Assembly (NCBI GenBank): GCA_016764955.1 | Contig: JAESQZ010000056.1 | Coordinates: forward strand, 1 to 45,610 | DNA length: 45,610 nucleotides | Direction of reading: 5' to 3' | Source of the DNA: Deltaproteobacteria bacterium | GTDB lineage: Bacteria > Myxococcota > UBA727 > JABDBI01 | Shown: positions 1 to 45,610 of the stretch, in pieces | Numbering within the stretch: position 1 is the first letter of the stretch | Layout: each line of letters opens with the position of its first letter | Made by a program: the position numbers and the translations under genes | Notes under the pieces: generated by a model | Database searches by the model: none | Told to the model about the DNA's origin: nothing | Seen by the model: only the letters and a program-made list of their open reading frames with translations

Positions 1-337
1 ATATTGCTTTCTCTTCCGTAATAATCTGCGTATTGACGCCAGAAACGTAAAGATAAATTGGATCCTTAAGCTTATTCCAGATTTTACCAATGCTAAGATG
101 AGCTGCTGGGTGATTCACGCCAACAAGCTTCTTTTTGTATTTTTTAGATCTAGCTTTGTCCATGTGTGAACAGTGTTTTAGTTGAATCCCTTCAGTAGAA
201 TACATATCTAATTTTAGACAATACCTTTTCTTTTGTTGTTCTAGAGGGCATTTACTACAGATTTTCTTTCTGTATTGTTTATTGTATGCTCTAAGTAATT
301 GTTGAATATGAGTTCCTGATTCAAACCAATCAATCAT
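1..337 (-). CDS. hypothetical Cys/His-rich protein, 3' end cut by window start
   Basis: ATG at 337-335 on the minus strand, open for 112 codons to position 1 (MIDWFESGTHIQQLLRAYNKQYRKKICSKCPLEQQKKRYCLKLDMYSTEGIQLKHCSH...). Missing from the ORF track because it has no stop inside the window. Lies 46 nt downstream of terL on the same strand. Confidence 0.45.
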   Translation of the reverse strand, partial: MIDWFESGTHIQQLLRAYNKQYRKKICSKCPLEQQKKRYCLKLDMYSTEGIQLKHCSHMDKARSKKYKKKLVGVNHPAAHLSIGKIWNKLKDPIYLYVSGVNTQIITEEKAI

Positions 338-383
338 TCTTTCATGAATGAATTTGTTAGGTTTTATCGAAGTGATTGAAATA

Positions 384-2186
384 TTATTCTTCATCTTCAA
401 TTCCCCCTCCAACGTGTCCAACTGCTTTTCCTTGAGATATCATCCAGGCTATTCTTGCAAAGTTAGCAGCTTGTAGAGCATCGTCTGGAGTTCTCTTTTG
501 ATCCTCAATGAAATATCTTCTGTATGGTCTTCTTGCAGTCCCAATATTGATTAGTTCTACTTGCTCATTTGTGAACTGATCAATAATCCATTCTATCTTA
601 GAGTAATCAGCTCCAGGTAGTATGATCCTTGGAGTGAGTTGTCCGTTATTATCAAAGGGGATTGTTACTAGATTTTTGATTGCATCAATGGAATAGGTTC
701 TGTCAATTTCATATTTGTTATCTTGACGATATTTTATCATCTCTTTGATGTTTGGTCGTGGTCTTTCAGGCCTTGTAAGATAAACTAGTCTCAAACATCT
801 AGGTCCAAAGTATTTCATTAGAGATTCTACTTGATGAGTTCCTCCTCCTGAATCTACTACAGATTGAGTAGCTCCATAAGCATCAATGATATTTCTTACG
901 ATTTGATATTGTTCATCTGAAGTTTTTCCTGCTAGTTTAGCTGCAAATAGTAATCTAAACACTGGACCTTGATTATTGATACATTGCCAAACCCATACTA
1001 CAGTTTTGGGTCCTCCTCCCCAATCTGCTCCAACAAATACATCACCTAGAGAATGATCAACGTCTTGAGATGCAACAAAAGATAGATTCTTGTCTACTAG
1101 CTTTAGCATTATTTCTTCAGTGAATGGCATCTCATCTCCCTGAACCATTAAAGCTAGATTGTTTCTTGCAAATTCTAGAGGATCATAGTAGGGGTCTTTT
1201 TTGATTTGCCATTCAATGCTCCACTCTGGATTTACTTTGTAGTCCTCAATAGCTGATAGTATGGTAATTGGAATTCTAGGATTTTGTATTTGATCCAAAT
1301 GGTATCCATGTCTGTAAAAGTTCTTTGGAGCTGCTGCAACAAAATCTCCATCTAGTACATCTAATAGATAATCATCTTCAATTAATCCTTCATCATTAAA
1401 CTCCAATCCATCTCTCCAGGAGTTGTTTGAGTATCCCATAAAATTTTCTCCACGTCTAAATTTATACTCCATTTGATTTGTTGTCTGCCATAATTTATCA
1501 TATTTTGAACTCTTGAATCCCCCTACTCCTCCAATGAGTGTATCCCCCATTGTATCAGCTTGAGTTTGTCGTGCATTGTTGAATCCAGTCCAGTCTTCAT
1601 CTTGGCCTTCATCAATTACTATTCTCATCAATGATTTTCCTTGAGCATTTGACCAATTCTCTCCAGGTAACATCATGTCAATGATTGATTGAGTCTTCTT
1701 TATGATGACTCGATTCTGAGATCCTAGTCTGCTTATTCCAGCTACATGTTTTGATAGAGGTTCATGACCAAATATGTCCTGCCTGAATTTTGTTTCAGTA
1801 AATGTTTTGAGGTTTGCATCTTTGAAGTTGAAATAAGTTTGATCATAGTTGTTTCTAGTAGTAGCTCTGTATGCAAGCTCTGTTCCCATTGTAGTAGTCT
1901 TTCCCCATTGTCTAGCCCATAGTAGAAACTTGAATGGATGATCATCTTTTACAACTTTGAGTAGCATTGGCCTGAGTCGTAATCTGTTTTTGATTCCTTT
2001 GATTGCTCCTCTGCAGTATAGTTCCCACTCTACTCTATCTGTAGGTAATTCAGGTAAATCTTCAATGGTTCTTTGTGAATCAATTAGTAGAGCTCTTTCA
2101 GTTGTAGCAGTGAGTCTAGCTTCATCTAGTCTTTCATCATAACTTAGAGGTGCTGATTCTTTTAGGATGCTATCTTTAGATCTCAA
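384..2186 (-). CDS. terL: terminase large subunit
   Basis: 600 aa. Walker A-like WARQWGKTT and Walker B-like IVIDEGQD, plus C-terminal nuclease-type acidic motifs VGADWGGG and VVDSGGG. A small-subunit candidate lies directly upstream. Confidence 0.9.
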   Translation of the reverse strand: MRSKDSILKESAPLSYDERLDEARLTATTERALLIDSQRTIEDLPELPTDRVEWELYCRGAIKGIKNRLRLRPMLLKVVKDDHPFKFLLWARQWGKTTTMGTELAYRATTRNNYDQTYFNFKDANLKTFTETKFRQDIFGHEPLSKHVAGISRLGSQNRVIIKKTQSIIDMMLPGENWSNAQGKSLMRIVIDEGQDEDWTGFNNARQTQADTMGDTLIGGVGGFKSSKYDKLWQTTNQMEYKFRRGENFMGYSNNSWRDGLEFNDEGLIEDDYLLDVLDGDFVAAAPKNFYRHGYHLDQIQNPRIPITILSAIEDYKVNPEWSIEWQIKKDPYYDPLEFARNNLALMVQGDEMPFTEEIMLKLVDKNLSFVASQDVDHSLGDVFVGADWGGGPKTVVWVWQCINNQGPVFRLLFAAKLAGKTSDEQYQIVRNIIDAYGATQSVVDSGGGTHQVESLMKYFGPRCLRLVYLTRPERPRPNIKEMIKYRQDNKYEIDRTYSIDAIKNLVTIPFDNNGQLTPRIILPGADYSKIEWIIDQFTNEQVELINIGTARRPYRRYFIEDQKRTPDDALQAANFARIAWMISQGKAVGHVGGGIEDEE

Positions 2187-2187
2187 T

Positions 2188-2661
2188 TTATTGTTCCTGT
2201 GGAATTAGTGTAAGAATTCGGGGGTTTTGTTTTTCTTGTTCTGCTAGTTTGACTGCATCTCTGTAAACGTATTGAGCGGCTTCATCAAATGCTGAGAGGT
2301 ATGGGATTATTTCTTTGATTTCTTTTAGTATTCTAGCTGAGGCAATTGATTTAGTATCATCATCTTTAATTTTATCATACTGTTTCCATAGTTCATCTTT
2401 GATGTGTTCTAGTTCGTGTAGTCTATCTAGATGTCTTTCAGTTAGAGTTTTGGCTATCTCGTAGAGTCTGCTTGTAACTTCAGCAGATAGTTTTCCTCTT
2501 ACTCTCCAGTAAGTTGATTCAGAGATTGTCTCTCCAGTCTGTTCCTTTACAAATTCTAGTGATTTTGTAATACCAAACTTTCTGATCTTAGTCCAGATTA
2601 CAGCATATTCACTGTCATTTAGTGTCATATTTCTTACATAGCTTGACAGTGATTCTGCCAA
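2188..2661 (-). CDS. terminase small subunit candidate
   Basis: 157 aa, ending 1 nt before the terL start. Helical and charged, with a possible N-terminal HTH. The call is positional only. The track start is TTG; an in-frame ATG lies at 2628. Confidence 0.4.
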   Translation of the reverse strand: MAESLSSYVRNMTLNDSEYAVIWTKIRKFGITKSLEFVKEQTGETISESTYWRVRGKLSAEVTSRLYEIAKTLTERHLDRLHELEHIKDELWKQYDKIKDDDTKSIASARILKEIKEIIPYLSAFDEAAQYVYRDAVKLAEQEKQNPRILTLIPQEQ

Positions 2662-2681
2662 TAATGAATTATTTGGAACTA

Positions 2682-2888
2682 TTACTCACGATCGCTTGAG
2701 TCATGTCTATCCATTCTTTTGATATTGGCATCTCTTTGCATGTCTATCTCAAAGAGTGCTTCACTGAATGAGTTTTGTTCTTCTTCAGTTAGGTTCTGAG
2801 GTTTGAATAGAGATAATGCCTCTACTAGATTCCAGATTTGTTTTGTTATTTCTTGCATGTAGTGTGTTTTAATTTCATCATATAACAC
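2682..2888 (-). CDS. hypothetical protein
   Basis: 68-aa ORF on the coding strand with acidic, helical composition. Confidence 0.5.
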   Translation of the reverse strand: MLYDEIKTHYMQEITKQIWNLVEALSLFKPQNLTEEEQNSFSEALFEIDMQRDANIKRMDRHDSSDRE

Positions 2889-2920
2889 CTGGTCTTGTAG
2901 GCCAAACTAGAGTTTTAATA

Positions 2921-3085
2921 TTAAAATTTCTTCCATGTGATACCAAACCAATATCTGCAGTCTATACAGCATCTGTATTTTATTGTCTTTAGTGGCATCC
3001 TAGTTAGTTCATCCTCGTATACTTCCTCTCTACATGTGCTACAGATTGCTAACTTTCTCTTTTCTCTTCTTCTTGTTCTCCCCAC
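2921..3085 (-). CDS. small zinc-ribbon protein (below track cutoff)
   Basis: GTG start, 54 aa: MGRTRRREKRKLAICSTCREEVYEDELTRMPLKTIKYRCCIDCRYWFGITWKKF, with CxxC...CxxC. It fills an otherwise 240-nt gap. I checked the frame codon by codon. Confidence 0.35.
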   Translation of the reverse strand: MGRTRRREKRKLAICSTCREEVYEDELTRMPLKTIKYRCCIDCRYWFGITWKKF

Positions 3086-3128
3086 ATGGAGATTGTAATG
3101 GTTATTTGCAAAGGGAAGTTATTGAATA

Positions 3129-3323
3129 TTAGATTCTAGGTTTACTCTCATGTTTTCTTCTTCTAGCTTCAGCTCCTCTAGGAAGATTACTAACTATGAT
3201 TCTACAGCAAGGACAAATTCTCCCATCCCATTTGATGAATAATGAACAGGTTCTGCAAAAGGGATTTCCAATAAAGTATCGTTGTTTACCTTTGTAGTTT
3301 TTACAAATTCCTTTACAGGTCAT
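3129..3323 (-). CDS. zinc-ribbon protein
   Basis: 64 aa with CxxxC, CxxC and CPCC clusters and a basic C-terminus. Confidence 0.6.
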   Translation of the reverse strand: MTCKGICKNYKGKQRYFIGNPFCRTCSLFIKWDGRICPCCRIIVSNLPRGAEARRRKHESKPRI

Positions 3324-3325
3324 GA

Positions 3326-3592
3326 TTAGAACCTCAAAGCTTGTTTGTAGAATGATTTGTAATGAGTAAAGGTTTCACTTGTTATGAATTCTCTTATCCA
3401 CTGATAGATAGGATTCTGATAGTATCTATTCATGGCTCTCAAAACAGGACTATCATAATTTTCTTTTACCCATAGTTTAGCTGCAATTCTAGTTGATTCA
3501 TAAGATCTATATTTTGATGGTCTGCATCCGCAAGTTCTTTCCCCTCTAATTTGTTCAAAATCCTTTTTGCATGTAATACATTTGATTATCAT
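3326..3592 (-). CDS. hypothetical Cys-rich protein
   Basis: 88 aa with N-terminal CxxC...CGC. TAATG overlap with the upstream gene at 3592. Confidence 0.6.
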   Translation of the reverse strand: MIIKCITCKKDFEQIRGERTCGCRPSKYRSYESTRIAAKLWVKENYDSPVLRAMNRYYQNPIYQWIREFITSETFTHYKSFYKQALRF

Positions 3593-3867
3593 TAAGCATC
3601 AATTATTTTTCCATCTCTAATGAAGTAATGAGACTTGCATGGAAGAGAGAAACTCCCTATTGATGGAGTTAATGTTGGCTTACCTTCATCCATTATCAGA
3701 GTCCAGTTCATGTGATTTAGTGGTGTTACTACTCTTTCTCCACAGCCACAAACACAGAGATGAGTTGCTGTATTGTATTCTTTAGAGATGTATAGTATTT
3801 CTTCCTCTATTCTATCAGGGATGAATGTGACAAAACAAGCTGTGATTGATTTTAGGAGTGAAGCCAT
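3592..3867 (-). CDS. small CxxC...CxxH zinc protein, paralog 1 of 3
   Basis: 91 aa with CVCGCGE ... TLTPSIGSFSLPCKSHYFIRDGKIIDA. The C-terminal motif is shared with 4142..4420. The architecture reminds me of DUF6527, from memory and not verified. Confidence 0.6.
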   Translation of the reverse strand: MASLLKSITACFVTFIPDRIEEEILYISKEYNTATHLCVCGCGERVVTPLNHMNWTLIMDEGKPTLTPSIGSFSLPCKSHYFIRDGKIIDA

Positions 3868-4190
3868 ATCTCTCCTTTAACAGTTCTAAGTAATCCTGTT
3901 GGTAGTTGTTTGTATTCTACCTCCCAAATGTATTCACTGTGATATCCACAAACAAATGACTTGAAGCTGGGATGCAACTCTAGAGTATTATTTTTGATAA
4001 TCTTGAATCCCCAAATACAGCTTGCATCAGGTGAAGGCTTTCCCTCTCCCTCTTCTGCTCTTATTCCATGTGTCTCTTTGCAATAGGGACAAACAAACCT
4101 AATGAATGTATATTTTTCATAGGTTGCAAGTGTAGCTTTAATCAAGCTGGAATAATTACTCCATCTGTAATGAAATAGTGTTCTTTGCAA
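3852..4190 (-). CDS. small CxxC...CxxH zinc protein, divergent paralog 2 of 3
   Basis: 112 aa with CPYCKETHG ... LELHPSFKSFVCGYHSEYIW, the same ligand order as its neighbours. It overlaps both neighbours, so the start is uncertain. Confidence 0.5.
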   Translation of the reverse strand: MQRTLFHYRWSNYSSLIKATLATYEKYTFIRFVCPYCKETHGIRAEEGEGKPSPDASCIWGFKIIKNNTLELHPSFKSFVCGYHSEYIWEVEYKQLPTGLLRTVKGEIWLHS

Positions 4191-4420
4191 GAGTCTCTAG
4201 GACATAAAATTGATGGAAAAATTGTTACTACTCCATCTTTTATCTCAACCTTGTCATGATCTCCTAGATTAGCTACAATTCCACACTTGTAACAGTTGAG
4301 AAAGAATCTGGAATGAGGTTTAGATGGATTGAATGGTGAACTTATCTCATAAAGTATTGATTCCCCTATAGATTTTTTGCAAATATCATTTTCAGGATGA
4401 TGAATAAATTTTACTTCCAT
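4142..4420 (-). CDS. small CxxC...CxxH zinc protein, paralog 3 of 3
   Basis: 92 aa with CYKCG ... TIFPSILCPRDSCKEHYFITDGVIIPA, which aligns with the C-terminus of 3592..3867. Confidence 0.6.
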   Translation of the reverse strand: MEVKFIHHPENDICKKSIGESILYEISSPFNPSKPHSRFFLNCYKCGIVANLGDHDKVEIKDGVVTIFPSILCPRDSCKEHYFITDGVIIPA

Positions 4421-4424
4421 TATT

Positions 4425-4796
4425 TTATGAATGAATTGATACTCCAGATACTGAATAGTTCTCTGAAACTGTTTTGATATTTCTATGTGTGTTGCAGTAT
4501 TTTCTTATGATAAATGATCCAATTCTTGTATAGGTGTCAGTGGATTCTTTGCAGTCTTTGATTTCACATTTGATTAATTCTCCATCTCCGAATTTGCCTG
4601 CATCTAAAACTAGTTGAGTATCCATGATGAATTTTTTGTAACATTGCTCAGCTTCTTCTTTGGATTTATGTTTGTGAGTTTTGTTAGTATCACTGTAACT
4701 AGAGGAGCAATATCCAATAGGCCAAATGGATTCATCATTTTGTCTAGAGTAATTCCAAGAACCGTCTTTTACTTGCCTAGCTTGATCATAATTCAA
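4425..4796 (-). CDS. hypothetical Cys/His-rich protein
   Basis: 123-aa ORF on the coding strand with C-terminal CEIKDC...CNTH. Confidence 0.6.
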   Translation of the reverse strand: MNYDQARQVKDGSWNYSRQNDESIWPIGYCSSSYSDTNKTHKHKSKEEAEQCYKKFIMDTQLVLDAGKFGDGELIKCEIKDCKESTDTYTRIGSFIIRKYCNTHRNIKTVSENYSVSGVSIHS

Positions 4797-4830
4797 TGAG
4801 ATGATTTAGAATTATTCATTATAGAGAACT

Positions 4831-4962
4831 TTAGGTAGAGATTTCATCAATGTCTTTTCCTGCTGCCTCATCAGAATAGTCTTTAGCATTTGCTCTTCTT
4901 ACTAGCTTGATTCCATCATTAGTTAATTTCATGACGTATGGACCATCAATGAAGAGGAGCAT
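4831..4962 (-). CDS. micro-ORF, 43 aa
   Basis: ATG at 4962, TAA at 4831-4833: MLLFIDGPYVMKLTNDGIKLVRRANAKDYSDEAAGKDIDEIST. It fills the gap between annotated ORFs. Confidence 0.3.
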   Translation of the reverse strand: MLLFIDGPYVMKLTNDGIKLVRRANAKDYSDEAAGKDIDEIST

Positions 4963-4969
4963 GATTAAA

Positions 4970-5176
4970 CTAGTAGTCTAAATCTAGAGTTTCTTGTCCT
5001 CCAATCTTTGCGATTAGTGGAGCTAGTTTTTGAATAATTGTTAGTAGATTTTCTTCACTGCCTTTAGCAGAGATAGATAGATTGAATTTTGTTGATTGGT
5101 CTATTAGGATATCATCTTTGTCTTTCTTTTGTCCAGAGCCTCTAGATATTTTGTAATTCCATTCTACATTACCCAT
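4970..5176 (-). CDS. hypothetical protein
   Basis: 68-aa ORF on the coding strand. Confidence 0.5.
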   Translation of the reverse strand: MGNVEWNYKISRGSGQKKDKDDILIDQSTKFNLSISAKGSEENLLTIIQKLAPLIAKIGGQETLDLDY

Positions 5177-5208
5177 GTATTTTATCAGAGTTTACAGTAA
5201 TAGAGAAG

Positions 5209-5415
5209 TTATGTCATTGATTGAGAAGTTTTTCTTCTGATAGTTACTCCATCAACATCTACAGCTCCTGGAGATTCAATTACAGTATGCCATTTGTGAT
5301 CATGAGGTAACAGCTTGTTTAGTTCTTTGAGTTTTGCATTAGTTGGAGATACATTAGTTAGAGCTCCCCATTTCAATCCTGAAATCTTTGGCATGATATC
5401 ATTGATGTCTTTCAT
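5209..5415 (-). CDS. hypothetical protein
   Basis: 68-aa ORF on the coding strand, preceded by a 115-nt intergenic region. Confidence 0.55.
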   Translation of the reverse strand: MKDINDIMPKISGLKWGALTNVSPTNAKLKELNKLLPHDHKWHTVIESPGAVDVDGVTIRRKTSQSMT

Positions 5416-5449
5416 GATTGTAATTTTTTTAATCCATTGAAAAGAAGTT

Positions 5450-5460
5450 GCCTAGATATG
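5450..5460 (+). promoter_or_regulatory. GCCTAGATATG motif, copy in inverted orientation
   Basis: Plus strand reads ttGCCTAGATATG, sharing a 13-mer with the copy at 8640-8652 read on the minus strand. A hairpin follows directly: cccttg(5461-5466) / caaggg(5477-5482). Confidence 0.5.
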
Positions 5461-5530
5461 CCCTTGCCATTACTGACAAGGGAATACCTGAGTTTGTAAG
5501 AAACTGTAATTTCATTAATCATCACTAGTT

Positions 5531-7036
5531 TTAGTGAATTACCTTGAAAAGATATTTTTTTGAGAAAACTACAGGAGTTTCACATCTTGGACATTTACAG
5601 GGAATAGCTCCTGCATCAAATATTTCTTTCATGTCTGTGTAACGATTGTAATCATCAAGGAATTGTTGTTTTTCTTTTTCAGTTTGTGATTCATTAGACT
5701 CAGCTTGCTTTGATGTAATCTTTTCAAGTTTCTTGAATTCTTTTTCAAATGTAGAAATCATTACTTTAACTACATCATCGTAAAATGGAAATGCACAAGC
5801 TGGACTGATGCATTTACTTGCAAACTTTGATTCAGAGGTATAATCACATTGCATACAAAATGTTATCAAAACTCCATGTCTTACATCTCGATAAGTTCTA
5901 AATGAACCGCATCCCTCACATCTCAATCCATAATATCCAATTGAGATAGCATCATCTCTGTTTGGAGGTTCAAGAATTGGTAAGAGATTTTTCATTTTTC
6001 TCTCCATTACTTTCATGGTTTGTTTTGATGTCATTGTGTCAAGATCCTTTTGAGCCTTGATTGTAAGATTTGCTTGTTTAACTTTGAACTCTTCAGGTTT
6101 GAGTTTGGCTTTGATTTCCTTGTATGCTTTTGATTTAGGATCAAGCTTGTTTAGGGTTCTCATTAATTTTTTTATTTCAGGTTGAACAGCTTCAATTATT
6201 TTGTATTGTTTTTCAAATAATTTTTTTGCTTCCTGCCATCTGTTAGCTCCAAAGTCTTTGATTCTATTAACGTAAATTCCTGCAGCGAAATTATCAGTTC
6301 CTTCAATGTGTGCAGCTAGTAGTAAATGCTGAAGCATTTTAGGACATGAAACTCTATCATCAAAGAGGTCCCCTGTAATGTCAATAATGGCATTAGCTTT
6401 GAGATAAGTTTCCTTTACTATCTTTTGATCATCTTCAGAAAGTAATGCAAGAAAATGTGATGTTCTTAACTTATTTTTTATTGATTGTTTAATCTTGATT
6501 TCTTTATCAATTAGATCAATGAGAATTTTATTTTCTTCTTCAGGTTTTGTATTTAAAGAACTATCTTCACGACGGTAAACGTCGTCTAGTTTATTGTCTT
6601 CCTTGTTAGAATAATGATGACCAATCTTGTATTTATGTGGTAGTGTTTCATGCACCCATGTCATTTGTGTTACAACTCCAATTGATTTCATTTCATTTTT
6701 GATGTGAGATGAGATTAATCCAATTTCTTTAATGGTTGGTTGTAGTTTGTTTTCAAGTTCTAGCTCGTGTTGTGATTCTAGTAATTCAGCCCACGTAAGA
6801 AAGATATTTCTTTTTGGGGATTTTGATAATAATACTGCAGCAGTTGTAGGAGATAGTAGTTCCTTTTTGAGTAAGATGATTCTGAGTTGTAGTAAGTTCA
6901 TTTGTTGTTTTACATTTTTTTCCTCTACAGATTCTAGTTGAATAATAAATTTCTCTAGTGTTTCTTTAGTTAGTTCTTCAATCTCTTCACTTGATAAAGT
7001 ATCAAGATCAGAGAGCTTTATTGGCTCTTGTGACAT
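5531..7036 (-). CDS. large coiled-coil protein with C-terminal zinc ribbons
   Basis: 501 aa and K/E-rich. C-terminal CEGCG...CMQC and CKCPRC pairs. First gene after a 72-nt intergenic region. I recognise no enzymatic motif. Confidence 0.7.
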   Translation of the reverse strand: MSQEPIKLSDLDTLSSEEIEELTKETLEKFIIQLESVEEKNVKQQMNLLQLRIILLKKELLSPTTAAVLLSKSPKRNIFLTWAELLESQHELELENKLQPTIKEIGLISSHIKNEMKSIGVVTQMTWVHETLPHKYKIGHHYSNKEDNKLDDVYRREDSSLNTKPEEENKILIDLIDKEIKIKQSIKNKLRTSHFLALLSEDDQKIVKETYLKANAIIDITGDLFDDRVSCPKMLQHLLLAAHIEGTDNFAAGIYVNRIKDFGANRWQEAKKLFEKQYKIIEAVQPEIKKLMRTLNKLDPKSKAYKEIKAKLKPEEFKVKQANLTIKAQKDLDTMTSKQTMKVMERKMKNLLPILEPPNRDDAISIGYYGLRCEGCGSFRTYRDVRHGVLITFCMQCDYTSESKFASKCISPACAFPFYDDVVKVMISTFEKEFKKLEKITSKQAESNESQTEKEKQQFLDDYNRYTDMKEIFDAGAIPCKCPRCETPVVFSKKYLFKVIH

Positions 7037-7044
7037 ATCTAGGC
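7034..7044 (-). promoter_or_regulatory. GCCTAGATATG motif containing the start codon of 5531..7036
   Basis: Minus strand reads atGCCTAGATATGtca. The ATG is the ORF start. Confidence 0.55.
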
Positions 7045-7108
7045 ATTGATACTATGAATGTCATTTAGAAAACACATACAAAAACAATAAAGTTGACTAA
7101 AGCAGTAG

Positions 7109-7297
7109 CTACTTTTTGAGCTGTTTCATCATTTTTGAAACTGCTTTTCTTTCCACAGGTTTTCTCCAATATTTTGAATTACAGTGAGAGCATGTGCTTT
7201 GTTCTACAGTCTTTCCAGTCTTTGAGTCAAGTGAAGGATAGAAATCCTTCTTGCATCTAAAACAATGAAGAGGAGAAATTTTTAATTCCTTTTTCAT
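7109..7297 (-). CDS. zinc-ribbon protein
   Basis: The track start at 7369 lies inside the upstream gene. An in-frame ATG at 7297 forms a TGATG overlap with the upstream stop. 62 aa: MKKELKISPLHCFRCKK...CSHCNSKYW. Confidence 0.6.
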   Translation of the reverse strand: MKKELKISPLHCFRCKKDFYPSLDSKTGKTVEQSTCSHCNSKYWRKPVERKAVSKMMKQLKK

Positions 7298-7857
7298 CAC
7301 GATAGGTTTTTGCCTCCGCAAGTTATACATTTCTTCCCCTTGAAAGTTGCTCCAGGACCACACTTGCAAGCTCCAATTAGAACTCCTGCAGTTCCTTTTA
7401 GATCTTTGACTTCTTCTTTATTCAAGGATTCCATGAAGGTTAGCAGTTCTAATTCTGGAATTTGTTTTCTCCAGGCGTTTCTCTCTGCTTTTGAGTGAGC
7501 TTTGCGTTGTCCAAATGGATCATAGATTCCTTTCTCATCAAAGTAGGGACATTCAGATAATCCTTCAGTCTCTAGGCCTGTTTTTTGGTTTCTTACTTTG
7601 ATGTGAGCTCTCCAGAACCACATTGTAGTATCTTTTGGATCATCTTTTTCTAAATTTACTTCTGAATGGATTGTTTCTAATGGCTGCTCTTTTTGTGACA
7701 TCTTCAAAGTAATAGCTTTGAGGCCAATGAAAGTTAATTCCATTTTTCCTTGAGATGTTTTGTATGCCATTTTCTTTTTGAGTTCTTCAGATAGTCCAGC
7801 TATTTGTTGCTCATCCATTGAATCCATGATAGAGAATTCAGATTTTTCAATAGACAT
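7297..7857 (-). CDS. hypothetical protein with C-terminal zinc ribbon; weak resemblance to Rad52-type annealases
   Basis: 186 aa. A beta-rich core (TMWFWRAHIKVRNQKTGLETEG) is followed by the helix RKAHSKAERNAWRKQIP and by CKCG...CITCGG. The annealase idea rests on pattern only. Confidence 0.6.
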   Translation of the reverse strand: MSIEKSEFSIMDSMDEQQIAGLSEELKKKMAYKTSQGKMELTFIGLKAITLKMSQKEQPLETIHSEVNLEKDDPKDTTMWFWRAHIKVRNQKTGLETEGLSECPYFDEKGIYDPFGQRKAHSKAERNAWRKQIPELELLTFMESLNKEEVKDLKGTAGVLIGACKCGPGATFKGKKCITCGGKNLS

Positions 7858-7973
7858 TAGGATTTATCCTCGTCAGTGTTCAGGAGTAAATCTTTGTTTA
7901 CATAGTCCTGGGTGTGTTCAATTGCTATCTCATCAAAAATCATTGAGAGAATTTTGTTTTCTTTGAAAGACAT
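7857..7973 (-). CDS. micro-ORF, 38 aa
   Basis: MSFKENKILSMIFDEIAIEHTQDYVNKDLLLNTDEDKS, with TAATG overlaps at both ends (7857 and 7973). Confidence 0.45.
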   Translation of the reverse strand: MSFKENKILSMIFDEIAIEHTQDYVNKDLLLNTDEDKS

Positions 7974-8116
7974 TATTTCAATACCTTCCTTAGAGTTTCA
8001 TTCACCACTTTGGAATAGCTGTATGATGTTTGATATTGTGTGATTTGTTTTGCTTGTTGCAGTCTAAGCATCTTGTCCAAATCATCATCTATCATGATTG
8101 TTATTCTTTTGGACAT
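7973..8116 (-). CDS. ribbon-helix-helix (CopG/Arc-like) DNA-binding protein, 47 aa
   Basis: MSKRITIMIDDDLDKMLRLQQAKQITQYQTSYSYSKVVNETLRKVLK. The pattern is N-terminal strand KRITIMIDDDL followed by two helices. TAATG overlaps at both ends. Confidence 0.55.
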   Translation of the reverse strand: MSKRITIMIDDDLDKMLRLQQAKQITQYQTSYSYSKVVNETLRKVLK

Positions 8117-8214
8117 TATTGATTTATCTCCGCAAAATGCACTACACAAAATATCTTACCATCAAAATCAGCAAGGTCTTTTGTGCTTCCACATCTATAA
8201 CATTCATAGGACAT
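8116..8214 (-). CDS. micro zinc-ribbon ORF, 32 aa
   Basis: MSYECYRCGSTKDLADFDGKIFCVVHFAEINQ, with TAATG overlaps at both ends. Confidence 0.45.
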   Translation of the reverse strand: MSYECYRCGSTKDLADFDGKIFCVVHFAEINQ

Positions 8215-8321
8215 TAAATTTTTCTCCCCTCATAGTATGTGAAAACATGTGCATCTTGACTCTCAAAATTGAGTTGTTGATGTAAGTTTTGGAGAATTCC
8301 AAAGAAAGATTTCTTTGTCAT
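8214..8321 (-). CDS. micro-ORF, 35 aa
   Basis: MTKKSFFGILQNLHQQLNFESQDAHVFTYYEGRKI. TGATG overlap with 8321..8644 and TAATG overlap downstream. Confidence 0.4.
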   Translation of the reverse strand: MTKKSFFGILQNLHQQLNFESQDAHVFTYYEGRKI

Positions 8322-8644
8322 CAGTTAATCCCCATCTCTCTAACAATTAGTTCTACTAATTGTTCAGCGTAGATGTCTGTGTGTCTGTCTTCTGCTTTTA
8401 ATGGATCATCATCTGTGTAAAAGTTCACGTTGTATGTGTCCATTTCTGTTACTGTTACCAAAATGCCTTTGAATTTGCTTGGGTTTTTTGGTAGTTTCAA
8501 GTATAATGCAGTTGTTGAAAATATACTTGGTTTGATTCCACTGTATGCAAAGAAAGGGAATCCGTTGACTTTACTTGCTTGGAGTTGTGAAAAAATCTCT
8601 TCAGCTTTGTAATTGTCTTTTGTTTGTATGCTTTGTGTTTTCAT
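8321..8644 (-). CDS. hypothetical protein, first gene of an operon
   Basis: 107-aa ORF whose ATG sits inside the GCCTAGATATG motif. Confidence 0.65.
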   Translation of the reverse strand: MKTQSIQTKDNYKAEEIFSQLQASKVNGFPFFAYSGIKPSIFSTTALYLKLPKNPSKFKGILVTVTEMDTYNVNFYTDDDPLKAEDRHTDIYAEQLVELIVREMGIN

Positions 8645-8652
8645 ATCTAGGC
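8642..8652 (-). promoter_or_regulatory. GCCTAGATATG motif containing the start codon of 8321..8644
   Basis: Minus strand reads ttGCCTAGATATGaaa. A TATA-like ggattataagc lies about 30 nt upstream. Confidence 0.55.
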
Positions 8653-8747
8653 AACATTACTAAAACATACTTGCTTATAATCCTTTAGTTTAAACTAACG
8701 TTAGTTATAGGTAATGCTTAATAATCATTCAATACCACACTAATCAT

Positions 8748-8818
8748 GGGACTCAGGTGTACGGAGCATAATCAGACTGAAAACTTGAGAGGTTCGGGTT
8801 CAACTCCCGAGAGTTCCA
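8748..8818 (+). tRNA. tRNA-Phe(GAA)-like gene with an atypical D arm
   Basis: - Acceptor stem GGGACTC / GAGTTCC, 7 bp with one G-T pair.
- T arm TCGGG-TTCAACT-CCCGA.
- Anticodon loop CTGAAAA; its stem is TCAGA/CTTGA, 4 pairs plus an A-C mismatch.
- Short D arm: GTGT/GCAT with wobble pairs and loop ACGGA.
- No encoded CCA.
- TATA-like ttaataat about 22 nt upstream and a T5 run at 8826-8830.
- This is the only plus-strand gene in the window. Confidence 0.55.
8766..8785 (+). repeat. 20-bp direct repeat, copy 1 (inside the tRNA: D-stem 3' side to anticodon loop)
   Basis: gcaTaatcagactgaaaact. It matches 8860-8879 at 19 of 20 positions. Confidence 0.8.
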
Positions 8819-8859
8819 ACCGATAATTTTTATAAAAAATAGAAAAAAATTGTGCAAAA

Positions 8860-8879
8860 GCACAATCAGACTGAAAACT
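8860..8879 (+). repeat. 20-bp direct repeat, copy 2
   Basis: gcaCaatcagactgaaaact, 94 bp downstream of copy 1. It overlaps the 3' arm of the hairpin attgtgc-aaaa-gcacaat (8849-8866). Confidence 0.8.
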
Positions 8880-8917
8880 ATAATTTCTATGAGGTACAAA
8901 GTTAAAAAGATTCATGC

Positions 8918-9031
8918 CTAAGAATCCCTCAAATATTTTTCATAATCTCTTTTTACTGCTTTTTCATCTGTTTGATTAACAAATCTTTGAATAAAATTTC
9001 TTTTGATTTTTTTATGAGACATTCGTTTCAT
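8918..9031 (-). CDS. basic micro-ORF, 37 aa
   Basis: MKRMSHKKIKRNFIQRFVNQTDEKAVKRDYEKYLRDS. ATGA overlap with the stop of 9028..9222. Confidence 0.3.
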   Translation of the reverse strand: MKRMSHKKIKRNFIQRFVNQTDEKAVKRDYEKYLRDS

Positions 9032-9222
9032 TTTGAATAATTCCTGATAATTTCTTGAACATATTCCTCAGCAGTGTCTTTAGCTGCCATCTCATAAGCT
9101 CTTTTTCTAACTTTAGCTATAATTATTTGAGGATCAGTAATGTTTTGAGCAATACATGAGCTAACTATTCCTCTTAATTCTCGTAGTCTTCCCCCTCTGA
9201 TTTCATTTGGTCCTGCCATCAT
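9028..9222 (-). CDS. hypothetical protein
   Basis: The track start at 9240 lies inside the upstream gene. Tandem ATGs at 9222 and 9219 overlap the upstream TGA. About 64 aa: MMAGPNEIRGGRLRELRG... Confidence 0.55.
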   Translation of the reverse strand: MMAGPNEIRGGRLRELRGIVSSCIAQNITDPQIIIAKVRKRAYEMAAKDTAEEYVQEIIRNYSK

Positions 9223-9896
9223 GAAAAACCATTCCCACAAACATCATCAGTTCTTTTGTTTTGTTTGATTAGTCTCATGCCTTTAGCATAATGTTTAGAT
9301 TGTTTCTCTAGTTTTTTGCACATTCGGTATAATTTAGGATGCTTTTTCTTGATGTAATCCCATCTTAGAAGACTATTGAAAGGGCAAAAATAACAACCTG
9401 ATTTTATCACATAAGGGAATCCTTTCTCAAAGATGTATCTCTCACAATCTAATCTATCCATTTTCCAATCAACTAAAGGATAGTGTTTTGTAATGTAATC
9501 TTCTTTAGCTGTTCTGCATCTTCTTGTTTCTGCTACATCAATTCCAATGTACTCATTAATTTTGAATCCTTTGTAGATTGTTTTGTAAAATTTATGAATT
9601 GGTCCTACTTTAAAATCCCTAGTACACCAACGTTTGAACATGTCTGGAAAAACTTTTCTTGTAATGCATTTATTGAATAGAGTTACTAGTCCAAAGTTTC
9701 TTACAGTTTTGAAAGGAATATCTTTTTTCTCTAAGAATTTTTTCATATACTCTACTGTATTGTAAGTTTCAGGAAGTTCTCCTCCAGTATCAGCAAACAC
9801 TACTTGATCAATTGGAATTTTCTTTTCAATCATTTTTAGAATCATTGCAGTAGAATCTACTCCTGCTCCATAGGATGCTATGTTGAGTTGTTTCAT
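9219..9896 (-). CDS. PAPS reductase / PP-loop ATP pyrophosphatase family protein
   Basis: 225 aa. N-terminal PP-loop ASYGAGVDSTAM (SGGxDS-type) and a C-terminal CYFCP cysteine pair. This matches the phage and archaeal-virus PAPS-reductase-like family. Confidence 0.75.
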   Translation of the reverse strand: MKQLNIASYGAGVDSTAMILKMIEKKIPIDQVVFADTGGELPETYNTVEYMKKFLEKKDIPFKTVRNFGLVTLFNKCITRKVFPDMFKRWCTRDFKVGPIHKFYKTIYKGFKINEYIGIDVAETRRCRTAKEDYITKHYPLVDWKMDRLDCERYIFEKGFPYVIKSGCYFCPFNSLLRWDYIKKKHPKLYRMCKKLEKQSKHYAKGMRLIKQNKRTDDVCGNGFS

Positions 9897-10051
9897 TTGT
9901 AAGTCACCATAATAGAAATATAATATCCTCGAATAGCTGGTTTGAAATTGAAAACTCCGTTTCGATTAAACCATGTGATTGATGTTCTCTTTTTTTGATA
10001 GAGTTTTCCAATAGATAAATAAAATCCAAATATTCTAATCCAAAAATTCAT
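9893..10051 (-). CDS. micro-ORF, 52 aa, hydrophobic N-terminus
   Basis: MNFWIRIFGFYLSIGKLYQKKRTSITWFNRNGVFNFKPAIRGYYISIMVTYK. TAATG overlap upstream and ATGA overlap downstream. Confidence 0.4.
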   Translation of the reverse strand: MNFWIRIFGFYLSIGKLYQKKRTSITWFNRNGVFNFKPAIRGYYISIMVTYK

Positions 10052-11808
10052 TATGGAAACATCTCCTCAGAAGCTTTGACTTGACCTTTAGATTCTGTAG
10101 CTAGACTCAAATCAATTAACATCTTTACACTTGAACTAAATCCTCCACTAGTAGGAGAATATCCTGTAGCCTCTGCAAGTTCAGGTCTAGTCAGAGAGTT
10201 TATCGGATCATAATAGATGTTACACAAAAAATCTAATACCTTAGATGAACATGCTCCAAGTTTATTCTTCCAATGATTTAGTAAATCTTCATGGTTTGTA
10301 GGAACAGGATCTAATCCTCCAGCTCTTTGAATTCCTGCAGGAGTAGGAGTAATTGTTCCATTTTCTTCTATGTATCCTGCATCTCTAAGATTTTTGATTG
10401 ATGTGCTGTAACCGCCTGAAGTTGGCCTATATCTTGAATAAACTGCAAGATGTTTTCTAGTCATGGGTTTGTTAAACTCTACTAATTTTTTCAAACAAGT
10501 TTCAGCACATTTGTTTAAAATAATTTCATCATCATTTAGAGATTCAACAGATACAGAATGTGATTGAAAATTATTCACAGTCCTTGGAATTATTCCCTCT
10601 TCTTGAATTTGGTTTGGTATAGTTGGTTTTTCTATCTTTGTTTCAATTGAAAGAGCTTTGTTAATTTCATTTACTGCATGATCACAAGTATCAAAGATTT
10701 CATTTTTGGATTTATTGATTTTAACAAAACCCATTTTTAGAATTTTAAGTAATGATCTCTTATCATGTAATTCTTGAACAGTTGAAATGAATTTTACTGT
10801 AGCCTCATCAAATCCTTTTTTGTATGCTCTGTTTAATTCTCCTGTATCTTGTTTAATTATGGGTTGATTCTTTTCAGATTGTCTAAGTTTTGTTTGTAGT
10901 TCTTGTATTTTTAATTGAAGCCCTTCCTTTGTTTTTAGATCCTGTTCTACTTCTAAATCCAATTCAGAGAAATTTGTTAATAATCCTGTGATTTTCTTTT
11001 TGTTTGCTGGAATGTATTCTTTAATATTTCCAAGCTCCTCATGAGATGTTTTAGTTTCATAAGCTTTGACTAGAACATTATCATCAGCAATTGCAGGACC
11101 AAAGGCATAGAATTCATGCTTTAGTTTTCTCAATATTTTAGTATCTTTAATTCCAAGTTCTTCTCCTGCTCTTTTTCTATCAATATCTAAGGCACATCTA
11201 CCAATGAATTTTGTGTTGAGTTCAGCAGCTACATCTTTGTTTAATTTTGAAATTCTCTGAGTGGCTCCAATTAATCCATAACCTCTTTTTCTTCCTCTGC
11301 TAGCCAAAGCTGCAACTGCAGCAAGTGATTCTGAACGTCCAGACTTTGATTCAGGAGCAAATATATGAATTTCATCAAGCCAAATGAGACATTGATGCCA
11401 TAGAGTTTTTGGAAGGTTAATCAGTGCCTCACAAAATAGTTTTACAAATCTAATCCTTTCAAATGGATTTAGTTCATACAAATCAATTATAACATCTGCA
11501 CCTGTCTCCATGATTCTTTTTGCCAATAATGCAGCATGTTTAGAATCAATTTGGATATCAGCTTGTGGTCCTTTACCAACAAGTAAGAAAGAATAGTGTT
11601 CTCGTAAAGTTGGAAATTCTCCTTCAGGATCAATAATTATTTGTTGAACTTTTCCATGAGCTTCTTCAATTCCTTTTCTCATGGCATGACTCTTTCCTCC
11701 TCCAGAATTTGCTTGGAGTAATGCTCTTGATTTTATTAGTTCTTGAAGATTTACAAGAATTGGTTTTTTCTTTTCTACATCTAAGAAAATTCGTAGCCAA
11801 TCAGTCAT
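10051..11808 (-). CDS. HerA/FtsK-superfamily P-loop ATPase with C-terminal tandem winged-helix repeats
   Basis: 585 aa. Walker A ANSGGGKSHA, Walker B LIWLDEIHIFAP, and RGRKRGYGLIGATQR typical of HerA/DUF87-like ATPases. Two C-terminal repeats: RPTSGGYSTSIKNLRDAGYI and SPTSGGFSSSVKMLIDLSL. Confidence 0.75.
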   Translation of the reverse strand: MTDWLRIFLDVEKKKPILVNLQELIKSRALLQANSGGGKSHAMRKGIEEAHGKVQQIIIDPEGEFPTLREHYSFLLVGKGPQADIQIDSKHAALLAKRIMETGADVIIDLYELNPFERIRFVKLFCEALINLPKTLWHQCLIWLDEIHIFAPESKSGRSESLAAVAALASRGRKRGYGLIGATQRISKLNKDVAAELNTKFIGRCALDIDRKRAGEELGIKDTKILRKLKHEFYAFGPAIADDNVLVKAYETKTSHEELGNIKEYIPANKKKITGLLTNFSELDLEVEQDLKTKEGLQLKIQELQTKLRQSEKNQPIIKQDTGELNRAYKKGFDEATVKFISTVQELHDKRSLLKILKMGFVKINKSKNEIFDTCDHAVNEINKALSIETKIEKPTIPNQIQEEGIIPRTVNNFQSHSVSVESLNDDEIILNKCAETCLKKLVEFNKPMTRKHLAVYSRYRPTSGGYSTSIKNLRDAGYIEENGTITPTPAGIQRAGGLDPVPTNHEDLLNHWKNKLGACSSKVLDFLCNIYYDPINSLTRPELAEATGYSPTSGGFSSSVKMLIDLSLATESKGQVKASEEMFP

Positions 11809-11978
11809 GATTTTGGTCCACCCTCTGAAATATTCATTTCATTTATTGGATGCCAATTAGGACATCCTCCACATTTTGCAAACAGTTTTCCATCAGGTGA
11901 AATCATATAATTTTCTGGATGCTCTAACATGTTGTTTCCAATGGAACGTAAAAGATCATTGTCAAAAGATGTGATCAT
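11805..11978 (-). CDS. micro-ORF, 57 aa, with CGGC
   Basis: MITSFDNDLLRSIGNNMLEHPENYMISPDGKLFAKCGGCPNWHPINEMNISEGGPKS. TAATG overlap upstream and ATGA overlap with the ATPase start. Confidence 0.5.
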   Translation of the reverse strand: MITSFDNDLLRSIGNNMLEHPENYMISPDGKLFAKCGGCPNWHPINEMNISEGGPKS

Positions 11979-12172
11979 TATAGTTTCACTCCTAATTCAC
12001 TAGCTTTCCTAAATCCTGGACCATGAAATTTCCCTGAAGCTGGAACTTTACTAAATCCACAATTGGAGCATTTGTTGGTTATAATGTTGAAGGTTTTTCT
12101 TTCTGATAATCTGTATGATTTAGTTCTATGTTGAGTGCATCCAGTAGGGCAAAAAATTAAATTATCTTTCAT
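11978..12172 (-). CDS. zinc-ribbon protein
   Basis: 64 aa with CPTGC ... CSNCG. Confidence 0.6.
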   Translation of the reverse strand: MKDNLIFCPTGCTQHRTKSYRLSERKTFNIITNKCSNCGFSKVPASGKFHGPGFRKASELGVKL

Positions 12173-12597
12173 TGTGGTTTGACTCCTGCTTTTACTAGTG
12201 CATCAATGATATCATAGAAATCATCCCAAGTAATTTCATGTTCTTTTTTAGAATCTAGATAGAAAATTCCTTTTTTTCTACAATCATAATCATCAATTGT
12301 TATGTATTCATGTCCTGCAGCTCTAACCAACGGACCAAAAATAGTTCTAGCTTTGCGTGCTGCCTTTTCTCCATGTTTGTAATTTACTTCAATTACAATA
12401 TCTTTTCCATTGTTTCTTCTAAGGACTAAATCAAAATTATGATTTCTAACTTCTTGGTCTAGATGAATAAATTCTATAGGATCTATCATCCATTTGATAT
12501 TTACTTGAGATTCAATTCCTACACAGTCAATTAATCTAAGCATAATTTTTTTAGATAGATTTTCTCCTCTACCAATGAATCTAGAATTATCACTCAA
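12169..12597 (-). CDS. hypothetical protein, possible PD-(D/E)xK nuclease fold
   Basis: 142 aa with GRGENLSKKIM ... FDLVLRRNNGKDIVIEVNYKHG, read as a D...E..K-like pattern. Weak, by eye only. Confidence 0.55.
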   Translation of the reverse strand: MSDNSRFIGRGENLSKKIMLRLIDCVGIESQVNIKWMIDPIEFIHLDQEVRNHNFDLVLRRNNGKDIVIEVNYKHGEKAARKARTIFGPLVRAAGHEYITIDDYDCRKKGIFYLDSKKEHEITWDDFYDIIDALVKAGVKPQ

Positions 12598-12799
12598 TCT
12601 TATCAGCCTCCATGTGAATAATTTCAGTTAATTTTTTGCCATCTTGTTTAGAAACACAGTCAAGAATTAGTGAGATTAGTCCTGAGAGTGAGCCAATGCC
12701 CATAACGGAGAAATTCCTTTTTCTAGCTTGATGAAAGTCATGCCATTTGTCATATACAATATCTCCAATAGTTAGAGTAGTGAATCCAGGCTTAGGCAT
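12590..12799 (-). CDS. hypothetical protein
   Basis: 69-aa ORF on the coding strand. Confidence 0.55.
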   Translation of the reverse strand: MPKPGFTTLTIGDIVYDKWHDFHQARKRNFSVMGIGSLSGLISLILDCVSKQDGKKLTEIIHMEADKIE

Positions 12800-12882
12800 T
12801 ATTTTTCCTCCTCAAAATCGTCAAGAGTAGTTCCATCATGATCAGCATTATTGGTTTTTTTTCTCTTATCTAGAAAGCTCAT
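12799..12882 (-). CDS. micro-ORF, 27 aa
   Basis: MSFLDKRKKTNNADHDGTTLDDFEEEK. It exactly bridges two genes, with an ATGA overlap upstream and a TAATG overlap downstream. Confidence 0.3.
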   Translation of the reverse strand: MSFLDKRKKTNNADHDGTTLDDFEEEK

Positions 12883-14051
12883 TGTCCTTTCCTCACAATT
12901 TGATTGCCATGACAAAGAACTCCAGGAGTTTTTACTCTAGCGTATAGTTCAGCATAATTTCTTTTAGGATACATTTTCTTGATCATATGCCAAAGATCAG
13001 GTTTCTTGGAATGTTCAGATCTTAACTCTTCAATTATGCTAGAAAATAATTTTGCAGGAACAGGCATTTCTCCCTTGATAGCCATTAGGAGATTTTCATG
13101 TTGATTTCTATTCCAAGAACCTACTCCAATCTTTTTCTTATTCCAAACAAATTCCTGTTTTACTTTGAACCCTGCAGCATCTAAAACAGCTTTGTAGAAT
13201 GGAATTGGATATTTTACATCAATGGATTTATCTCCAACTAGTAAATTATCAATTTTAATTTCAACTTCTGAATATTGTATTGATGGACTCATCCAGAAAA
13301 ACATTATGGCATTATCAGCAGCAGCTAATTTGCTAAAGTCCTGAATGAGTTCATCAATTGTCATTGTAGGATAATGTGTTTCAGCAGCTCCTCTTCCTCC
13401 TTTGTCCTCATATCCATAAGGCACATCAGCTAGGAATACATCAGAAATTGTTTTTGGTAATGGAACCTTTGGAAGATTTCTATCTTTCCTGGTTAGTTGA
13501 GTGTGGAGAGTTGTGATTTTTGTTTCTCCAGTGTAGAGTTTTTTCTTTTGTTCAAGAGTAGCATTACTATGAATATGTAATGCTCTCTCAAAGGTTGTAG
13601 TAGACATGTCAGCTTCTTTAGCTGCTTTAGCTGTAGCTTTACCCTTAGCCTCTTTAGATGCTAAGGTTCCAGATTTTTGTCTGGATTCAGCTTGAACCAC
13701 TTCTTTTTCATAGGTAATTAGAGATGCTTCAAATTTTTGATATTTACTAAGATGTCTTCTCTTGAGATTCATTGAGTTGATGTAATCTATTTTTTCCACT
13801 TCAGAATCAAACTCCCATTGTTCGTATTTGATATCATCAATTCTTTGTTTACCTAGAATTTCATCTCTAGTGTATCCGTCAACTAGATTCCAATCCTCAT
13901 CAGCACAAACAGGTTTTAGTTGTCCTTTGGATTCCATGTCATCATACATTTTGTTAAAATCTTTTTGAGTAGGTCTAGGAGTTATTGATTTATACAAATC
14001 ATTATGAAGAATTTCAGAACGTGAGATAGTTCCTGATTTGATTAGTTTCAT
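12879..14051 (-). CDS. ParB-like nuclease domain fused to an MT-A70-family N6-adenine DNA methyltransferase
   Basis: 390 aa. The N-terminus has NLVDGYTRDEIL (ParB DGxxR-type). The C-terminus has ADVPYGY (a DPPW variant), HYPTMTIDEL, IMFFWMS, FVWNKKKIGVGSWNRNQHENLL. Confidence 0.8.
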   Translation of the reverse strand: MKLIKSGTISRSEILHNDLYKSITPRPTQKDFNKMYDDMESKGQLKPVCADEDWNLVDGYTRDEILGKQRIDDIKYEQWEFDSEVEKIDYINSMNLKRRHLSKYQKFEASLITYEKEVVQAESRQKSGTLASKEAKGKATAKAAKEADMSTTTFERALHIHSNATLEQKKKLYTGETKITTLHTQLTRKDRNLPKVPLPKTISDVFLADVPYGYEDKGGRGAAETHYPTMTIDELIQDFSKLAAADNAIMFFWMSPSIQYSEVEIKIDNLLVGDKSIDVKYPIPFYKAVLDAAGFKVKQEFVWNKKKIGVGSWNRNQHENLLMAIKGEMPVPAKLFSSIIEELRSEHSKKPDLWHMIKKMYPKRNYAELYARVKTPGVLCHGNQIVRKGQ

Positions 14052-14139
14052 TTTGTAAACCTCTCAAATCCATTACATATTTTGTAAAACAAATAACAAA
14101 TCAAAATTGTCCAAGTAGTTGCAGTTACAAATTCTTCAA

Positions 14140-14823
14140 TCAATTGTAATCCTCCTTTGAAACATTAGTAGTGATTAGGACATGTGGATATTTTCCCATT
14201 ACAACATATTCAGATTGAATGAAAATGTTTTTGAAGCCTGATTTTTTCATTCGATTATTTTCTCGTCTTGTAGTGATGAAGAATTTACCCTTGATTGATT
14301 TACATAATTCTAGAATTTCTTCATCATAAGCTTTGACTGATTCTCTATCAAAATGAGAGAATCCTTGATCATAGAATGACTTGAACCAAGGCTGATCAAT
14401 TACAAATACTGTATTTTTAGAATCATATTTCTTGATGCAATACTTGAAATCAGTACAAGTAATTTTAACATCATTGTAATTGAATTCTTTTCTGAGCCAT
14501 TTTGCAACAAACTTTGATTTATCATTTAGAATGAATTGAATTGGATATCCTGAAATTTTCTTAGGTCCAAAGAGTTCTTGACAAACTTTAGCTGTTCCAG
14601 CTAGAGGCTCACAATATACATCACAATCAGGGATTAGTCGTGCTAGTCGTCTTGATATTCCAGTGATTCCAGCATATCCAGCTAGTCTTTTTCCATCATC
14701 AATTCTAGGAAGAGATATTGATTTTTGTCCAAATCTGTTAATTATGGTTTTAGCTACATCTTCATTTCTTGGATTAGGATTAGTCTTGATGCCTCTATGA
14801 GATTCAAGTTTTAGGCCTTCCAT
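14140..14823 (-). CDS. Dam-like (D12 class) N6-adenine DNA methyltransferase
   Basis: 227 aa. SRRLARLIP...YCEPLAGTAKV is the AdoMet motif I and VFVIDQPWF is motif IV (DPPY-like), in the alpha-class order. Confidence 0.75.
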   Translation of the reverse strand: MEGLKLESHRGIKTNPNPRNEDVAKTIINRFGQKSISLPRIDDGKRLAGYAGITGISRRLARLIPDCDVYCEPLAGTAKVCQELFGPKKISGYPIQFILNDKSKFVAKWLRKEFNYNDVKITCTDFKYCIKKYDSKNTVFVIDQPWFKSFYDQGFSHFDRESVKAYDEEILELCKSIKGKFFITTRRENNRMKKSGFKNIFIQSEYVVMGKYPHVLITTNVSKEDYN

Positions 14824-14990
14824 TATGGCTCAACCTCACATTCGTTTGAATGACCGTCTGGACAATTGAGATTAATTTTAGAGATTGAAAATTTGGTTCC
14901 TGATTTTGTTTCCTGGAACATCAAGAGATCGATATCAATTGGAATTACTACTGAACCACAAGTAACACAAGTTCGAATAATTGATTTCAA
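14823..14990 (-). CDS. micro zinc-ribbon ORF, 55 aa, TTG start
   Basis: (M)KSIIRTCVTCGSVVIPIDIDLLMFQETKSGTKFSISKINLNCPDGHSNECEVEP. TAATG overlap with the methyltransferase start. Confidence 0.4.
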   Translation of the reverse strand: MKSIIRTCVTCGSVVIPIDIDLLMFQETKSGTKFSISKINLNCPDGHSNECEVEP

Positions 14991-15160
14991 ATTTCGTTCT
15001 CCTCAATATCTTCTTGTTTACCAACTGTCACTTTGACAAAGCACCTACATTCTCTGCACCACCAATGATCAATTTTTTCAGCAGTTAGAATTCCTTTTCT
15101 TCTAAATGTAATTTTTGGAGTGTAGAGAATTTCTCCACATTTATTGTGTGAAGGATTCAT
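14987..15160 (-). CDS. micro zinc-ribbon ORF, 57 aa
   Basis: MNPSHNKCGEILYTPKITFRRKGILTAEKIDHWWCRECRCFVKVTVGKQEDIEENEI. ATGA overlap with the upstream stop. Confidence 0.45.
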   Translation of the reverse strand: MNPSHNKCGEILYTPKITFRRKGILTAEKIDHWWCRECRCFVKVTVGKQEDIEENEI

Positions 15161-15432
15161 TTTAGATTTCTCCTCTCTGTTTCTCTAGTTACAATTCTAA
15201 CAGCTATCTCATGAGCTTGCTCTTTGGTGTATTTTTTCTCGTCAATGTAGAAATGAACTACTTTGGAATAAGTTGCATCTCTATCAAATTCTTTGAGAGT
15301 GGTTTGAGGATTTTCTTTTCCTCTAGTTGGAGCTTCTGTATATTTTTGAAATACTCTTTCTAGTGCTAGCTTGATTCCAGGATTAGGTTCTGTTTCAATT
15401 TCCTCTAAAAGCCATTTTTTAGTTAGAGTCAA
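15157..15432 (-). CDS. hypothetical protein
   Basis: 91-aa ORF with 4-nt overlaps at both ends. Confidence 0.6.
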   Translation of the reverse strand: MTLTKKWLLEEIETEPNPGIKLALERVFQKYTEAPTRGKENPQTTLKEFDRDATYSKVVHFYIDEKKYTKEQAHEIAVRIVTRETERRNLK

Positions 15433-15611
15433 AATTGATTCTCCTTGTGCCGATTAGCTACGAATCTATCTTTGAAACCATAGGGATTTTCATCATCAGG
15501 TCTATTGTCATTTACGAATTTATGTGGAGGAGTTGTTTTGTTAGAAATTCCAGTCTTCCAATCATGACCTCCTGCAGTTTCACCTTCTCCACAAACTAAG
15601 CATCGAGTCAA
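15429..15611 (-). CDS. hypothetical protein with N-terminal CxxC
   Basis: 60-aa ORF with overlap coupling. Confidence 0.5.
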   Translation of the reverse strand: MTRCLVCGEGETAGGHDWKTGISNKTTPPHKFVNDNRPDDENPYGFKDRFVANRHKENQF

Positions 15612-15790
15612 TCGAAAATACTCCCATGTGATTTGTGTCCTGGACCTTTGCTGTCTAGAAATGGCATTTCTATGAATGGTGAAAGTATTACTGGAATCAT
15701 ACAGCTAGGCATACATGATGTGTGTTTGATTAGAGGCCAATTCGTGCATTTATCAAATGGATTTACTACTTCGTATCTCATACTAGACAT
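15608..15790 (-). CDS. hypothetical Cys-rich protein
   Basis: 60-aa ORF with overlap coupling. Confidence 0.45.
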   Translation of the reverse strand: MSSMRYEVVNPFDKCTNWPLIKHTSCMPSCMIPVILSPFIEMPFLDSKGPGHKSHGSIFD

Positions 15791-16197
15791 TATTTTTTCC
15801 TCTCCAATGCTTCGCTCAAACTGTGAATTTTCTGAATTAATCGAAATGTTGAATGGTCCTGTAATGCTCCCATTGCTTCAAATTCATCAACTACAAATTC
15901 TGCAGTTTGTTTTATTTTCGTGAGTTTTTCTAATTTTTTTAATACTTTAGGAAATGTTGTATTTAATTCTGCAAGTTTTGTAACTATTTTATCACGTTGT
16001 TCTGCTTTTTCTAACTGTGATTCTAGTTTGGATTGTAGAGATATTTCTTCATCTTCTAATTTTTTGATTTGTGTTGTACATTCTAAAAATTTTAGATTTT
16101 TTAAATCTCTCCCATAATCACAAAGTGGTCCTAACTTATTTCTAAGAAGTGAAAGATGATAAGGTATTTTCAATAATCGTTCTAGTTCTGAATTCAT
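15790..16197 (-). CDS. coiled-coil protein
   Basis: 135 aa, with heptad-like K/E/L-rich sequence. Confidence 0.6.
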   Translation of the reverse strand: MNSELERLLKIPYHLSLLRNKLGPLCDYGRDLKNLKFLECTTQIKKLEDEEISLQSKLESQLEKAEQRDKIVTKLAELNTTFPKVLKKLEKLTKIKQTAEFVVDEFEAMGALQDHSTFRLIQKIHSLSEALERKK

Positions 16198-16799
16198 TTT
16201 TTTGTCCTCTCAAAAATGTAATTTTTTCCTTCTATCTTGTCAATTTCATATTTGCCTTCAGTACAGCTTAGTACATTCAAATAATTTCTGACAGACTGTG
16301 TTGAACCACTTCCAGTTTTCTTTTTACATCGTAGTACGATGCAGCTAACTCCATCAGATAAGAGATATCTTGGCTTCTTTTCAGTGATTTTTTCAGTTAA
16401 GAAATTTTCAGTAATTTCATAATGAGCTCGGTTTAGGTCAATCTCTTTGTGTTCTTGTGTGTCGTTTGTTCTCTCTCTCGCTCTCAGAGACTCAAAATCA
16501 AAAGTTTCTTCCCATGCTTGATTTTTCTTAATTAGTTCTCTTGCTAGTATTTGTAAATCAAAATCTTTATTCTTGTCCTCATTGCATTTCCAATGAACTT
16601 TTGCTAGATTCCATAATGCGTGATTTTTTCCATCATTGTCTAGATGCTCCCATGTTTCTTTCCATAGAGTGTGTCCAGGAAGGAATCTTTGTTCACAAAA
16701 GCAACAAACACGTTCTGCTCCATGAGGATAATCTCTTTCATTCATCAAAGGAGTTCTTTTCACTTGAACGTTTACTGTGAGACTCACTGCAGGAGGCAT
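16194..16799 (-). CDS. HNH endonuclease domain protein
   Basis: 201 aa with CCFCEQRF...WEHLDNDGKNHALWNLAKVHWKCNEDK, which fits CxxC, H, N, N, HxxC of the HNH motif. GGGGGAG lies upstream of the ATG. Confidence 0.7.
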   Translation of the reverse strand: MPPAVSLTVNVQVKRTPLMNERDYPHGAERVCCFCEQRFLPGHTLWKETWEHLDNDGKNHALWNLAKVHWKCNEDKNKDFDLQILARELIKKNQAWEETFDFESLRARERTNDTQEHKEIDLNRAHYEITENFLTEKITEKKPRYLLSDGVSCIVLRCKKKTGSGSTQSVRNYLNVLSCTEGKYEIDKIEGKNYIFERTKK

Positions 16800-16834
16800 C
16801 TATACGCTCCCCCCTTTTTGATTGTAGAGAGAAA

Positions 16835-16853
16835 CACAACGTTTACCGTTGTG
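16835..16853 (-). other. intergenic hairpin
   Basis: cacaacg-tttac-cgttgtg: 7-bp stem and 5-nt loop, flanked by GA-rich runs, in the 65-nt gap before the HNH gene. Confidence 0.5.
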
Positions 16854-16864
16854 GAGAGAGAGAA

Positions 16865-17083
16865 TCATCTTTTGATCATCCCCAAAGAGTCAACCTTGTC
16901 AGCACCATAATATTCCCTAAGAGCTGCTAGTTTTCGTTTAGATGGAACAGAATAATTTATGCGTTTTTTTACTAGTTTGATTCCTTTATTTTTCTCAGAT
17001 GTAATGAATTTGTCAATTTTAAATTCAAAGGCATGAGCAAAAACTAGTCTTCCAGTTGCAGGAATAATAGCAGCCCAACCCAT
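16865..17083 (-). CDS. hypothetical protein
   Basis: 72-aa ORF on the coding strand. Confidence 0.55.
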   Translation of the reverse strand: MGWAAIIPATGRLVFAHAFEFKIDKFITSEKNKGIKLVKKRINYSVPSKRKLAALREYYGADKVDSLGMIKR

Positions 17084-17520
17084 CAGGCCACAATCTCCCT
17101 TCCAAGTTCAACTAGTTTATCGCATACAGTACAAAGATGTTCACGCTGTTTTTTCTCATTCCAAAAAATTACATCTGCCTGACATTCAGGGCATTTAGTT
17201 TGTGTAAATACTCCTCCAGATTCGAAGAGAGGTTTTGATTTTTGTTTTGTTTTTAATTTTCTTGTTCCTAATCTTGCAGATTGATATTCAAGAGCTTTGG
17301 TTAATCCAGTAGTTTTGAAAAATTGAATTTTAGCTTGACATGTGAGACATTCTACATGAAAATCTTTTCTATCATCTATTTTAATTTCAAATAGATTTGA
17401 ATTCATATTAATTCCACACATGGTTCTTTCAATGTTATTTCTCAAAACAAAATGCAGATACAACACTCCTTGTCTTTGTCTTCTATGGTGGGTTCTAGTC
17501 CAGAATCCATCAGGAATCAT
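17083..17520 (-). CDS. double zinc-ribbon protein
   Basis: 145 aa with CLTCQ and CPECQ...CTVC. Confidence 0.6.
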   Translation of the reverse strand: MIPDGFWTRTHHRRQRQGVLYLHFVLRNNIERTMCGINMNSNLFEIKIDDRKDFHVECLTCQAKIQFFKTTGLTKALEYQSARLGTRKLKTKQKSKPLFESGGVFTQTKCPECQADVIFWNEKKQREHLCTVCDKLVELGREIVA

Positions 17521-17906
17521 TAGAGATTTACCTCCAGTGTAGGTTTTGATGTGAAAATTTTCATTGGAAGAACTATGATTTCATTTCCACTTACATTGTA
17601 GAGACTAGGATTAAATTTTCTGAAGAGTTTGATTTTATTGCAACTAATCCAATGTGGCTCATTTAGTTTACTTGAAATTAAAATTAATAATTTTGATTCT
17701 ATTCCATGATTATTTCTTTCATAAAGGTATGACATGATGGATTTGTTGATTCCAAATCCAGCCCAACCAAATTCTCTCCTCCAACCAAGCTCTCTTCCTG
17801 CAACTTTGAAAGGATCAGTGATTTCTAGGATGATTGAGTTATTGTTTGGATTTACTGTAATTTCTTGATGACCTAATATTTTGGTGAAATTTTGCTGAAG
17901 GCTCAA
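17520..17906 (-). CDS. hypothetical protein
   Basis: 128-aa ORF with overlap coupling. Confidence 0.6.
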   Translation of the reverse strand: MSLQQNFTKILGHQEITVNPNNNSIILEITDPFKVAGRELGWRREFGWAGFGINKSIMSYLYERNNHGIESKLLILISSKLNEPHWISCNKIKLFRKFNPSLYNVSGNEIIVLPMKIFTSKPTLEVNL

Positions 17907-18100
17907 ATTAAAATATCCTCCTTTTTCTGAAATGGTATTTTCCGCCTGATTTTCTCCTTTCTGTAGTGATAAACGCTATCTAGGCATCGATTACAACAAT
18001 CCATCGTGTCATCAGGATTTGGATTTCCCTTGAAAGTGACTATCCAATCAGGAGTATTATCACAGCAATTGTGAATTAGGAGAGAATCTAGAAGGACCAT
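17903..18100 (-). CDS. hypothetical Cys-rich protein, first gene after the large non-coding region
   Basis: The track start is GTG at 18121. An ATG at 18100 is preceded by GGAGG (plus-strand cctcc at 18110-18114) with a 9-nt spacer. Confidence 0.55.
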   Translation of the reverse strand: MVLLDSLLIHNCCDNTPDWIVTFKGNPNPDDTMDCCNRCLDSVYHYRKEKIRRKIPFQKKEDILI

Positions 18101-18279
18101 ACTGCTAATCCTCCTAGACACTTTTCCATTTCTGGAAGGCCTAGAAGGAAAACAGTTTCTACATGTATTCCAAGTGACGATGTAAGAGATGATTTGACAT
18201 AAGAATTCAAAATGAATTCTACAGTATGACTATAGTTTTCCTTCAGTTTCTTTTTCTCCCTTTTGATTTTTTATACATA

Positions 18280-18396
18280 CTAGGCTAACGAGAGATAATA
18301 CTGAATGATAATTAAAGTTACTACTGTTATAACTTTTATACAATGGTTAGCTAATAATTGACAAGGAGTGACAGGCAATGTTCCTTTTGAATACAT
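18280..18396 (-). CDS. possible hydrophobic micro-ORF, 38 aa, headed by the GCCTAGATATG motif
   Basis: MYSKGTLPVTPCQLLANHCIKVITVVTLIIIQYYLSLA. Supported only by its shared start context with two bona fide genes. Confidence 0.25.
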   Translation of the reverse strand: MYSKGTLPVTPCQLLANHCIKVITVVTLIIIQYYLSLA

Positions 18397-18433
18397 ATCT
18401 AGGCGGATTGTTTTGAATTGTAGCCTGTCACTC
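18366..18433. repeat. 11-bp inverted repeat bracketing the motif at 18394-18404
   Basis: gagtgacaggc (18366-18376) and gcctgtcactc (18423-18433), separated by 46 nt. Confidence 0.8.
18394..18404 (-). promoter_or_regulatory. GCCTAGATATG motif copy in the integrase-proximal non-coding region
   Basis: Minus strand reads ccGCCTAGATATGtat. Confidence 0.5.
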
Positions 18434-18657
18434 TGGAAATAAAAATTTTATAATTTCAAATAATTAATTCCTGATCGAAACATAAAGTTTCATTAATTTA
18501 ATTTTCATAATTACAAATTGTAACAGAGGCATATAAAATAGATCTATAACAGTATGAAAAAGATTTTATTTGAGAAATAGGCATGTGTGAAGTCCACATG
18601 ATATGATTTTCATTTTTATGTGAATTAGGAGAAATTGTTATAACAAATGGATAGCGA

Positions 18658-20247
18658 TCAGGAATCTTTCTTTGTTTTTAGTTCATCAATCTGTTTTTGT
18701 AATTCCTTTAGAGTGTGAATTACCATGTCATCTTTTCTTTTACCTTGAGCCACTAGATTTTCAATTTGCTCTTCAGATAATTTTAATTTCTTATCAAAAT
18801 TAGAATTGAGTTCATCTATCACATCTTTAGGAGTTTCATCACCTTGGACTATGGATGCAATTTTGCTAAAAATATTAATCAGTTTAGAACATTTTGCAAA
18901 CTCACTACGAAATTTAGTTGGAAATAGTGTGGCTACTTTTTCATAACTGTCAGGTTTATGACCAATTGCAATATCTGCAGCCCATGTAGCAGCACCGCAT
19001 GCAATCATTGTTGATTTTAGCAAATCTCTAGCTTCATGGGAATCCACATTGTATGAGTTTAGTTCAGGTAATTTTTTTAACACACCTGATTTTTTAGCTA
19101 GTTTGAAGAAATGCTTGAAAACCCAACCCAAAGTAATAGGACCACCATTTCTATTAACGAATAATGGTTTTCCAGTCATCATGATTTGGCCTGTTATCTT
19201 TTCCCGATAGTTTAGATATGATTGAATAGCCTCAATTGCATCAACATCTAATCCTCCTGGATGTCTGAATGTGGTTTTGATTCTTACATGCTCAGTTATT
19301 ACAGGACATTTTTTTAAATCCCAAGTGTTATGATCATCACTTCCAAACCATTTTACCAATAGAGGCCAAACTTCAAAGTTGAATCTATCTACAAGAGTAG
19401 AGGCATCAAGTCCTCTATGAAATTTAGATACAAATACTGCCTTTTCTGTAGCATCAGGTTTTCCCAGAGTCATTATCTGCATGAAATCAACAAGTGACAT
19501 TTCCTGTTGTTCTGCTGCCTCATCAGATGAAGTGTACAGAGTTTTAGGATCAAAACTAATTGAAATGGATTGATCATTTTTCTCAAAATAAGACAAGATA
19601 GAGCTCTTGATTGCTTTCATGTAGCTTGCCATTTTGCCCTCGTGTAGTTCTGTATCCATCAAATATTTTTTAATAATTTTTACTACTGCAGTTCGATTAG
19701 GAATTGGTTGAGTTAGTAAACCAAATAACTCCTCAATGTTTTCAAATTTCATTTCAAGTTCTACTTGTTCAAACACATTTTCTTTGATCTGTGTTGTTTT
19801 TTTGATTTTTTGTGTTTGTACAATTAACCATTTATTAAAATTCCAAAGTTGCTGAATGTAAAGAGAGCGTACAGTTCCTCTATTACCAATTTTTACATTC
19901 TTCATTTTAGAACCTCGTAGCTGCATACTCCAATAATCAACAGTTTCTAATTCTTTGAACCATTTTGGAACAGTGGCATCACTAGTTTTTCTTTTTAGAA
20001 TTTTTAGATCGGTTCCAACTCGTATAGAAACTGACAGAACAGATTGAGCTGAAATAAGCGTACGGTTATTTGATTTCATTAATGTTAGATTATTATTATA
20101 AAATTCTCCTGGAGAGAAGACATAACCTACAGTATCAAATTTTTCTAGGATTTCTCTGTGTCTCTTTTGGATTCTTACATCATATTTTTTTGAGGGATCA
20201 AAAGCTTCAATTACTTCATATTGATATTTTGAGCCACGAGCTGACAT
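18658..20247 (-). CDS. int: tyrosine recombinase / integrase (large, 529 aa)
   Basis: C-terminal catalytic signature: SHEARD (HxxR) ... IGHKPDSYEK (GH...Y). The track start is TTG at 20268; the first ATG is at 20247 (MSARGSKY). A TATA-like aaatatttta lies about 26 nt upstream of that ATG. Confidence 0.8.
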   Translation of the reverse strand: MSARGSKYQYEVIEAFDPSKKYDVRIQKRHREILEKFDTVGYVFSPGEFYNNNLTLMKSNNRTLISAQSVLSVSIRVGTDLKILKRKTSDATVPKWFKELETVDYWSMQLRGSKMKNVKIGNRGTVRSLYIQQLWNFNKWLIVQTQKIKKTTQIKENVFEQVELEMKFENIEELFGLLTQPIPNRTAVVKIIKKYLMDTELHEGKMASYMKAIKSSILSYFEKNDQSISISFDPKTLYTSSDEAAEQQEMSLVDFMQIMTLGKPDATEKAVFVSKFHRGLDASTLVDRFNFEVWPLLVKWFGSDDHNTWDLKKCPVITEHVRIKTTFRHPGGLDVDAIEAIQSYLNYREKITGQIMMTGKPLFVNRNGGPITLGWVFKHFFKLAKKSGVLKKLPELNSYNVDSHEARDLLKSTMIACGAATWAADIAIGHKPDSYEKVATLFPTKFRSEFAKCSKLINIFSKIASIVQGDETPKDVIDELNSNFDKKLKLSEEQIENLVAQGKRKDDMVIHTLKELQKQIDELKTKKDS

Positions 20248-20361
20248 GATAACACAAATACGCAACAAGTGGTTAAAATATTTGGCTAATAATGGTGAGT
20301 AAATGAAAGTTTACAACCCATTTTGGGTGAGATATTTTATTGACTTGTCGTGTTTTCGTTC

Positions 20362-20553
20362 CTAATTTTCAATAGATTGGATTGTGTAAATTACCATATC
20401 AATTCCCAAATCCTGAGATAAAATTGACAGCTCTTCTGTAATAATATCTACATGTTTTTCTTGTCTGTCAGATAATTTGGTTCTAGGATTATTATTTAGA
20501 ATACGAATGTGTTTTGATAATGGGATAAGTTTAGCATCAAGATCAGTCATCAT
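20362..20553 (-). CDS. hypothetical protein
   Basis: 63-aa ORF between the HExxH protein and the integrase. Confidence 0.5.
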   Translation of the reverse strand: MMTDLDAKLIPLSKHIRILNNNPRTKLSDRQEKHVDIITEELSILSQDLGIDMVIYTIQSIEN

Positions 20554-21041
20554 TAAGATAAATGAACCCTGATATCAATAATTGACAATCTAAATCGTAG
20601 CTTGAACCAATTCCAGTTCCAGTAGTTGAATTGTTTGAAAAATCTTTTTGTTTCATTGTGTACTGCAGTGACATGTAAATGACTAGATGTATCAAAATCT
20701 AATTCTTCAAGCATCCTAGCATGACAAATTTCATGCTGTACTCTATCACCATTAACATGATGAGTTCCCCAATCATTTACATCAATTAGGAATAATACAA
20801 TTTTTCTAATTCCTGTATGCCCTGAAGGTATTCCAGCATTAAGCTTGCCTCCACTAGTTGATAATGTATGCTTGAAGAATGATAAATTAGTATGAGATAC
20901 AGGTCTGAGTTCAATATCCCAATCATTTAGAAATTGTTTAATTTTCTTTTTGTCATATTGGTATAATTCTGCTAAAATATACCAAATCATTTTTAGATAT
21001 AGTCTCTCATTGAGATCATCAGTGAAGAATTTAACAGGCAA
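20553..21041 (-). CDS. HExxH zinc metallopeptidase-like protein
   Basis: 162 aa. HEICH at residues 103-107, with further His residues (HLH) about 15 aa downstream. Confidence 0.5.
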   Translation of the reverse strand: MPVKFFTDDLNERLYLKMIWYILAELYQYDKKKIKQFLNDWDIELRPVSHTNLSFFKHTLSTSGGKLNAGIPSGHTGIRKIVLFLIDVNDWGTHHVNGDRVQHEICHARMLEELDFDTSSHLHVTAVHNETKRFFKQFNYWNWNWFKLRFRLSIIDIRVHLS

Positions 21042-21042
21042 G

Positions 21043-21312
21043 TTAGAATCTCGTTTTCTCAGTAGTGTTTAATTTTCGTACAGCCTCAAGCATTTCCTTT
21101 CTTGTAGCATCAAATTCTGAAATTACCTGAGTTCTTGCATTAACAAAATCTACTACACTATCAAAATCTCTAACCTTGATTTGAGATAATGCTTCAGATA
21201 ATTGTACAGTGAGATCTTCAGTCATTGCAGATAATTTAGACATAATTTTTCCAGTCCTTTTTTCTTTGAAGGATTTTTTTCGTTTGATTTTATTTTTAGT
21301 ATTTCGTGACAT
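21043..21312 (-). CDS. hypothetical basic/helical protein
   Basis: 89 aa with a K/R-rich N-terminus. Confidence 0.55.
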   Translation of the reverse strand: MSRNTKNKIKRKKSFKEKRTGKIMSKLSAMTEDLTVQLSEALSQIKVRDFDSVVDFVNARTQVISEFDATRKEMLEAVRKLNTTEKTRF

Positions 21313-21327
21313 GGTTAATCAAAAAAA

Positions 21328-21630
21328 TTAATTTTTAGCTAGTGATTTACCTAGTTTGATAGCTGAAAGGGTTCCACCTGTACCAATAGATACACCAAGC
21401 ATCAAAAGGAAAGCATCATAACTTTCTACAATTTTATCAATGAATCGACCTAGGTCAATTGTTCCAGTAACGGTAAGATTTTTCATTAGTTCGGGATGGA
21501 AGAACACAATAACTAGAGTAATAATTGCACCAGCTCCAACAACACCGAAGACTAGGAAAATTAACATAGTCAAGCCTTCTTGTCTGCCAGCTCTGCCTAT
21601 TGCTTTTTCATCGTCATCTTGTACACTCAT
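21328..21630 (-). CDS. membrane protein with two predicted TM helices (holin-like size)
   Basis: 100 aa with hydrophobic stretches LTMLIFLVFGVVGAGAIITLVIVFF and FLLMLGVSIGTGGTLSAI. Confidence 0.6.
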   Translation of the reverse strand: MSVQDDDEKAIGRAGRQEGLTMLIFLVFGVVGAGAIITLVIVFFHPELMKNLTVTGTIDLGRFIDKIVESYDAFLLMLGVSIGTGGTLSAIKLGKSLAKN

Positions 21631-21659
21631 TGAAAGATTTTGAGTTTATGTAATTAAGA

Positions 21660-21668
21660 GAACTATTC
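21660..21668 (-). promoter_or_regulatory. GAATAGTTC box
   Basis: Minus strand reads cGAATAGTTCtct, 29 nt from the ATG at 21630, with T/A-rich cttaattacataa between. Confidence 0.55.
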
Positions 21669-21944
21669 GTTAAACATTTGTTTGGCTAATTTTTCTAATT
21701 CTAGAGAGTCTTTAGGATGATTAAATCTCTGGGTTTCATCAATCATCCTAGATTGAATTGCTAGAAATTTCTTGATTAACATGATGTCTTCTTTAGAGTC
21801 ATAAGTTGCTTGTTTAATTGCTGTAAAACATTCAGTTTTTTTCTTTATGAAATAAATTGCCAATGCTGAAATTACTGTTCCTATAATTCCTGCAATTACT
21901 AGAATGAATGATTGAATAAAATTTTCTAACATGATGAAACTCAT
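21663..21944 (-). CDS. membrane protein with one N-terminal TM helix
   Basis: 93 aa with FILVIAGIIGTVISALAIYFI. The start may be the in-frame ATG at 21932 (see the box at 21961). Confidence 0.6.
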   Translation of the reverse strand: MSFIMLENFIQSFILVIAGIIGTVISALAIYFIKKKTECFTAIKQATYDSKEDIMLIKKFLAIQSRMIDETQRFNHPKDSLELEKLAKQMFNE

Positions 21945-21960
21945 ATTTTAAATAATTAGA

Positions 21961-21968
21961 GAACTATC
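21961..21968 (-). promoter_or_regulatory. GAATAGTTC-like box
   Basis: Minus strand reads aGATAGTTCtct. It is 16 nt from the ATG at 21944 but 28 nt from the in-frame ATG at 21932. Confidence 0.45.
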
Positions 21969-21969
21969 T

Positions 21970-23736
21970 CTAAGAATCAACTAGAACGTTATCTGTATCA
22001 GCTAGAGAAGTTCCTGAAGCATTAACCAAAACACATCTTACAGTGATTGAATCTCCTGGACTAAAAGCTCCTTCTCTAATTACCTCAACTTTGTTTTCTA
22101 ATGCATTTAGATCATCAGAGGGAGGTTGGTTTCTAGAATATGAATTGGCTATAGTTGTAGTTCCTGTATCATAAATTGTATCAAAATATTCCTGAACACT
22201 TGATTGTAATCTCCAAGTTACTAGAGCTATCTCATCTCTTGTAGGTGAATCAGGATAAGTAACTTTGATTCGGATTTGTCCTGTTGCTGGAGAAGTGACT
22301 GTTAGAGTTGGTTTAGATGGTGTAGATAGTGTTCCAGTGGTATCACTAACAATAGTCGAGAATGGTCCATTCACTTGATTTTTTAGAATTCTTGCATGTC
22401 CGTAAAATAATGTACTTTCAACTTGTGATTCAGTTTCAAAAATTACATTAGTTTGGCCTGTCACTCCAACAGGTCGAGTAATTTTTGTACTTCCTCCCTG
22501 ACCTGTAAAGCTCCCATTGCCATCTACTGCATTTGATAAATTCCATTCAACCTCAGCTATGTTAATTCCTGCCTCAAGTGTTACTGTAAATTTTAATTTA
22601 GTTCCTACATTCTCAAAAACTACTGTAGGAGCTGCAAGAGCTGAAGTTGTAGCACTAGCTAGTATTGTACTAATTAGAGTCCCAAATTCATTTCTGACTT
22701 CAAAAATATAATCATGTAATGTATTTGGAGGAAGAAAATCATCATCATACGTGTTTGTTACTCCCGAAGATGGAGTATCATCTTTCACTACAGTCTCTAA
22801 AGGAATTCCCAAGTCTCTAATCAAAGTGAACCGTAATTGTTTTCCAGTAGGTTGAGTCCATGAAGCCCTTATTGTGTTAAAATCAAGTGCTGTAACTGAG
22901 AATCCTACATCTCCTGCATTGTATGAACCATCAGTGTTAGTTTGGAGTGGTCCAATATAATCAGAATTGCCAACGTCATTTTTTGCCCTTACCCAAAAAT
23001 AGTATGTAGTTCCTGCAGATAATCCATTTACAGTAACTTTGGTATCAGTCAGATTTTTTGTTGCAGCATCAGTGATAGGAGTATCTGGAACTCCGTTAGT
23101 TTCTGCAGCAGAGAGAGAATATTCCACATCATAAGTTAATGGAAGACTACCTATTGCTGAAGGATCCCATAAGATATCTATTGTAGTATCAGTGTGTCCA
23201 GATGAGACAACGTTTAGAGGAATAGTTGGAGCTAGCTCAGATTCATCGTTTTTTTTTGTAGTTCCAATGTTGATAGTAGATTGGTCTGTACTCCAAAATG
23301 ATATGTCAAGAAAATCATTAACTGCAGTAACTATCAAAGGACTACTTCCAATTCCTGAAACTATGGTTCCTCCAAGTGTAATGATTGGATCAGTTGAGCG
23401 AATGTGTAATCGTATAGTACATAATAGTAATGTTGGAATGTGTGCAAATGTTATAGTTGTATTTCCATCTACATTCCCTGTAAGTTGTCTATCACTGTGA
23501 ATTCCAAAATCAATTACTAGAGGATTTGTAATATCTCCAAGTTCTGAAATTTTTAATGGATTTGGATTTATGTTTGGAGATCCTCCGTCTACTGATTCAC
23601 TTCCAGAGCTTCCTATTCCTCTTGCAGATTCTGATCCTCCTATTTTTAATGATTCAAGTAAATCTCGATTGTTTTTCTTTTGGAATTTTATGATTCTTGA
23701 TTCGGTATTTGTTTGTCTAGTAGCTCGAGTTGACAA
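21970..23736 (-). CDS. tail fibre/adhesin with fibronectin type III-like domains
   Basis: 588 aa, TTG start. FN3 pattern at residues 169-264 (TIDILWDPS...TYDVEYS...LSAGTTYYFWVRAKNDVGNSDY), then a second similar unit (IRASWTQP...HDYIFEVRNEFG). Confidence 0.6.
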   Translation of the reverse strand: MSTRATRQTNTESRIIKFQKKNNRDLLESLKIGGSESARGIGSSGSESVDGGSPNINPNPLKISELGDITNPLVIDFGIHSDRQLTGNVDGNTTITFAHIPTLLLCTIRLHIRSTDPIITLGGTIVSGIGSSPLIVTAVNDFLDISFWSTDQSTINIGTTKKNDESELAPTIPLNVVSSGHTDTTIDILWDPSAIGSLPLTYDVEYSLSAAETNGVPDTPITDAATKNLTDTKVTVNGLSAGTTYYFWVRAKNDVGNSDYIGPLQTNTDGSYNAGDVGFSVTALDFNTIRASWTQPTGKQLRFTLIRDLGIPLETVVKDDTPSSGVTNTYDDDFLPPNTLHDYIFEVRNEFGTLISTILASATTSALAAPTVVFENVGTKLKFTVTLEAGINIAEVEWNLSNAVDGNGSFTGQGGSTKITRPVGVTGQTNVIFETESQVESTLFYGHARILKNQVNGPFSTIVSDTTGTLSTPSKPTLTVTSPATGQIRIKVTYPDSPTRDEIALVTWRLQSSVQEYFDTIYDTGTTTIANSYSRNQPPSDDLNALENKVEVIREGAFSPGDSITVRCVLVNASGTSLADTDNVLVDS

Positions 23737-23765
23737 TGAATTAGATCAGAGTGAATAAGTTTAGA

Positions 23766-23774
23766 GAACTATCC
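23766..23774 (-). promoter_or_regulatory. GAATAGTTC-like box
   Basis: Minus strand reads GGATAGTTCtct, 29 nt from the TTG start at 23736. Its TAG is the stop codon of 23769..24272. Confidence 0.5.
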
Positions 23775-24272
23775 ATAAAGCCTGTTAGGATATTTATCTA
23801 AAAATATTTTATAACATTGAGGATCTTCTTGTGCTGTTTCTTTAGACATTACACCTCCAAGTTGATAGTTCCTTAATTCAGGAGTGGTTTTTTTGTCAAG
23901 AGAATCAAAATAATCAATAAAGATGGATGCTCTATAACCATCATCAAGCCAATCTCCATTACTAGCAGCGTTCAAAAAGGATTCACGTTCTTCTGAAAAA
24001 TTATCTAAATACCATTGAGAAGGATTTGGTTGTTCATACTCTATTCTCTGAACAAGATACACATCACAAACAGAATCAATAGGCCAAGTATTTGTAACAA
24101 AATTCAAAGTAGATGTATCAAATTCAATAGATTCAGAGATTGATTCATCTACATTAGTAAACAAAACAACTCCTACAATTACAGCTATAATTAGAGGGAT
24201 TGAAGCTAGTTTCATGTTCATGCTCAAAATCAAGCGATCTAATAGAAAAACAATGCTATTCAACTGGACCAT
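23769..24272 (-). CDS. membrane-anchored protein
   Basis: 167 aa with N-terminal TM ASIPLIIAVIVGVVLF. Overlaps the upstream gene by 13 nt. Confidence 0.6.
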   Translation of the reverse strand: MVQLNSIVFLLDRLILSMNMKLASIPLIIAVIVGVVLFTNVDESISESIEFDTSTLNFVTNTWPIDSVCDVYLVQRIEYEQPNPSQWYLDNFSEERESFLNAASNGDWLDDGYRASIFIDYFDSLDKKTTPELRNYQLGGVMSKETAQEDPQCYKIFLDKYPNRLYG

Positions 24273-27200
24273 ACTCTATTAATCAAATGTTCAGTTTGTC
24301 TAAACCCTCCAGGAGCTCCATCGCCTCCTTTTGAGATAGAAATGAAATTGTTATCTACAACCATTTTGATAGTGTTTGCCTTCCCATCAGTTGTATCATC
24401 TACAGCTTCTGAATCTTCATAATATACTGAATCACCCCAACCCACATCATTAGAAAATTTCTTTACAATTGGGAATTCATCTTTTTCATGATTTAGTATT
24501 GGAACCAAATTTCTAACTAGATTTTTAGCTTGAGAGTATGATACAACATCAGGAGCTGAGATTAATTCACTAGGAATATTTCTATCAGGTTTGTTATTTT
24601 CATCATCCACGTTAGTAACTACAAGAGGTTTTGTTAATCTAAAGCCATCAATTGAAAGTGTTAGTTCTGATGAACCTGTAAATCTTGATAAATTGAGAGG
24701 GTTTGGATCAGTCAAAAAAGTTCTGAATCGGTCATCTTGATCAAATGATTCAGCAGTTTCAATTCCTCCTCGTCTTACTTTTTCAAAGTCAAATATTTCT
24801 AAAACTTCAGGCTCATTGGCTCGAATAAAAGTAGATATTCCTGGAACTGAATGTTGAATCTTTCTTTTTCCGAGTGAAGCTGTTAATGGAGTTGCAGAAC
24901 CTCTTTTCTTTTGTAGATAATCAATTGTTATTTTATTATCATTCTCATCTACTAGCCAAATTAGCATTTTATAATTTCCAGTAGGTCGAGGAAGTAAACC
25001 TAGAAAAACTTCATCAATTTTTTGGAAAAATGCAAATCCTTGAATGTCCATATAATCCTCAACTCCTGGACCAAACCATTCCTTTTTCCCCAAGTGTGTT
25101 TTGTGTTTGTTTAGAAAATCAATTACAGATAGAGAAATTTTTTCTCCAATAGTTACAGTATTGTAAGGAATAAAATTCTCATTTCTTGGCATCATTGCAG
25201 TCCAATTGAGTCCTGCAATTTTTTTAGAATCTGCTGTATCAGGTTCAAATTGGATAAACACTGCTGAATTAGAATCTACATCATCTTCTGAAATTTTTGA
25301 ATTTCCAACTGCAACTCGTCCAGCACCTACATCAAATTTCACAGGATGAACACAGTCAAATTGTCCGTTAGCTTGGAATACTGCTGCTGCACCTATGATA
25401 GTATAAGCACCTAATGACCAAACTCCAGATCTAGCTCCAGTACAAGTTCCATCAAGATTCAATCCAGTAAGACAATGATTGTATGTCCAAGAATCACCTT
25501 TTTCATAATCATACACCTCATCATCATTTGTTGCTGCTCCCCAATGCTCCAGGACAAACCACACTCCAGTAGTTCCCAATCCTTGAGGATCTCTAAACAC
25601 TGCAATTGTATTATCAAAGATTAATCCATTATCATCAATTGCAGCAAAGTCATTTAGTCCCACTCCATTAACTAGAATTCTTAATCCGTCAATTGGATAT
25701 CTTGTTCCTCCAATCAATTTTTTCAGGTGTACTGGAATGGATGCAGAGTCAAGATACACTCCATCTACATCAGTTCTAGGATGGTTTTTGTCTTTGATAA
25801 TACTATTATGATCAATGTAGGCAGTCTTTCCATTGTTTGTATTTGCATCAACATAGCCTCCAAGTGCATTAATCCAATACTGAGCGTTGCCTTTAGTTTG
25901 TGGAGAGTAGTCTGTAGTTGGAACAAAATTAATTCTAACCCAAAATGAATCATTGGCAGGCTTGTTTCCTGAAGATGAAGTGTGAGATTGTAATGCTTCA
26001 TAGGCAATGTCTCCAACTTTGATAATATCATAAATTGTGTATGATGTAGCAGTTACCCAATCAACAGCTTTTGTAAAAAATCTTTGAATCCATAGTGTAG
26101 TAGCTACTGATGGGTTTTGTCCTGCAGTGGAGGAATGATCAGATTTTGCCTCATAAGTTAAATTGTTATGTTTTAGTAAAATTCCTTTCAGATAGGATTT
26201 GTCTTGTTCCCAAAGTTTAGTTAATCTAAATGCATCTTTAGCTCCTTGAAATTTAGCATACGCATTTCCAAGAAAATCTCCAGAATTTTTATCACAAATT
26301 ACTATAATGTTTGTAGCCTCTTCAGGTTCTTCGTTTGAATCAAGTTCCAAAGTGTTTGATGTGTAATCATTTAATGCTGATTTTTTTAGTGTTACATTTG
26401 GAGTGCTAGTAAATGCTTCAGTAGGACTAGCTGTCAATGTAATTTCTGGAGGAGTAGTATATCCAGTTCCAGGAGTATCTACTGTAATTGATGTTACTTT
26501 TCCTCCAGTCAATACAGCAGTAGCAGCAGCTCCAGTTCCCCTTCCTAGAATAGTTACTGCAGGAGCAGAGGAATATCCTTCTCCCCCATTTACTACTTTG
26601 ATTGATGCTAATGCACCTGATGAAACCTTGGAAATTGCTCTAGATGTGTGGAGATTATCTTGAAATCCCTGCTCTGCAATTTGTATCACACAGTTATCCA
26701 AATCAAGGCCTGTAGCGTGATTATACAGAGACTGGAATCTCCAATAATGAAATTCTCTACTTCCTCCTAGTTCTGGAACGTTTCCCTCAATGTCTACTAT
26801 ACTATCCATAAAATCCTCAAATGGAATAGCTTCTGCTATGTAATTGTTTGAGAGTCTATCATTTAGTCTACTGCCATGTTTTTTTAATTTGTTAAATGTT
26901 GCAGGAAAAACAATTTCAGGATCTTTTGTTCCTTTATTTTCAGGACTGTTAATTTGATTCACTGCATTAATTGCAGCTTCTTCTCCTGAGATTCTTCTGT
27001 TAGGAGTTGATATTGATACAATTGCTTTGAGTCGATTTGATGTTTGATGAGGACACCACAAAGTTAATTGTAATCCATTTTTCCTATCTTTCTTTTTTAT
27101 TCTTACATGAACTACAGTTTTGAATTGTCGTCCAGATTTGCTAGTAGTTTCAATATAGATACGGTCCCATTTTTTTATTTTTGCATGTTTTGTAATGTAT

Positions 27201-27301
27201 TTTCCTCTAGGAGCATTTAGAATAATTTTAATTGCAATTGGAGATGTGTCATTAATTTCTACAACTTTACAATCATCACTAATATCAAAATCTCCATTCA
27301 C
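24260..27301 (-). CDS. large tail-tip/baseplate adhesin with CBM5/12-like repeats
   Basis: 1013 aa, GTG start preceded by GGAG. Residues 239-290 hold GGEGYSSAPAVTILGRGTGAAATA and GTGYTTPPEITLT. Residues 364-454 hold two W..Y..GD..Y.A...H...G..P....W units typical of CBM5/12 carbohydrate-binding modules. Confidence 0.6.
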   Translation of the reverse strand: MNGDFDISDDCKVVEINDTSPIAIKIILNAPRGKYITKHAKIKKWDRIYIETTSKSGRQFKTVVHVRIKKKDRKNGLQLTLWCPHQTSNRLKAIVSISTPNRRISGEEAAINAVNQINSPENKGTKDPEIVFPATFNKLKKHGSRLNDRLSNNYIAEAIPFEDFMDSIVDIEGNVPELGGSREFHYWRFQSLYNHATGLDLDNCVIQIAEQGFQDNLHTSRAISKVSSGALASIKVVNGGEGYSSAPAVTILGRGTGAAATAVLTGGKVTSITVDTPGTGYTTPPEITLTASPTEAFTSTPNVTLKKSALNDYTSNTLELDSNEEPEEATNIIVICDKNSGDFLGNAYAKFQGAKDAFRLTKLWEQDKSYLKGILLKHNNLTYEAKSDHSSTAGQNPSVATTLWIQRFFTKAVDWVTATSYTIYDIIKVGDIAYEALQSHTSSSGNKPANDSFWVRINFVPTTDYSPQTKGNAQYWINALGGYVDANTNNGKTAYIDHNSIIKDKNHPRTDVDGVYLDSASIPVHLKKLIGGTRYPIDGLRILVNGVGLNDFAAIDDNGLIFDNTIAVFRDPQGLGTTGVWFVLEHWGAATNDDEVYDYEKGDSWTYNHCLTGLNLDGTCTGARSGVWSLGAYTIIGAAAVFQANGQFDCVHPVKFDVGAGRVAVGNSKISEDDVDSNSAVFIQFEPDTADSKKIAGLNWTAMMPRNENFIPYNTVTIGEKISLSVIDFLNKHKTHLGKKEWFGPGVEDYMDIQGFAFFQKIDEVFLGLLPRPTGNYKMLIWLVDENDNKITIDYLQKKRGSATPLTASLGKRKIQHSVPGISTFIRANEPEVLEIFDFEKVRRGGIETAESFDQDDRFRTFLTDPNPLNLSRFTGSSELTLSIDGFRLTKPLVVTNVDDENNKPDRNIPSELISAPDVVSYSQAKNLVRNLVPILNHEKDEFPIVKKFSNDVGWGDSVYYEDSEAVDDTTDGKANTIKMVVDNNFISISKGGDGAPGGFRQTEHLINRVWSS

Positions 27302-27369
27302 ATCAGCTCCTACATCTTCAGAGTGATCTTTTAAGATAACAAGACATGTATCCCCTACATTATTTGTTA

Positions 27370-27378
27370 GAACTAATT
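27370..27378 (-). promoter_or_regulatory. GAATAGTTC-like box, off-pattern spacing
   Basis: Minus strand reads AATTAGTTCtaa, 68 nt from the GTG start at 27301. This is the weakest copy. Confidence 0.25.
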
Positions 27379-27897
27379 TGAATCACCACGATCTACTTTT
27401 AGTTTCAAAACAAATTTTGCAATGTTTAGAATTAAATTAAAATCCCAATCCAAGCTAACCCATAACAAACCAATCTGAGTATTCCCCGAAGAGACTGGAG
27501 TCAATTTATATTTTTTAACAGTGTTTAATTCAAATCCAAATCTGCCATGAATTATTTGTCCATCTATTACATCTAGATTGTCTTCCCAAGATTCCATTAA
27601 ATCAATAGTCGCATTAGATTGAGTTCCATCTCCTGAAGCATCAAGTGTGCCATCCATGAAGGGAACCACGCCCTCAATTGTGTAGAATTCCCCTAGTTCT
27701 CCTTGAGGTTGTTGATCTCTAGTTCCTTGACCTAATGCCTGATTTCCTGAAATTGCTTTAGGCCTAGTATGATTAACTCTAGTAATGTAGGCATTACCTA
27801 CAGCATCCACAATAGCATCATTGAAGAGTATTCTCTCAGTAGTTCCAGAACCAATGACATCATCCTGATTGAATAATTTGTATATAGTATCAGTCAT
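27373..27897 (-). CDS. virion structural protein (tail/baseplate candidate)
   Basis: 174 aa and beta-rich, sitting between the tape-measure-like protein and the large adhesin. Confidence 0.55.
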   Translation of the reverse strand: MTDTIYKLFNQDDVIGSGTTERILFNDAIVDAVGNAYITRVNHTRPKAISGNQALGQGTRDQQPQGELGEFYTIEGVVPFMDGTLDASGDGTQSNATIDLMESWEDNLDVIDGQIIHGRFGFELNTVKKYKLTPVSSGNTQIGLLWVSLDWDFNLILNIAKFVLKLKVDRGDSN

Positions 27898-28502
27898 TAG
27901 TTTACATTTTTCCTTATCTTGAAATCATTTTCTAGAAGTTTTCGGTCACTTTCAAACACTTCAAAAGAGTTGTATTGGTTTCTAACGTTAAGATCTCCAT
28001 CAATTGTAGAAATAATTAATTGATCAAAGCCTTGCAAAATTCTTTGAAGTTTATCTTTATCTCGTAATGCATCAGTTCTGTTATCGATTCTATCATCAAA
28101 GAATCGGTCAAGCAAATTTCCTTCTTGTTGTAAAAATTCAATTACTTTGGCTGCGACTACAGGAGCTCCTATAATTGCTGCAGGAAGAGCTCCAGTTTTT
28201 AATAATTCTTGTAAGATTGCACCTGATGGATTAGTTGCATAGTTGAGTAAATTTTGACCTTTTCTAAATCCTAAATCATTTTTTAATACTTCATCTATCT
28301 TTGATTGTTTTTCTGATTTTTTCTTTTTTCCTTTTTTGGTTCCAGTTGTTGTTCCTGTTTGAGTAGAACTAGATTCTTCTATAACATCTGATTTGTCAAT
28401 AATTTCTTTAACTTCTTCTTTTACTTTCTCTACAATTTTTTCAATCTCTTTGACATTTTCTACTCCAGTAGTAGAAACATCAAGAGGGATTCTAACAGTC
28501 AT
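27897..28502 (-). CDS. short tape-measure-like protein candidate
   Basis: 201 aa. N-terminal coiled coil, a T/K-rich linker (TGTKKGKKKKSEK) and a hydrophobic segment GALPAAIIGAPVVAAKVI. Assigned by position and composition only. Confidence 0.45.
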   Translation of the reverse strand: MTVRIPLDVSTTGVENVKEIEKIVEKVKEEVKEIIDKSDVIEESSSTQTGTTTGTKKGKKKKSEKQSKIDEVLKNDLGFRKGQNLLNYATNPSGAILQELLKTGALPAAIIGAPVVAAKVIEFLQQEGNLLDRFFDDRIDNRTDALRDKDKLQRILQGFDQLIISTIDGDLNVRNQYNSFEVFESDRKLLENDFKIRKNVN

Positions 28503-29026
28503 TGAATAGAGTTCTCCTGGAGGAATCGGTTAATTTTACTAGTTAGTACATCAAGAAATCTTTCTAATCCAAATTTGAAACCATTTGACATTATTTTCAT
28601 GGCTCTAATTCCCTTAACCCAATGGCCTTTTGAGAATCCAGTTACAGTAATTGCTCCAGATTGAATAGGGAAAGCTAGAACTCCATCAGGATCTAGAGGT
28701 TCAATAAAGTGAGTAACTGTTCCATCTTCAAAATAATCAGCTAGAGGAACTACACTGCCTAAAGCATCCTTTGAGGGTTTGGAATAATCATTAATCACAT
28801 CACCTTTGAGAAATCCATTTTTCTCAAATGATATGGCATCAAGATAACCTTGTTTCATTCCTGCTGCACGAGCTACAGTTTTACATGATTCTAGAATTGT
28901 CTCCTGTACTGTTTCAATCATTATAGAATCAGCGAATTCCTCAACTCTAATTTTAGCAGAACCTAAACGCATCTCTGCAAATTCTAGCTGTAATTCTAAC
29001 TTGCCTAGTAAAATTTCAAGTTGCAT
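28499..29026 (-). CDS. structural module protein
   Basis: The track start at 29059 overlaps the upstream gene by 32 nt. An in-frame ATG at 29026 lies just after the upstream TGA. 175 aa. Confidence 0.55.
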   Translation of the reverse strand: MQLEILLGKLELQLEFAEMRLGSAKIRVEEFADSIMIETVQETILESCKTVARAAGMKQGYLDAISFEKNGFLKGDVINDYSKPSKDALGSVVPLADYFEDGTVTHFIEPLDPDGVLAFPIQSGAITVTGFSKGHWVKGIRAMKIMSNGFKFGLERFLDVLTSKINRFLQENSIQ

Positions 29027-29027
29027 A

Positions 29028-29462
29028 TCATGTAACTGTAACGTCTCTCTGAGTTGCACGAATTCTGCATGTAATTATTTGAGCTCCTGGAACTACATTT
29101 TGTTTGTCAATAATTGGAATCTTTCCAGTAAAGGTCATTGTAGCTCCAGTTGATACTCCTGCTTCATCTGTTCCCTTGATTACCCAAGTTTTGTTTGAGA
29201 GTGCAGCTTGAAATCCGTGCAGTACAGCTAGTTCCAATCTTGTTACTGCCATTTTAAAATCTACAAAATTATTATGATTCTTTGAATACACATAGACTGA
29301 TCCTGATTTTGTTTGAATTACAGACTCTACTCTTTCCCAATGTTCAGTTATATCTTGAGCTGCTGCAAAGAATTTAGTATCTGCTCCGTCAATATATCCA
29401 AGTTTTACCTCTTCAGAATTAAAAATATCATTAACAATGTTTCCTAGTTCTACATCAGCCAT
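29028..29462 (-). CDS. major tail (tube) protein candidate
   Basis: 144 aa and beta-rich. Its size and position after the connector-type genes are consistent with a siphovirus tube protein. I read no diagnostic motif. Confidence 0.4.
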   Translation of the reverse strand: MADVELGNIVNDIFNSEEVKLGYIDGADTKFFAAAQDITEHWERVESVIQTKSGSVYVYSKNHNNFVDFKMAVTRLELAVLHGFQAALSNKTWVIKGTDEAGVSTGATMTFTGKIPIIDKQNVVPGAQIITCRIRATQRDVTVT

Positions 29463-29491
29463 GTTGGATAATTATGATTTCAATAATTAGA

Positions 29492-29500
29492 GAAGTATTC
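29492..29500 (-). promoter_or_regulatory. GAATAGTTC-like box
   Basis: Minus strand reads tGAATACTTCtctaattatt, 29 nt from the ATG at 29462. Confidence 0.55.
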
Positions 29501-30002
29501 AAGCTGACATTATTTCTGCCTGTAATACTACAGTAAATGCAGATACTACATCCATTGCATTTCTAACAATTTTTGCAGTGATTGTTGTCCTGGACCTTTT
29601 GAATAGTCTGTTATTTCCTGCACTATCTTTCATTTTTGGATTATTCTTGAAGAATTCTTTGAGTAATTTTCTTAGAATGAGATCCTTTTTCAGAGCATCT
29701 TCAGGAGTTGTTCCATTTACCACACATGTAATGAAGAATTGTAGGGTAATTTTGGATTTTGGAGATTCTTCTCCTAGTTTGGACACGTAAAGAGGCTCAT
29801 CAGAGATCTCAAATGGCTCTCCTGGAGTTACTGTAATGTATGGTCTAGCTATTGCTATCCAGTTTTGTTGTGGAGGATCTCCAAATAGTATGGTTGGAAT
29901 TTTATCATCTTCTCCTTTTTTGTTATAAATTGAAGTGTTTAGTTTTAGATTTGAAATAATTCTGTTAATTATTACAGCACTATCATAAGTTGTTACTGCC
30001 AT
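29499..30002 (-). CDS. head-tail joining / tail completion candidate
   Basis: 167 aa; positional call only. Confidence 0.4.
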   Translation of the reverse strand: MAVTTYDSAVIINRIISNLKLNTSIYNKKGEDDKIPTILFGDPPQQNWIAIARPYITVTPGEPFEISDEPLYVSKLGEESPKSKITLQFFITCVVNGTTPEDALKKDLILRKLLKEFFKNNPKMKDSAGNNRLFKRSRTTITAKIVRNAMDVVSAFTVVLQAEIMSA

Positions 30003-30563
30003 TTATTGCACCCAGAATATTGATCTATCCCTTGTTGTAAATCCATCACCATTAGTTAGTACAACTCTAGCTCCATATTCCCAAGGACCATGTACATCTA
30101 AGATAGATGATTCAGGATCAGTATTTTGATAAACTATTTTTTTCTCTCCTTGAGTAGTTACTGTTCCAGAATTTTCAGCAGATACAGAACCTACAGAACC
30201 TAATTGATACGTAAATGTTGTAGCAGTTACTATGGTAATTGGTTTGTTTGTTACATTAAAATTTGAAGTTCCAGTGATTGACATGAGTTCTCCAGTTTTT
30301 AATAATGCAGTGTTTGGAACAGTTACTGTAATTTTATCCTCAATTCCATCTCCAACTATATTTGATAGTGAGATAGCTTGTGAAGGATTAACAGAGTCAA
30401 CTTCCAAATTTGCTTGTTTTTCAAATGTTGTTCCATCAGGTTTTAGAAATGTAATGAACTGATCAGAAATCAGACTCAAATTAAAATCTGCTTTTGATGT
30501 TGATATTTTCAGCTTTACAGGAAATGTAGCGTTGAGATGATTTAGGGAATAATATTTTACCAC
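30003..30563 (-). CDS. beta-rich virion protein
   Basis: 186 aa, GTG start, S/T/N/V-rich, Ig-like composition. Confidence 0.55.
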   Translation of the reverse strand: MVKYYSLNHLNATFPVKLKISTSKADFNLSLISDQFITFLKPDGTTFEKQANLEVDSVNPSQAISLSNIVGDGIEDKITVTVPNTALLKTGELMSITGTSNFNVTNKPITIVTATTFTYQLGSVGSVSAENSGTVTTQGEKKIVYQNTDPESSILDVHGPWEYGARVVLTNGDGFTTRDRSIFWVQ

Positions 30564-30592
30564 ATATTTAAAAAATCAATTTACTTTTTTTA

Positions 30593-30601
30593 GAACTATT
30601 C
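30593..30601 (-). promoter_or_regulatory. GAATAGTTC box
   Basis: Minus strand reads tGAATAGTTCtaaaaaaag, 29 nt from the GTG start at 30563. Confidence 0.5.
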
Positions 30602-30611
30602 ATACAGAAAG

Positions 30612-32816
30612 TTATTCATCAGAATCAAAAGTTATAGAGAAATCAGATTCAGAGTCTAATGAAATCTCCAGATTTGCAGTGTCATCTATTGTAGTAGATA
30701 ATTCAACTTCCTCCACTGTGATTCTAGTAGGTAAAATTCTGAGAAGTGCTGCAACCTCTACTAGATGGTTGATTTCTGATTTTAGTTTGATTCGTAATCG
30801 TGTGATTAATGAGGATTCAGATAGATGAGTGATTTCACTAACTACTTTAACGAATCCTGTAAGTTGGTTTGATGATTCTATAAAGTCTAAAATCTCTGAT
30901 TTTAGTCGTGTTAATCCCAATGATGGAATGATTGACTCTGAGATGTGGTTGATTTCTGATTTGATTTTAGCTATTCCAATTGGATTATTTGTAGATTCCA
31001 CGAAATCAAGGAGTTCATTAGATAATTTACTAAATGCACGTAATGGATTAGCAGATTCTGTCAAATCAAGGAGTTCTGATGATATTCGTCTTAACCCCAC
31101 TGATGGAATAATTGACTCTGAGATGTGGTTGATTTCTGATTTGATTCTCAGTAAACTTCTAGATACAACATTAGATTCTATTAGATGGTTAATTTCTGAT
31201 TTGATTCTAGTTAGAGTTCTAGTAATTATAGAATCTTCTGAGAAATCCAAGAATTCGTCATTCACTTTAACAAATCCTCTAAGTGGATTTGATGATTCAA
31301 TAAAATCTAAAATTTCTGATTTTAGTTTACTGAAGGATTTTACATGAATGGTATTTTCAGCTAGATGGTTGATTTCTGATTTTAATCTACTGAAAGACTT
31401 TACATGAATGGTTGATTCCACTAGGTGATTAATTTCAGCTTTTAATCTGATTAGAGTTCTAGTAGTGATTGTAGATTCAGCTAGATCAAGTAATTCATTT
31501 TTAATTCTACTAAATGATTTTAGATAATTTCTAGATTCAACAAAGTGTAACATCTCAGCTTTGATTCTAGATACTCCAATTGTGTTAAGGGATGATTCAG
31601 AAATATGATTAATTTCACTAGATATTGCAACAAATCCTTTTTGAATAACTGCGGATTCTATGAGTTGTAGAGTTTCTACTACTTTGGTTAAAACTCCATT
31701 AGCTTGTTCAGCTAAATCAAGAATTTCTGATTGAACTTTTGCAATTATTATTTTTGCAGATGATGATTCTGATAGGTCCAGTAATTCATTATTATTTTTT
31801 ACTTGTCCTGGAACATTGATTTTGGATTCTGAAATATCATTAATTTCAGATTTGATTCTAGTTAGAGTTCTAGTGATAATGGATAATTCTGTAAAGTGAA
31901 GTACTTCATTTTTAATTCTGCTAAAGGATTTTAGATAATTTGATATTTCAGATAAATCAAGGGATTCAGATTTAATTTTGATAATTAGCGTATCAACTAG
32001 TAGTTTTAGTGAAGACTCTACTACATCAAGGGACTCACTAATATTTTGAATACTTTGTCTTTGGAATAATTTTGATTCTGAAATGTCTAGTAATTCATTT
32101 GATATTGCCAATCTTGCACGATGAGCAATTGCACCCTCTAGAACAACCAAAGACTCCATAACTTGAGTTAGAGTGCCATTTGCTGATTCTGTTAGGTCTA
32201 ACAATTCGGATTTTAGCCTAGTTAAACCTCGAGCTACTACTCCACCCTCTACGAATTCTAGAATTTCATTTTTGAATCTAGTGAGTCCTAATGATGAAAC
32301 AGATGAATCTACTAAATCATTAATTTCTGATTTTATAATATTGATAACTGAAATGGATAGTTTTGATTCAGGAATTTCCACTGATTCAGATTTTAATCGT
32401 GTTAGTGTTCTTGTATGGATAGTTGATTCTACAAATTCTAAAATATTATTTCCAAATCTGCTAAATGATTTTACATAGTTTGATGATTCTACAAATTCTA
32501 AAATTTCGGATTTTAATCGAGTGCGTAATCTAGTGATAATATTTGATTCAGAAATGTCTAGAAATTCTCCTGTAATTATTCTTACTCCAAATCTTGCTAC
32601 TGCACCTTCTATAATTTCAAGGGCTTCTAAAACTGCTGTAACAACTCCGTTAGCTTGTTCTGGAAAATCTAATATTTCATTTGAGACTTTGACAAATCCC
32701 TTTTGAGATATTGCACCCACTACTATTTCTAATGATTCAAAAACTTTTGCAAGAACTCCGTTAACTTGTTCTGAAAAATCTAAGCTTTCGCTAGTTACTT
32801 TTACTATTGCTGCCAA
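30612..32816 (-). CDS. fibrous protein built from about 30 or more copies of a 20-aa repeat
   Basis: 734 aa, TTG start. Repeat unit resembles R-[IL]-K-S-E-I-[NL]-[HD]-[LFI]-x-E-S-x6-[FL]-[ST]. The DNA shows a 60-bp period: 30921-30967 versus 31101-31147 match at 46 of 47 positions, exactly 180 bp apart. Confidence 0.7.
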   Translation of the reverse strand: MAAIVKVTSESLDFSEQVNGVLAKVFESLEIVVGAISQKGFVKVSNEILDFPEQANGVVTAVLEALEIIEGAVARFGVRIITGEFLDISESNIITRLRTRLKSEILEFVESSNYVKSFSRFGNNILEFVESTIHTRTLTRLKSESVEIPESKLSISVINIIKSEINDLVDSSVSSLGLTRFKNEILEFVEGGVVARGLTRLKSELLDLTESANGTLTQVMESLVVLEGAIAHRARLAISNELLDISESKLFQRQSIQNISESLDVVESSLKLLVDTLIIKIKSESLDLSEISNYLKSFSRIKNEVLHFTELSIITRTLTRIKSEINDISESKINVPGQVKNNNELLDLSESSSAKIIIAKVQSEILDLAEQANGVLTKVVETLQLIESAVIQKGFVAISSEINHISESSLNTIGVSRIKAEMLHFVESRNYLKSFSRIKNELLDLAESTITTRTLIRLKAEINHLVESTIHVKSFSRLKSEINHLAENTIHVKSFSKLKSEILDFIESSNPLRGFVKVNDEFLDFSEDSIITRTLTRIKSEINHLIESNVVSRSLLRIKSEINHISESIIPSVGLRRISSELLDLTESANPLRAFSKLSNELLDFVESTNNPIGIAKIKSEINHISESIIPSLGLTRLKSEILDFIESSNQLTGFVKVVSEITHLSESSLITRLRIKLKSEINHLVEVAALLRILPTRITVEEVELSTTIDDTANLEISLDSESDFSITFDSDE

Positions 32817-32855
32817 GATGTATCAGAATTCATTGAAGCGAACTCTGAAAACATG

Positions 32856-33176
32856 TTAAAGTAAATCATTTGTAAAATCAGCATCAGAATCTGCAAAGGT
32901 TTCTCCACGTTTTAGCTTGCCTGTATTATCTAATGCAGGAGATTTGCCAATTACAAATGTTTCAGGAGGATTAACATCTGATTGTTTTTTCATAATCATT
33001 GTATAAAATTTATCAGGAATATTTTGAATCATAGTTTTGTATCTCTCAGCTTGATCATCAGTTACCATAAAATCAAAGCCTGCAGTAGGCACTACATTGT
33101 CTGCAGTCTTTTTCTGAAATAGTTTAATCTCTACTTTGGTCATTAGTCCGATTTGATCTGTAAATGTTATTTTCAT
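32856..33176 (-). CDS. hypothetical structural-module protein
   Basis: 106-aa ORF on the coding strand. Confidence 0.55.
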   Translation of the reverse strand: MKITFTDQIGLMTKVEIKLFQKKTADNVVPTAGFDFMVTDDQAERYKTMIQNIPDKFYTMIMKKQSDVNPPETFVIGKSPALDNTGKLKRGETFADSDADFTNDLL

Positions 33177-33267
33177 TTTTTCGATAACCTCATGAAATAT
33201 TTATCAGATACATTTGAGATGTTAATTTTACGACCTAAAGTATGTCTTCCAATTTCTTTCCATCCGC

Positions 33268-33621
33268 TCATTTTTGTTTCAACTCACACAAATTTCCACA
33301 CTGACACATTCTAAGAACTATTTTCCTTCCCTTGATGATGTTTAATCTAGAGATGAATCCCTCCTTATGGATTCTTTGTGTCCCTGATGAATGACATTTT
33401 TCACATTTCCACACTGATAAATTAATGTAGAGATAGCATTTCAGGCAGTATCTTTGTAGTGGGAAATTAGGATTGTTTTGTAAATGTTGAATTATTCCAA
33501 AGTGAGTTCCATGATTACACCTTGAACAGTATCGAGGATTCATTATGTCAATTACAATGTAAGTCATACCAAGACAAACCAATGATAATAATTCCAGTAT
33601 TGTAAAATTCAGTAAATCCAA
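33268..33621 (-). CDS. membrane-anchored zinc-finger protein
   Basis: 117 aa with N-terminal TM LLSLVCLGMTYIVIDI, then CSRC, CLKC, CEKC and CQC clusters. Confidence 0.55.
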   Translation of the reverse strand: MDLLNFTILELLSLVCLGMTYIVIDIMNPRYCSRCNHGTHFGIIQHLQNNPNFPLQRYCLKCYLYINLSVWKCEKCHSSGTQRIHKEGFISRLNIIKGRKIVLRMCQCGNLCELKQK

Positions 33622-33622
33622 T

Positions 33623-34102
33623 TTAATCAGTACTCAATGCTGAAATATTGGAATCTACTCCATAATCTCCTGATTGGTCGTTGATGTTATCTATTCTTGT
33701 AATGCCTGCATCTGGACTAGGAACAAACTTTGCCACCATTTCTCCACGATTAGGAGCATTTGCAGATCCTATTGTTCCACCAAGTATTCTATCTGCCATC
33801 ATTAATTTTTCTTCACCTGAAATACTACAAACATATTGAACTTCAAACTTGTCATTTGCATAAGCAAGTGGTTCATCAATAATGGTTTGAGAAACTTGTG
33901 TACCATCTCCACCTCCATTTGAGGCATTTCTTTGAGCATATACAGAATTAGAGTTGTTATTGTATCTAATCGAATGACTGATATTTCCAGAAGCAATACT
34001 ATGAATTAAAAACATGTTGAACTTTTTTGCAGTTAAATCTGTTATTTGCATTACATCACCAGCTACAGTTAAAGTAACAGTTTCATTTTTAGCCCAGCCC
34101 AT
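33623..34102 (-). CDS. single-copy member of a triplicated beta-rich domain family
   Basis: 159 aa with VYAQRNASNGGGDGT ... GSANAPNRGEMVAKFV. It parallels both halves of 34102..35169. Confidence 0.6.
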   Translation of the reverse strand: MGWAKNETVTLTVAGDVMQITDLTAKKFNMFLIHSIASGNISHSIRYNNNSNSVYAQRNASNGGGDGTQVSQTIIDEPLAYANDKFEVQYVCSISGEEKLMMADRILGGTIGSANAPNRGEMVAKFVPSPDAGITRIDNINDQSGDYGVDSNISALSTD

Positions 34103-35169
34103 TAGTCAAAACCCCACACTTTACCAATTGAGCCAGCAGCAAAATCTCCTGCTTCATCGTTATAGATAATTACTCTATCTGCTTGACTTACAGCATTAGC
34201 CCATTTCCCTACAAATTCAGAACGTTGTGGAGCATTAGCTGCTCCTGCTCCGCCTTGGTCCATCCAATTCCCTGTTACAAGTTTTTCATGTGTAGCATTA
34301 TTTACAATAAAGAAATTCTGAAATTGTGGTACTATTGATGCCAAGTTCTGTGAATTAATAAAATCTAAATTTGTGTTTAGTTGTTCTGCACTATTATTTT
34401 GACTCCTTCTATTTGCATAATTAGTTCCTGTATCTTCACTTCCAGCACCCATTCTAATATTTGGTCTTGCACGTCCACCTGTTGGATTTATCCAGCATTT
34501 AACCCATAGATATTTTTTAGCTGTAAATGGTAAAGTTATTTTATCTGCAGTTGCACCTAATTCAACACTTGCTAATTCCTCCCAGGAATTATTAGTATGT
34601 ACATCTGCTGGGTCCCATCCCAGAACAACAACTTGTGAACCTGTTGCAAAATTCCCTGCGGAGACATTAGCATCTAGATAATTAACCTCATCTAAGGGGT
34701 CTACTGTATTTGCCCATTTGCCAGCAATCTCATATCGTGTTGGTGCAATTCCAGCACCTGTACCACCTCTATTAGTGACCATGTGCATATGGAGTAATTT
34801 TTCCACTGCTGCTAAATTAGATAAATAAAATACTTGGAACCACTGATCTCCTGTACCACCTAATGTATCTGTAAATATACTCGATATGCCTGTTGTAGTT
34901 CCATCAGCACCCCCATCTTGTGAAAATCTTCTTGCATAATTATTACCAATATCTGAATTAAATCTAGGAGTAGGCATAGGGTTTGTTGTATTTAGTAAAT
35001 GATGTGCCAAAATCATATAGTATCTTTTATTAGGTAAACTTGAAACGTCGATATTATCTCCTGGACTTCCTAAAGTACCTCTACCCAGTTCAACCCATCC
35101 ACCTACTGCAGAAGGTAATTGAGAAACTAGTGTTCGAATGTCTGGAGCAACCTTAACTAAATTTACCAT
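34102..35169 (-). CDS. two-copy member of the same beta-rich domain family (fibre or decoration candidate)
   Basis: 355 aa with an internal duplication: NYARRFSQDGGADGT...GAGIAPTRYEIAGKWAN and NYANRRSQNNSAEQ...GAANAPQRSEFVGKWAN. Confidence 0.65.
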   Translation of the reverse strand: MVNLVKVAPDIRTLVSQLPSAVGGWVELGRGTLGSPGDNIDVSSLPNKRYYMILAHHLLNTTNPMPTPRFNSDIGNNYARRFSQDGGADGTTTGISSIFTDTLGGTGDQWFQVFYLSNLAAVEKLLHMHMVTNRGGTGAGIAPTRYEIAGKWANTVDPLDEVNYLDANVSAGNFATGSQVVVLGWDPADVHTNNSWEELASVELGATADKITLPFTAKKYLWVKCWINPTGGRARPNIRMGAGSEDTGTNYANRRSQNNSAEQLNTNLDFINSQNLASIVPQFQNFFIVNNATHEKLVTGNWMDQGGAGAANAPQRSEFVGKWANAVSQADRVIIYNDEAGDFAAGSIGKVWGFD

Positions 35170-35199
35170 GTAACATTACCTAAAAATTATAGAAAAAAG

Positions 35200-35208
35200 G
35201 AAGTATTC
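35200..35208 (-). promoter_or_regulatory. GAATAGTTC-like box
   Basis: Minus strand reads gGAATACTTCcttttttctataa, 30 nt from the ATG at 35169. Confidence 0.5.
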
Positions 35209-35412
35209 CTAGTAGTAAAGATTGGAAGGTCCTGGATGAACTGTACTATCTTGTAGTCTTTTTGATTCTAATTCTGCAGTATCTGCAGGGTCTGTAAAAT
35301 TCTCAGAGCTTAAACTAATACAAGATGTTTCAGATCTTTGTATCTTCTCCATTGGAAATTGTTTTCCCTGTAATGTATATTCTAAAAATTTAAAAAACTT
35401 TCGAACTTCCAC
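35209..35412 (-). CDS. hypothetical protein
   Basis: 67-aa ORF on the coding strand. Confidence 0.45.
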   Translation of the reverse strand: MEVRKFFKFLEYTLQGKQFPMEKIQRSETSCISLSSENFTDPADTAELESKRLQDSTVHPGPSNLYY

Positions 35413-35762
35413 TAGTGACTCACTTTAGCTGTTTCTGGATGATCTTTTGCTTCTGCTGCTTTGTAATCTATAACATTAACAGATTCATCTTTTCTTTCCA
35501 ATGCTTCTTTAGCTTCTCTGCTTTGTGCTCTGAGTCCTTCTCTGCAATCATCACATTGATTTCTTGTGTCATTGTAGAAACTAGTTCCTTCCACTTCAGT
35601 TATGCCACAAAAAGATTTTCCACCTTTGAAGTAATGAGTTAGAGGGATTTCATATTCTCTAATGCCTCTTTGTTTCTGATCAATCTTTATTGTTTTTAAT
35701 TGAGCATTTGGAAGTTGTTTCCATCCGTCAGTATCAGAGTTGTAATTGTAGATGCGGATCAA
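35412..35762 (-). CDS. hypothetical protein
   Basis: 116-aa ORF containing CDDC. Confidence 0.55.
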   Translation of the reverse strand: MIRIYNYNSDTDGWKQLPNAQLKTIKIDQKQRGIREYEIPLTHYFKGGKSFCGITEVEGTSFYNDTRNQCDDCREGLRAQSREAKEALERKDESVNVIDYKAAEAKDHPETAKVSH

Positions 35763-35764
35763 TT

Positions 35765-36358
35765 TTAGACTCTCCTCATTTCGTGATTGATGAAGAACTT
35801 TAGGGTGTCAGTTGCAGTCTTGTTAAAGGGTGTGATTTGTCCATGTGTTAGTAATTTTGATGCATTAACTGGAGTTCCATTATCTAAAATTGCAAAGTTT
35901 TTGATTGTAACTCCTCCATCATTAAAGTCACCAGTTGTATAACTAGTGAGAAATGATAGAATATCCACTCCAGAGCCTGTATTATCACCATCTGCATCAT
36001 TCCTATTAGGATAAGTTGCATCATACACTTTGTTTGAGCCAGCTATTGCTTTTGCAGTATTATCGAATTGCAGCCAGGTGTCAGTTGCAGCAATTGCAGT
36101 TTGAACAGCAGGATTTGCTAGCTGCATCCTGCTTGCTGCTGGTGCAAAAAAGTCTTCATTTACTACAGGAGCTTCACTTGCTCCCTCTTGAGCATAAGCA
36201 ATTTCACCATCATTGGTGATTTGGTTCATTCCAATAATCCATTTTTTAGCAGTTGCTGTTCTCTTTTTGATCAAGTCTAGTTTGAATGATAGTGGTAAGT
36301 CAGGTCTGATGAAATATTTTAATTTCTGCATTGCTGAATATTTTGGGTCAACATGCAT
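35765..36358 (-). CDS. virion structural protein candidate
   Basis: 197 aa, located in the connector/neck region. Confidence 0.55.
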   Translation of the reverse strand: MHVDPKYSAMQKLKYFIRPDLPLSFKLDLIKKRTATAKKWIIGMNQITNDGEIAYAQEGASEAPVVNEDFFAPAASRMQLANPAVQTAIAATDTWLQFDNTAKAIAGSNKVYDATYPNRNDADGDNTGSGVDILSFLTSYTTGDFNDGGVTIKNFAILDNGTPVNASKLLTHGQITPFNKTATDTLKFFINHEMRRV

Positions 36359-36366
36359 TTGAGGTC

Positions 36367-36558
36367 CTACAAAATGATAGGATTTCTCAATAATTCCCTC
36401 TTCAGGTTTGGTGATTCTAAAACTGCAACAACGTTCCAGTTAAGGGCGTTGTACATGTTTCGTTTTATAAAATTTGGACGTTTATCATTATTTGATAGGA
36501 ATCTTTCAATTCTTGCTTGAACTGATTCTAATTCTACTATTTTTAATTGCTGTAACAT
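36367..36558 (-). CDS. hypothetical protein
   Basis: 63-aa ORF on the coding strand. Confidence 0.5.
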   Translation of the reverse strand: MLQQLKIVELESVQARIERFLSNNDKRPNFIKRNMYNALNWNVVAVLESPNLKRELLRNPIIL

Positions 36559-36586
36559 GAATCAGGTATTGTATCAAGTATTAAGA

Positions 36587-36595
36587 GAATTATTC
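36587..36595 (-). promoter_or_regulatory. GAATAGTTC-like box
   Basis: Minus strand reads tGAATAATTCtcttaata, 28 nt from the ATG at 36558. Confidence 0.5.
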
Positions 36596-36603
36596 ACAAT
36601 AGC

Positions 36604-37032
36604 TTAGAAATCTTCAGTTACAAAGATTGAAGCTTGACTTGGAAGAACAATTTTTGCATCTCGAGGATCACTAGTTACCAGGACTGCTTTTGTTTTGTCA
36701 TTTCTCCTAGACTTTAGTTCTGTGATTATTGTTTCAATTTTCTCATCGTATAATTTCTCGTATGTCTCCATTCTTTTTAGATCCAATAATTCCTCATCAG
36801 CCCAAATGAATTTTGCATATCTTAGTGCTGCAGTTCTACAGTGAGAATAAATTGCATCTCCTCCGTCTACTGGAGTGATAATAAATGAGTTGATTGCATT
36901 GTCTAACTGTTCATTAGAACGATCAATAATTTCAATTAACTTATCATCGTGAGCTGTAATTTCATTAAGTTTTAGAGAATGTTTTAGATATGCAATAGTA
37001 AGAAATGGAGTGTAGATTTGCTCTGAAGACAT
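36604..37032 (-). CDS. head-tail connector (gp6-like adaptor) candidate
   Basis: 142 aa. The N-terminus (TIAYLKHSLKLNEITAHDDKLIEIIDRSNEQLDNAINSF) resembles the usual adaptor opening. It lies two genes after the capsid gene. Confidence 0.45.
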   Translation of the reverse strand: MSSEQIYTPFLTIAYLKHSLKLNEITAHDDKLIEIIDRSNEQLDNAINSFIITPVDGGDAIYSHCRTAALRYAKFIWADEELLDLKRMETYEKLYDEKIETIITELKSRRNDKTKAVLVTSDPRDAKIVLPSQASIFVTEDF

Positions 37033-37061
37033 GAATTAATTCTTGTTTGGAATAGTAAAAG

Positions 37062-37069
37062 GAACTATG
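37062..37069 (-). promoter_or_regulatory. GAATAGTTC-like box
   Basis: Minus strand reads tCATAGTTCcttttacta, 29 nt from the ATG at 37032. Confidence 0.45.
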
Positions 37070-37071
37070 AT

Positions 37072-37260
37072 TTATCCTAATCCAAATTTCTTGTTTAGTT
37101 TGGCTTGTTGAACATCTAGTCTTTCATTTACTTTTTTATACAAAACTTGTTCATCATATTTCTCATAGTTGATATTATCAGTTCCAAGACTATACAGAAC
37201 AACGTCATTAAGATTCTTAGGTGATTCTAGTCGATTACGTCTTTGTCGTCTTATGCCCAT
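37072..37260 (-). CDS. hypothetical protein
   Basis: 62-aa ORF directly after the capsid gene. Confidence 0.5.
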   Translation of the reverse strand: MGIRRQRRNRLESPKNLNDVVLYSLGTDNINYEKYDEQVLYKKVNERLDVQQAKLNKKFGLG

Positions 37261-37310
37261 GATTAGTAGAAATGATAAAAATAAAGTAAAATAGAGTTTG
37301 TAAAAAACCT

Positions 37311-38438
37311 CTATGGTGTGACTGGAATTGTCATTCCAAACTTTCTTGTAAGTTTGGTGATTTGTTTGTCAGTGGATAGATACTGATTAAAGTCCAACAT
37401 TTTGATGGCTTCAGCATCGTGCTCTTCGTCATAGTAACGTCTCATGATTTTTGCACCTTCTCCCTTTCTGAGAGCGTTTGGTTTGTTTACTGCGTAGATT
37501 GTATTTGCAGGGATTGAGACATCTACAATGGCAGTAACACCGTTGATTCCTGGTAATGGAACAACGCCTCCTCCAGAGAGTCTAATTGGATTCAAATCTA
37601 GTGGTCCAGATTTAGTCCAGGTATTCTCACTGAATTCAGTGAATAGTGTTGTATTCATGGCTACATGAGTGATTTTCACGTCATTGGCTTTCAAGAATGT
37701 ATTGAATAATTCATTGAGTTCTTTGGCTGCGTGATTATCTGAGTGAAGATTTCCAGAAGTTATTTTCTCAAACTTTCCTATGGCTGATTGTGAGTTTCCA
37801 ATGTCTTTTAGTGCCAAGAGTGCTTTTTGGTTTCTTTGATACTTGAAACCCCATCTCAATTGACCTAAGTCAATATCTTGAGGATTGATGATGGTTCGCA
37901 TCATGTCCTCAATTGGAGTAAAGACTTTGTCAACTAGTTTCTTGAGGTCATACTTGATTTCATCGTAGACAGTTTTGGTGGTCTTTGCGACTTCAAGTCT
38001 ATCAAGGTATCTAGCTGTTGCAGTCGTATCATAGAATGGCTCTCTGCCTTCTAACATTGATACATCACGTTCAACAAACATTTCATCTAACCAAAAGTAT
38101 TCATCTGGAACTCCTTGAGCTTCAGGGAATAGTCTAATCATTTGTAGATGAGACATGTTTGTAGAGTTTCCAATGCTTGTAGCTCCCATCAATGCTTGAG
38201 GATTGAATTGATTTGCTTCAATCTTTGCTGCAAGTGCTGAGAGTTTAGCTACTGGAATTGTTTTTCCAACAACTTTAGCATTTAGAGGAAGGCCATAAGG
38301 ATTTTTGAATTCCTTTGCTTTCATGACATATCTTCCAATCATTGCTTTTCCTTGCGGTTGTCTATCTTCAGAATGTTCTCCTGCATAGATAGCTCCGTTA
38401 GGATAGATTGTGATTGCTTCGTGGTATGAATCGTTCAA
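37311..38438 (-). CDS. major capsid protein candidate
   Basis: 375 aa. It follows the scaffold-like and decoration-like genes in the canonical order, and its size is typical of HK97-fold or lambda-E-like capsid proteins. No search was run. Confidence 0.6.
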   Translation of the reverse strand: MNDSYHEAITIYPNGAIYAGEHSEDRQPQGKAMIGRYVMKAKEFKNPYGLPLNAKVVGKTIPVAKLSALAAKIEANQFNPQALMGATSIGNSTNMSHLQMIRLFPEAQGVPDEYFWLDEMFVERDVSMLEGREPFYDTTATARYLDRLEVAKTTKTVYDEIKYDLKKLVDKVFTPIEDMMRTIINPQDIDLGQLRWGFKYQRNQKALLALKDIGNSQSAIGKFEKITSGNLHSDNHAAKELNELFNTFLKANDVKITHVAMNTTLFTEFSENTWTKSGPLDLNPIRLSGGGVVPLPGINGVTAIVDVSIPANTIYAVNKPNALRKGEGAKIMRRYYDEEHDAEAIKMLDFNQYLSTDKQITKLTRKFGMTIPVTP

Positions 38439-38440
38439 TT

Positions 38441-38923
38441 TTATGCAACTCCCACATCGATAACTACTAAGTCACCGTCTGCTGTTACTTTCTTCTCTGC
38501 TTGATCTGTGCCTTCAGAATAAATCTCAAAGATTCTTCCCAAGTGACCTTTACCGTTTGGAGAAACTCCTGCCATTACTTTGTCTGCTGTAGTGGTAGCA
38601 GTTACTGCTTTGAGGTCTACTGCTTGGCCTACTGTAAGGGAAGCATCTGCTTTTAGAATAATTCTACTTCCAACTTTTGCTACTTGGACTTTATCTGTGT
38701 CTTCTGCTATTGGTGCTGGAGCATCAGAAATGGCTTGCATTATTCCTCTTGAGAGGTCAGCTACTGAAGTAGTAGTGATTGGAGCAATGAGTCTTCCTTG
38801 TGCATCTGGAGTGTAGATTTTGCCTTTAGTAATTGCTAAGGCATCTTTGATAATTTCGGTATCAATGTTTTGGAATTGATCATAAGGTAGATCTCCTATT
38901 CCAAGTGGTTGAACTGAAGGCAT
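38441..38923 (-). CDS. head decoration / cement protein candidate
   Basis: 160 aa, G/A/V/T-rich and beta-type (KVGSRIILKADASLTVGQAVDLKAV...GDLVVIDVGVA). It sits immediately upstream of the capsid gene, as lambda D does relative to E. Confidence 0.45.
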   Translation of the reverse strand: MPSVQPLGIGDLPYDQFQNIDTEIIKDALAITKGKIYTPDAQGRLIAPITTTSVADLSRGIMQAISDAPAPIAEDTDKVQVAKVGSRIILKADASLTVGQAVDLKAVTATTTADKVMAGVSPNGKGHLGRIFEIYSEGTDQAEKKVTADGDLVVIDVGVA

Positions 38924-38925
38924 TT

Positions 38926-40269
38926 CTAATTATCCTCCCCGAATGTGTCTTCTAGTGATTTACCAGCTAGAGGACCTGTTGATTCTCCAGGGAAATCAAA
39001 ATGAGTTGGAGTCTCAATCGTTTGACCTGATAAATTTGTCATTGTAATTACTTCATTGACTTCATCAATGGTTTTTGCTTTGAGAGAAGTTTCTAATCTA
39101 CTAACTTCTGAATCAGATAAATTATCTTTTGCTTTGAGTAAGATTGAAGCAATTAATGGTTCTTTTATTTTTGCTTCGAGTTTTTCTTTTTCCTCTTCAG
39201 TTGCTTTTCTAGCTTCTACTGCTTCGTCTTTTTCTTTCTCAGCTTCATCTTGAGCTTTCTTTGCAGCAGTGACTTTTTCATCGTCATTGTTTTCTTCAGA
39301 GGCTTTGAGTTTTGCTTCTAACTCTTTCTTTTCATCTTCTTGAGCTTTAAATTTTGATTCTAATTCTTTTACTTTTTCTTCGTTTGATTTTAAATTATCT
39401 CGAAGTTCTTTTTCTTCTGTAGCGGTAAGTGTCATATAATTTTTCGAGCATGAGCATGAACTAAAAGAACTATCAGCAGTTGATTTTTCTTTAGCCTCAT
39501 TGATAGCTCTTAACAAAGATTCTTCTGTAATTGCAATGTCATTTTCTAAATTAGCTTGCAATGTTGCAGCTATACTTTTTGTAACTGAAACAAATCTCAA
39601 TTTATCTTTGTGGCTTATTAAAATTGGAACTTGTTGTAGATGAGATAAGTTATCATCAGCTTTTAGTTGAGCTGCAGTTAATAATTTCATGTGACAATCA
39701 TTACCTTCACATATTGCTGTAATTTTTGCCTCATCACCAAATGCAGGATTTTTAGTTAAGAAAGCATCATGGAGTCCTTCCCATTCATGAACACCAAGCT
39801 TGGGAAGTCCATTTGGCATGGTTCCTAGTATGTCAAATCCTCCAGCTTCAGGCCATATACTAGGGGAAACTGAATCAACTTCTCCTGATTTTACTTTCTC
39901 TAGAAATTCTAATGGGATTGGTCCAGGCTCTAATTTGTGAATAAAAAATGCCTTGTGATCCTCATAATCTAGTGTATGGTCTACAATTGTAGTAACTCTA
40001 AACTCTTCTTGGACATTTACATTATTTTCCTTAGTGGTTCCATCAGTATGATCTAAATCACAATCAGTTCCCACACATTTTTCATATTGAATTCCAGGTC
40101 GTTCATTGTCCTGGAATGATTTGATGTGTTTGAGGATGGATTCCCATGTAGCTCTCCAACCGTTCTTGTTTCTTCTATCAGATATTGCAAATGTCTTTAA
40201 AAAAATTCCTTTTTCTCCATTAAATGAGTCAAGAACCTCAATTTCATTTGAGGCCTTGAGATATAGCAT
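38926..40269 (-). CDS. scaffold protein, possibly fused to a prohead protease domain
   Basis: 447 aa. The central-to-C-terminal part is an extreme K/E coiled coil (EEKELRDNLKSNEEKVKELESKFKAQEDEKKELEAKLKASEE...). The N-terminal 250 aa look globular. I could not confirm protease catalytic residues. Confidence 0.5.
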   Translation of the reverse strand: MLYLKASNEIEVLDSFNGEKGIFLKTFAISDRRNKNGWRATWESILKHIKSFQDNERPGIQYEKCVGTDCDLDHTDGTTKENNVNVQEEFRVTTIVDHTLDYEDHKAFFIHKLEPGPIPLEFLEKVKSGEVDSVSPSIWPEAGGFDILGTMPNGLPKLGVHEWEGLHDAFLTKNPAFGDEAKITAICEGNDCHMKLLTAAQLKADDNLSHLQQVPILISHKDKLRFVSVTKSIAATLQANLENDIAITEESLLRAINEAKEKSTADSSFSSCSCSKNYMTLTATEEKELRDNLKSNEEKVKELESKFKAQEDEKKELEAKLKASEENNDDEKVTAAKKAQDEAEKEKDEAVEARKATEEEKEKLEAKIKEPLIASILLKAKDNLSDSEVSRLETSLKAKTIDEVNEVITMTNLSGQTIETPTHFDFPGESTGPLAGKSLEDTFGEDN

Positions 40270-40297
40270 GAAATATTTGAATTAATATAAAAAAAAG

Positions 40298-40306
40298 GAA
40301 CTATTC
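40298..40306 (-). promoter_or_regulatory. GAATAGTTC box
   Basis: Minus strand reads gGAATAGTTCcttttttttatatt, 28 nt from the ATG at 40269. Its TAG is the stop codon of the upstream gene. Confidence 0.55.
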
Positions 40307-40561
40307 CTCGTCAGGTTCTACAAATGGAGGATTTCTTTTGTATTGAATTGGTTTTGTAATTGGAAAAGAGTTAGAATTTTTCTCTATTCTCTCCATTACT
40401 TCAATACAAGCTATGTTTGCAGCAATTAGATTTCCTAATTCTTTTAGAGTGTCTTTGTTTTGAGTAGCTTTTTCAAGTTCTCTAAAGACATCTTGATTTC
40501 TTCTAAATTCTCCTTTGATTGTATTCCAATTCTCAGAGAATGGCTGTAATGCTTGAGACAT
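40301..40561 (-). CDS. hypothetical protein
   Basis: The track start is TTG at 40615. The ATG at 40561 (MSQALQPFSENW...) lies 29 nt from a box copy, so I prefer it. 86 aa. Confidence 0.55.
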   Translation of the reverse strand: MSQALQPFSENWNTIKGEFRRNQDVFRELEKATQNKDTLKELGNLIAANIACIEVMERIEKNSNSFPITKPIQYKRNPPFVEPDEE

Positions 40562-40590
40562 GAGGAATGATTGTTGTAATTTAAAAAAAG

Positions 40591-40599
40591 GAATTATTT
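40591..40599 (-). promoter_or_regulatory. GAATAGTTC-like box
   Basis: Minus strand reads cAAATAATTCctttttttaaatt, 29 nt from the ATG at 40561. Confidence 0.45.
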
Positions 40600-40621
40600 G
40601 TCTAATTAAAGACAATAAAGA

Positions 40622-40870
40622 ATTAGAATTCAGTATTAGTTTTGTAGACTCCAGGAGTTCCTTTTACTTTTCTAGTTACTGTTTTTCCTGCAGTTTTTAG
40701 TTTTGCTTCTTCTTGTGCAATGTGTTCTTCAAAATCTGCTTTGACTTTTGTTACATTCTCTTCAAAATTTTCTTCTCTAGTTTCTAATTCTTTTTTTGTG
40801 ACTCTAACTATTTAGCTTGAGTATTGAGTTTTTCTTCAATTTCTTGGAGTTCTTTTTCAGATTTACCCAT
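40622..40870 (-). pseudogene. frame-disrupted small coiled-coil gene
   Basis: - First piece: ATG at 40870 gives MGKSEKELQEIEEKLNTQAK and stops at 40808.
- Middle piece: the -1 frame continues as IVRVTKKELETREENFEENVTKVKSRF.
- Last piece: the original frame resumes as QKSKADFEEHIAQEEAKLKTAGKTVTRKVKGTPGVYKTNTEF and stops at 40622.
- All three pieces look like one protein, and both junctions fall in short A runs. Confidence 0.4.
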
Positions 40871-41026
40871 GAGGGATAATTTATTCTAACTTTTAATGGA
40901 ATTACTTTTCATATCTGTAATGAATCTCTAATGTAGAATTATTTCTAACAAAGAGAATGATTAGTTATGCAGCTCTTGCAGTATCGAGGATGATTTGAAT
41001 TATCATGACAATTGCAGGAGCAAGTC

Positions 41027-41248
41027 TCAGCCATAGATAGACTCCCAAAATATTTTACTGATTTTTTCTTCTCTATCTAATCTCATTGCCTTTCTTAGTT
41101 TGAATTGTTGTTGTTCTTGAATGATATATTTTTCATCAAGATTCCCCCGCTCTAGCTTTTGAAGATAATTTTTCTCATACTTGATAAAATTTGGGTCCCA
41201 TTCTATAGGAGGAGCAAGAACATCTTGAAGAATAGATAATATGTTCAT
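41027..41248 (-). CDS. hypothetical protein
   Basis: 73-aa ORF with a 1-nt overlap with the upstream gene. Confidence 0.55.
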   Translation of the reverse strand: MNILSILQDVLAPPIEWDPNFIKYEKNYLQKLERGNLDEKYIIQEQQQFKLRKAMRLDREEKISKIFWESIYG

Positions 41249-41544
41249 TACATTAAATTTCCTAAATCTGATTTTTTGAATGAGGCCATGATTTTATCAA
41301 GATCATATTTTGCTTTGAGTTGAGATGAGATCTCACCTTTAATGTTATTCTGCTTAATGTCTTCATAGAACTGTAACACTTGCTCTTCAGTCCATTTTTC
41401 AGCTAGATAGGGGAGCATTTTCTCTATTGCATAGGCTTTCTTTGCTTGTATTTTTTGAAAATCAACTTTGAGATAATGTATGCTGAACTCTTCCCAACAA
41501 TCCATGAATCCAAAAAGATAAGCTAGTTTTTCAGGAGTGTTCAT
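41248..41544 (-). CDS. hypothetical protein
   Basis: 98-aa ORF with overlap coupling. Confidence 0.6.
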   Translation of the reverse strand: MNTPEKLAYLFGFMDCWEEFSIHYLKVDFQKIQAKKAYAIEKMLPYLAEKWTEEQVLQFYEDIKQNNIKGEISSQLKAKYDLDKIMASFKKSDLGNLM

Positions 41545-41768
41545 TTCTTCTCAGGTCTACTTGCTTGTAATTTATTAATATCAATTGTAGATGCTATCTC
41601 TTTTCCTGGAGTAATTTTAGCAGGATTTCCATGAACAAAATTTGTGAATGTATCAAATGCTTTGTCCATCAATCTATCAGGATCAGAGTTGTAAATATCT
41701 TGGAATTGTTTTAGTGCTGATTCTCCATAGATGCAATCAATTTTTCCTTTTAGAGATTCATTTAACAA
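41541..41768 (-). CDS. hypothetical protein
   Basis: 75-aa ORF, TTG start. Confidence 0.5.
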   Translation of the reverse strand: MLNESLKGKIDCIYGESALKQFQDIYNSDPDRLMDKAFDTFTNFVHGNPAKITPGKEIASTIDINKLQASRPEKK

Positions 41769-41850
41769 AATATTTCAAATCCTCTATTTTTGTTGGTGGG
41801 TAGTAATCACAATGGGTTCCATCAGTACAATAAATTCTCATAAACATCAT
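41758..41850 (-). CDS. micro-ORF, 30 aa
   Basis: MMFMRIYCTDGTHCDYYPPTKIEDLKYFVK. ATGA overlap with the upstream micro-ORF. Confidence 0.3.
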   Translation of the reverse strand: MMFMRIYCTDGTHCDYYPPTKIEDLKYFVK

Positions 41851-41999
41851 CCTATCGACTCCCAGAATTCTACAGTCATTGGAATCATTATTGCATCCCA
41901 CATGTAACGTGTTAGATGTTGAGATATTTCATAATGTTTTTCTGATGGATTTACTGTAGATTCTAATCTCATAGTTTCATCCATTTTAAATTCATCCAT
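41847..41999 (-). CDS. micro-ORF, 50 aa
   Basis: MDEFKMDETMRLESTVNPSEKHYEISQHLTRYMWDAIMIPMTVEFWESIG. TAATG overlap upstream. Confidence 0.4.
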   Translation of the reverse strand: MDEFKMDETMRLESTVNPSEKHYEISQHLTRYMWDAIMIPMTVEFWESIG

Positions 42000-42133
42000 T
42001 ATTTTTTCCTCTCATCAGGATCAAAATCATGAAGTATCCAATTAGATTTGACATAATTCATTCTAATATCCATGCACTTGTTTATTGATTCCATTGTAGG
42101 ATGAGATTCCTGTAAACAATACTTACAAACCAT
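41999..42133 (-). CDS. micro-ORF, 44 aa
   Basis: MVCKYCLQESHPTMESINKCMDIRMNYVKSNWILHDFDPDERKK. Confidence 0.4.
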   Translation of the reverse strand: MVCKYCLQESHPTMESINKCMDIRMNYVKSNWILHDFDPDERKK

Positions 42134-42207
42134 TATTATCAGTCACCATGGTTCCTAATATTTTCTCAAGGATCAATAATTTTACTATTTACTGGCTGTT
42201 AAATTGA

Positions 42208-42468
42208 CTAAGCACATTCCAATCCTTTGATGTGTCTATTGAAATAAGCACCTTTAGAACCAGCTCCCTCAAAGGAATCAAAGTTTCTTCGTGTAATGTT
42301 ACAATAATTGTATGTTCTTCCAGGTAATTCGATACTCATAGTGTTATCCTCAAACCAATTTACAGTTCCAACAAATGAACTTGACTGAGTAAATGATTCT
42401 TCTCTGTCTGCTCCAATTAGTGCAGCAGTTAATACTTTGGATTTGAAATTGAAACTAGCTTTTTTTTT
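42208..42468 (-). CDS. -1 frame extension of 42429..42617 with no start codon at its 5' end
   Basis: 86 sense codons run from the A9 tract to the TAG at 42208-42210: KKKASFNFKSKVLTAALIGADREESFTQSSSFVGTVNWFEDNTMSIELPGRTYNYCNITRRNFDSFEGAGSKGAYFNRHIKGLECA. The frame is closed by a TAA (42475-42477) two codons before the tract. The first in-frame ATG appears only at 42339. Confidence 0.45.
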   Translation of the reverse strand, partial: KKKASFNFKSKVLTAALIGADREESFTQSSSFVGTVNWFEDNTMSIELPGRTYNYCNITRRNFDSFEGAGSKGAYFNRHIKGLECA

Positions 42469-42617
42469 GTTAGTTTAGTTAATGCTTGGAGTGCATCCTT
42501 GTAATTGAAATGTGTCCATCGGGCAATTGATGCAGCTATTGCTTCCATGTTTTCTCCAGGACCTGATTTTCCTCCATATTTTTTCAAGGCCTTTTTAGCT
42601 ACTACTTCTAAACTCAT
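42429..42617 (-). CDS. hypothetical 62-aa protein carrying a slippery tract near its 3' end
   Basis: The ORF ends ...LTKLTKKKLVSISNPKY. The codons aca aaa aaa aag contain A_AAA_AAG. Confidence 0.6.
   Translation of the reverse strand: MSLEVVAKKALKKYGGKSGPGENMEAIAASIARWTHFNYKDALQALTKLTKKKLVSISNPKY
42459..42465 (-). promoter_or_regulatory. candidate -1 ribosomal slippery heptamer A_AAA_AAG
   Basis: Lies within the T9 run at 42460-42468 (A9 on the minus strand), in the correct X_XXY_YYZ phase for the zero frame, followed by GCT. Confidence 0.45.
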
Positions 42618-42619
42618 GA

Positions 42620-43330
42620 TTAATTATCCTCCTCATCAGAGATTAATGTTACGGGTCCTAATGACTCATATTTCTTGATGAGTGATTTGTCATTGGATTT
42701 TATCTTAATTGATTTGATTCTGAGTTTGTCTAGTGGAATATCTCTATCCATTCTGACTTCAGCCTGATCAGCATAGTTTGCATCCATCCTCCCATCCTTT
42801 TTAGTTTCTGTTGTTTCACCTAAATCTCTAAAGAAGGGATCATAAGTGACAGCTTCTGCTCCATTAGAACGAACATCATCTCCATCATACTCTATTGTAA
42901 CTCCAGAATCATAAATGTCTGCCATCTCTTCATTTGGTGTTACTGCAGTGAATTGATAGCGGAATCTTTTCTCATCTTCACCTACTCCAGTAGTTCCGTT
43001 TTTTAGATATGCATCAAGTTCTGCAATAGCAGTTCCTCTAAAAAATGATGGAGAGTCTTTGAGCTGTTCTCTTGATAGTTTGTTTGTATTCTCAATGTCT
43101 GCCAAGAAATTATTGTACATTTTTCCAAGCTCTTTATTCTGTGATGCAATATCTTCCCAAATTGCTTTGAGGCCTTGAGGATTATCTCCAACTGAAACAA
43201 TTGTGTAATGATTCATTATTCCTCTGAGATTATCATCAACTGAAAATCCTTGAGGATCATAGTTATGTTTCTTGTACATTGCTGAAACTTGATCAGTCTC
43301 TTTGATGTGAGTGATTCCAGCTTCAATCAT
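42620..43330 (-). CDS. ADP-ribosyltransferase-like minor head protein candidate
   Basis: 236 aa from the first ATG. The spaced motifs SFFRG (R98), YQFTAVT (T128-T131) and DQAEV (Q189-x-E191) fit the R / S-T-S / Q-x-E pattern of C3/C2-type ARTs. Its position next to the portal matches phage MuF-associated toxin domains. By eye only. Confidence 0.35.
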   Translation of the reverse strand: MIEAGITHIKETDQVSAMYKKHNYDPQGFSVDDNLRGIMNHYTIVSVGDNPQGLKAIWEDIASQNKELGKMYNNFLADIENTNKLSREQLKDSPSFFRGTAIAELDAYLKNGTTGVGEDEKRFRYQFTAVTPNEEMADIYDSGVTIEYDGDDVRSNGAEAVTYDPFFRDLGETTETKKDGRMDANYADQAEVRMDRDIPLDKLRIKSIKIKSNDKSLIKKYESLGPVTLISDEEDN

Positions 43331-43624
43331 TGCTCTTGAATCTTCTTTAGTTTTATCGTAGGATTTCTTTATCTCCGTATTCCTGACTTTAGTTGCTTCT
43401 TTTCTTTTAGACTCATCTTTTGGAGCAGGAGAATCCTTCTTTGATGGTTCTTTTGATTCAGGATTATTTTTCTCTAAATCATCAAAGAAACTTTTGATTG
43501 CTTCTCCCTTATCTTCCCCTTCAGGAATGAAAATATGATGTCCTTTAGCTGTAATCCATTCTCCAGGTTTATCTTCAGCAGCATTTAGAGCCTTTAGTTG
43601 TCTAGCTAGTAGAGCTTTTTTTTT
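43331..43624 (-). CDS. start-less upstream continuation of 42620..43330, in the -1 frame of the portal gene
   Basis: 98 sense codons with no ATG, GTG or TTG and no stop: KKKALLARQLKALNAAEDKPGEWITAKGHHIFIPEGEDKGEAIKSFFDDLEKNNPESKEPSKKDSPAPKDESKRKEATKVRNTEIKKSYDKTKEDSRA. They run straight into MIEAG. The frame opens after a TAG at 43640-43642. I checked it triplet by triplet. Confidence 0.55.
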
Positions 43625-45345
43625 CCATCTAACTTTTGTCTAGTCTTATCTAGCTTCAATTTAGAGCCATCACCCAAATCAATACCCTTTCCATCTCCAG
43701 AACCTCCAGGAGTTGTCTCTGCTCCTTCCTCAACTTTATCTACATAGTTTTCAATTCCAGCTAGTTCTCCAAAGTCTTCATCTTTTAGTTGCTTTCTTGA
43801 ATCCAAGTCCATTACTGCCTCAATCTTATCAAACCATTCCTCTATTCTGAGATCATCCCAAGCTAGTTTGATTCTGAATTTCTTGAGGAACTCTGAATTC
43901 TTTTTGTCATTTGCGTATAGTAATCTAAACCATCTCTGATACCATTGTGAAGATATTTGTCGTCCAATCATGTTTCGTAATGGATTAATTACTGTAGATG
44001 TTGCAAGCTGAATCTTTCCAATCATTGTAGCTCTGTTTGATTGTGATTCATCATAGAACATTGATTGAGGTAATCCTATTGTACTAACACAATATCTCAA
44101 AAGAAATTCTACTAAATCTTTAAACTCTGTAACTTTTGGTTGGAAATCTACAGTATGATGTGTTACATCTTCAGGATTTTCAAGTAAAATATTTGGACCT
44201 CCTCTAACTAGATTACTTGCAATATCTTGATACTCTTCTTGTTTCTCTTTTTTTGTATTTCCTTGAGGCCTTACTGTCATGACATACATTCCAGCCCATG
44301 TAGCCTCAGCCATTGCAGGGAAGTTTACACCAATCATTTTTCTAATTACTCTAGATGCATCAAGCATCGGTAATGCCATTGAATCACCATATAACCAGGA
44401 GTTTCTTGTTTTAGCAGAGATAACAGGATTCCAAAGATAAATCATATCTCTAGCTGGAACTTGAGCGTATGCGTTTCTCCACTGTACAGATTTTAATCTC
44501 CATGTTTTAGGATCAGCTTGGATTATTCCCAAATCTCTAGCATGTGCAAATTTCATTGATGAGGGAATTTGTGGATAATGTTTGCCATCAATCTTTACAG
44601 GAGTATCATATCCAAAGATGAGAGCTGCTCTATTGAATAGATTAGTACATGAAATTAATGCTGTAATTTTTTCTTGAAATGATGTGTCAAGTTCTCCATC
44701 ATGATCACGATTTAGTTGGTTATCAATTGCAATTAGTGAATCTATGATTTTTTGAGCTTCTGGAGATTCCATATCTGCTTTGTCTTTTTTCTGATCACCT
44801 GAAGGATTGATTAGTTCTAGTTCAGGTTTGAATCCAGTTCCAACAATAAATTTAGTTAATGCCTCCATTAGTGGACCAATGAAGGTTTGTCTTGCCATTG
44901 CTTCTAATACAATGTAATCTAGATCCTGCATTGGATTGACAAAATATGAGAAAACCTCAAAGTTATTTCTTCGAGTTGTTACATCTGCTGCAGTTAATGG
45001 AGCTCCAGTTATAGGATCAGCAACAGATAATGACATTTGAGGAATCCAATTATCTACAACTTCTGGATCATACTGTGCTTCAGTGTTCATCCAAGATGCT
45101 TTGATTTGATGCATAGAGTTTAGGATTGGTCCTCCTGCATGTGAGATTTTTACATTAGTTGCTTTTCCTGATTGGTCTTTGATTATCTCTTTTACAAATG
45201 GTTTGAATCCATCAACTGAGAGAGAAGTGATTTGTTTTGCTTTTGCTTTAGGATTAAATGTTGGAATGGAAGTGTTAGGGATAATTTCAATTTTCTCAGG
45301 AACGTTTGGTTTCTCATGGTATGGAGTTCCTATTGGGGATTTCAT
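43606..45345 (-). CDS. portal protein candidate
   Basis: 579 aa. It is the largest head-module gene, upstream of the scaffold and capsid genes, and adjacent to terL if the window ends are joined. I read no diagnostic motif. Confidence 0.6.
   Translation of the reverse strand: MKSPIGTPYHEKPNVPEKIEIIPNTSIPTFNPKAKAKQITSLSVDGFKPFVKEIIKDQSGKATNVKISHAGGPILNSMHQIKASWMNTEAQYDPEVVDNWIPQMSLSVADPITGAPLTAADVTTRRNNFEVFSYFVNPMQDLDYIVLEAMARQTFIGPLMEALTKFIVGTGFKPELELINPSGDQKKDKADMESPEAQKIIDSLIAIDNQLNRDHDGELDTSFQEKITALISCTNLFNRAALIFGYDTPVKIDGKHYPQIPSSMKFAHARDLGIIQADPKTWRLKSVQWRNAYAQVPARDMIYLWNPVISAKTRNSWLYGDSMALPMLDASRVIRKMIGVNFPAMAEATWAGMYVMTVRPQGNTKKEKQEEYQDIASNLVRGGPNILLENPEDVTHHTVDFQPKVTEFKDLVEFLLRYCVSTIGLPQSMFYDESQSNRATMIGKIQLATSTVINPLRNMIGRQISSQWYQRWFRLLYANDKKNSEFLKKFRIKLAWDDLRIEEWFDKIEAVMDLDSRKQLKDEDFGELAGIENYVDKVEEGAETTPGGSGDGKGIDLGDGSKLKLDKTRQKLDGKKKLY
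43615..43621 (-). promoter_or_regulatory. candidate -1 ribosomal slippery heptamer A_AAA_AAG
   Basis: The portal frame reads gat gga aaa aaa aag ctc tac tag. The heptamer is in X_XXY_YYZ phase within the T9 run at 43617-43625, followed by GCT as at the other site. Confidence 0.5.
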
Positions 45346-45503
45346 TAGTCCAAGGCCTCAATAGTTTTTAGTACATCTAAAGAATCCTCGATAGTAATTG
45401 ATTTTTTAATTCCTCCTCCTGCATGTGAATAATCTTTTTCTAGATTTGCTGATTTACTAGGTCCATTGACATATTCTTTTAACAGTTCCTCTTGATTTTC
45501 CAA
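45345..45503 (-). CDS. possible 52-aa ORF, TTG start
   Basis: (M)ENQEELLKEYVNGPSKSANLEKDYSHAGGGIKKSITIEDSLDVLKTIEALD. TAATG overlap with the portal ATG. Confidence 0.3.
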   Translation of the reverse strand: MENQEELLKEYVNGPSKSANLEKDYSHAGGGIKKSITIEDSLDVLKTIEALD

Positions 45504-45610
45504 TGGAATAATTTATGGAAGTATCTTAAAGAGAAATAATACAATCATTTTAACGATTAATCATAGGATGGAATCCCATGTGTTGCATTATCTTCTTTTT
45601 GTATTTTTTA

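Follow-up and report, generated by a model that had tools for sequence, protein, structure and literature searches.

The question raised by this locus is whether a contig placed in a bacterial metagenome-assembled genome (MAG) belongs to that bacterium at all and, if not, what kind of element it is. The window analysed here is the whole contig (C1 of its assembly, 45,610 nt), which an earlier note had taken for a complete, circularly permuted genome of a temperate head-tailed virus of an archaeon, perhaps one of the Nitrosopumilales. Our analysis leads to a similar view: the contig is very probably a complete or nearly complete dsDNA genome of a temperate member of Caudoviricetes, whose host is Nitrosopumilus or close kin and which was mis-binned. 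This group of viruses is little known, and the contig adds a member to it, not a new kind.

Greedy calling of non-overlapping ORFs of at least 35 aa gave 86 ORFs, all on the minus strand and covering 93% of the contig (Table 1). The single coding strand agrees with the earlier description and the count is somewhat lower than the "about 100" given there, while the impression that none of the genes looks cellular was borne out over the full length of the contig, no cellular gene being found among its ORFs. Because the bin is bacterial, carrying RpoC and DnaE, and the rest of it has a G+C content of 44.5% against 33.8% in the contig (z = -3.5), the contig is, judged from sequence, mis-binned; moreover, no sequence was found in common between it and the other 252 contigs of the bin. 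Read as a circle, the gene order runs from the integrase through a 536-nt gap, early genes, DNA methylases and ATPase and other DNA-metabolism genes to the small terminase candidate and terL, and then through the portal candidate, the HK97 capsid, the tail module and small genes to attP and back to the integrase.

Table 1. Features of the contig, with coordinates in the window and the basis of each assignment.
Feature	Coordinates	Strand	Basis
Whole contig, non-integrated virus genome	1..45610	-	86 ORFs, 93% coverage, G+C offset from bin
ORF running off the low end, stop across the join at TAA 45588-45590	2..421	-	translation over the join
TerL, large terminase, 600 aa	384..2186	-	phrog_675 E 1e-22; phrog_2 E 8e-13
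Small terminase candidate, 157 aa	2188..2661	-	position directly upstream of terL
Early and DNA-metabolism region, many small ORFs	2682..18121	-	Pfam/PHROG/NCBIfam matches
tRNA-Phe(GAA), weak, sole plus-strand gene	8748..8818	+	ARAGORN call; Rfam RF00005
PAPS-reductase-like protein	9219-9896	-	Pfam/PHROG
HerA-like ATPase	10051-11808	-	NCBIfam HerA
ParB-like/MT-A70 methyltransferase	12879-14051	-	Pfam/PHROG
Methyltransferase-like protein	14140-14823	-	Pfam/PHROG
Gap without large ORF, downstream of integrase	18122..18657	.	sequence read directly
Large tyrosine integrase, 536 aa	18658..20268	-	fold model and family profile
attP core candidate, ATGGGTTGTAAA-CTTTCA-TTTACTCACCAT	20293..20322	-	SRP19 match and homology border
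Five small genes between tail genes and attP	20362..21944	-	kept in integrated relative
Tail module	21970..35169	-	domain matches and gene order
FN3 fibre, 588 aa	21970-23736	-	fn3, Ig_J_second, minor-tail PHROGs
Baseplate or fibre protein, 1013 aa	24260-27301	-	CBM_5_12; baseplate-wedge/tail-fibre PHROG domains
Tape-measure candidate, repeat-rich, 734 aa	30612-32816	-	gene order
Tail protein candidate, 355 aa	within 21970..35169	-	gene order
Major capsid protein, HK97 fold, 375 aa	37311..38438	-	AlphaFold2 model and Foldseek
Two head-module genes, 447 and 160 aa, upstream of capsid	38441..40269	-	conserved trio
KTSC-domain frame without own start codon	42214..42507	-	similarity to L005/L108 proteins
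Portal candidate, 579 aa	43606..45345	-	position after terL and size
Conserved ~90-nt spacer segment, terL to portal candidate	45453..45541	-	similarity to L005/L006 DNA

The head-tailed nature of the virus is supported by the HMM match of TerL and the HK97-fold capsid model, and the terminases at the low end and the portal and head genes at the high end were recovered where they had been described, TerL by HMM, the capsid by fold and the small terminase and portal candidates by position. TerL has 115 homologues, many of them on contigs of 44-50 kb. In relatives, the ORF immediately preceding terL is 41-47% identical to the small terminase candidate, which gave no HMM match. The portal candidate has 40 syntenic homologues; a Phage_portal match was obtained in only 3 of 27 relatives, weakly (E 0.017), and the candidate matched none of the sequences of solved structures. 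The KTSC frame shares 57% identity with the C-terminus of the portal protein of the relative L005 and 66% with a KTSC protein of 108 aa that is encoded separately in L108. The AlphaFold2 model of the capsid protein (mean pLDDT 77) gave 298 Foldseek matches at E <= 0.001 (best E 3e-10), and the top ones were nearly all HK97-fold capsids, including those of Haloferax tailed virus 1 and HK97, together with two encapsulin shells, which have the same fold. A size-matched gene trio (447/160/375 aa in the contig) is present in L005, L006, L002 and c81; its 447-aa and 160-aa members had no family match and would be candidates for scaffold or protease roles. In the tail module, the 355-aa protein and the 734-aa protein are putatively assigned as a tail protein and a tape measure from gene order, and ten smaller proteins had no match.

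With regard to completeness, the contig has no terminal direct repeat or end overlap. When its ends are joined, terL is followed by a spacer and the portal candidate, which is the order of every relative, so that the earlier statement that the join restores this order is borne out by synteny. Both ends fall in this spacer, in synteny with the spacers of L005 and L006, and the high end is tied to the low end by the conserved spacer segment, which shows about 80% identity to DNA of L005 that follows terL immediately and to DNA of L006 that lies 273 nt past this gene. Two relatives rated 100% complete, G439 (UViG_3300005253_000019, 45,308 bp, 121-nt terminal repeat) and G441 (UViG_3300026541_000038, 49,129 bp, 117-nt terminal repeat), have a circular order in common with the contig but are opened elsewhere, within the tail-fibre gene and within the portal gene. 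The position of the ends and this permuted order support the view of a complete, circularly permuted genome; from these related sequences we infer circular closure, the assembler having probably opened the genome arbitrarily in the stretch from terL to the portal candidate. The minus-strand frame that runs off the low end does continue for exactly 7 codons (LKNTKRR) past the join, as noted before, but this is weak evidence, because DNA so A+T-rich is expected to give a stop within 7 codons in any case and no homologue of the ORF was found in relatives, so that it may be an insert peculiar to this lineage or no gene at all. Searches of the metagenome collection for the joined end sequence, and of the viral collection for the first 40 nt of the contig, gave no match.

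The proposed Nitrosopumilales host gained support from TerL, whose matches in 185,579 species genomes numbered four, all in Nitrosopumilus or Nitrosopumilales MAGs. Every relative of TerL or of the integrase that carries a name was likewise placed in a genome of Nitrosopumilus or the Nitrosopumilales. Chromosomal Nitrosopumilus DNA has a G+C content of 0.31-0.41, mostly 0.33-0.35, similar to that of the contig. Moreover, two relatives are proviruses, each adjoined by archaeal genes on one side at least. On the ENA contig ctg484361, archaeal genes (proteasome, TFIIB, Gar1, SRP19) directly adjoin an integrase 76% identical to ours, after which a syntenic virus extends for at least 40.9 kb; this relative, which was followed to a point short of its right att end, is mosaic, with just 35% identity in TerL. 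On a contig of Nitrosopumilus sp. OFTM383, a provirus whose TerL is 50% identical lies between host genes for AspRS, a CdvC-like ATPase and DNA ligase, judged archaeal by eye. A search for a CRISPR spacer or att match linking our contig to any cell genome, as the earlier note had suggested for spacers, found none. Three of the archaeal signs in that note carry little weight: the box found repeatedly upstream departs from the canonical BRE/TATA, zinc-ribbon motifs occur in 6 ORFs only, and the tRNA-Phe, in which CCA is indeed not encoded, is weak (35.5 bits against the RF00005 gathering score of 29, E 7e-4), its D arm being poor and its anticodon stem having an A-C mismatch.

The claim of a temperate life style is upheld by a recombinase fold, a family profile, an attP-like core and an integrated mosaic relative. 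The integrase model (mean pLDDT 82.6) matched exclusively tyrosine recombinases (XerA, lambda Int, Tn1549 Int and Cre), PF00589 was matched in 24 of 28 aligned members of the family (225 homologues), and the alignment shows no variation at K282, H411, R414 and Y442 and almost none at R285 and H437. Homologues occur on megabase-size contigs, and the named sources are Nitrosopumilus, Nitrosarchaeum or Thaumarchaeota. The gene is internal and has a gap of exactly 536 nt beside it, as previously reported; this gap was rejected as attP. Since the integrase of the ctg484361 relative lies at the SRP19 start codon, attP is placed upstream of the gene, at 20301-20314, where a 14-nt core, GTAAACTTTCATTT, lies 33 nt from it. 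The core occurs once in the contig (0.13 expected by chance), it matches the start of the Nitrosopumilus SRP19 gene at 13 of 14 positions, and the homology to the integrated relative starts exactly there. In 9 of 10 related loci inspected the SRP19 site is empty, the ATG abutting the upstream gene, and one genome has a 1-kb insert at this start, bordered by CTTTCA and 14-nt inverted repeats. The exact core was not found at SRP19 in the 401 sampled genomes, where matches were at chance level. With attP intact and inside it, the contig represents the free or replicating form and not a provirus, consistent with the earlier reading that it is not the integrated permutation. From the relatives, the integrase would recombine the core with the first codons of host SRP19, likely over a 6-7 nt overlap, CTTTCA, between imperfect inverted arms, leaving the provirus immediately before SRP19, next to which the integrase gene would lie. 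In the lytic cycle the terminase would pack DNA via the portal into an HK97-type head.

Several other readings have to be weighed. That the contig is a bacteriophage of the bin's bacterium, rightly binned, is hardly credible. It was indeed placed in that MAG, and among deposited phage genomes it is Bacillus siphoviruses that match TerL best, but these are 23-24% identical, and nothing above 24% was found in a collection of 50,697 deposited phage and archaeal-virus records, against 50-57% for the Nitrosopumilus MAGs. Relatives of TerL are present in 16 of 401 Nitrosopumilales genomes and in none of 37 further genomes from the order to which the bin belongs, and the G+C gap of 11 points, the lack of common sequence within the bin, and the integrase family and integrated relatives in archaeal chromosomes all speak against such a phage. 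We consider it improbable, though less so, that the virus is not truly temperate and that its integrase is inactive or serves another role, such as dimer resolution of a circular or episomal genome. The contig's own integrase had no direct Pfam match, scoring below the threshold, the closest structural relatives G439 and G441 lack an integrase homologue, and the exact core was not found in the sampled hosts; against this stand the confident fold, the conserved residues (H411, R414 and Y442, with R285 and H437), the 76% identical integrase at the border of an integrated relative and the attP-like core next to the gene.

On the other hand, a nearly complete but unclosed genome, missing a few bases to one or two genes, or an unpermuted map with fixed virion ends deserves somewhat more attention, though it is still unlikely. 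The missing terminal repeat, the join-spanning ORF unique to the contig, and the variable length and content of the terL-portal spacer among relatives would fit it. However, a join with zero loss already gives a spacer of 648 nt, at the top of the relatives' range (about 190-650 nt), the total size matches that of complete relatives with terminal overlaps (45-49 kb), and every module known from relatives is present. The complete or nearly complete genome of a temperate archaeal virus stays the preferred reading.

Head-tailed viruses of marine Thaumarchaeota were reported from metagenomes and single cells (Labonte 2015; Chow 2015; Ahlgren 2019; Lopez-Perez 2019; as cited in PMC6563490). As far as they are described there, these uncultivated viruses resemble ours in host group, Caudoviricetes hallmarks, low G+C and being known solely from sequence, and by the same description our lineage adds a large integrase and integrated relatives. 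G439 and G441 (TerL 49-54% identical) share its circular order and size class, but they lack a homologue of the integrase, and many of their early and tail genes are unrelated to those of the contig, which shows that the genomes are mosaic. Krupovic et al. (2019) described the Caudovirales-like elements Nvie-Pro1, NCAV2-Pro1, CalSub-Pro and NitKor-E1, all below 20 kb, in which neither att sites nor replication genes could be identified and for which domestication or decay was suspected; NitKor-E1 has TerS and TerL together with a tyrosine integrase (PMC6563490). They share thaumarchaeal hosts, TerL and HK97-type modules with the contig, whereas the latter represents an entire genome (45.6 kb) whose attP candidate is intact and whose relatives are flanked by host genes. 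Like lambda-type integrases and XerA, its integrase has a two-domain fold with H/R/Y invariant and a further R and H nearly so, and its system has a short core with an overlap region between inverted arm sequences; it differs in its size of about 540 aa, in an additional region at the N-terminus and in a helix of 55 residues at the C-terminus. Judging from the relative, the integrase would target a protein gene (SRP19) at its 5' start, while the recorded targets of thaumarchaeal elements are tRNA genes at the 3' end, with one exception, and protein genes all at the 3' end.

Finally, the early region is colinear with that of G439 and with the proviruses. The small genes next to attP are shared with the integrated relative (a 93-aa protein 56% and an 89-aa protein 83% identical) and are possibly a lysis cassette. 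The 536-nt gap, measured as far as the nearest ORF with 60 aa or more, corresponds to 450 nt in the integrated relative; it has a perfect 14-nt direct repeat on both sides and a perfect 11-nt inverted repeat inside, and it is probably the early regulatory region.

The window is identical to the longest of the 253 contigs in a 1.69-Mb assembly, whose remaining contigs encode bacterial RNA polymerase beta' (TIGR02386, 1789 bits) and DNA polymerase III alpha. Its G+C content (33.8%) is 3.5 sd lower than the mean of the other contigs (44.5%). Moreover, it has nothing in common with the other 252 contigs except chance 18-24-mers, so that a spacer or att match is absent within the bin, and none of 37 further genomes from the order to which the bin belongs has a relative of its large terminase (TerL). 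The virus contig is foreign to this bacterial bin; the MAG is contaminated and needs cleaning. Several other short contigs of the assembly have 26-34% G+C and may be further contaminants.

Greedy ORF calling with a 35-aa minimum gave 86 non-overlapping ORFs, which occupy 93% of the sequence and are without exception on the minus strand, and no window ORF matched cellular housekeeping families in profile searches. The earlier note was right about one-strand coding with nothing cellular, while its figure of about 100 coding regions comes down to 86. The plus strand has a single gene, a weak tRNA-Phe whose D arm is poor and whose anticodon stem contains an A-C mismatch; the CCA is not encoded. 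The main features are collected in the table.

Principal features of the window, with the evidence for each
Feature	Position	Strand	Evidence or detail
TerL, 600 aa	384-2186	-	phrog_675, E 1e-22
tRNA-Phe(GAA), weak	8748-8818	+	only plus-strand gene; Rfam 35.5 bits, gathering score 29
Tyrosine integrase, 536 aa	18658-20268	-	PF00589 matches in the family; model fold
attP candidate	20322-20293	-	ATGGGTTGTAAA-CTTTCA-TTTACTCACCAT
Major capsid protein, 375 aa	37311-38438	-	HK97 fold by predicted model
Portal candidate	43606-45345	-	place after terL, size, 40 syntenic homologues
GAATAGTTCYCT-like box, first six starts	upstream of 40269, 37032, 36558, 35169, 30563, 29462	-	
GAATAGTTCYCT-like box, other six starts	upstream of 23736, 21944, 21630, 5176, 4796, 3085	-	

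That this is a head-tailed virus, as had been proposed from the sequence, is supported by the terminase, the capsid fold and the tail-protein domains. TerL, the portal candidate, the capsid protein and the integrase gave no Pfam match. The large terminase is indeed at the low end: TerL matches PHROGs of terminase large subunits, and its matches in deposited phages carry the same annotation. The 375-aa protein has no family match from its own sequence, and an AlphaFold2 model built on a 44-sequence alignment (mean pLDDT 77) retrieved with Foldseek almost only HK97-fold capsids, among them those of cyanophage P-SCSP1u, Haloferax tailed virus 1 and HK97 (probability 1.00, E down to 3e-10), and two encapsulin shells with the same fold; by this model, it is the predicted HK97-fold major capsid protein. 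Portal identity is assigned tentatively by position, size and synteny, Phage_portal being matched in only 3 of 27 relatives (E 0.017) and no solved-structure sequence being matched in sequence and profile searches. Two proteins of 1013 and 588 aa contain baseplate-wedge, tail-fibre and minor-tail PHROG domains plus fn3, Ig_J_second and CBM5/12, and ten smaller proteins of the tail region have no PHROG match. The order of the tail module (a 355-aa tail protein, two small ORFs, a 734-aa repeat-rich protein, baseplate genes and fibres) suggests a long tail.

Some peculiarities of these modules came out of the comparison with loci of three relatives (L005, L006 and L108). In L005 the portal ends with a KTSC domain, which L108 encodes as a 108-aa gene of its own. 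The KTSC frame of the window (42214-42507, minus strand; with 42429-42617 and 43606-43650) has no start codon and is found 1.1 kb downstream from the body of the portal; this arrangement may stem from a homopolymer error in the assembly, a genuine frameshift or an insertion that divided the gene. Between the portal and head genes, all three loci have a gene of 473-480 aa, where the window has 411 nt without an ORF (40616-41026) and no remnant of that gene detectable by tblastn. In addition, the replication region encodes a second packaging-type ATPase, a 585-aa HerA/FtsK-like protein (10051-11808, minus strand; DUF87, NCBIfam HerA) that also matches phrog_2666, annotated as terminase large subunit (E 5e-16).

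The host call rests on relatives. A search of 185,579 species genomes with the TerL alignment as query returned only four matches, all of them MAGs named Nitrosopumilales archaeon or Nitrosopumilus sp. TerL relatives are present in 16 of 401 Nitrosopumilales genomes, some within megabase contigs, against 0 of 37 in the order of the bin, and the named homologues of the integrase belong to Nitrosopumilus, Nitrosarchaeum or 'Thaumarchaeota'. In Nitrosopumilus sp. OFTM383, a virus region on a 103-kb contig, with a different 365-aa integrase at its left end, stands between cellular genes on both sides that are archaeal by eye (AspRS, a CdvC-like AAA ATPase, carbamoyl-phosphate synthase and ATP-dependent DNA ligase). 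Chromosomal Nitrosopumilus DNA has a G+C content of 0.31-0.41, mostly 0.33-0.35, to which the window is similar. These results bear out the guess of a Nitrosopumilales host, and a direct tie of the contig to one cell was found neither as a match to a bin contig nor as a significant attB match. A bacterial host would have been indicated by clear best matches to bacterial phages; among deposited phage and archaeal-virus genomes, the best TerL matches were remote ones to Bacillus siphoviruses, at 24% identity or less, and do not argue for such a host. The archaeal signs that had been read from the sequence add little. A recurrent box near GAATAGTTCYCT does occur at a near-fixed distance from start codons but is not a canonical BRE/TATA box; the CCA is indeed not encoded in the tRNA, which is itself weak; and the supposedly abundant zinc-ribbon micro-proteins reduce to paired CxxC motifs in only 6 of the 86 ORFs.

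The ends of the window have no overlap at 10-300 nt, and the argument for closure therefore rests on comparison with relatives. By exact scans, the joined-end sequence was absent from the metagenome contig collection and the first 40 nt were not found in viral contigs. Read on the minus strand, 383 nt separate terL from the low end and 265 nt separate the high end from the portal candidate, giving a terL-portal spacer of 648 nt by simple join. In L005 and L006, whose TerL proteins are 74-80% identical to that of the window, terL is followed after 0 and 273 nt by a conserved element of about 90 nt (window 45453-45541) and then by the portal gene; the spacer is about 190-650 nt in other relatives. 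Two IMG/VR relatives of 45,308 and 49,129 bp with terminal repeats of 121 and 117 nt, both rated 100% complete, are colinear with the circular order of the window and are broken inside the tail-fibre gene and the portal gene, respectively. Many further relatives are on contigs of 44-50 kb. Synteny across the join with L005 and L006 and colinearity with the terminal-repeat relatives confirm that joining the ends restores the order of terL and then portal candidate. The broader proposal of a complete, permuted genome agrees with the closing gene order and with the size of complete relatives. Judging from gene order and length, it is quite probable that nothing substantial is missing. The seven-codon read-through of the ORF spanning the ends is real, and it is uninformative because this ORF has no homologue and stop codons are frequent in such composition.

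The integrase was recognised through its family and its predicted structure. On its own, the 536-aa sequence stays under the Pfam threshold and has no match in Pfam, PHROG or the sequences of solved structures, the last also by profile search. Among its 225 homologues, those 40-46% identical carry PF00589 and are on contigs up to 2.5 Mb, and 24 of 28 family members in an alignment gave a direct PF00589 match. Four aligned residues (K282, H411, R414 and Y442) do not vary, and two more (R285 and H437) are almost invariant. A Foldseek search with the AlphaFold2 model (mean pLDDT 82.6) matched only tyrosine recombinases (archaeal XerA, Tn1549 Int, lambda Int, XerH and Cre); the protein also has an additional N-terminal region and a long helix at its C-terminus. 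Fold, residues and the PF00589 matches in the family thus identify a large tyrosine integrase, which has no sequence relationship to the 365-aa integrase of the OFTM383 provirus. Together with the integrated mosaic relatives described below, this upholds the view that the virus is temperate. A full-length homologue (40% identical; G443:C7:629450-631141) was also seen at the edge of a G+C-rich island in a Nitrosopumilus MAG. A second copy there (G443:C6:300956-301324) is truncated to 122 aa through an IS element; the 335-aa transposase of that element is present on both contigs, C6 and C7.

The closest integrase (76% identical) is on a 90.9-kb ENA contig, ctg484361, where archaeal genes for a proteasome subunit, TFIIB, Gar1 and SRP19 are followed directly by the integrase. 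Then come a 450-nt gap resembling that of the window and a run of genes syntenic with it (early genes, methylases, a PAPS-reductase-like gene, terS, terL, portal, head, tail, fibre and small genes). This provirus is mosaic, with a TerL only 35% identical, and its right end lies beyond the contig stretch examined. Integrated copies beside host genes were seen for relatives only, namely on this contig and in OFTM383 (TerL 50% identical). DNA homology between the window and the ENA provirus (80% over 1,535 nt) starts at window 20314, the position equivalent to the opening codons of host SRP19. Ten related loci were inspected; in nine of them the SRP19 ATG comes immediately after the stop codon of the gene upstream, and these nine sites are therefore empty. 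The tenth, in another Nitrosopumilales genome (L102; G251:C27, 1787-2800), has a 1,014-bp insert exactly at the SRP19 start codon, with 14-nt terminal inverted repeats (ACTACTACCCACTT / AAGTGGGTAGTAGT) and flanking CTTTCA, the layout expected for core-type sites around a 6-7-nt overlap. This insert could be a remnant or a miniature element at the same site.

The arms of the attP candidate pair as inverted repeats at 9 of 12 positions. Its 14-nt core, GTAAACTTTCATTT, is the same as the host core at 13 of 14 positions, and occurs once in the window (0.13 expected by chance), 33 nt upstream of the integrase start. The homology boundary and the position of the core place attP upstream of the integrase and not in the downstream 536-nt gap; a site within the gap was rejected, since homology to the integrated relative spans the gap and stops upstream of the integrase. 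Since this attP candidate is undamaged and does not lie at an end, the window is probably the free form, in agreement with the earlier statement that it is not the integrated permutation. An exact attB of at least 14 nt would have the sequence ATGAAAGTTTAC at the SRP19 start. The exact core was not found at that position in 401 sampled genomes; it had 16 matches in them, against about 40 for a reversed control, and neither of the two checked lay at SRP19. When the attP region was compared by BLAST with the 401 Nitrosopumilales genomes, only chance-level matches of 20-40 nt and no significant attB came up, and a 22-mer recurring among them proved to be the beginning of a gene other than SRP19 and unrelated to it. 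ACACCATTA was dismissed as the att core of the integrated relative; by the empty-site search, the true right flank had not been reached.

Marine nitrification is driven by ammonia-oxidising archaea, and ICTV families exist for marine thaumarchaeal tailed viruses. To our knowledge, almost nothing is known about temperate viruses of ammonia-oxidising archaea. Metagenomes and single cells have revealed head-tailed viruses of marine Thaumarchaeota (PMC6563490). The integrated Caudovirales-like thaumarchaeal elements surveyed in 2019 were all below 20 kb, without att sites or replication genes, and the integration targets recorded in that survey lay in tRNA genes, in intergenic regions or at the 3' end of protein genes, with no instance of SRP19 (PMC6563490). 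A survey in 2026 counted only five proviruses in 1,078 Nitrosopumilaceae genomes (PMC13573593). In contrast to the elements of 2019, the window is probably a full 45.6-kb genome in free form with an attP candidate. The large integrase family and the putative 5'-end protein-gene target are new features, if modest ones. The free-form genome, the integrated mosaic relatives and the proposed target site provide a concrete model of lysogeny for this group, and TerL, the capsid protein, the large integrase and the SRP19 site make a marker set for finding more such viruses.

Insertion at the very first codons of SRP19 would cut the SRP19-Gar1-TFB string off from its upstream gene. A putative TATA-like element, TTAAAATAT, apparently conserved in the int-proximal arm about 26-34 nt from the SRP19 ATG, would face outward and could drive these host genes in the provirus. 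If so, lysogeny would rewire the expression of two host genes, one for a signal-recognition-particle component and one for a basal transcription factor, in a nitrifier of global importance. It is possible, though on the whole rather unlikely, that this lineage represents the first intact, probably inducible temperate head-tailed viruses of Nitrosopumilus, combining a large integrase, insertion at the SRP19 start and host-gene rewiring.

Finally, at least 12 start codons, most of them belonging to structural genes, are preceded at about 30-38 nt by the GAATAGTTCYCT-like box, which may be a virus-specific, perhaps late, promoter element distinct from the canonical archaeal TATA box. The 536-nt gap is bracketed by a perfect 14-nt direct repeat, TGTGAATTAGGAGA (18070-18083 and 18619-18632). 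A perfect 11-nt inverted repeat, GAGTGACAGGC / GCCTGTCACTC (18366-18376 and 18423-18433), flanks the start of a small ORF with GCCTAGATATG. These repeats may be operator or origin elements.

What the first reader, a model, noticed from the sequence alone, without database searches (positions are those of the whole stretch)
5450..18404. The 11-mer GCCTAGATATG recurs four times, and three copies carry a start codon
**Seen in the sequence**
- Exact minus-strand copies lie at 7034-7044, 8642-8652 and 18394-18404. One plus-strand copy lies at 5450-5460.
- The copies at 8640-8652 and 5448-5460 share a 13-mer, TTGCCTAGATATG.
- In two cases the ATG is the start of a bona fide operon-leading gene (5531..7036 and 8321..8644).
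- The third copy heads a 38-aa hydrophobic ORF in the integrase-proximal non-coding region and is bracketed by an 11-bp inverted repeat.
- The fourth copy is inverted, sits upstream of 5209..5415 and is followed by a 6-bp hairpin.
- An exact G+C-containing 11-mer is not expected to recur four times in 45 kb of AT-rich DNA.

**Inference**
- It may be an initiator or short-leader element of an early promoter class.
- It may instead be an operator for a regulator. The operon headed by the 8642 copy encodes a ribbon-helix-helix protein (7973..8116), so autoregulation is an obvious hypothesis.
Basis: partly seen in the sequence, partly recalled or inferred. Interest (0 to 1): 0.6.

Follow-up and report, generated by a model that had tools for sequence, protein, structure and literature searches.

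The report
Leader and anti-leader pair, archaeal virus
The repeated 11-base word is most likely the very short leader plus start codon of three early gene blocks in a virus of ammonia-oxidising archaea. Its single inverted copy, always fused to a hairpin behind one gene, looks like a matching "anti-leader" that lets the two ends of the message pair, a control device not yet described in archaea or their viruses.

Summary
In detail: there are four exact copies (0.57 expected even allowing one mismatch), and three end in the ATG of genes that lack a Shine-Dalgarno site.

The window is a whole 45.6-kb contig of a temperate tailed virus of Nitrosopumilaceae. Its integrase homologues lie in Nitrosopumilus genomes next to host SRP19 and TFB genes.

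- **Conserved motif.** In relatives, the motif sits at the start codon of the 501-aa gene's homologue, with lineage-specific variants (GCCTAGAT, GCCTAGAC, GCCTAGAA, GTCTAGA, GTCGAGAC).
- **Conserved partner.** In all ten lineages examined, the reverse complement of that 5' region lies behind the gene or operon. It is fused to a hairpin whose stem covaries.
- **Compensated changes.** Every substitution in the leader is matched in the partner.
- **RNA-level signs.** The hairpin is more stable on the mRNA strand, through G·U pairs and GNRA loops. Modelled full-length mRNAs fold end to end.
- **TATA spacing.** TATA-like boxes lie about 25 nt upstream of the motif's first G, which predicts an 8-nt leader, GCCUAGAU.

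Best reading: mRNA 5'-3' end-pairing (leader with anti-leader) that masks the start codon or stabilises the message. Copies at 8644 and 18396 share the same leader.

An operator for a repressor is not excluded for those copies.

The parts
7034..7046 (-). Copy B: TGCCTAGATATG, the predicted 8-nt leader GCCUAGAU plus the start codon of the 501-aa gene. It forms the 5' strand of helix P1.
   Evidence: Conserved at the homologue's start codon in L006, L009, L012, L010, L014, L007/L015/L016 and L017.
5531..7036 (-). 501-aa helical protein with Zn ribbons and unknown function. This is the gene enclosed by the leader/anti-leader pair.
   Evidence: no family hit; 11 homologues; conserved Cys pairs; pLDDT 63, no fold match.
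5448..5460 (-). It forms the 3' strand of helix P1. It is complementary to copy C over 14 nt, copy B over 12 nt and copy D over 11 nt.
   Evidence: Such a partner is present in all ten lineages.
5461..5482 (-). Hairpin P2: CCCUUGUCA-GUAA-UGGCAAGGG on the mRNA strand, directly abutting the anti-leader.
   Evidence: -13.4 kcal/mol on the sense strand against -8.0 on the antisense strand. Stems covary among lineages.
5440..5451 (-). Late-type promoter box variant GCAACTTCTTTT for the next gene (5209..5415). It overlaps the 3' end of the anti-leader and so marks the end of the upstream unit.
   Evidence: same spacing to the ATG as the boxes before the genes starting at 5176 and 4796.
8642..8655 (-). 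Copy C: GTTGCCTAGATATG, leader plus start codon of the 107-aa gene. It heads the overlapping-gene operon 8644..7109, which contains the RHH-like 47-aa gene (7973..8116).
8674..8684 (-). Predicted BRE/TATA of the copy C promoter, GGATTATAAGC. The TATA part ends 21 nt before the motif's G.
   Evidence: the same box at the same spacing in L006 (GGATTATAAAGC, then 19 nt, then GCCTAGATATG).
7063..7071 (-). TATA-like TTTCTAAAT upstream of copy B, preceded by a T-rich tract (TTTATTGTTTTTG) that could end the upstream operon.
   Evidence: Geometry only; no TSS data.
18394..18404 (-). Copy D: GCCTAGATATG in the 536-nt non-coding region downstream of the integrase gene. Its ATG opens a 38-codon ORF that is not conserved.
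   Evidence: There is no TATA-like box at the distance seen for copies B and C (read).
18366..18433 (-). An 11-bp inverted repeat, GAGTGACAGGC / GCCTGTCACTC, that brackets copy D with 18 nt and 17 nt on either side.
   Evidence: Analogous arrangement in provirus L020: GGGGTGGA ... TTGCGTAAACATG ... TCCACCCC.
18658..20268 (-). Tyrosine integrase.
   Evidence: homologues carry PF00589 and are named from Nitrosopumilus, Nitrosarchaeum and Thaumarchaeota; the gene is integrated next to host SRP19, Gar1 and TFB genes.

Best explanation
**What the motif is.** GCCTAGAT-ATG is the short 5' leader plus start codon of a class of non-structural (early/middle) transcripts of a temperate tailed virus of Nitrosopumilaceae. 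An archaeal TATA-type promoter about 25 nt upstream is predicted to start transcription at the motif's first G. The mRNAs would then begin 5'-GCCUAGAUAUG and be translated like leaderless messages (inferred).

**What the inverted copy is.** It is not a promoter part. On the mRNA strand it reads CAUAUCUAGGCAA and sits directly 3' of a stable GNRA-capped hairpin. It lies at the end of the 501-aa gene's transcription unit, just before the next promoter.

**How the ends pair.** Leader and anti-leader pair (helix P1) and stack on the hairpin (P2). In other lineages the first codons also pair with the segment 5' of the hairpin (P3). The two ends of the message are thereby closed into a two- or three-way junction that buries the 5' end and the AUG. 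The complementarity, its conservation and its covariation are shown here.

**What it does (inferred).** While the transcript is still being made, the start codon is free. Once the 3' element is transcribed, the start codon is masked or the ends are protected from exonucleases. This limits or times expression.

**Other copies (inferred).** The copies at 8644 and 18396 carry the same leader, and the anti-leader matches the 8644 copy best (14 nt). The same 3' element could therefore act on them too, either in read-through transcripts or in trans.
For: **Conservation**
- The motif ends in (or, in L012/L015/L016, abuts) the start codon of the 501-aa homologue in 9 further lineages, with variants.

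**Partner**
- In all 10 lineages, a reverse complement of the 5' region lies behind the gene. It lies behind an inserted extra gene in L015 and behind five more genes in L017. It lies 0-2 nt from the hairpin in the eight lineages with a clear P1; L016 keeps only P3 and L015's spacing was not tabulated.

**Compensation in P1**
- Motif position 2: C-G or U-A.
- Position 4: U-A or G-C.
- Position 8: U-A, C-G or A-U.
- In the five lineages with a P1 of 8 bp or more (W, L006, L009, L012, L017) every substitution is matched.

**Trade-off between P1 and P3**
- Lineages with a strong P1 have a weak P3, and the reverse. My sum of the two cognate values is about -22 to -29 kcal/mol in every lineage.
- The cognate 3' partner gives L009's best P3 energy against all other lineages' partners; L006's cognate is best for its 5' end only.

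**Hairpin P2**
- At least six unrelated stem sequences occur.
- On the sense strand the hairpin gains 4-8 kcal/mol in W, L006 and L009 (6 G·U pairs against 0 on the antisense strand), with GUAA and GAAA loops.
- The whole complex is more stable on the sense strand in 7 of 9 lineages.

**Whole-transcript folds**
- MFE folds of full 1.44-1.6-kb model transcripts pair 13-27 of the first 30 nt with the 3' element, in 8 of 8 lineages.

**Specificity of the site**
- The true 3' site ranks 1st to 7th of 394-4540 windows in all 10 lineages.

**Complete relative**
- In a complete 50-kb relative, GCCTAGAW occurs only twice: the pair flanking this gene.

**Position of the element**
- A late-type promoter box directly follows the anti-leader, so the element sits at a unit's 3' end.

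**Archaeal host**
-.

**TATA geometry**
- Read.
Against:
- If transcription starts on the A of ATG (strictly leaderless), P1 would be absent from the mRNA in the GCCTAGA lineages, where P3 is weak (W: -3.8 kcal/mol).
- In Haloferax, leaders of 6 nt or more are rare (PMC4983044), so an 8-nt leader without a Shine-Dalgarno site is unusual.
- Covariation of all copies within a genome is also what a co-evolving DNA-binding protein would give.
- Copy D lacks a TATA-like box at the right distance. It sits inside its own inverted repeat, which this model does not explain.
- For L017's 2.9-kb unit, the MFE pairs only 6 of the 11 complementary nt.
- The sense-over-antisense advantage is modest in the MSKLV lineages (those whose protein begins MSKLV: L010, L014, L007, L015, L016).
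Confidence: 0.55

Rival explanations
1. Operator sites. The 11-13-mer is the DNA binding site of a virus-encoded repressor (the RHH-like 47-aa protein, or another). It covers the start sites of three early promoters. A fourth site in inverted orientation lies at the end of the early region, for example for looping or as a boundary.
For: - Three copies overlap predicted start sites of consecutive non-structural units.
- All copies in one genome share that lineage's variant, including copies with no nearby partner (L006 at 3983, L009 at 7244).
- The virus is temperate.
- An RHH-like gene lies in the operon headed by copy C and is syntenic upstream of the 501-aa gene in L012, L014 and L016.
- An earlier AI note on another thaumarchaeal virus read a motif abutting start codons this way. 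That note is a lead only.
Against: - The motif has no dyad or tandem symmetry.
- In the MSKLV lineages (protein begins MSKLV) the conserved complementarity moves into the coding region (14 nt, TGTCTAAATTGGTA), and only a palindromic CTAGA remains upstream.
- A hairpin is fused to the inverted copy wherever P1 is clear and splits it from the P3 segment. That would break a protein site.
- The sense strand has G·U pairs and GNRA loops.
- The complete relative has only the flanking pair.
- RHH homologues occur with different leaders and were not found in L006 or L009.
Confidence: 0.2
2. Convergent antisense promoter. The inverted copy is a fourth promoter of the same class, firing on the + strand. 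It makes an antisense RNA that starts with the motif and a 5' hairpin and covers the 3' end of the 501-aa gene.
For: - A T/A-rich tract (TTTTTTTAAT, 5424-5433) lies about 22 nt upstream of the + strand motif (about 30 nt before its ATG). A TTTTAAAA box lies at a similar distance in L009 (read).
- The motif sequence is identical to that of the forward copies.
Against: - The hairpin is 4-8 kcal/mol weaker on that strand in W, L006 and L009, and loses its GNRA loops.
- The upstream T/A tract is not conserved in L006 or L012.
- In L006 the inverted copy has no ATG (GCCTAGATACC).
- This model does not explain why the segment beyond the hairpin copies the gene's first codons in six lineages.
Confidence: 0.08
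3. DNA-level inverted repeats. They would be recombination sites of an invertible or mobile gene cassette carrying the 501-aa gene.
For: - 11-14-bp inverted repeats flank one gene or small operon in every lineage.
- A tyrosine recombinase is encoded in the genome.
Against: - All ten lineages show the same orientation, with the start codon joined to the upstream promoter side.
- The repeat overlaps the coding start.
- The repeats covary freely instead of keeping a recombinase core.
- The hairpin interrupts one arm.
- The integrase is 11 kb away and has its own chromosomal target next to SRP19.
Confidence: 0.04

Closest known systems
icaR mRNA 5'-UTR/3'-UTR pairing in Staphylococcus aureus (PMC3868564)
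   Same: A short motif in the 3' UTR pairs with the translation-initiation region of the same mRNA. This blocks initiation and creates a double-stranded RNase substrate.
   Different: icaR is bacterial. Its 3' motif masks a Shine-Dalgarno site inside a long 5' UTR, and RNase III is the effector. Here the masked element is a predicted 8-nt leader plus the AUG at the extreme 5' end of an archaeal-virus mRNA without a Shine-Dalgarno site. The partner is fused to a hairpin, and nothing has been tested experimentally.
hok mRNA fold-back inhibition (fbi) element of plasmid R1 hok/sok, 'mRNA end-pairing' (PMC9841398; the original work by Franch and Gerdes is cited from my own knowledge)
   Same: The very 5' end of the full-length mRNA pairs with its 3' end. 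This keeps the message translationally inert until the 3' end is processed.
   Different: hok is a type I toxin message with an antisense partner, Sok. Here the gene encodes a 501-aa protein of unknown function, and no antisense RNA or processing is known.
B. subtilis hbs mRNA 5'/3'-UTR interaction (PMC5737220), and the functional 5'-3' UTR interplay in Haloferax volcanii translation control (PMC2636863)
   Same: Pairing or interplay of the two UTRs controls ribonuclease access (hbs) or translational efficiency (haloarchaea). This shows that such end-to-end control exists in prokaryotes, including archaea.
   Different: In Haloferax no base-pairing element has been defined. In hbs the effect is protection from RNase Y. 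The element here is sequence-defined, has a hairpin, and is conserved in a virus family.
Operators of small RHH repressors on archaeal virus promoters (SSV1 F55, SIRV1 SvtR). Cited from my own knowledge.
   Same: Short repeated sites cover the start sites of several early promoters of a temperate or carrier-state archaeal virus.
   Different: Those sites are tandem or dyad repeats bound as dimers of dimers. Here the motif is asymmetric, the inverted copy is coupled to an RNA-type hairpin, and no binding has been tested.

Membership tests
mRNA 5'-3' end-pairing elements (icaR / hok fbi type) | Sequence in the 3' region complementary to the translation-initiation region of the same gene or operon | tested here: met
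   There are 11-14 nt of perfect or G·U-containing complementarity in W. Equivalent pairs occur in all 10 lineages. The true site ranks 1st to 7th of 394-4540 windows.
mRNA 5'-3' end-pairing elements (icaR / hok fbi type) | Pairing maintained in evolution by compensatory changes | tested here: met
   Three P1 positions show double changes. P3 has different sequences in L006 and L009 than in the MSKLV group. P2 has at least six unrelated stems.
mRNA 5'-3' end-pairing elements (icaR / hok fbi type) | Both partners lie on one transcript (mapped 5' and 3' ends) | not testable with these tools
Only promoter geometry and the position just before the next promoter speak for it.
mRNA 5'-3' end-pairing elements (icaR / hok fbi type) | Pairing changes translation or mRNA stability | not testable with these tools
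   Needs reporter or toeprint assays.
Archaeal BRE/TATA promoter with a defined initiator | TATA-like box centred about 24-27 nt upstream of the start site | tested here: inconclusive
   A T/A-rich octamer is centred 22.5-27.5 nt upstream of the motif's G in 7 of 8 forward copies. GGATTATAAGC lies at identical spacing in W and L006. Copy D does not fit, and no TSS has been mapped.
Operator set of an RHH repressor (SSV1 F55 / SvtR type) | Site built from dyad or tandem sub-repeats | tested here: not met
   GCCTAGATATG has only the 4-bp palindromes CTAG and ATAT, and no repeat partner at copies B, C or D.
Operator set of an RHH repressor (SSV1 F55 / SvtR type) | A cognate RHH protein is encoded and co-varies with the site | tested here: inconclusive
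   The 47-aa protein looks RHH-like but has no Pfam hit. Homologues occur in L012, L014 and L016, which have different leaders; none was found in L006 or L009.
Invertible DNA segment (Hin/Gin, phiCh1 Int1 type) | Both orientations of the segment occur | tested here: not met
   The orientation is the same in all 10 lineages.
Intrinsic or oligo-T terminator | Hairpin directly followed by a T run (bacteria), or a run of at least 5 T (archaea) | tested here: not met
   The hairpin is followed by the anti-leader. Only T4 tracts occur, 10-35 nt later, and not in all lineages.
Archaeal bulge-helix-bulge processing or circularisation stem | Two 3-nt bulges on opposite strands separated by 4 bp | tested here: not met
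   The predicted junctions are a nick-like two-way or a three-way junction, with the hairpin opposite the AUG. There are no offset 3-nt bulges.
Known RNA families (Rfam 15) | Match to a curated covariance model | tested here: not met
   Only the tRNA at 8748-8818 is found.

The most novel reading that the evidence does not exclude
Tailed viruses of marine ammonia-oxidising archaea use a conserved hairpin-plus-anti-leader module at the 3' end of an early operon. The module closes the mRNA end to end and masks a cap-like 5' leader plus AUG. In the window's lineage, the same leader has spread to three operon heads, so that one 3' element times a small early regulon in cis and in trans. This would be the first sequence-defined mRNA end-pairing switch in Archaea or in any archaeal virus.
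Probability: 0.3. Interest if true: 0.8.

Novelty: new variant of a known kind. Interest (0 to 1): 0.62.

Why it matters
- **Little-known control layer.** Post-transcriptional control in archaea, and especially in their viruses, is almost unmapped. For leaderless or near-leaderless mRNAs it is unclear how translation can be regulated at all, because there is no ribosome-binding site to mask.
- **A concrete answer.** A conserved, covarying element that pairs the extreme 5' end and start codon with the 3' end of the same message would be a directly testable answer.
- **Practical use.** It gives a handle on early-gene timing in an uncultivated but ecologically important group, the viruses of marine ammonia oxidisers. 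It also gives an annotation rule, leader motif plus hairpin/anti-leader, that delimits transcription units in these genomes.

Tried and rejected
**Searches that found nothing useful**
- Near-identity search in the phage collection: no match.
- Single-protein locus search in viral contigs: no relatives.
- Profile search of species genomes: none.
- Extending provirus L020: record not held.
- Rfam: no family for any element.

**The 501-aa protein**
- No Pfam or PHROG hit.
- No PDB sequence hit.
- The AF2 model has low confidence, and Foldseek gives nothing below E = 0.6.
- Resemblances to serine recombinase or TnpB were considered and dropped. The motif spacing is wrong, and the N-terminal 360 residues are all helical.

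**Readings rejected**
- Bacterial sigma-70 reading (TAGTAT as a -10 box). Rejected once the host proved archaeal.
- attP core. Rejected because copy D lies downstream of int, while integration is on the other side of int, next to SRP19.
- Terminator, BHB stem and tRNA-like acceptor/T-arm minihelix. The geometry is not met (9-bp stem with a tetraloop, no T loop).

**No second case**
- A search for analogous 5'/3' complementarity at 35 other gene starts of the window found nothing comparable.

**Chance copy**
- The fifth genomic copy on C53 is what chance predicts.

Full report
**Observation**

The 11-mer GCCTAGATATG occurs exactly four times: 5450-5460 (+), 7034-7044 (-), 8642-8652 (-) and 18394-18404 (-). 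Even with one mismatch allowed, 0.57 matches are expected, and none of 100 shuffles reaches four.

Recurrence of some 11-mer is not rare in this AT-rich window. 46 words occur at least four times, against about 12 in Markov-3 simulations. All the others are A/T-rich or belong to a 60-bp repeat gene.

The three minus-strand copies end in the ATG of ORFs 5531..7036, 8321..8644 and 18280..18396. All three lack the GAGG-type Shine-Dalgarno site that internal genes of the window carry.

Two small corrections apply. The 13-mer of the 8644 copy lies at 8642-8654. The neighbouring hairpin is 9 bp on the coding strand.

**What the window is**

The window is a whole contig, C1. It has 33.8% G+C in a 44% G+C bin of 253 contigs, and its tetranucleotide correlation with the rest of the bin is 0.69, so it is probably mis-binned. 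All genes are on the minus strand. Terminase, tail and fibre genes identify a tailed virus.

The 536-aa ORF is a tyrosine integrase. Its homologues carry PF00589 and are named from Nitrosopumilus, Nitrosarchaeum and Thaumarchaeota MAGs. In three contigs the gene abuts host SRP19, Gar1 and TFB genes. The host is therefore an ammonia-oxidising archaeon, and archaeal rules for promoters and translation apply.

Structural genes without a Shine-Dalgarno site carry a RAATAGTTCYCT box, followed by a T/A-rich stretch, about 24 nt before the ATG.

**Conservation of the motif**

The 501-aa protein has 11 homologues. I fetched their contigs.

The motif ends in (or, in L012 and L015/L016, abuts) the homologue's start codon in every lineage, with lineage-specific variants:

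| Lineage | Motif at the start codon |
|---|---|
| L006 (57% identity) | TGCCTAGATATG |
| L009 | GCCTAGACATG |
| L012 | TGCCTAGAATTG |
| L010 | GTCTAGAATG |
| L014 | GTCTAGATG |
| L007 / L015 / L016 | CTAGATTG |
| L017 | TGTCGAGACATG |

L006 and L009 each have one further forward copy, 1.6-2.8 kb upstream. It carries the same variant and again ends in an ATG.

The promoter region of copy C is orthologous in L006: GGATTATAA(A)GC, then 19-20 nt, then the motif.

**The inverted copy has a conserved partner role**

In every lineage, a reverse complement of the gene's 5' region lies behind the gene. In L015 it lies behind one inserted gene, and in L017 behind five further genes, 1.7 kb away.

Read on the mRNA strand, the order is: a segment complementary to the first codons (P3), a hairpin (P2), then 0-2 nt, and then the complement of the leader (P1).

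- **P1.** It is 14 bp in W, 11 in L006, 8 in L009, 12 in L012, 11 in L017 and 6-8 in the MSKLV lineages (those whose protein begins MSKLV: L010, L014, L007); L016 has no real P1. Motif positions 2, 4 and 8 change on both strands together: C-G/U-A, U-A/G-C, and U-A/C-G/A-U.
- **P3.** It is a perfect 14-mer (TGTCTAAATTGGTA, about -19 kcal/mol) where P1 is short. It is weak where P1 is long. My sum of the two cognate values stays at about -22 to -29 kcal/mol.
- **P2.** It has at least six unrelated stem sequences.
- **Specificity.** The true 3' site ranks 1st to 7th of 394-4540 sliding windows for duplex energy with the 5' segment, in all ten lineages.
- **Complete relative.** In the complete 50-kb relative behind L012, GCCTAGAW occurs only twice, as this flanking pair.

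**RNA or DNA, and which strand**

- The hairpin is much more stable on the mRNA strand in W (-13.4 against -8.0), L006 (-17.3 against -9.6) and L009 (-13.5 against -9.7). The reasons are six G·U pairs, against none on the other strand, and GUAA and GAAA loops.
- The whole two-strand complex favours the sense strand in 7 of 9 lineages.
- MFE folds of complete model transcripts (1.44-1.6 kb) pair 13-27 of the first 30 nt with the 3' element in 8 of 8 lineages. For L017's 2.9-kb unit only part of the helix appears.
- A late-type promoter box for the next gene directly follows, and in W overlaps, the anti-leader. The element therefore sits at the end of a unit.
- It is not a terminator, because no T run follows it. 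It is not a BHB stem, and it is not in Rfam.

**Where transcription probably starts**

This section is inferred. Relative to the motif's first G, a T/A-rich octamer is centred 22.5-27.5 nt upstream in 7 of 8 forward copies (read). That is the distance at which the late promoters of this same genome place their T/A stretch before a leaderless ATG.

This predicts starts at T|G and an 8-nt leader, GCCUAGAU.

Copy D does not fit. It has no box at that distance, and it lies in the loop of an 11-bp inverted repeat. A related provirus has the same layout with a variant motif, TTGCGTAAAMATGACCA, occurring twice.

No transcript data could be obtained.

**Mechanism proposed**

Leader and anti-leader pair and stack on the hairpin. 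This closes the message end to end and buries the 5' end and the AUG.

The nearest precedents are:
- icaR, where the 3' UTR masks the initiation region (PMC3868564);
- hok fold-back inhibition (PMC9841398);
- hbs 5'/3'-UTR protection (PMC5737220);
- the undefined UTR interplay in Haloferax (PMC2636863).

Whether the effect is masking or stabilisation is open. Copies C and D share the leader, and the anti-leader matches C over 14 nt, B over 12 and D over 11. Action on them in read-through transcripts or in trans is therefore possible but unshown.

**Rivals**

- **Operator for a repressor.** It remains possible for copies C and D, and both mechanisms could coexist. It does not explain the fused hairpin, the shift of complementarity into the coding region, or the sense-strand G·U pairs. 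The RHH-like protein has no Pfam support and does not track the motif.
- **Antisense promoter.** The hairpin's strand asymmetry argues against it.
- **Invertible cassette.** The constant orientation across lineages argues against it.

**Verdict**

Its reading of the fourth copy is replaced by a conserved leader/anti-leader end-pairing module. This is a new variant of a known kind of control, and it has not been described in archaea or their viruses.

Noticed in passing
L020:11817-11950 (provirus in a Nitrosopumilus-type contig): A variant motif, TTGCGTAAAMATGACCA, occurs twice, 117 nt apart, just downstream of a 76%-identical integrase. The first copy is bracketed by GGGGTGGA / TCCACCCC, the same layout as copy D of the window. 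The ORFs it opens are only 12 and 14 codons long.
   Followed up: partly
window 8747-8821 (+): The only + strand gene is a tRNA-Phe(GAA) (ARAGORN; Rfam 35.5 bits). It lies about 95 nt upstream of copy C, so the TATA-like GGATTATAAGC box lies between two divergent genes.
   Followed up: partly
window 5440-5451 (-): A late-type promoter box variant, GCAACTTCTTTT, overlaps the 3' end of the anti-leader. Its spacing to the ATG at 5415 is the same as for the boxes before the genes starting at 5176 and 4796.
   Followed up: partly
L012:4732-4866, L014:19-135, L016:2-133: Homologues (40-45% identity) of the 47-aa RHH-like protein lie 1-3 kb upstream of the 501-aa homologue in three lineages with different leader sequences. 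None was found in L006 or L009.
   Followed up: partly
L020, L021 and L022, around position 10000: In three independent contigs the integrase gene abuts the same host genes (SRP19, Gar1, TFB, ABC ATPase). This points to one conserved chromosomal integration site for this integrase family.
   Followed up: no
L012:7450-7480: A second perfect 13-nt reverse complement of the gene's start region (AGAATTGTCTGAA) lies immediately before the ATG of the next gene, 267 nt after the stop codon. It is additional to the hairpin/anti-leader element.
   Followed up: no
window 37249-37260 (-) and 8739-8750 (+): The 12-mer ACTAATCATGGG around the start codon at 37260 recurs at the 5' edge of the tRNA gene. This may be chance.
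   Followed up: no
window 1-45610 against the rest of G000: The viral contig has 33.8% G+C against 44% for the bin, and a tetranucleotide correlation of 0.69 (0.81-0.94 for six of the seven other contigs tested; 0.71 for C3). The bin is probably not the host.
   Followed up: partly
window 8672-8727: A 31-nt imperfect palindrome (71%) lies between the tRNA gene and the copy C promoter.
   Followed up: no

Follow-up and report, generated by a model that had tools for sequence, protein, structure and literature searches.

What does a short sequence box do in a viral genome in which it recurs at a fixed distance from the start codons of structural genes? In the window, i.e. the whole stretch of 45,610 nucleotides that was analysed (contig JAESQZ010000056.1), which is a 45.6-kb virus, this 15-nt motif is found in ~18 copies, nearly all of them 28–30 nt 5' of start codons without a ribosome-binding site. 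As judged from sequence comparisons, the box is most probably (probability of about 0.8) a family-specific archaeal core promoter that serves the packaging and morphogenesis genes (presumably late ones) of a head-tailed Nitrosopumilus virus.

Box copies and their spacing

The initial annotation had listed ten boxes on the minus strand. Every one was found there at its coordinates, and the distance from the C of TTC to the first base of the start codon was 28, 29 or 30 nt in all ten, as claimed. The number of copies had been set too low: about eight more were found. Four of these (5444, 5205, 4826 and 3115; copies are named here by the position of this C) lie beyond the range originally reported (Table 1).

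Table 1 Box copies and the protease-scaffold gene in the window, with the start codon downstream of each box.
Feature	Sequence	Position	Strand	C of TTC	Distance and start codon	Remarks
Box variant	TATTATTTC TCTTTAAG	45526..45541	-	45533	29 nt before TTG 45503	Weaker match, T at s position
Box variant	AAGTAATTC CATTAAAA	40892..40907	-	40899	28 nt before ATG 40870	Weaker, CAT replaces yyT
Box	AAATAATTC CTTTTTTT	40584..40599	-	40591	29 nt before ATG 40561 (86 aa)	Score 18.1
Box	GAATAGTTC CTTTTTTT	40291..40306	-	40298	28 nt before ATG 40269	Score 20.6
Prohead protease with helical scaffold-like C-terminal part, 447 aa		38926..40269	-			Foldseek, AlphaFold model
Internal box	TGATAGTTC TTTTAGTT	39460..39475	-	39467	31 nt before in-frame ATG 39435	
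Box	TCATAGTTC CTTTTACT	37055..37070	-	37062	29 nt before ATG 37032 (142 aa)	
Box	GAATAATTC TCTTAATA	36580..36595	-	36587	28 nt before ATG 36558 (63 aa)	
Box	GAATACTTC CTTTTTTC	35193..35208	-	35200	30 nt before ATG 35169 (355 aa)	Score 21.1
Box	GAATAGTTC TAAAAAAA	30586..30601	-	30593	29 nt before GTG 30563 (186 aa)	3' half departs from yyTT
Box	GAATACTTC TCTAATTA	29485..29500	-	29492	29 nt before ATG 29462 (144 aa)	
Box	AATTAGTTC TAACAAAT	27363..27378	-	27370		Leadered gene, GTG 27301
Box	GGATAGTTC TCTAAACT	23759..23774	-	23766	29 nt before TTG 23736	
Box	AGATAGTTC TCTAATTA	21954..21969	-	21961	28 nt before ATG 21932	
Box	GAATAGTTC TCTTAATT	21653..21668	-	21660	29 nt before ATG 21630 (100 aa)	Score 20.1
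Box	GGCAACTTC TTTTCAAT	5437..5452	-	5444	28 nt before ATG 5415 (68 aa)	Weaker score, 9.2
Box	CATAACTTC TCTATTAC	5198..5213	-	5205	28 nt before ATG 5176 (68 aa)	
Box	CTAAAGTTC TCTATAAT	4819..4834	-	4826	29 nt before TTG 4796 (123 aa)	Context TCA TTG
Box	AATAACTTC CCTTTGCA	3108..3123	-	3115	29 nt before GTG 3085 (54 aa)	Score 15.0

From 51 non-redundant sites, the consensus was refined to rAAwAsTTCyyTTww, which spans -38 to -23 relative to the start codon. The start codon follows the C of TTC at a distance of 28–29 nt (range 27–31). Among these sites the spacer between box and start is not conserved, and positions -1/+1 at the starts of box genes read C/A then A, i.e. a pyrimidine-purine step. 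A k-mer enrichment to which the motif was not supplied gave ATAGTTC, TTCTCT and AGTTCTCT as top intergenic words, and GAATAGTTC occurred 32 times at ≤1 mismatch, compared with 16.4 ± 4.4 in shuffles.

The spacing was evaluated on coding-strand matches to [AT]A[ACG]TTC[CT][CT]T, with the first qualifying start scored. A start at 28–30 nt followed 12 of the 23 matches in the window (background 1.85%, binomial p = 1.8e-15) and none of the 30 matches on the opposite strand. A position weight matrix built from relatives only recovered nine of the ten claimed sites as top coding-strand scores; it missed 30593, which deviates in its 3' half. Copies 45533, 40899, 5444, 5205 and 4826 have sequence-only scores no better than those of chance matches, and they were accepted only because of their spacing.

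Genomic context and predicted transcript starts

With the contig read as circular, all sure copies fall in one contiguous packaging and morphogenesis module, spanning 5444 to 21630 across the circular junction. This confinement supports the earlier suggestion of a late-gene promoter class. The box takes up almost all of the 31–48-nt spacer between genes, and its TAG or TAA often also ends the upstream gene. Such a double use of TAG, noted before for several copies, holds at 21660, 23766 and 40298; at 21961 and 35200 the TAG directly precedes the box instead. At 29492 the first two bases of the box lie within a TGA.

Box and Shine-Dalgarno sequence exclude each other at the starts in the window: 15 have only the box, 31 only a Shine-Dalgarno and none both, with GAGG/GGAG sites at the internal operon genes. 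The lack of Shine-Dalgarno sites at box genes, the position of the box and the pyrimidine-purine step fit the proposed leaderless or near-leaderless transcripts. Copy 27370, earlier called off-pattern, has a predicted transcript start at ~27340, followed by a leader of 39 nt that carries a GGAG Shine-Dalgarno and then by GTG 27301, which opens the gene of a 1013-aa tail or baseplate-like protein. This leadered layout recurs at 15547 and 20850 in the relative L009, and in all three cases the pyrimidine-purine step is still 29–30 nt past TTC, with the Shine-Dalgarno downstream.

At TTG 23736, the start of a 588-aa fn3-containing tail protein, the local TTCA TTG places the predicted transcript start at the A one base before TTG. 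For three box genes of the window, the codon right at the predicted 5' end is TTG or GTG, and in archaea studied so far neither starts leaderless translation well. TTG 45503 opens an ORF of 52 codons; its stop codon and the portal ATG at 45345 overlap, and this arrangement is kept in the relative L002. CTC stands immediately 5' of ATG 40870. The spacing had also been used to choose between start codons. An ortholog in L002 agrees with ATG 40561 over TTG 40615, while 21932 is preferred over 21944 on spacing alone, and no ortholog was found for it.

The -38 to -23 interval accommodates both elements of the archaeal BRE-plus-TATA geometry that had been proposed for leaderless transcripts. The purine-rich 5' half (rAAwAsT) would lie where transcription factor B reads the BRE, and the 3' half (TCyyTTww) where TBP binds the TATA box, so that the box would fill -38 to -23 relative to the predicted transcript start. 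Transcription would begin at a purine preceded by a pyrimidine, 29–30 nt past the C of TTC. In most cases this purine would be the A of ATG, making the mRNA leaderless, with no need of a Shine-Dalgarno. At TTG genes it would be the A one base upstream, and in a few cases a leader of 15–40 nt with a Shine-Dalgarno would follow the predicted start. Genes further down each short operon would use Shine-Dalgarno sites. The conserved C residues in the TATA-equivalent (TCyyTT) are unusual for TBP sites.

The protease-scaffold gene and its internal copy

Box 40298 is the predicted promoter of an operon with the genes for the protease-scaffold protein, for a protein of 160 aa and for one of 375 aa, the last probably the capsid protein. 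Foldseek matched the 447-aa protease-scaffold protein to the T4 gp21 capsid assembly protease (probability 1.00, target-normalised TM-score 0.62). Its N-terminus, MLYLKA, is conserved, and its AlphaFold model consists of a protease domain, a disordered linker (residues 265–282) and long helices.

The internal copy 39467 falls in the linker between the protease and helical domains, and ATG 39435 opens the C-terminal 169 aa of the gene. Here every ortholog has the same Ser-Phe codons, TCT TTT, while other conserved Ser columns use 2–5 codons. The copy is a candidate intragenic promoter that would serve a nested scaffold gene and may give the scaffold part its own leaderless message. As a counterpoint, constraints on the protein could account for the conservation of the peptide SFSxCxCS encoded here.

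Conservation in related viruses and host assignment

A pattern derived from the window sites only was applied to relatives only. There, 22 of 36 matches had a start at 27–31 nt (background 3.6%, p = 4.6e-23), compared with 0 of 10 on the opposite strand. In a control of 1.05 Mb of unrelated metagenomic DNA, such a spacing was seen for 12 of 361 motif matches (3.3%). The box is present in homologous intergenic regions of related viruses with 33–48% GC, and persists in the one with 48%; the absence from relatives that the initial annotation had named as speaking against a promoter is thus not what was found. Upstream of the protease gene, AATAGTTCCTTTTT is an island of identity shared by 11 orthologous regions whose sequences on either side of it cannot be aligned, and the box type, CTT or TCT, is kept at orthologous positions. 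L010 has TTC followed by a canonical TATTTAAA, and the distant relatives L014 and L015 have ATAGTT/ATAGCC, then a T-run and TAG (ATAGTTTTTTTAG, ATAGCCTTTTTTAG).

Homologues of the 447-aa protein sit in proviruses on Nitrosopumilus chromosomes. The host is therefore an archaeon, and the NCBI label "Deltaproteobacteria" is a mis-binning; the window is best explained as a head-tailed virus whose host is Nitrosopumilus, an ammonia-oxidising thaumarchaeon. A Pfam scan of 40 window proteins gave no homologue of TBP or TFB and no DNA-binding domain.

Alternative explanations

That the window is instead a bacterial phage, with the box as a -35-like element of a phage-specific promoter, would agree with the source name of the contig, a Deltaproteobacteria MAG, and is barely conceivable given the integrated relatives in Nitrosopumilus. 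Sigma-70-type promoters (77 against an expected 79.6) and intrinsic terminators (10 against 9.3) occur about as often as by chance, the -10 position shows no conservation across the 51 sites, and no phage relative was found in GenBank. We also regard it as very improbable that the box acts in the RNA of long polycistronic messages, as a re-initiation or enhancer element or as a processing site at which cleavage would create leaderless 5' ends. Termination-reinitiation elements of box-like layout exist in eukaryotic viruses, and the fixed distance to starts without Shine-Dalgarno, directly after upstream stops, is what such an element would show. However, nine of ten intergenic regions have no structure beyond shuffled controls (z -0.8 to +1.4), there was no Rfam match, and downstream genes of the same operons have ordinary Shine-Dalgarno sites. 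The leadered copies, 40–46 nt from a start with its own Shine-Dalgarno, fit a transcription start and not a translation element, and in both geometry and pyrimidine-purine step the box resembles archaeal promoters.

Two further explanations keep a promoter at the box. The T-rich copies (TTCCTTTTTTT) may combine a putative oligo-T terminator of the upstream transcription unit with the promoter of the next, as insulating terminator-promoter modules, TCT-type copies letting transcription read through. Archaeal RNA polymerase terminates at oligo-T tracts, and runs of 6–8 T follow TTCC at 40298, 40591 and 35200; the box begins 0–12 nt past the upstream stop codon, and the constancy of box type noted above points the same way. 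This is nevertheless improbable, as the TCT-type copies, half of the total, lack a T-run, and the distance to the upstream stop varies, reaching hundreds of bases at 40591 and 4826, while that to the downstream start is fixed. Somewhat less doubtful, though still unlikely, is that AsTTCyyT is the putative site of a dedicated regulator overlapping a weak core promoter. Candidates would be an activator or repressor encoded by the virus, or a particular host TFB/TBP paralogue. The box would then be an operator or selector that sets timing or silences its genes in the provirus, and more than a BRE/TATA for the general factors. TTCyyT is near-invariant in the family and absent from 20 host promoters that share AAwAsTT, its copies are limited to one module, the relatives are integrated proviruses in which box genes must stay off, and some copies contain the short palindrome AGGAA-TAG-TTCCT. 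Against this, the palindrome lacks conservation, with G at -8 in no more than 18 of the 51 sites, the Pfam scan gave no regulator candidate, and L010, L014 and L015 have an ordinary A/T-rich element at the box position. Such a regulator is compatible with the core promoter and refines it.

Comparison with host promoters

The core promoter reading can be set beside host genes in the provirus flanks, which have AAAnsTTTwAwA-type elements at the same place. The AAwAsTT half is common to both, whereas the host promoters have an A/T-only TATA and the viral box a conserved TTCyyT, which was absent from the 20 host promoter regions inspected in these flanks. Judged against those 20 regions, TTCyyT is the family-specific part of the box, and recognition of its C-bearing TATA-equivalent by ordinary basal factors is therefore not assured. 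In thaumarchaeal amo genes, TATA/BRE elements were reported 23–24 nt upstream of the ATG, with transcripts predicted to be leaderless (PMC3379541), and the position of the viral box matches this layout.

Box copies and their spacing

All genes of the window (G+C about 33%) lie on the minus strand. The ten boxes of the initial annotation were all found, at 21660, 21961, 23766, 29492, 30593, 35200, 36587, 37062, 40298 and 40591 (named by the C of TTC), and the distance from this C to the start codon was 28, 29 or 30 bases. With weaker copies included, which were taken for their spacing alone, the window holds 18. Box-bearing spacers were mostly just 31–48 nt long. A TAG within the box that doubles as the stop codon of the upstream gene was seen, as annotated, at 21660, 23766 and 40298; TAG stood immediately 5' of the box at 21961 and 35200, and a TGA overlapped the box at 29492.

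The sequence GAATAGTTC, with at most one mismatch, occurred 32 times in the window, versus 16.4 ± 4.4 times in shuffles. A word count to which the motif was not supplied gave ATAGTTC, TTCTCT and AGTTCTCT as the top enriched coding-strand intergenic words. The spacing is a strong signal that the box is more than chance. Using the first start codon that opened at least 50 codons, a start was found at 28–30 nt for 12 of 23 coding-strand matches to [AT]A[ACG]TTC[CT][CT]T, versus 1.85% for a random position (p = 1.8e-15). None of the 30 opposite-strand matches in the window had this spacing.

Because the pattern was partly shaped by inspecting the sites, an independent test was run on relatives only, with a pattern derived from window sites only (ATA[ACG]TTC[CT][CT]T). 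It matched 36 times on the gene strand and 10 times on the other, and 22 of the 36 matches were spaced at 27–31 nt, against a background of 3.6% (p = 4.6e-23). As a control, 1.05 Mb of unrelated, mostly bacterial metagenomic DNA was used, consisting of loci from a metagenome scan with the Nitrosopumilus UvrB protein, nearly all of them bacterial. There, 12 of 361 matches (3.3%) had the spacing, which is the background rate. A position weight matrix (PWM) built from relatives only placed nine of the ten sites within the top eleven coding-strand scores of the window. Three candidates were rejected: 45518, from an early PWM, since the conserved copy sits 15 nt upstream, at 45533, and 44565 and 44320, which lie within the portal gene and were taken as conserved coding sequence, not promoters.

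The box also bears on start codons. The proposed choice of ATG 40561 over TTG 40615 is supported by the ortholog in the related locus L002, whose protein starts three residues before the aligned QALQPFS. Going by the spacing only, ATG 21932 would be chosen over 21944. The two frames behind the box variant at 40899 (see table) could stem from gene decay, from a frameshift or from an erroneous indel.

Features of the window and of related loci. Positions refer to the window unless a locus is named.
Feature	Location	Strand	Details
600-aa protein	384-2186		ortholog of the approximately 600-aa protein preceding the portal gene in relatives
579-aa protein	43606-45345		in relatives, the ortholog is encoded just upstream of the protease gene
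447-aa protease-scaffold gene	38926-40269	-	internal box 39467, 31 nt before in-frame ATG 39435 (Met279)
Leadered box copy	27370		39-nt leader, GGAG, GTG 27301
Leadered box copies	L009 15547 and 20850		15- and 17-nt leaders, GAGGA/GAGGAG
Box variant (C at 40899)	40623-40907	-	before ATG 40870, which opens only 20 codons, then TAG
Open frame of 63 codons	40811-40623		no start codon; frame differs from the ORF at 40870; both frames coiled-coil-like in composition
Six-T run	37261-37310	-	right after the stop of the 375-aa gene (TAG AGG TTTTTT)
Small gene (MGIRRQRRN...)	start 37260		proper box in L006 and L009, degenerate in the window
Octamer GCCTAGAT	7037-7044, 8645-8652, 18397-18404	-	directly before the ATG of three genes outside the structural region (starts 7036, 8644, 18396)
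19-nt repeat TAAAAAATACAAAAAGAAG	45610-45592 and 146-128
tRNA-Phe (GAA)	8747-8821	+	strand opposite all protein genes, within a 383-nt gap

Conservation in related loci

Seventeen related loci were compared. In all closer relatives, whose G+C content ranged from 37% to 48%, the box was found before orthologous and other virion genes. The 51 non-redundant sites gave the consensus rAAwAsTTCyyTTww, and positions outside the search pattern were conserved as well (in motif numbering, 38 of the 51 sites had A at -7, 42 had A at -6 and 38 had T at +4). The motif was followed by about 20 unconserved bases, after which conservation returned at the start codon, with C or A at -1 and A at +1. Distances to the start were 29 nt (23 sites), 28 nt (16), 31 nt (7), 30 nt (4) and 27 nt (1).

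Absence of the motif from homologous intergenic regions had been named as a possible refutation. It was present there: in an eleven-locus alignment upstream of the protease gene, AATAGTTCCTTTTT formed an island of identity; neither the flank upstream of it nor the spacer behind it could be aligned, and a conserved ATG CTA TAC CT lay downstream of the spacer. In locus L010, TTC was followed by a canonical TATTTAAA at the TATA position, and the distant relatives L014 and L015 had ATAGTTTTTTTAG and ATAGCCTTTTTTAG at the box position. The region after TT(C) thus behaves as a TATA position.

An alignment-based scan of IMG/VR returned 7 loci, and a single-protein scan of it returned no match. The exact pattern AATAGTTCCTTTTT-N19-23-TCATG was found 6 times in IMG/VR. 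In no match did the ATG open an ORF of 40 codons or more, and several properly spaced copies were seen on none of the contigs, so the matches were treated as chance.

Host and genome organization

Searches of the window against PHROGs and Pfam gave few, weak matches only (tail, baseplate, fn3). No relative was found among GenBank phages, by megablast of 20 kb or by tblastn of the 375-aa protein, the probable capsid. The 447-aa protein, whose gene follows box 40298, had 66 metagenome homologues, among them the window's own entry, which the database names Deltaproteobacteria MAG or "Deltaproteobacteria bacterium" (locus tag JKY15_02035). Homologues were located at two places of the 1.89-Mb Nitrosopumilus chromosome OZ252092.1 and in the Nitrosopumilus MAG JAEFCZ010000047.1; further ones adjoined ordinary cellular genes on contigs of 0.8 and 1.45 Mb. 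Bacterial signals in the window were at chance level, both for sigma-70 promoters (77 sites vs 79.6 ± 10 in shuffles) and for intrinsic terminators (10 sites vs 9.3 ± 3.3 in shuffles). Together, the provirus homologues and the chance-level bacterial signals indicate a head-tailed Nitrosopumilus virus or provirus, in line with the archaeal machinery assumed initially. The contig was probably wrongly binned under Deltaproteobacteria.

The 600-aa protein, for which no family match was found, is presumably the large terminase (TerL), and the 579-aa protein was named portal by its position. Locus L002 was colinear with the window across the contig ends, in the order TerL, junction, portal, and an HNH-like ORF runs through the junction. 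This makes the window look like a whole genome of 45.6 kb that is circularly permuted. A 19-nt repeat is present near both ends (see table). Loci L004 (OZ252092.1, 908419-928778) and L005 belong to one Nitrosopumilus chromosome, which has a second, truncated protease gene (126 aa). This copy retains a box 28 nt upstream and looks like a remnant of another provirus.

Confinement to the virion genes

All sure copies lay in a single stretch that spans the junction, from 5444 down to 1 and then from 45610 down to 21630. It contains, in this order, small genes, the terminase, the HNH gene, the portal, the protease-scaffold gene, the probable capsid, and head-completion and tail genes. The remaining 16 kb (5.5–21.3 kb) encode an MT-A70 methyltransferase, a PAPS-reductase-like protein, a HerA-like ATPase and small proteins. 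At most one weak box candidate, 18599, was seen there, along with A/T-only promoter-like elements, for example before 20247 and 7036. This confinement to the packaging and virion module supports one promoter class for the virion genes, the shared class that the initial annotation had proposed for structural genes. Judging by gene content, the box genes would be late genes.

Two further observations concern gene boundaries. The six-T run behind the probable capsid gene is a candidate archaeal oligo-T terminator, which would end the protease-scaffold-capsid operon. An octamer of a different kind precedes three starts outside the structural region (see table), and L014 has a similar CAGCAGGC[CT]AGATT before two starts.

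Proposed promoter anatomy

Taking the start codon as the transcript start, the motif spans -38 to -23. Its purine-rich part, rAAwAs, lies at -38 to -33, with A in 38, 42 and 51 of the 51 sites at three positions. An archaeal TATA box would be a T/A-rich 8-mer centred some 26–27 nt upstream of the transcription start; the conserved element at exactly this place (-31 to -24) reads TCyyTTww, with C at two to three positions. The rAAwAsT half lies at the usual archaeal BRE position and TCyyTTww at the TATA position, ending 22–23 nt before the ATG.

Host promoters were inspected in the provirus flanks. Twenty cellular or cellular-looking genes had A/T-only elements at the box position (for example AAAACTTTTATTG, ATAGTTTTTAATG, AGCTTTTTATAAAA and AAAGTTTAATATA), and none of the twenty had the box. 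The flank promoters and the viral motif have the AAAAG/ATAGTT half in common; the family-specific part is the C-containing TTCyyT. Mechanistically, the purine-rich rAAwAsT would act as BRE and TCyyTTww as a TATA substitute, and transcription would initiate at the purine after a pyrimidine.

Predicted leaderless messages

Among the 77 starts of the window, 15 had a box at 27–31 nt, and none of these 15 had GGAG or GAGG at -16 to -4, versus 31 of the 62 starts without a box (Fisher p = 2e-4). Box and Shine-Dalgarno site are mutually exclusive in the window. Across the 51 sites, C was found at -1 in 26 and A at +1 in 43. A start that has no ribosome-binding site and stands directly behind a conserved pyrimidine-purine step is the signature of a leaderless message.

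Three kinds of deviation from the usual layout fit the start of a transcript and not a signal for translation. Every TTG start reads TCA TTG, which keeps the A at 28–29 nt from the box. In the internal copies of the protease genes, a TCA precedes the ATG by two bases, and its distance from the box is again 29 nt. In the leadered exceptions (see table), the pyrimidine-purine step is still 29–30 nt past TTC and a Shine-Dalgarno site comes further on. The copy at 27370, initially set aside as off-pattern, is one of these: the box is there, and its layout is explained by a leader with a Shine-Dalgarno site behind a retained pyrimidine-purine step.

The BRE/TATA-type geometry for leaderless mRNAs suggested at the outset was supported by the computational evidence on the host, the BRE half, the initiation step and the lack of Shine-Dalgarno sites. 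The comparisons support reading the box as a family-specific form of archaeal core promoter whose TATA substitute is unusual, and support the prediction that the box genes give leaderless messages.

A box inside the protease-scaffold gene

One box lies within the 447-aa gene, and an internal box was found at the same alignment position in eight orthologs. The AlphaFold model had a confident N-terminal domain (residues 1–175), a disordered linker (265–282) with the box and Met279 in it, and long helices after that. In a Foldseek search the N-terminal domain matched the T4 gp21 prohead protease (probability 1.00, target TM-score 0.62). This match came from the fold search; a sequence profile search of the PDB was uninformative.

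Codon use was compared over nine orthologs. There were 98 conserved degenerate columns, of which only nine had a single codon throughout. These nine include a Ser (TCT) and the Phe (TTT) next to it, which together give the TTCTTTT of the box, and the four other conserved Ser columns used 2–5 codons each. The frozen Ser-Phe codons at the internal box point to a constraint on the DNA itself. They suggest a nested scaffold gene within the protease gene, for which the internal box would be an intragenic promoter giving a separate, nearly leaderless scaffold message.

Alternative readings

A conserved element close to start codons might act at the RNA level, as a structured element in the transcript. 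This is unlikely, since nine of ten regions folded no better than shuffles and the Rfam matches in the window were only to the tRNA. A palindromic operator, GAA-N3-TTC, was rejected as a general reading for lack of conservation in the left arm, where the G of GAA occurs in only 18 of 51 sites.

Other alternatives extend the core-promoter reading. A dedicated regulator or a TFB paralogue may read TTCyyT, and the initial annotation had allowed for a virus-specific factor. Thaumarchaea have many TFB paralogues; among 40 window proteins, Pfam detected no TFB, TBP or clear DNA-binding domain. It is also possible that T-rich copies double as terminator and promoter. The most far-reaching proposal joins these: the general Nitrosopumilus TBP/TFB alone could not use the C-containing TATA substitute, a dedicated factor (a TFB paralogue or an unrecognised viral protein) would be needed, the scaffold would have its intragenic promoter, and the T-rich form would double as a terminator. 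We hold this combination to be rather improbable. If true, it would make the box genes the first late-gene regulon of a sigma-switch-like kind to be described for a virus of Thaumarchaeota.

Discussion

To our knowledge, the host archaea have neither a genetic system nor mapped promoters, and metagenomes are the only source for their head-tailed viruses. A promoter so sharply defined across the family predicts transcript starts to the single base, which can be checked directly in metatranscriptomes or in vitro. It improves annotation through corrected start codons, operon boundaries, small genes and the nested scaffold gene, and serves as a marker for this virus family and its proviruses in DNA assigned to the wrong organism. 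The pairing of a host-like BRE half with an unusual TTCyyT half bears on how promoters are divided among TFB paralogues or a viral factor.

In the searched literature we found no description of the box and no transcript-start map or promoter consensus for Nitrosopumilus, and the word "promoter" is absent from a survey of thaumarchaeal integrated elements (PMC6563490). The box is a known kind of element, useful and cleanly testable.

Among its closest counterparts are archaeal promoters. In Saccharolobus, Haloferax and the thaumarchaeal amoA/B/C genes, as here, a purine-rich element abuts an 8-mer rich in T, whose centre is about 27 nt from the start; in the box, this 8-mer is the C-containing TCyyTTww. 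The amo genes, predicted to be leaderless, have a TATA box and part of a BRE 23–24 nt before the ATG (PMC3379541), which the 22–23 nt found here match. Archaeal leaderless promoters likewise have a pyrimidine-purine step at the start, with the start codon at or beside the 5' end (predicted here), and in archaeal leaderless operons, too, the first genes lack a Shine-Dalgarno site and internal genes have one. The box differs from the archaeal BRE/TATA in its TATA equivalent, TCyyTTww, which has conserved C residues and is not A/T-only. Compared with the flank host promoters, its full 15 nt are far more uniform.

Among crenarchaeal viruses, SIRV1 and SIRV2 reportedly have a TATA-like box followed by a conserved GTC trinucleotide, as Kessler et al. 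are said to have described in 2004, and the T-promoters of SSV1 are another example. There, as here, a near-identical core promoter stands before many genes of one virus, with an extra conserved signature beside the TATA. The host phylum differs, and GTC follows the TATA in those viruses, whereas TTCyy lies at the BRE/TATA junction here. Set against these promoters, confinement to the morphogenesis module is a feature of the box.

Nested protease and scaffold genes are known from the tailed phages lambda (C/Nu3) and P2 (gpO). In both, as proposed here, the scaffold corresponds to the C-terminal part of the prohead protease gene, read in the same frame and produced on its own from a start within the gene. 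In the phages this start is one of translation, on the same mRNA and with a ribosome-binding site of its own; in the present gene, a copy of the promoter box lies 31 nt upstream.

Phage T4 offers a parallel for the promoter class. Its late promoters, TATAAATA, are read via gp55/gp33, and its middle promoters have a MotA box at -30. As with the box, a short consensus at a fixed position marks a class of virion genes and differs from the host standard at the position of a basal element, with timing here judged from gene content. The machinery is bacterial in T4 and archaeal here.

Follow-up and report, generated by a model that had tools for sequence, protein, structure and literature searches.

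A 20-residue repeat protein of a predicted archaeal virus as a possible stalk of a virion-surface fibre

The window, by which we mean the whole 45,610-nucleotide stretch of DNA analysed here, carries on its minus strand a gene (REP) whose 734-residue product is built almost entirely of one short repeat. What such a protein is, and what it might do for the virus that appears to encode it, is the question that this locus raises. The initial annotation had offered a long fibre, a length-determining protein, or a head or neck appendage. We examined the layout of the gene, its relatives and neighbours, and the predicted fold of the repeat.

Layout of the repeat gene

The coding sequence, backed by the open reading frame listing, the homologue P0001 and 308 profile matches, is divided as follows.

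30612..32816, minus strand: REP coding sequence, 734 aa, TTG start, stop codon at 30612-30614
30726..32816, minus strand: repeat region, residues 1-697, with 35 E-x5-E cores
30729..31628, minus strand: uninterrupted run of 15 units of 20 residues each, without any shift of register, residues 397-696
32580..32801, minus strand: two 37-residue variant units, residues 6-79 (family D6), with the pattern ...E-Q-x-N-G-V-x-x-x-V-x-E-x-L-E-x-x-x-G-A
32109..32219, minus strand: third 37-residue variant unit, residues 200-236
31629..31739, minus strand: fourth 37-residue variant unit, residues 360-396 (family D6)
30909..30968, minus strand: unit 617-636, 92% identical in DNA to unit 557-576, the closest pair of the gene
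31089..31148, minus strand: unit 557-576, partner of unit 617-636
30615..30725, minus strand: acidic C-terminal tail without repeats, residues 698-734

As first described, this is a real open reading frame with a core that recurs about every 20 residues. The 35 cores run from residue 6 to residue 696 and are mostly spaced by 20 residues, with four spacings of 17 and one of 23. Self-identity of the protein is maximal at an offset of 20 (0.29) and its multiples, and that of the DNA reaches 0.47 at an offset of 60 versus 0.28-0.31 elsewhere. The family consensus of the unit is [RK]-h-h-[NDS]-E-[TS]-h-p-h-x-E-x-h-h-[RK]-h-[RL]-G-h-h, where h is hydrophobic and p is polar. A variant unit reported earlier as 40 residues long does exist, but it measures 37 residues, being composed of a shortened unit of 17 residues with EQANG at its end and an ordinary unit after it. 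Four copies are present, at about residues 6-42, 43-79, 200-236 and 360-396. The acidic tail was likewise found where the initial annotation had it, and a similar tail terminates the homologue in a Nitrosopumilus bin. The repeat accounts for the plus-strand open reading frames at 30829..31347 and 32173..32478, which are its shadow frames.

Only three pairs of units share at least 80% DNA identity and the median is 50%, indicating that most units are old and diverged. The closest pair is identical at 55 of the 60 nucleotides of the full units. For 30921-30967 against 31101-31147, 46 of 47 identical positions had been claimed and a recount gave 45 of 47; a second pair at a 60-bp offset was found as described, with 20-22 identical bases around 32424-32445. 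Recent duplication or conversion in REP is limited to short tracts. The earlier idea of ongoing homogenisation is only weakly supported.

The repeat family and its viral setting

Searches of Pfam and PHROGs with REP returned sub-threshold noise and no significant match; the phage tail fibre repeat PF03406 scored 12 bits, short of its cut-off of 22, with an E-value of 0.17. Protein and profile queries of PDB sequences, fibritin and gp8.5 included, also gave no match, in line with the earlier view that the repeat belongs to no known family. No description of it was found in the literature. When 50,697 GenBank phage records were searched by tblastn with REP, P0010, P0007, the conserved protein C0 (see below) and the neighbouring 355-aa protein, no match was obtained, and a terminase used as a positive control did give matches.

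Relatives were recovered in other collections. A word-indexed protein search with REP as the single query gave one match, P0001 (E 2.7e-64), in which two LamG domains precede about 22 units. A profile of the repeat matched 308 metagenome protein clusters at E ≤ 1e-3, of which 50 reached E ≤ 1e-30; these clusters were defined at 50% identity and their number is a lower bound for the size of the family. A loose degenerate DNA pattern was applied to IMG/VR viral contigs and, since its matches were mostly due to chance, they were filtered with an HMM, leaving about 30 true members; a related-locus search of IMG/VR with REP, P0007 and P0010 as queries returned no loci. With a stricter pattern, 49 stretches were retrieved from cellular genomes, and a convincing member was present only in a Nitrosopumilus contig. 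Pattern matches in Ruminococcaceae, Shewanella (the FtsY acidic repeat) and Paramesorhizobium were rejected as low-complexity false positives. Judged from these searches, the REP repeat is an undescribed family, absent from protein-family databases and widespread in uncultivated viruses.

Members of the family carry a variable, globular N-terminal region outside the repeats (median 372 aa) and end in a C-terminal tail with a median of 47 aa. Such an N-terminal domain is present in 94% of the relatives, and REP itself has neither this domain nor a lectin domain. Laminin_G_3 was detected in 9 of 53 members and DUF2341 in 2; no curated repeat family was found among these 53 proteins. A comparison of repeat number among relatives, suggested in the initial annotation, revealed a wide range of 3-36 units.

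The genes around REP are listed here in order of position.

30003..30563, minus strand: 186-aa open reading frame directly downstream of REP, sharing 66% identity with its positional counterpart in the Nitrosopumilus-bin contig
32856..33176, minus strand: 106-aa open reading frame directly upstream of REP, no Pfam or PHROG match
33268..33621, minus strand: 117-aa Cys-rich protein between the lectin-fold genes and REP, kept in locus L172 (52% identity)
33623..34102, minus strand: 159-aa single-domain paralogue of the 355-aa protein (C13 HMM, E 1.3e-67; BLAST to the paralogue arrays of L171 and L172)
34102..35169, minus strand: 355-aa protein with two predicted LamG/ConA-like beta-sandwich domains and a disordered 20-residue N-terminus (AlphaFold pLDDT 87; Foldseek)
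35765..36358, minus strand: 197-aa conserved protein of cluster C0, without known family, with 84% identity in L001 and 71% in the Nitrosopumilus bin

Family searches recognised no terminase, portal, capsid, tail or tape-measure gene in the window, and the open reading frames flanking REP had no Pfam or PHROG match, so the putative tube gene once placed beside it was not borne out. Gene order nevertheless assigns REP to a viral structural gene block: it is embedded, in the same direction, in a gene block that recurs across viral contigs, and its relatives adjoin terminase, portal, tape-measure and tail-fibre genes. In 14 of about 30 viral loci, a homologue of C0 is the neighbour of a REP gene or is found close to it. 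Homologues of the 355-aa protein sit directly upstream of REP in L041, L072 and L091, and in L171 an array of its paralogues directly precedes a 310-aa REP member; the slot of REP between conserved flanking genes is taken by an fn3 protein in L172. The window (G+C 31-37%) is syntenic over eight genes, at 27-71% identity, with the Nitrosopumilus-bin contig CBDFGF010000005.1, and the nearest genomic relative comes from a cellular genome bin, on a contig of 341 kb. From one binned metagenomic contig, the host of the virus is probably Nitrosopumilus.

Predicted fold and role of the repeat protein

The repeat had been described as a helix-plus-loop unit, and several observations speak against this description. 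The best AlphaFold model of REP is all beta without any helix (pLDDT 66, pTM 0.56; the remaining four models were much worse), the hydrophobic moment is maximal at 160-180 degrees rather than at 100, residues i and i+2 of the repeat covary, and proline is accepted at positions 4 and 10, on either side of the 5-residue core. Among the mutual-information contacts, couplings between the same position of different units predominate; they stem from concerted evolution and carry no information about the fold. Turn residues fall at positions 4, 12 and 18, and the position profile of the unit has no 5-residue period, in keeping with a single 20-mer of distinct positions. In Foldseek searches with the low-confidence model, the best neighbours were beta-helices and solenoids, all non-significant (E ≥ 0.08, TM ≤ 0.49). 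With low confidence, we take the REP repeat to be a beta structure, probably a solenoid-like rod. An alpha-helical fibre, either a coiled coil such as fibritin or a helix-loop fibre such as the helix-turn-helix supercoil of phi29, is very improbable. Glutamates favour helices and the Chou-Fasman averages over the unit are nearly equal (1.08 for helix, 1.05 for strand), but the model, the hydrophobic periodicity and the tolerated prolines all stand against it, as do the absence of a heptad pattern from REP and of the PDB sequence match mentioned above.

The neighbouring proteins offer firmer ground. Although Pfam matched neither the 355-aa nor the 159-aa protein by sequence, structure prediction allows us to assign both confidently to the LamG/ConA-like fold, with a predicted role as lectins. 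The model of the 355-aa protein, which has more than 1862 homologues, resembles the LG pairs of laminin (LG4-5), Gas6 and neurexin, at E-values of 5e-7 to 1e-4 and with a probability that reaches 0.99, and also many Caudovirales proteins, a few of which are named tail-fibre proteins. This protein is likely the lectin partner of REP. Its disordered N-terminal peptide, LVKVAPDxxTLVSQ, recurs in an unrelated 400-aa protein whose gene has the corresponding place in L001, and resembles the [IV][IV]KV start of REP repeat blocks. A DUF87/HerA ATPase at 10051..11808 had prompted the idea that the 355-aa and 159-aa proteins are a double and single jelly-roll capsid pair; this was rejected given their LG fold, their arrays of 4-10 paralogues and their position after tail genes elsewhere.

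We favour, with a probability of about 0.55, the reading that REP forms the stalk of a fibre or adhesin on the virion surface and that the virus is a tailed archaeal one, with Nitrosopumilus as its probable host. Of the roles named in the initial annotation, that of a fibre or appendage fares best, in view of the lectin fusions and the tail-fibre context of the relatives: in L006 REP adjoins a tail-fibre protein (phrog_21412, E 1e-61), and in L074 it follows tape-measure, minor-tail and tail-fibre genes. The analysis shows the repeat with its family and fusion partners, the lectin fold of the neighbouring proteins, the beta-type periodicity, a separate tape measure in relatives and the synteny with the Nitrosopumilus-bin contig; the solenoid fold, oligomeric state, anchoring end, virion location and ligand of REP are inferred. 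Each unit would form short beta strands at positions 19-3, 5-9 and 13-17, separated by the turn-prone positions 4, 12 and 18. Hydrophobic positions 2/3, 7, 9, 14, 16 and 19/20 would make up the core of the rod, and the near-invariant R/K1, E5 and E11 could form charge ladders along it. Thirty-five stacked units would yield a rigid beta-solenoid-like rod of roughly 15-17 nm, anchored on the virion by the short C-terminal tail. LamG-type lectin domains, supplied by N-terminal fusion in relatives and by the separate 355-aa and 159-aa proteins in the window, would bind glycans of the host surface, for example of the S-layer. Recombination among the 60-bp DNA repeats may alter the number of units and with it the reach of the fibre. 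Against the stalk reading, the polarity of the family is opposite to that of usual phage fibres, which have a conserved N-terminal anchor and a variable C-terminal tip; REP lacks the N-terminal domain of most relatives; and the fold model is of low confidence, with structural matches that are all non-significant.

Where on the virion such a stalk would be attached is a related matter. A head or neck fibre or capsid decoration, comparable to phi29 gp8.5, T4 Hoc or collar whiskers, is a sub-case of the stalk reading with a different attachment site, and we regard it as possible though unlikely. In the window, L055 and L112, REP lies nearer to portal- or capsid-type genes (putative in the window) than to tail genes; the order is portal, C0, REP in L112 and portal, virion structural protein (phrog_1645), C0, REP in L055, and in the window the module follows putative portal and capsid-size genes and precedes small conserved genes. 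T4 Hoc has its N-terminal domains distal and binds the virion by its C-terminus, a polarity that would fit a variable N-terminus and an anchoring C-terminus in REP. A position amid tail-tip and tail-fibre genes in L074 and L006 argues the other way, as do five loci (L010, L039, L043, L060 and L089) in which REP closes the structural block and the 70-kb P0216 contig, in which a 355-aa and 160-aa lectin pair comes after Phage_tube_2 and PhageMin_Tail (tape measure) genes.

Two readings depart from a surface fibre of the virion altogether. That REP is a tape measure or other length-determining protein, its repeat number setting the size of the tail or capsid, is suggested by its length and high periodicity and by the lack of a recognised tape measure in the window. 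We consider it extremely improbable: tape measures are alpha-helical and REP is predicted to be all beta, it matches neither PF10145 nor phrog_58 nor others in Pfam and PHROGs, and a tape measure distinct from REP (phrog_58, E 1.5e-41) is encoded on the REP-bearing contigs L074 and L112. Relatives span 3-36 units and bear fused lectin domains, which an internal ruler would not need; we hold the length-determining option of the initial annotation to be largely refuted. Alternatively, REP might not belong to the virion: it could be a moron, expressed from the provirus as a surface or secreted adhesin, or a surface protein of cellular type that the virus carries. A giant protein of a soil Nitrososphaerota bin, with a LamG-like N-terminus and the 20-residue repeat SSLTEDLSLADSTTTNSSKT, matches the REP profile (E 1e-21 to 1e-27), and the cellular-bin location of the window's closest relative points the same way. 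Being rich in S/T and low in complexity, however, the soil protein may match by convergence, and with REP co-directional inside a conserved viral gene block and about 30 members beside virion genes on IMG/VR contigs, we judge this alternative improbable.

A bolder version of the stalk reading can be formulated, which we hold to be distinctly doubtful. The repeat could represent a beta-solenoid rung of a new class, marked by a conserved R1/E5/E11 charge ladder, and REP would then be a rod for modular docking and not simply a stalk. The lectins would join it by beta-strand augmentation through their disordered N-terminal peptides, and viruses of ammonia-oxidising archaea could in this way build a multivalent "lectin brush" with exchangeable parts, directed at S-layer glycans.

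Nitrosopumilus species are nitrifiers of global importance, and we know of no experimentally characterised adsorption apparatus of a tailed virus that infects them. One member of the repeat family is located in a predicted Nitrosopumilus virus, and the repeat is tied to lectin-type host-recognition modules. Without an entry in any curated database, the repeat is widespread: it forms 308 or more clusters when grouped at 50% identity and spans viruses of 32-69% G+C. REP, the LamG proteins and C0 are targets for annotation, structure determination and host-range prediction in marine viromes.

Comparison with known systems

Tape measure proteins (PF10145 and related PHROGs) are, like REP, long repetitive proteins of a virion module, but they are alpha-helical and share no sequence similarity with it. 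Pentapeptide-repeat proteins have 20 residues per beta-helix turn, as the predicted rod of REP would; REP lacks their A(D/N)LXX motif, their 5-residue sub-period and any match to them in Pfam. The beta-helix and solenoid proteins that were the best Foldseek neighbours (PL3 pectate lyase, tapirins, ice-binding proteins and FapC) would resemble its predicted rod: their coils take up about 20-22 residues, with three short strands and turns rich in Asn/Asp. REP has no catalytic or ice-binding motif, and these matches to a low-confidence model are non-significant. In the 9 relatives counted above, the repeat is joined to lectin domains of the Laminin_G_3 (PF13385)/ConA-like kind, which occur in phage fibres and adhesins, whereas the 355-aa and 159-aa proteins of the window have this predicted fold as separate polypeptides. 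The triple beta-spiral of adenovirus and reovirus fibres and the triple beta-helix of T4 gp5 and gp12 are, as predicted for REP, long arrays of short beta repeats in which hydrophobic positions combine with a turn rich in Gly, and such shafts, like the REP family, are linked to a globular binding domain and vary in copy number. The shafts have a period of 15 or 8 rather than 20 and match REP in neither sequence nor structure; REP is set apart by its conserved R/K1-E5-E11 charge pattern and, with its family, by a binding domain that is N-terminal or separately encoded.

A 20-residue repeat and its gene neighbourhood

The self-identity of REP, the 734-aa repeat protein, is highest when the sequence is shifted by 20 residues (0.29) or a multiple of 20, and that of its DNA at a shift of 60 nt (0.47 vs 0.28-0.31 at other offsets), in agreement with the 20-residue repeat and 60-bp DNA period of the initial annotation. 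The repeat is directly visible when the sequence is set out in 20-residue lines. Between residues 6 and 696 we counted 35 E-x5-E cores, spaced mostly by 20 residues, four times by 17 and once by 23. The four 17-residue spacings generate a longer variant, previously described as having 40 residues, which is 37 residues long. An acidic tail had also been noted at the end of the protein and is present.

REP residues 6-42, 43-79, 200-236 and 360-396: four copies of the 37-residue variant
REP residues 397-696: 15 units in perfect register
REP residues 698-734: acidic C-terminal tail

DNA identity exceeds 80% in only three pairs of units and has a median of 50% over unit pairs, so most units are old, and duplication or conversion in recent times has been local. 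The recent expansion or ongoing homogenisation suggested earlier would be local, not a feature of most of the array. The near-identical DNA pair cited for it is real, but its identity is 45/47 (55/60 over the whole unit) rather than 46/47; a second pair exists near 32424-32445. Long opposite-strand ORFs inside the gene, at 30829-31347 (+) and 32173-32478 (+), are artefacts of the codon-periodic repeat, and the related locus L001 shows the same shadow frames.

All genes in this part of the window are on the minus strand and are listed below in the direction of transcription.

ORFs of 447 and 375 aa
35765..36358 (-): C0, a conserved 197-aa protein
ORFs of 116 and 71 aa
34102..35169 (-): 355-aa protein
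33623..34102 (-): 159-aa protein
33268-33621 (-): Cys-rich 117-aa protein with many CxxC pairs, zinc-ribbon-like, between the lectin genes and REP
ORF of 106 aa
30612..32816 (-): REP, 734 aa, TTG start, from the ORF listing
ORFs of 186, 167, 144, 186, 201 and 174 aa
24260-27301 (-): 1013-aa protein, CBM_5_12 modules and a segment common to baseplate-wedge/fibre PHROGs
21970-23736 (-): 588-aa protein, fn3 domain and weak similarity to tail-tip protein J

Almost none of the genes around REP match Pfam or PHROGs, and the tube gene that had been placed nearby was not confirmed. Terminase, portal and capsid genes of the window are likewise unrecognisable by these two libraries; downstream of REP, the 1013-aa and 588-aa proteins alone hint at a tail module. 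Farther away, the non-structural genes at 9219-14051 (-) include those for a DUF87/HerA-type ATPase, an MT-A70 methyltransferase and a PAPS-reductase-like protein; the last of these is also found in L010, L048 and L089, all of which bear REP. A tRNA-Phe (GAA) gene at 8747-8821 (+), on the strand opposite to every neighbouring ORF >=90 aa, may be a viral tRNA or what is left of an attachment site.

The repeat family and its predicted fold

REP had been said to match no recognised repeat family. This held in Pfam, in PHROGs, among PDB sequences (single-sequence and profile search) and among 50,697 GenBank phage records, for which a terminase served as a working positive control; none gave a significant match, and nothing was found among GenBank phages for the relatives P0010 and P0007. 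A word-indexed protein search returned one homologue, P0001 (1170 aa, E 2.7e-64), in which an N-terminal domain and two Laminin_G_3 domains accompany about 22 copies of the repeat. Exhaustive searching of 1.84 billion representative proteins with a 60-column, three-unit profile gave 308 proteins at E<=1e-3, of which 171 reached <=1e-10 and 50 reached <=1e-30. The family is abundant and phylogenetically broad. Its consensus over 2064 units is [RK]1-h-h-[NDS]4-E5-[TS]-h7-p-h9-x-E11-x-h-h-[RK]15-h-[RL]-G18-h-h (h, hydrophobic; p, polar), with E5 and E11 near-invariant and R/K1 at 85%. Typical members carry 3-36 units (median 12), a C-terminal tail of about 47 aa and an N-terminal region that lacks the repeat (median 372 aa; >150 aa in 94%); REP, being nearly all stalk, is atypical. 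When 53 members were compared with Pfam, no model covered the repeat, while Laminin_G_3 was found in nine and DUF2341 in two. PHROGs gave scattered matches to family members, including 'virion structural protein' and 'tail protein'.

We modelled eight REP units (residues 537-696) with AlphaFold2 from a 58-row alignment of in-register family segments. The model is all beta, without helix, at modest confidence (pLDDT 65.7, pTM 0.56; the remaining four models were much worse). Foldseek found no significant match to it in the PDB, the nearest neighbours (E >= 0.08) being beta-helical and solenoid proteins, among them tapirin, PL3 pectate lyase, ice-binding proteins and FapC. Several features independent of the model also point to beta structure: hydrophobic/polar alternation at unit positions 5-11, turn-type residues at positions 4 (N/D 50%), 12 and 18 (G 39%), tolerance of proline at positions 4 and 10, a hydrophobic moment peaking at 160-180 degrees rather than 100, and i/i+2 covariation within positions 12-20. 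The other strong couplings join the same position across units with equal strength one or two units apart, which indicates concerted evolution within each protein and not contacts. Because the all-beta model and this independent evidence agree, the unit is probably beta-forming, a predicted single rung of a solenoid-like rod.

Lectin genes, C0 and related loci

The genes upstream of REP encode predicted LamG-type (laminin-G-like) lectins. AlphaFold modelling of the 355-aa protein (82-row alignment, pLDDT 87) gave two beta-sandwich domains behind a disordered N-terminal stretch of 20 residues, and Foldseek matched the model to laminin LG4-5, Gas6 and neurexin LG pairs (E 5e-7 to 1e-4, probability up to 0.99). 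In a viral structure library it matched many uncultured Caudovirales proteins, a few of the matches being named tail-fibre or side-tail-fibre-repeat proteins, and one protein of Methanobacterium phage psiM2. The 355-aa protein belongs to a very abundant marine family: it has >1862 homologues, none of them named and many recovered in marine surveys, in two size classes of about 355 and about 500 aa. The 159-aa protein is its single-domain paralogue. Within single contigs (L171, L172, L173 and L174), 4-10 paralogues of 1, 2 or 3 domains each lie in tandem, an arrangement that looks like a multi-receptor-binding-protein arsenal.

Relatives of REP carry LamG-type domains in the same chain as the repeat, but here separate neighbouring genes encode them, which suggests that repeat and lectin domains act together. 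A homologue of the 355-aa protein lies directly upstream of the REP gene in L041, L072 and L091, and in L171 a five-paralogue lectin array leads directly into a 310-aa REP member. The motif LVKVAPDxxTLVSQ lies in the first ~20 residues of the 355-aa protein (35110-35169) and is shared by an otherwise unrelated 400-aa protein whose gene has the corresponding place in L001 (812-880). This peptide is disordered in the AlphaFold model, resembles the [IV][IV]KV start of REP repeat blocks and may be a common docking peptide; it is one hint that the REP rod might serve as a docking platform for swappable lectin proteins.

A degenerate DNA pattern followed by an HMM filter recovered about 30 true REP loci from IMG/VR (G+C 32 to 69%). 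In 14 of these (32-62% G+C) REP is flanked by a C0 homologue, which lies immediately downstream in five. C0 is highly conserved, with 84% identity to its homologue in L001, has no relative in Pfam, PHROG or PDB, and could be an anchor, chaperone or structural partner of REP. The contig L172 resembles the window in its lectin array and Cys-rich gene and in having homologues of the 144-, 186- and 1013-aa genes. In the place of REP it has an fn3 protein, which marks this position as a variable cassette. L172 keeps the 117-aa CxxC protein at 52% identity, after its lectin paralogue array.

Source and role of the repeat protein

When 185,579 genomes were scanned with a stricter pattern, one cellular match was convincing: a 341-kb contig (CBDFGF010000005.1) in a Nitrosopumilus genome bin, two slices of which (L156, L141) are syntenic with the window. 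C0 is 71% identical, and the next two genes are 65% and 57% identical; REP reaches 38%, the 186-aa gene downstream of it 66% and 28499..29059 34%, and the 375- and 447-aa genes lie at 27-32%. The REP homologue ends in a similar acidic tail. From this synteny and the window's G+C of 31-37%, a virus or provirus of Nitrosopumilus (ammonia-oxidising archaea) is the likely source, on the basis of one binned contig.

The best-supported reading, to which we give a probability of roughly 0.55, is that REP forms a beta-structured stalk in a virion fibre or adhesin, either presenting LamG lectin domains or working together with them. Such a fibre may attach to the tail or to the head or neck; the gene neighbourhoods of relatives support both. 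REP comes after the tape measure gene (phrog_58, E 1.5e-41), minor-tail genes and tail-fibre-like genes in L074 and adjoins a tail-fibre protein (phrog_21412, E 1e-61) in L006; the P0216 contig carries a 355+160-aa lectin pair like that of the window downstream of Phage_tube_2 and PhageMin_Tail genes, the tail-fibre position. In L112 a portal gene is followed by C0 and REP, with the tape measure separate. Downstream of REP, the L072-type contigs carry small genes along with a large terminase (phrog_2, E 1e-44) whose best GenBank relative is from the archaeal Halogranum tailed virus 1. A tape-measure role for REP itself is effectively excluded.

A minor rival makes REP a non-virion surface adhesin. 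A soil Nitrososphaerota bin would favour it: several very long open frames of contig CAVOVM010000003.1 (L150, L154) suggest one giant protein whose N-terminal region is LamG-like and which also has Ig-like regions and dozens of near-identical, S/T-rich 20-residue repeats (SSLTEDLSLADSTTTNSSKT). These score against the REP profile at E 1e-21 to 1e-27, but the match may be compositional, and the protein may be either a cellular relative of REP or a convergent low-complexity match. The particular 20-residue repeat of this family, marked by an R/E/E signature, was absent from every library searched and from the literature that we found; fibres that combine short beta repeats with lectin tips are an already known kind.

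Follow-up and report, generated by a model that had tools for sequence, protein, structure and literature searches.

An invariant run of nine adenines before a start-less KTSC reading frame: a candidate recoding joint in the head module of a tailed virus

Background

In the 45,610-nt stretch of DNA analysed here (the window), a gene for a protein of only 62 residues runs through nine consecutive adenines, and directly behind this run another reading frame extends that offers no start codon near its beginning and covers what would otherwise be a gap between genes. Is this frame coding sequence, and if it is, how could it be joined to the gene in front of it? The same run stands a second time close by, at the end of a much larger gene, and the question therefore concerns two sites (site 1 and site 2).

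Results and discussion

Two reading frames at site 2

As read from the window's ORFs, all genes at site 2 are on the minus strand. The short, 0-frame product is ORF62 (42429..42617, 62 aa), which has its own ATG, an SD-like GAGGAGGA at 42627..42634, 9 nt 5' of the gene, and a 3' part reading ...aca aaa aaa aag cta gtt...taa. In the AlphaFold model, residues 3-54 of ORF62 form an N-domain of three helices (pLDDT about 80-88). Slip site 2, A9 followed by GCT, comprises 42457..42468 (A9 at 42460..42468; 0 frame acA AAA AAA AAG CTa). In the -1 frame, TAA-act-aac-AAA-AAA-AAA-gct..., a TAA is found two codons 5' of the run, and behind the run 83 codons are open up to a TAG at 42210..42208 (extension 42208..42459). 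The earliest ATG, GTG or TTG in this frame is at 42339, and without the -1 reading 295 nt would remain empty before the next gene, which starts at 42133. Fused to ORF62 the extension gives 136 aa with the junction peptide ...LTKLTKKK/ASFNFK.... A sequence-only reading of the window had described the in-phase A_AAA_AAG within acA9gct, the closing TAA with the frame open to 42208, the covered gap, and the first start codon, and all of this is found again when the letters are read directly.

The -1 frame encodes a KTSC domain

The product of the -1 frame contains a KTSC domain (42217..42411, minus strand, about residues 70-134 of the fusion), as indicated by Pfam, AlphaFold, and Foldseek. The match to PF13619 scores 40.8 bits, with a gathering cut-off of 25 bits, and aligns fusion residues 90-132 to profile positions 13-56. 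In the AlphaFold model of the fusion, the KTSC part has a pLDDT >90 and strands at 74-77, 85-89, 93-98, and 101-106, and Foldseek matches it to 4RGI and 7X8C over 64-65 columns with an rmsd of 2.0-2.1 and TM-scores, normalised to the target, of 0.74-0.75. Protein-level conservation extends over the 40 codons that separate the run from Met94, and the peptide F.F..K.L.AA behind the run is kept in relatives. The -1 frame of site 2 is real coding sequence, as is the 0 frame, and it encodes the full KTSC fold.

In the public annotation this frame is represented by a 43-aa "KTSC domain-containing protein" (P0013, 42208..42339, minus strand), which lies in the same frame and begins at Met94 inside the domain, leaving two of the four modelled strands and Pfam profile positions 13-20 upstream. 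The annotated ORF is a shortened version of the KTSC frame, since these two strands precede the only ATG. The independent 43-aa micro-ORF, which the sequence-only reading had put forward as a caveat, does not hold up because a product from 42339 would miss part of the fold. The -1 product resembles the KTSC proteins 4RGI and 7X8C in passing the Pfam threshold and in its fold. However, known KTSC proteins (PF13619; 4RGI, 7X8C) are small stand-alone genes, whereas the domain of the window would be reached via a frame shift, and its subfamily is distinguished by the N-terminal F.F..K.L.AA linker and two conserved cysteines (YxYC...EC). Nucleic-acid binding by KTSC domains is only a proposal of the literature (PMC9503650, PMC8541194).

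Homologs of both forms exist. In the uninterrupted homolog P0021, a single run-less ORF covers both the ORF62-like part and the KTSC part, and BLASTP of the 136-aa fusion against P0021 gives one HSP (residues 2-132, E 1e-22) that crosses the junction. Free-standing ORF62 homologs (P0023-P0025, 56-74 aa) have neither an A-run nor a KTSC domain. Therefore, both the short and the long product have a precedent.

Site 1 and the gene neighbourhood

The sequence AAAAAAAAAGCT is identical at both sites, the site 1 copy being located 1156 nt upstream of site 2. Slip site 1 (43613..43624, A9 at 43616..43624, minus strand), the same A9 plus GCT, forms the 3' end of a portal-like gene (43606..45345, minus strand), whose 0 frame reads ggA AAA AAA AAG CTC TAC TAG and yields 579 aa. 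The terminase large subunit gene (phrog_675, 1e-22) precedes it by about 160 nt; the interval holds a small ORF, and in the ENA copy a 111-aa gene is called there. The portal-like gene presumably encodes a portal protein, judged from the gene order beside terminase only. Profile searches of Pfam, PHROGs, NCBIfam, and the PDB gave no match for the portal-like, the 375-aa capsid-position, the 447-aa, and the 236-aa proteins. Just downstream of terminase, site 2 has the portal-like gene on one side and scaffold/capsid-side genes on the other.

The -1 extension of site 1 (42620..43615, minus strand) has 331 aa in all, with 95 start-less codons that run on, in frame, into the annotated 236-aa ORF (42620..43330). 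A homolog of this extension follows the A9 of another locus, L132, also in the -1 frame (QWITVNGVHIPIKKG versus GEWITAKGHHIFIPEG); modelled together with the 236-aa ORF from a 2-sequence alignment, the window extension has a mean AlphaFold pLDDT of 46. The 254-aa gene upstream of the junction in L132 was considered as a relative of the 447-aa gene of the window, and BLASTP shows no similarity between them. The peptide spanning the predicted shift would be LTKLTKKKASFNFKSKVL for site 2 and KLDGKKKALLARQLK for site 1.

The A9 run in related loci

GenBank phages gave no nucleotide or protein match, nor did the 136-aa fusion find one in a word-indexed protein search, for which a profile built from three relatives was needed instead. 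A 16-nt DNA pattern scan of IMG/VR returned chance matches only, except for L001. The replication-side ORFs matched no host-diagnostic family in Pfam.

The 13 homologous junctions come from independent assemblies in IMG/VR, JGI, ENA, Logan, and GenBank WGS, produced with several assemblers. The run is A9 in 13 of 13, with no other run length and no A10 in any locus. At 12 junctions the downstream module is in the -1 frame and has no conserved start; at the remaining one, L110, the A9 is in frame. The shift required is in one direction (+1 A) at all 12 of the shifted sites, and the 0 frame stops within 0-3 codons past the run at 11 of them, site 2 with its 9 further codons being the exception. 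In L110, both other frames stop within 2-4 codons. The flanking DNA has a median identity of 28%, which is the random level, and the A9 is invariant although it is used in all three codon phases (AAA AAA AAA G; xxA AAA AAA AAN; xAA AAA AAA Axx). Because the run is kept in three phases amid such flanks, selection must be on the nine A's and not on lysine codons or the heptamer. GCT follows the run at nine of the 12 profiled sites (the 13th, L137, has GTA) and is conserved even though its reading differs between frame arrangements, being Ala in one and part of Ser-Leu in another. In relatives, the A9 would join either a portal-like protein or a 254-aa protein to KTSC directly or to an extension-ORF62-KTSC module. 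Portal-like homologs with an A9-KTSC junction are those of L001, L110, L121, L124, and L126-L129.

On the coding strand of the window there are 27 A7, one A8, and three A9 runs, and A8-mers are depleted (8 observed versus 29 +/- 7 expected). The ten related module-bearing loci of the A9 census, to which an eleventh, L137, was found afterwards, contain exactly one A9 each, at the junction, and related loci without the module contain one A9 in 79.5 kb. A9 runs occur at junctions more often than by chance. The sequence-only reading had argued that two A9-GCT contexts are hard to put down to chance and mark a frame extension. This is borne out by the A9/-1 layout at 12 diverged junctions, by the coding of KTSC, and by the alignment of P0021 across the junction, and the comparison of heptamer and -1 ORF that it had suggested finds the tract and the -1 frame kept in relatives.

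Among the 12 junctions tested, no conserved RNA structure was found downstream or upstream of the run, nor a conserved or shared SD. The downstream 70-nt folds have z-scores of -1.3 to +1.2, upstream hairpins are present at only three of the 12 junctions, and Rfam contains no element at the site. An in-phase heptamer is present throughout, A_AAA_AAG at both window sites and A_AAA_AAA/C/G at the other shifted sites.

Mechanism of the frame shift

Site 2 is very probably, judging from the sequence patterns, a site of programmed recoding of some kind. The more specific proposal, programmed -1 recoding into two isoforms with the shift made by RNA polymerase, we put at about even chances. One start codon would then give two proteins: standard decoding would produce the 62-aa helical protein, and in a fraction of the expression events a shift at the A9 would lead into the -1 frame and to a 136-aa protein in which a flexible Lys-rich linker connects the helical domain to KTSC, which is predicted to bind nucleic acids. 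On a run of the length of the hybrid, the transcript would realign within RNA polymerase and gain one A, and the resulting A10 mRNA would be read normally by the ribosome. The A9 would be a portable joint, which in the window virus may also tie the portal-like protein to its 331-aa extension; its purpose would be to hold the extended protein at a set, sub-stoichiometric level relative to the plain one. We infer the occurrence and the efficiency of slippage, the slipping enzyme, and a role of KTSC in the virion from these patterns.

RNA-polymerase slippage is favoured because the nine A's are invariant in three phases without a stimulator, a combination that suggests slippage of the polymerase at least as strongly as slippage of the ribosome. 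The RNA-DNA hybrid has 9-10 bp, and bacterial RNA polymerase slips efficiently in vivo on nine A or T, mostly adding bases (PMC5009743; PMC1088944). In agreement with this, the A9 run has the length of the hybrid, it is kept independent of phase, and one additional base leads into a contiguous bona fide domain. Long A runs are otherwise avoided, which also argues for slippage of the polymerase. However, the 0 frame of site 2 lasts 9 codons past the run, unlike at the other sites, and an efficient slip at a third A9 of the window would truncate a share of a 588-aa protein. In addition, one relative belongs to a Nitrosopumilus MAG, and we found no documentation in the literature of archaeal RNA polymerase slipping on A9. 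Finally, every A9 holds an in-phase A_AAA_AAN, which is A_AAA_AAG at both window sites, and a ribosomal slip would give the same protein.

The main rival is therefore ribosomal -1 frameshifting, or sliding on iterated AAA, at A_AAA_AAG: the mRNA would keep its A9, tandem tRNA-Lys would slip back, and the same 136-aa product would result. This is the framing of the sequence-only reading, of which the in-phase heptamer stands, whereas the nine A's, the three phases, and the missing stimulator fit RNA-polymerase slippage at least as well. The heptamer is in phase at 12 of 12 shifted sites, A_AAA_AAG ranks with the most efficient motifs in bacteria (PMC4066793), sliding of ribosomes on homopolymeric A is known (PMC4363877), and the sole documented archaeal -1 PRF uses A-AAA-AAT (PMC8211752). 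The early 0-frame stops at 11 of 12 sites also suit a ribosomal shift. However, it is hard to reconcile with the two or three extra 5' A's, which are invariant everywhere while the neighbouring codons vary freely, given that a heptamer would suffice. Neither a downstream hairpin or pseudoknot nor an upstream SD is conserved, and the run changes its phase between sites. We consider a ribosomal shift possible, if rather unlikely.

The remaining explanations do without recoding. Replication slippage might make the DNA of the virus population alternate in tract length, A9 being off and A10 on, as homopolymers are hypermutable and a polymorphism, A7 in the window and A8 in the ENA copy, is present at 40791..40797 of this virus. 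Such phase variation is very improbable because the 13 sites and the three assemblies of the window virus (window, ENA, Logan), which agree on A9, show no length polymorphism, because A10 does not occur at all, and because the in-frame L110 differs by its upstream phase and not by its run length.

Alternatively, there might be no fusion: the run would be incidental, and translation of KTSC alone would begin at the ATG at 42339 (43 aa) or at a non-canonical codon close to the run. The 43-aa ORF is the one annotated by NCBI, TTG codons are found 3' of the run in L126 and L127 and 5' of it in L130, and in L136 (from the Nitrosopumilus MAG) the TTG of a run-less KTSC gene overlaps the portal stop. 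However, the 43-aa product would lack two of four strands and Pfam profile positions 1-20, and at site 2 and in L001, L121, L124, L128, L129, and L132 the stretch from the closing stop to the domain contains no start codon. The codons between run and Met94 are conserved as protein, and the invariance of the A9 would be left unexplained. It is thus highly improbable that KTSC is made only on its own.

A true A10 miscalled as A9, which would turn ORF62-KTSC into a plain fused ORF, had also been raised as a caveat in the form of a systematic undercall. Homopolymers are indeed error-prone, and the A7/A8 difference could be such an error, but it lies 13 nt from a nonsense SNP and looks like real strain variation. 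A9 is found at every junction from at least five assembly sources and several assemblers and in all three assemblies of the window virus, and it is already in frame in L110, which is from the same metagenome as L001 and whose gene a systematic undercall would break. An artefact is extremely improbable, and miscalling and phase variation are both essentially excluded. Equally improbable is a decaying fusion gene (a pseudogene with a 1-nt deletion), or an insertion of 1156 bp with the A9GCT copies as its target-site duplications: P0021 has the fusion in frame, and relatives join portal-like protein and KTSC directly so that the window resembles an extension-236-ORF62 insert between two repeats, but the 83 codons of the -1 frame are uninterrupted and encode a fold modelled with high confidence, the same "break" occurs in one direction at 12 diverged junctions, no relaxed constraint (stops or frameshifts) was seen in the -1 ORF of close relatives, and target-site duplication was rejected since A9 is also found at the junctions of insertion-free relatives.

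Comparison with known systems

For RNA-polymerase slippage, a close parallel is dnaX (tau/gamma) of Thermus thermophilus, which likewise has a run of exactly nine bases, needs no stimulatory structure, gives products with a shared N-terminus, and has nearby stops in the non-zero frames (PMC5009743). L110 follows the logic of Thermus dnaX and the remaining sites follow the layout of Shigella mxiE. The Thermus dnaX product is long as encoded and is shortened by slippage, whereas the window sites need slippage for the long form. Moreover, dnaX is a cellular replicase gene with known slippage, whereas in the window slippage is predicted for a virus head-module gene. In mxiE and spa13 of Shigella flexneri, a run ends a short upstream ORF and one additional base fuses a start-less downstream ORF, as proposed here; the long product is the minority, with 25-30% for spa13 (PMC5009743, PMC1088944). 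These are single sites with a T- or A-run in bacterial regulator or secretion genes, whereas the A9 of the window appears as a cassette that recurs at many domain junctions.

E. coli dnaX and PRF of the IS911/IS1 type (A_AAA_AAG/A_AAA_AAC) share the in-phase heptamer and the alternative C-terminus in the -1 frame with the window sites (PMC4066793). However, they depend on an upstream SD, a downstream hairpin, or both, and the heptamer is all that they conserve, while the window family keeps nine A's in varying phase and shows no conserved stimulator. The lambda G/GT tail chaperone, including those of the haloarchaeal HVTV-1 and HCTV-1/2/5, is similar as a morphogenesis gene with a minor, C-terminally extended isoform made by a -1 shift at a set ratio (PMC5009743; PMC8211752). 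It differs in that the window has portal-like or small head-module genes, a KTSC payload, an A9 tract instead of a heptamer, and two tandem sites within a single gene cluster, and site 2 is not in the G/GT position, which is that of two ORFs between the major tail and tape measure genes.

Implications

In the public record the KTSC frame appears as the 43-aa fragment, and no annotation covers 295 nt at site 2 and 275 nt at site 1. What is actually produced is probably the 136-aa ORF62-KTSC protein and an extended portal-like protein of roughly 910 aa, and the same annotation correction would apply to 10 related loci with shifted junctions. Recoding of this kind suggests that a minority of the copies of a portal-like protein may end in a nucleic-acid-binding appendage at the C-terminus; no published report of recoding at a portal gene was found. 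The family provides 13 natural variants of one recoding site, and the in-frame A9, the run-less fusion, and the re-initiation variants form a comparative series on isoform ratios. If the proposed polymerase slippage is true, it would be the first programmed transcriptional slippage described for morphogenesis genes of dsDNA tailed viruses, and the first in an archaeal virus as well should the host be archaeal. A thaumarchaeal host would add to the very short list of archaeal frame-shifting events (PMC8211752).

More tentatively, the A9 could be a portable RNA-polymerase slippage cassette of a lineage of uncultured, possibly thaumarchaeal tailed viruses that attaches cargo or DNA-binding modules, namely KTSC and the 331-aa extension, sub-stoichiometrically to portal-like and further head-module proteins, with two tandem joints in the window and a third A9 giving a truncated isoform of a tail protein. 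The in-frame read-through stated by the sequence-only reading holds for this third A9 (23257..23249), which lies inside the 588-aa tail-type gene. The sole IMG/VR relative of this gene matches just a generic fn3 domain, and the run sits in the unaligned linker. The location of this A9 in the 588-aa gene speaks for either a modest efficiency of slippage or a further programmed site.

Two start-less frames behind identical A9 contexts

The window has a GC content of ~34% and its genes lie exclusively on the minus strand. ORF62, the 62-aa ORF at 42429..42617, ends with ...gca tta act aaa cta aca aaa aaa aag cta gtt tca att tca aat cca aag tat taa, and thus contains a run of exactly nine A at 42468..42460 (minus strand; site 2) followed by GCT. 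In the -1 frame (TAA act aac AAA AAA AAA gct agt ttc...) a stop stands two codons ahead of the run, 83 more codons are open after the run up to the TAG at 42210..42208, and the earliest ATG, GTG or TTG is at 42339. The third reading frame stops immediately. Site 1 (43624..43616, minus strand; ggA9gct cta cta g), 1156 nt upstream, has the same 12-mer where the 579-aa portal-like gene ends. Its -1 frame comprises 95 codons without a start and then enters, still in the same frame, the annotated 236-aa ORF 42620..43330. What the sequence-only reading had stated on site 2, on the matching context at the portal site and on a third A9 read through inside a long ORF is confirmed by reading the sequence and its frames.

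The third A9 (23257..23249, minus strand; acA AAA AAA AAC gat) belongs to a 588-aa fn3-containing tail-type gene (ORF 21970..23736). It is located in the linker immediately ahead of the fn3 domain and is the only other run of at least eight A within a long ORF; a stop follows one codon later in the -1 frame (KKKR*) and four codons later in the +1 frame. If A9 also slips here, a ~166-aa N-terminal fragment of the tail-type protein would be produced. The sole A8 of the coding strand (12855..12862, minus strand) is outside any long ORF, 17 nt past the stop of a 390-aa MT-A70 methyltransferase-like gene and before a 142-aa ORF (12169..12597), and the stretch between these two contains only a short ATG ORF (~69 aa, start 12799). 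A8-mers are rarer in the window than expected (8 observed versus 29 ± 7).

A KTSC domain in the -1 frame of site 2

The 136-aa fusion, in which ORF62 is joined via A9 to the -1 frame, matches the Pfam KTSC domain (PF13619) with 40.8 bits at a cut-off of 25. Fusion residues 90-132 correspond to profile positions 13-56, and Met94, encoded by the ATG at 42339, falls within the match. In the AlphaFold model (19 homologs in the alignment, mean pLDDT 80) residues 3-54 form a three-helix N-domain and residues 56-69 a disordered linker right behind the Lys run. The KTSC fold has a pLDDT >90, and its strands 74-77 and 85-89 precede Met94. A Foldseek search with this model retrieved 4RGI and 7X8C, the two KTSC proteins of solved structure, aligned over 64-65 columns at target-normalised TM-scores of 0.74-0.75. 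Judged by profile and model, the -1 frame of site 2 is protein-coding, and the protein begins ahead of its sole start codon. In the NCBI MAG annotation of the contig ('Deltaproteobacteria bacterium') just the 43-aa ORF is called (P0013), which according to the model is a truncated KTSC domain. A 43-aa micro-ORF from 42339 had been considered as an independent product, but this is very unlikely because two KTSC strands and part of the Pfam match are upstream of Met94. Two cysteines, fusion residues 106 and 135 (codons at ~42303..42301 and 42216..42214, minus strand), are almost invariant in this KTSC subfamily (YxYC ... C-terminal EC) and missing from P0018 and P0019, which are KTSC proteins of more distant relationship. 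These cysteines might be involved in a disulfide, a metal or an inter-subunit contact.

Homologs were found for both the short and the fused product. P0021 (324 aa, from the related locus L132) is a single uninterrupted ORF in which a 236-like domain and an ORF62-like segment are combined with KTSC. The fusion aligns to it in one HSP that crosses the junction (residues 2-132, E 1e-22), and its DNA at the position of the window A9 reads ...ggc aaa cac aag gaa cta gaa acc ttc tca ttt. Searched exhaustively with HMMER, ORF62 has the free-standing homologs P0023-25 (56-74 aa), which have neither run nor KTSC behind them. By homology, both products therefore have precedent. An additional A9 in L132 separates a 254-aa gene from the reading that includes P0021. 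This -1 reading spans 470 aa and comprises the extension, the 236-like domain, the ORF62-like segment and KTSC; its first part, QWITVNGVHIPIKKG, is homologous to the window site 1 extension, GEWITAKGHHIFIPEG. In L136 (JAJCXK010000081.1, 1523..3288; a 103-kb contig of a Nitrosopumilus sp. MAG) the gene of a distantly related portal homolog (29% identity) has a KTSC gene behind it, likewise in the -1 frame, whose TTG overlaps the portal TGA (gTTTGA) without any A-run (RKPKSFSFDDE). This arrangement shows what would be a third way to express the KTSC module, re-initiation.

Conservation of the run in relatives

GenBank phages contain no similar sequence. Relatives were identified by portal-based IMG/VR scans, a JGI metagenome scan with the KTSC-extension alignment, a profile protein search with contig look-ups, and a GTDB genome scan. 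At 12 junctions, all of them shifted, the module behind the run lies in the -1 frame; these are window site 1 (ggA AAA AAA AAG ctc tac tag), window site 2 (acA AAA AAA AAG cta ...), L001 (acc AAA AAA AAA gct taa), L121 (ggt A9 gct taa), L126 (act A9 gct tga), L127 (gct A9 gct tga), L128 (ggt A9 gct tag), L129 (agt A9 gct taa), L124 (tcA AAA AAA AAc taa), L130 (196..204, ttA AAA AAA AAc tag), L132 (3563..3571, ttA AAA AAA AAc aac aat ttt tag) and L137 (742..750, tcA AAA AAA AAg taa). At each of them the stop closing the -1 frame overlaps the run or is at most two codons away, and the 0-frame ends 0-3 codons past the run at 11 sites and nine codons past it at site 2. In L110 the A9 is in frame (caa aaa aaa agc tca): portal-like gene, coiled-coil linker and KTSC are a single ORF, and both remaining frames stop in 2-4 codons. 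No run length other than nine was found at the junction sites, and KTSC-less portal relatives have neither run nor extension. That A9-GCT in front of a start-less -1 frame is hard to put down to chance had been argued from the two window sites; the A9 with a -1 module at the 12 shifted junctions of window and relatives excludes chance. The comparative check proposed there, for the tract and the -1 ORF in homologs, showed the A9 kept and the -1 module open at all ten shifted junctions of the relatives. The upstream gene belongs to the portal-like family in L001, L110, L121, L124 and L126-L129, and to a 254-aa family with C-terminal CxxCGELKK in L130, L132 and L137. The latter family is not related to the portal-like gene and is a second A9 donor.

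Concerning the run itself, 12 junctions (including L110, without L137) were anchored on it and 60 flanking nucleotides compared without gaps. The nine run positions are invariant and GCT follows in nine junctions, while ungapped identity in the flanks is at the random level (median 28%). The A9 is read in three phases with different residues (KKK-A, KK-S, QKK-S). Module-bearing loci (47.8 kb) contain 25 A7, four A8, ten A9 and no longer runs, the A9s being one per locus and at the junction every time; the numbers for module-less portal relatives (79.5 kb) are 38, 12, one and none. Further inside the same protein, L130 encodes Lys6 as AAA AAG AAA AAG AAG AAG, a codon mix by which the A-run is broken up where no shift is needed.

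In most relatives KTSC would be hung on the portal-like C-terminus via A9 and a flexible or coiled-coil linker, so that a minority of portal-like subunits would bear KTSC, presumably near packaged DNA. KTSC has been proposed to bind DNA or RNA (PMC9503650, PMC8541194). In the window, the portal-like A9 would lead instead to the 331-aa extension of site 1, for which AlphaFold gave no confident model (pLDDT 46), and KTSC would go on ORF62 via a second copy of the cassette. The cassette, A9 plus an F.F..K.L.AA linker, appears to act as a joint that is used repeatedly to link modules. The 579-aa protein is named a portal only by the position of its gene: the terminase large subunit gene (phrog_675, 1e-22) lies ~160 nt upstream, with a small ORF in between; no family or structure match was obtained for it.

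Other assemblies of the same virus

Exact-protein look-ups located the same virus in ENA scaffold ERZ23499281, with 99.9% identity to the window, and in a Logan contig from SRR5988120, with 100%. The ENA copy has A9 at both sites, the Logan copy at site 1, and the Logan contig ends before site 2. Window and ENA copy differ by five SNPs and one indel, none within 42200-43700. An 82-aa gene (40623..40870, minus strand) is intact in the ENA copy (GAG, A8) and doubly broken in the window, by a G-to-T change creating TAG at 40810..40808 and, 13 nt apart, by A7 instead of A8 at 40791..40797. In the window it looks like a strain-level pseudogene. The A7/A8 difference means that A-run lengths do change in this virus, yet both A9 sites stay A9. 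The ENA scaffold also joins the low-coordinate region of the window straight to its high-coordinate end, with window 1..127 absent from the join, and a 19-nt repeat, TAAAAAATACAAAAAGAAG (minus strand), is present at 45592..45610 and 128..146. The window is probably a complete genome of ~45.46 kb, circularly closed or permuted, with an odd 127-nt end.

Slippage by RNA polymerase or ribosome

Programmed recoding of some kind very probably explains these junctions. Slippage by RNA polymerase and by the ribosome gives the identical protein, so that the sequence alone leaves both as candidates, of which we somewhat prefer the first. RNA polymerase would slip on A9 and add one base, and the long product would be translated from the shifted mRNA. 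Every shifted site requires +1 base, the direction favoured by bacterial RNAP. The invariant length of A9, equal to that of the RNA-DNA hybrid, speaks for RNA polymerase, as does the preservation of this length in whatever phase. In vivo, runs of nine A or T make bacterial RNAP slip efficiently, which is exploited by T. thermophilus dnaX and Shigella mxiE/spa13; AT-rich genomes otherwise avoid runs of this kind (PMC5009743; PMC1088944). L110 retains its A9 in the Thermus dnaX layout.

Ribosomal -1 slippage is a serious but somewhat less probable explanation. Every A9 includes an in-phase A_AAA_AAN, which at both window sites is A_AAA_AAG, a top bacterial motif (PMC4066793). Ribosomes slide along iterated AAA (PMC4363877), and the sole proven archaeal cellular case uses A-AAA-AAT (PMC8211752). 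However, seven bases are enough for a ribosome, yet nine are conserved. In addition, the junctions tested have no conserved downstream structure (fold z -1.3 to +1.2), no conserved upstream structure (hairpins at just 3/12) and no shared SD, and Rfam gave no match. Independent initiation of the downstream module is not conserved and would leave the A9 itself unexplained. DNA-level phase variation of the tract is not supported because there is no run-length polymorphism anywhere. A systematic homopolymer undercall, the caveat of the sequence-only reading, is excluded because A9 recurs in assemblies of five sources and because the out-of-frame L001 and the in-frame L110 derive from a single metagenome, where it would break one or the other.

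Slippage by RNA polymerase would work like Thermus dnaX or Shigella mxiE, and ribosomal slippage like dnaX/IS-type -1 PRF; biologically, the extended isoforms of tailed-virus structural proteins, e.g. lambda G/GT, are similar. In contrast to those systems, the A9 system affects different genes, has an invariant A9 instead of heptamer and stimulator, reuses one cassette at several junction types, and has two sites in tandem. In the full-text literature searched (portal-gene recoding, phage KTSC, phage-head-gene transcriptional slippage) nothing like A9-KTSC recoding was found described.

Host and other features of the window

The virus and its relatives were binned with Deltaproteobacteria, Balneolaceae and Nitrosopumilus, and only the Nitrosopumilus bin, with L136, holds a long contig. 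L136 hints at a lineage infecting ammonia-oxidising archaea. The motif ATARTTCY is enriched in the window (34 observed, 13.6 ± 3.7 expected; e.g. 40297..40304, 37061..37068, 21960..21967 and 21659..21666, minus strand). Its position is often ~28-36 nt upstream of a start codon that comes after an intergenic gap, and a T/A-rich box stands behind it, as ahead of the 447-aa gene (AATAGTTCC TTTTTTTT ATATTA). The related loci L112-L116 have similar TTCTTATAT boxes ~25 nt before the ATG, behind the portal-like gene. The motif is promoter-like and may be of the archaeal TATA type, with short leaders. A tRNA-Phe (GAA) predicted by ARAGORN at 8747..8821 (+ strand) is on the strand opposite all genes and may be a false positive.
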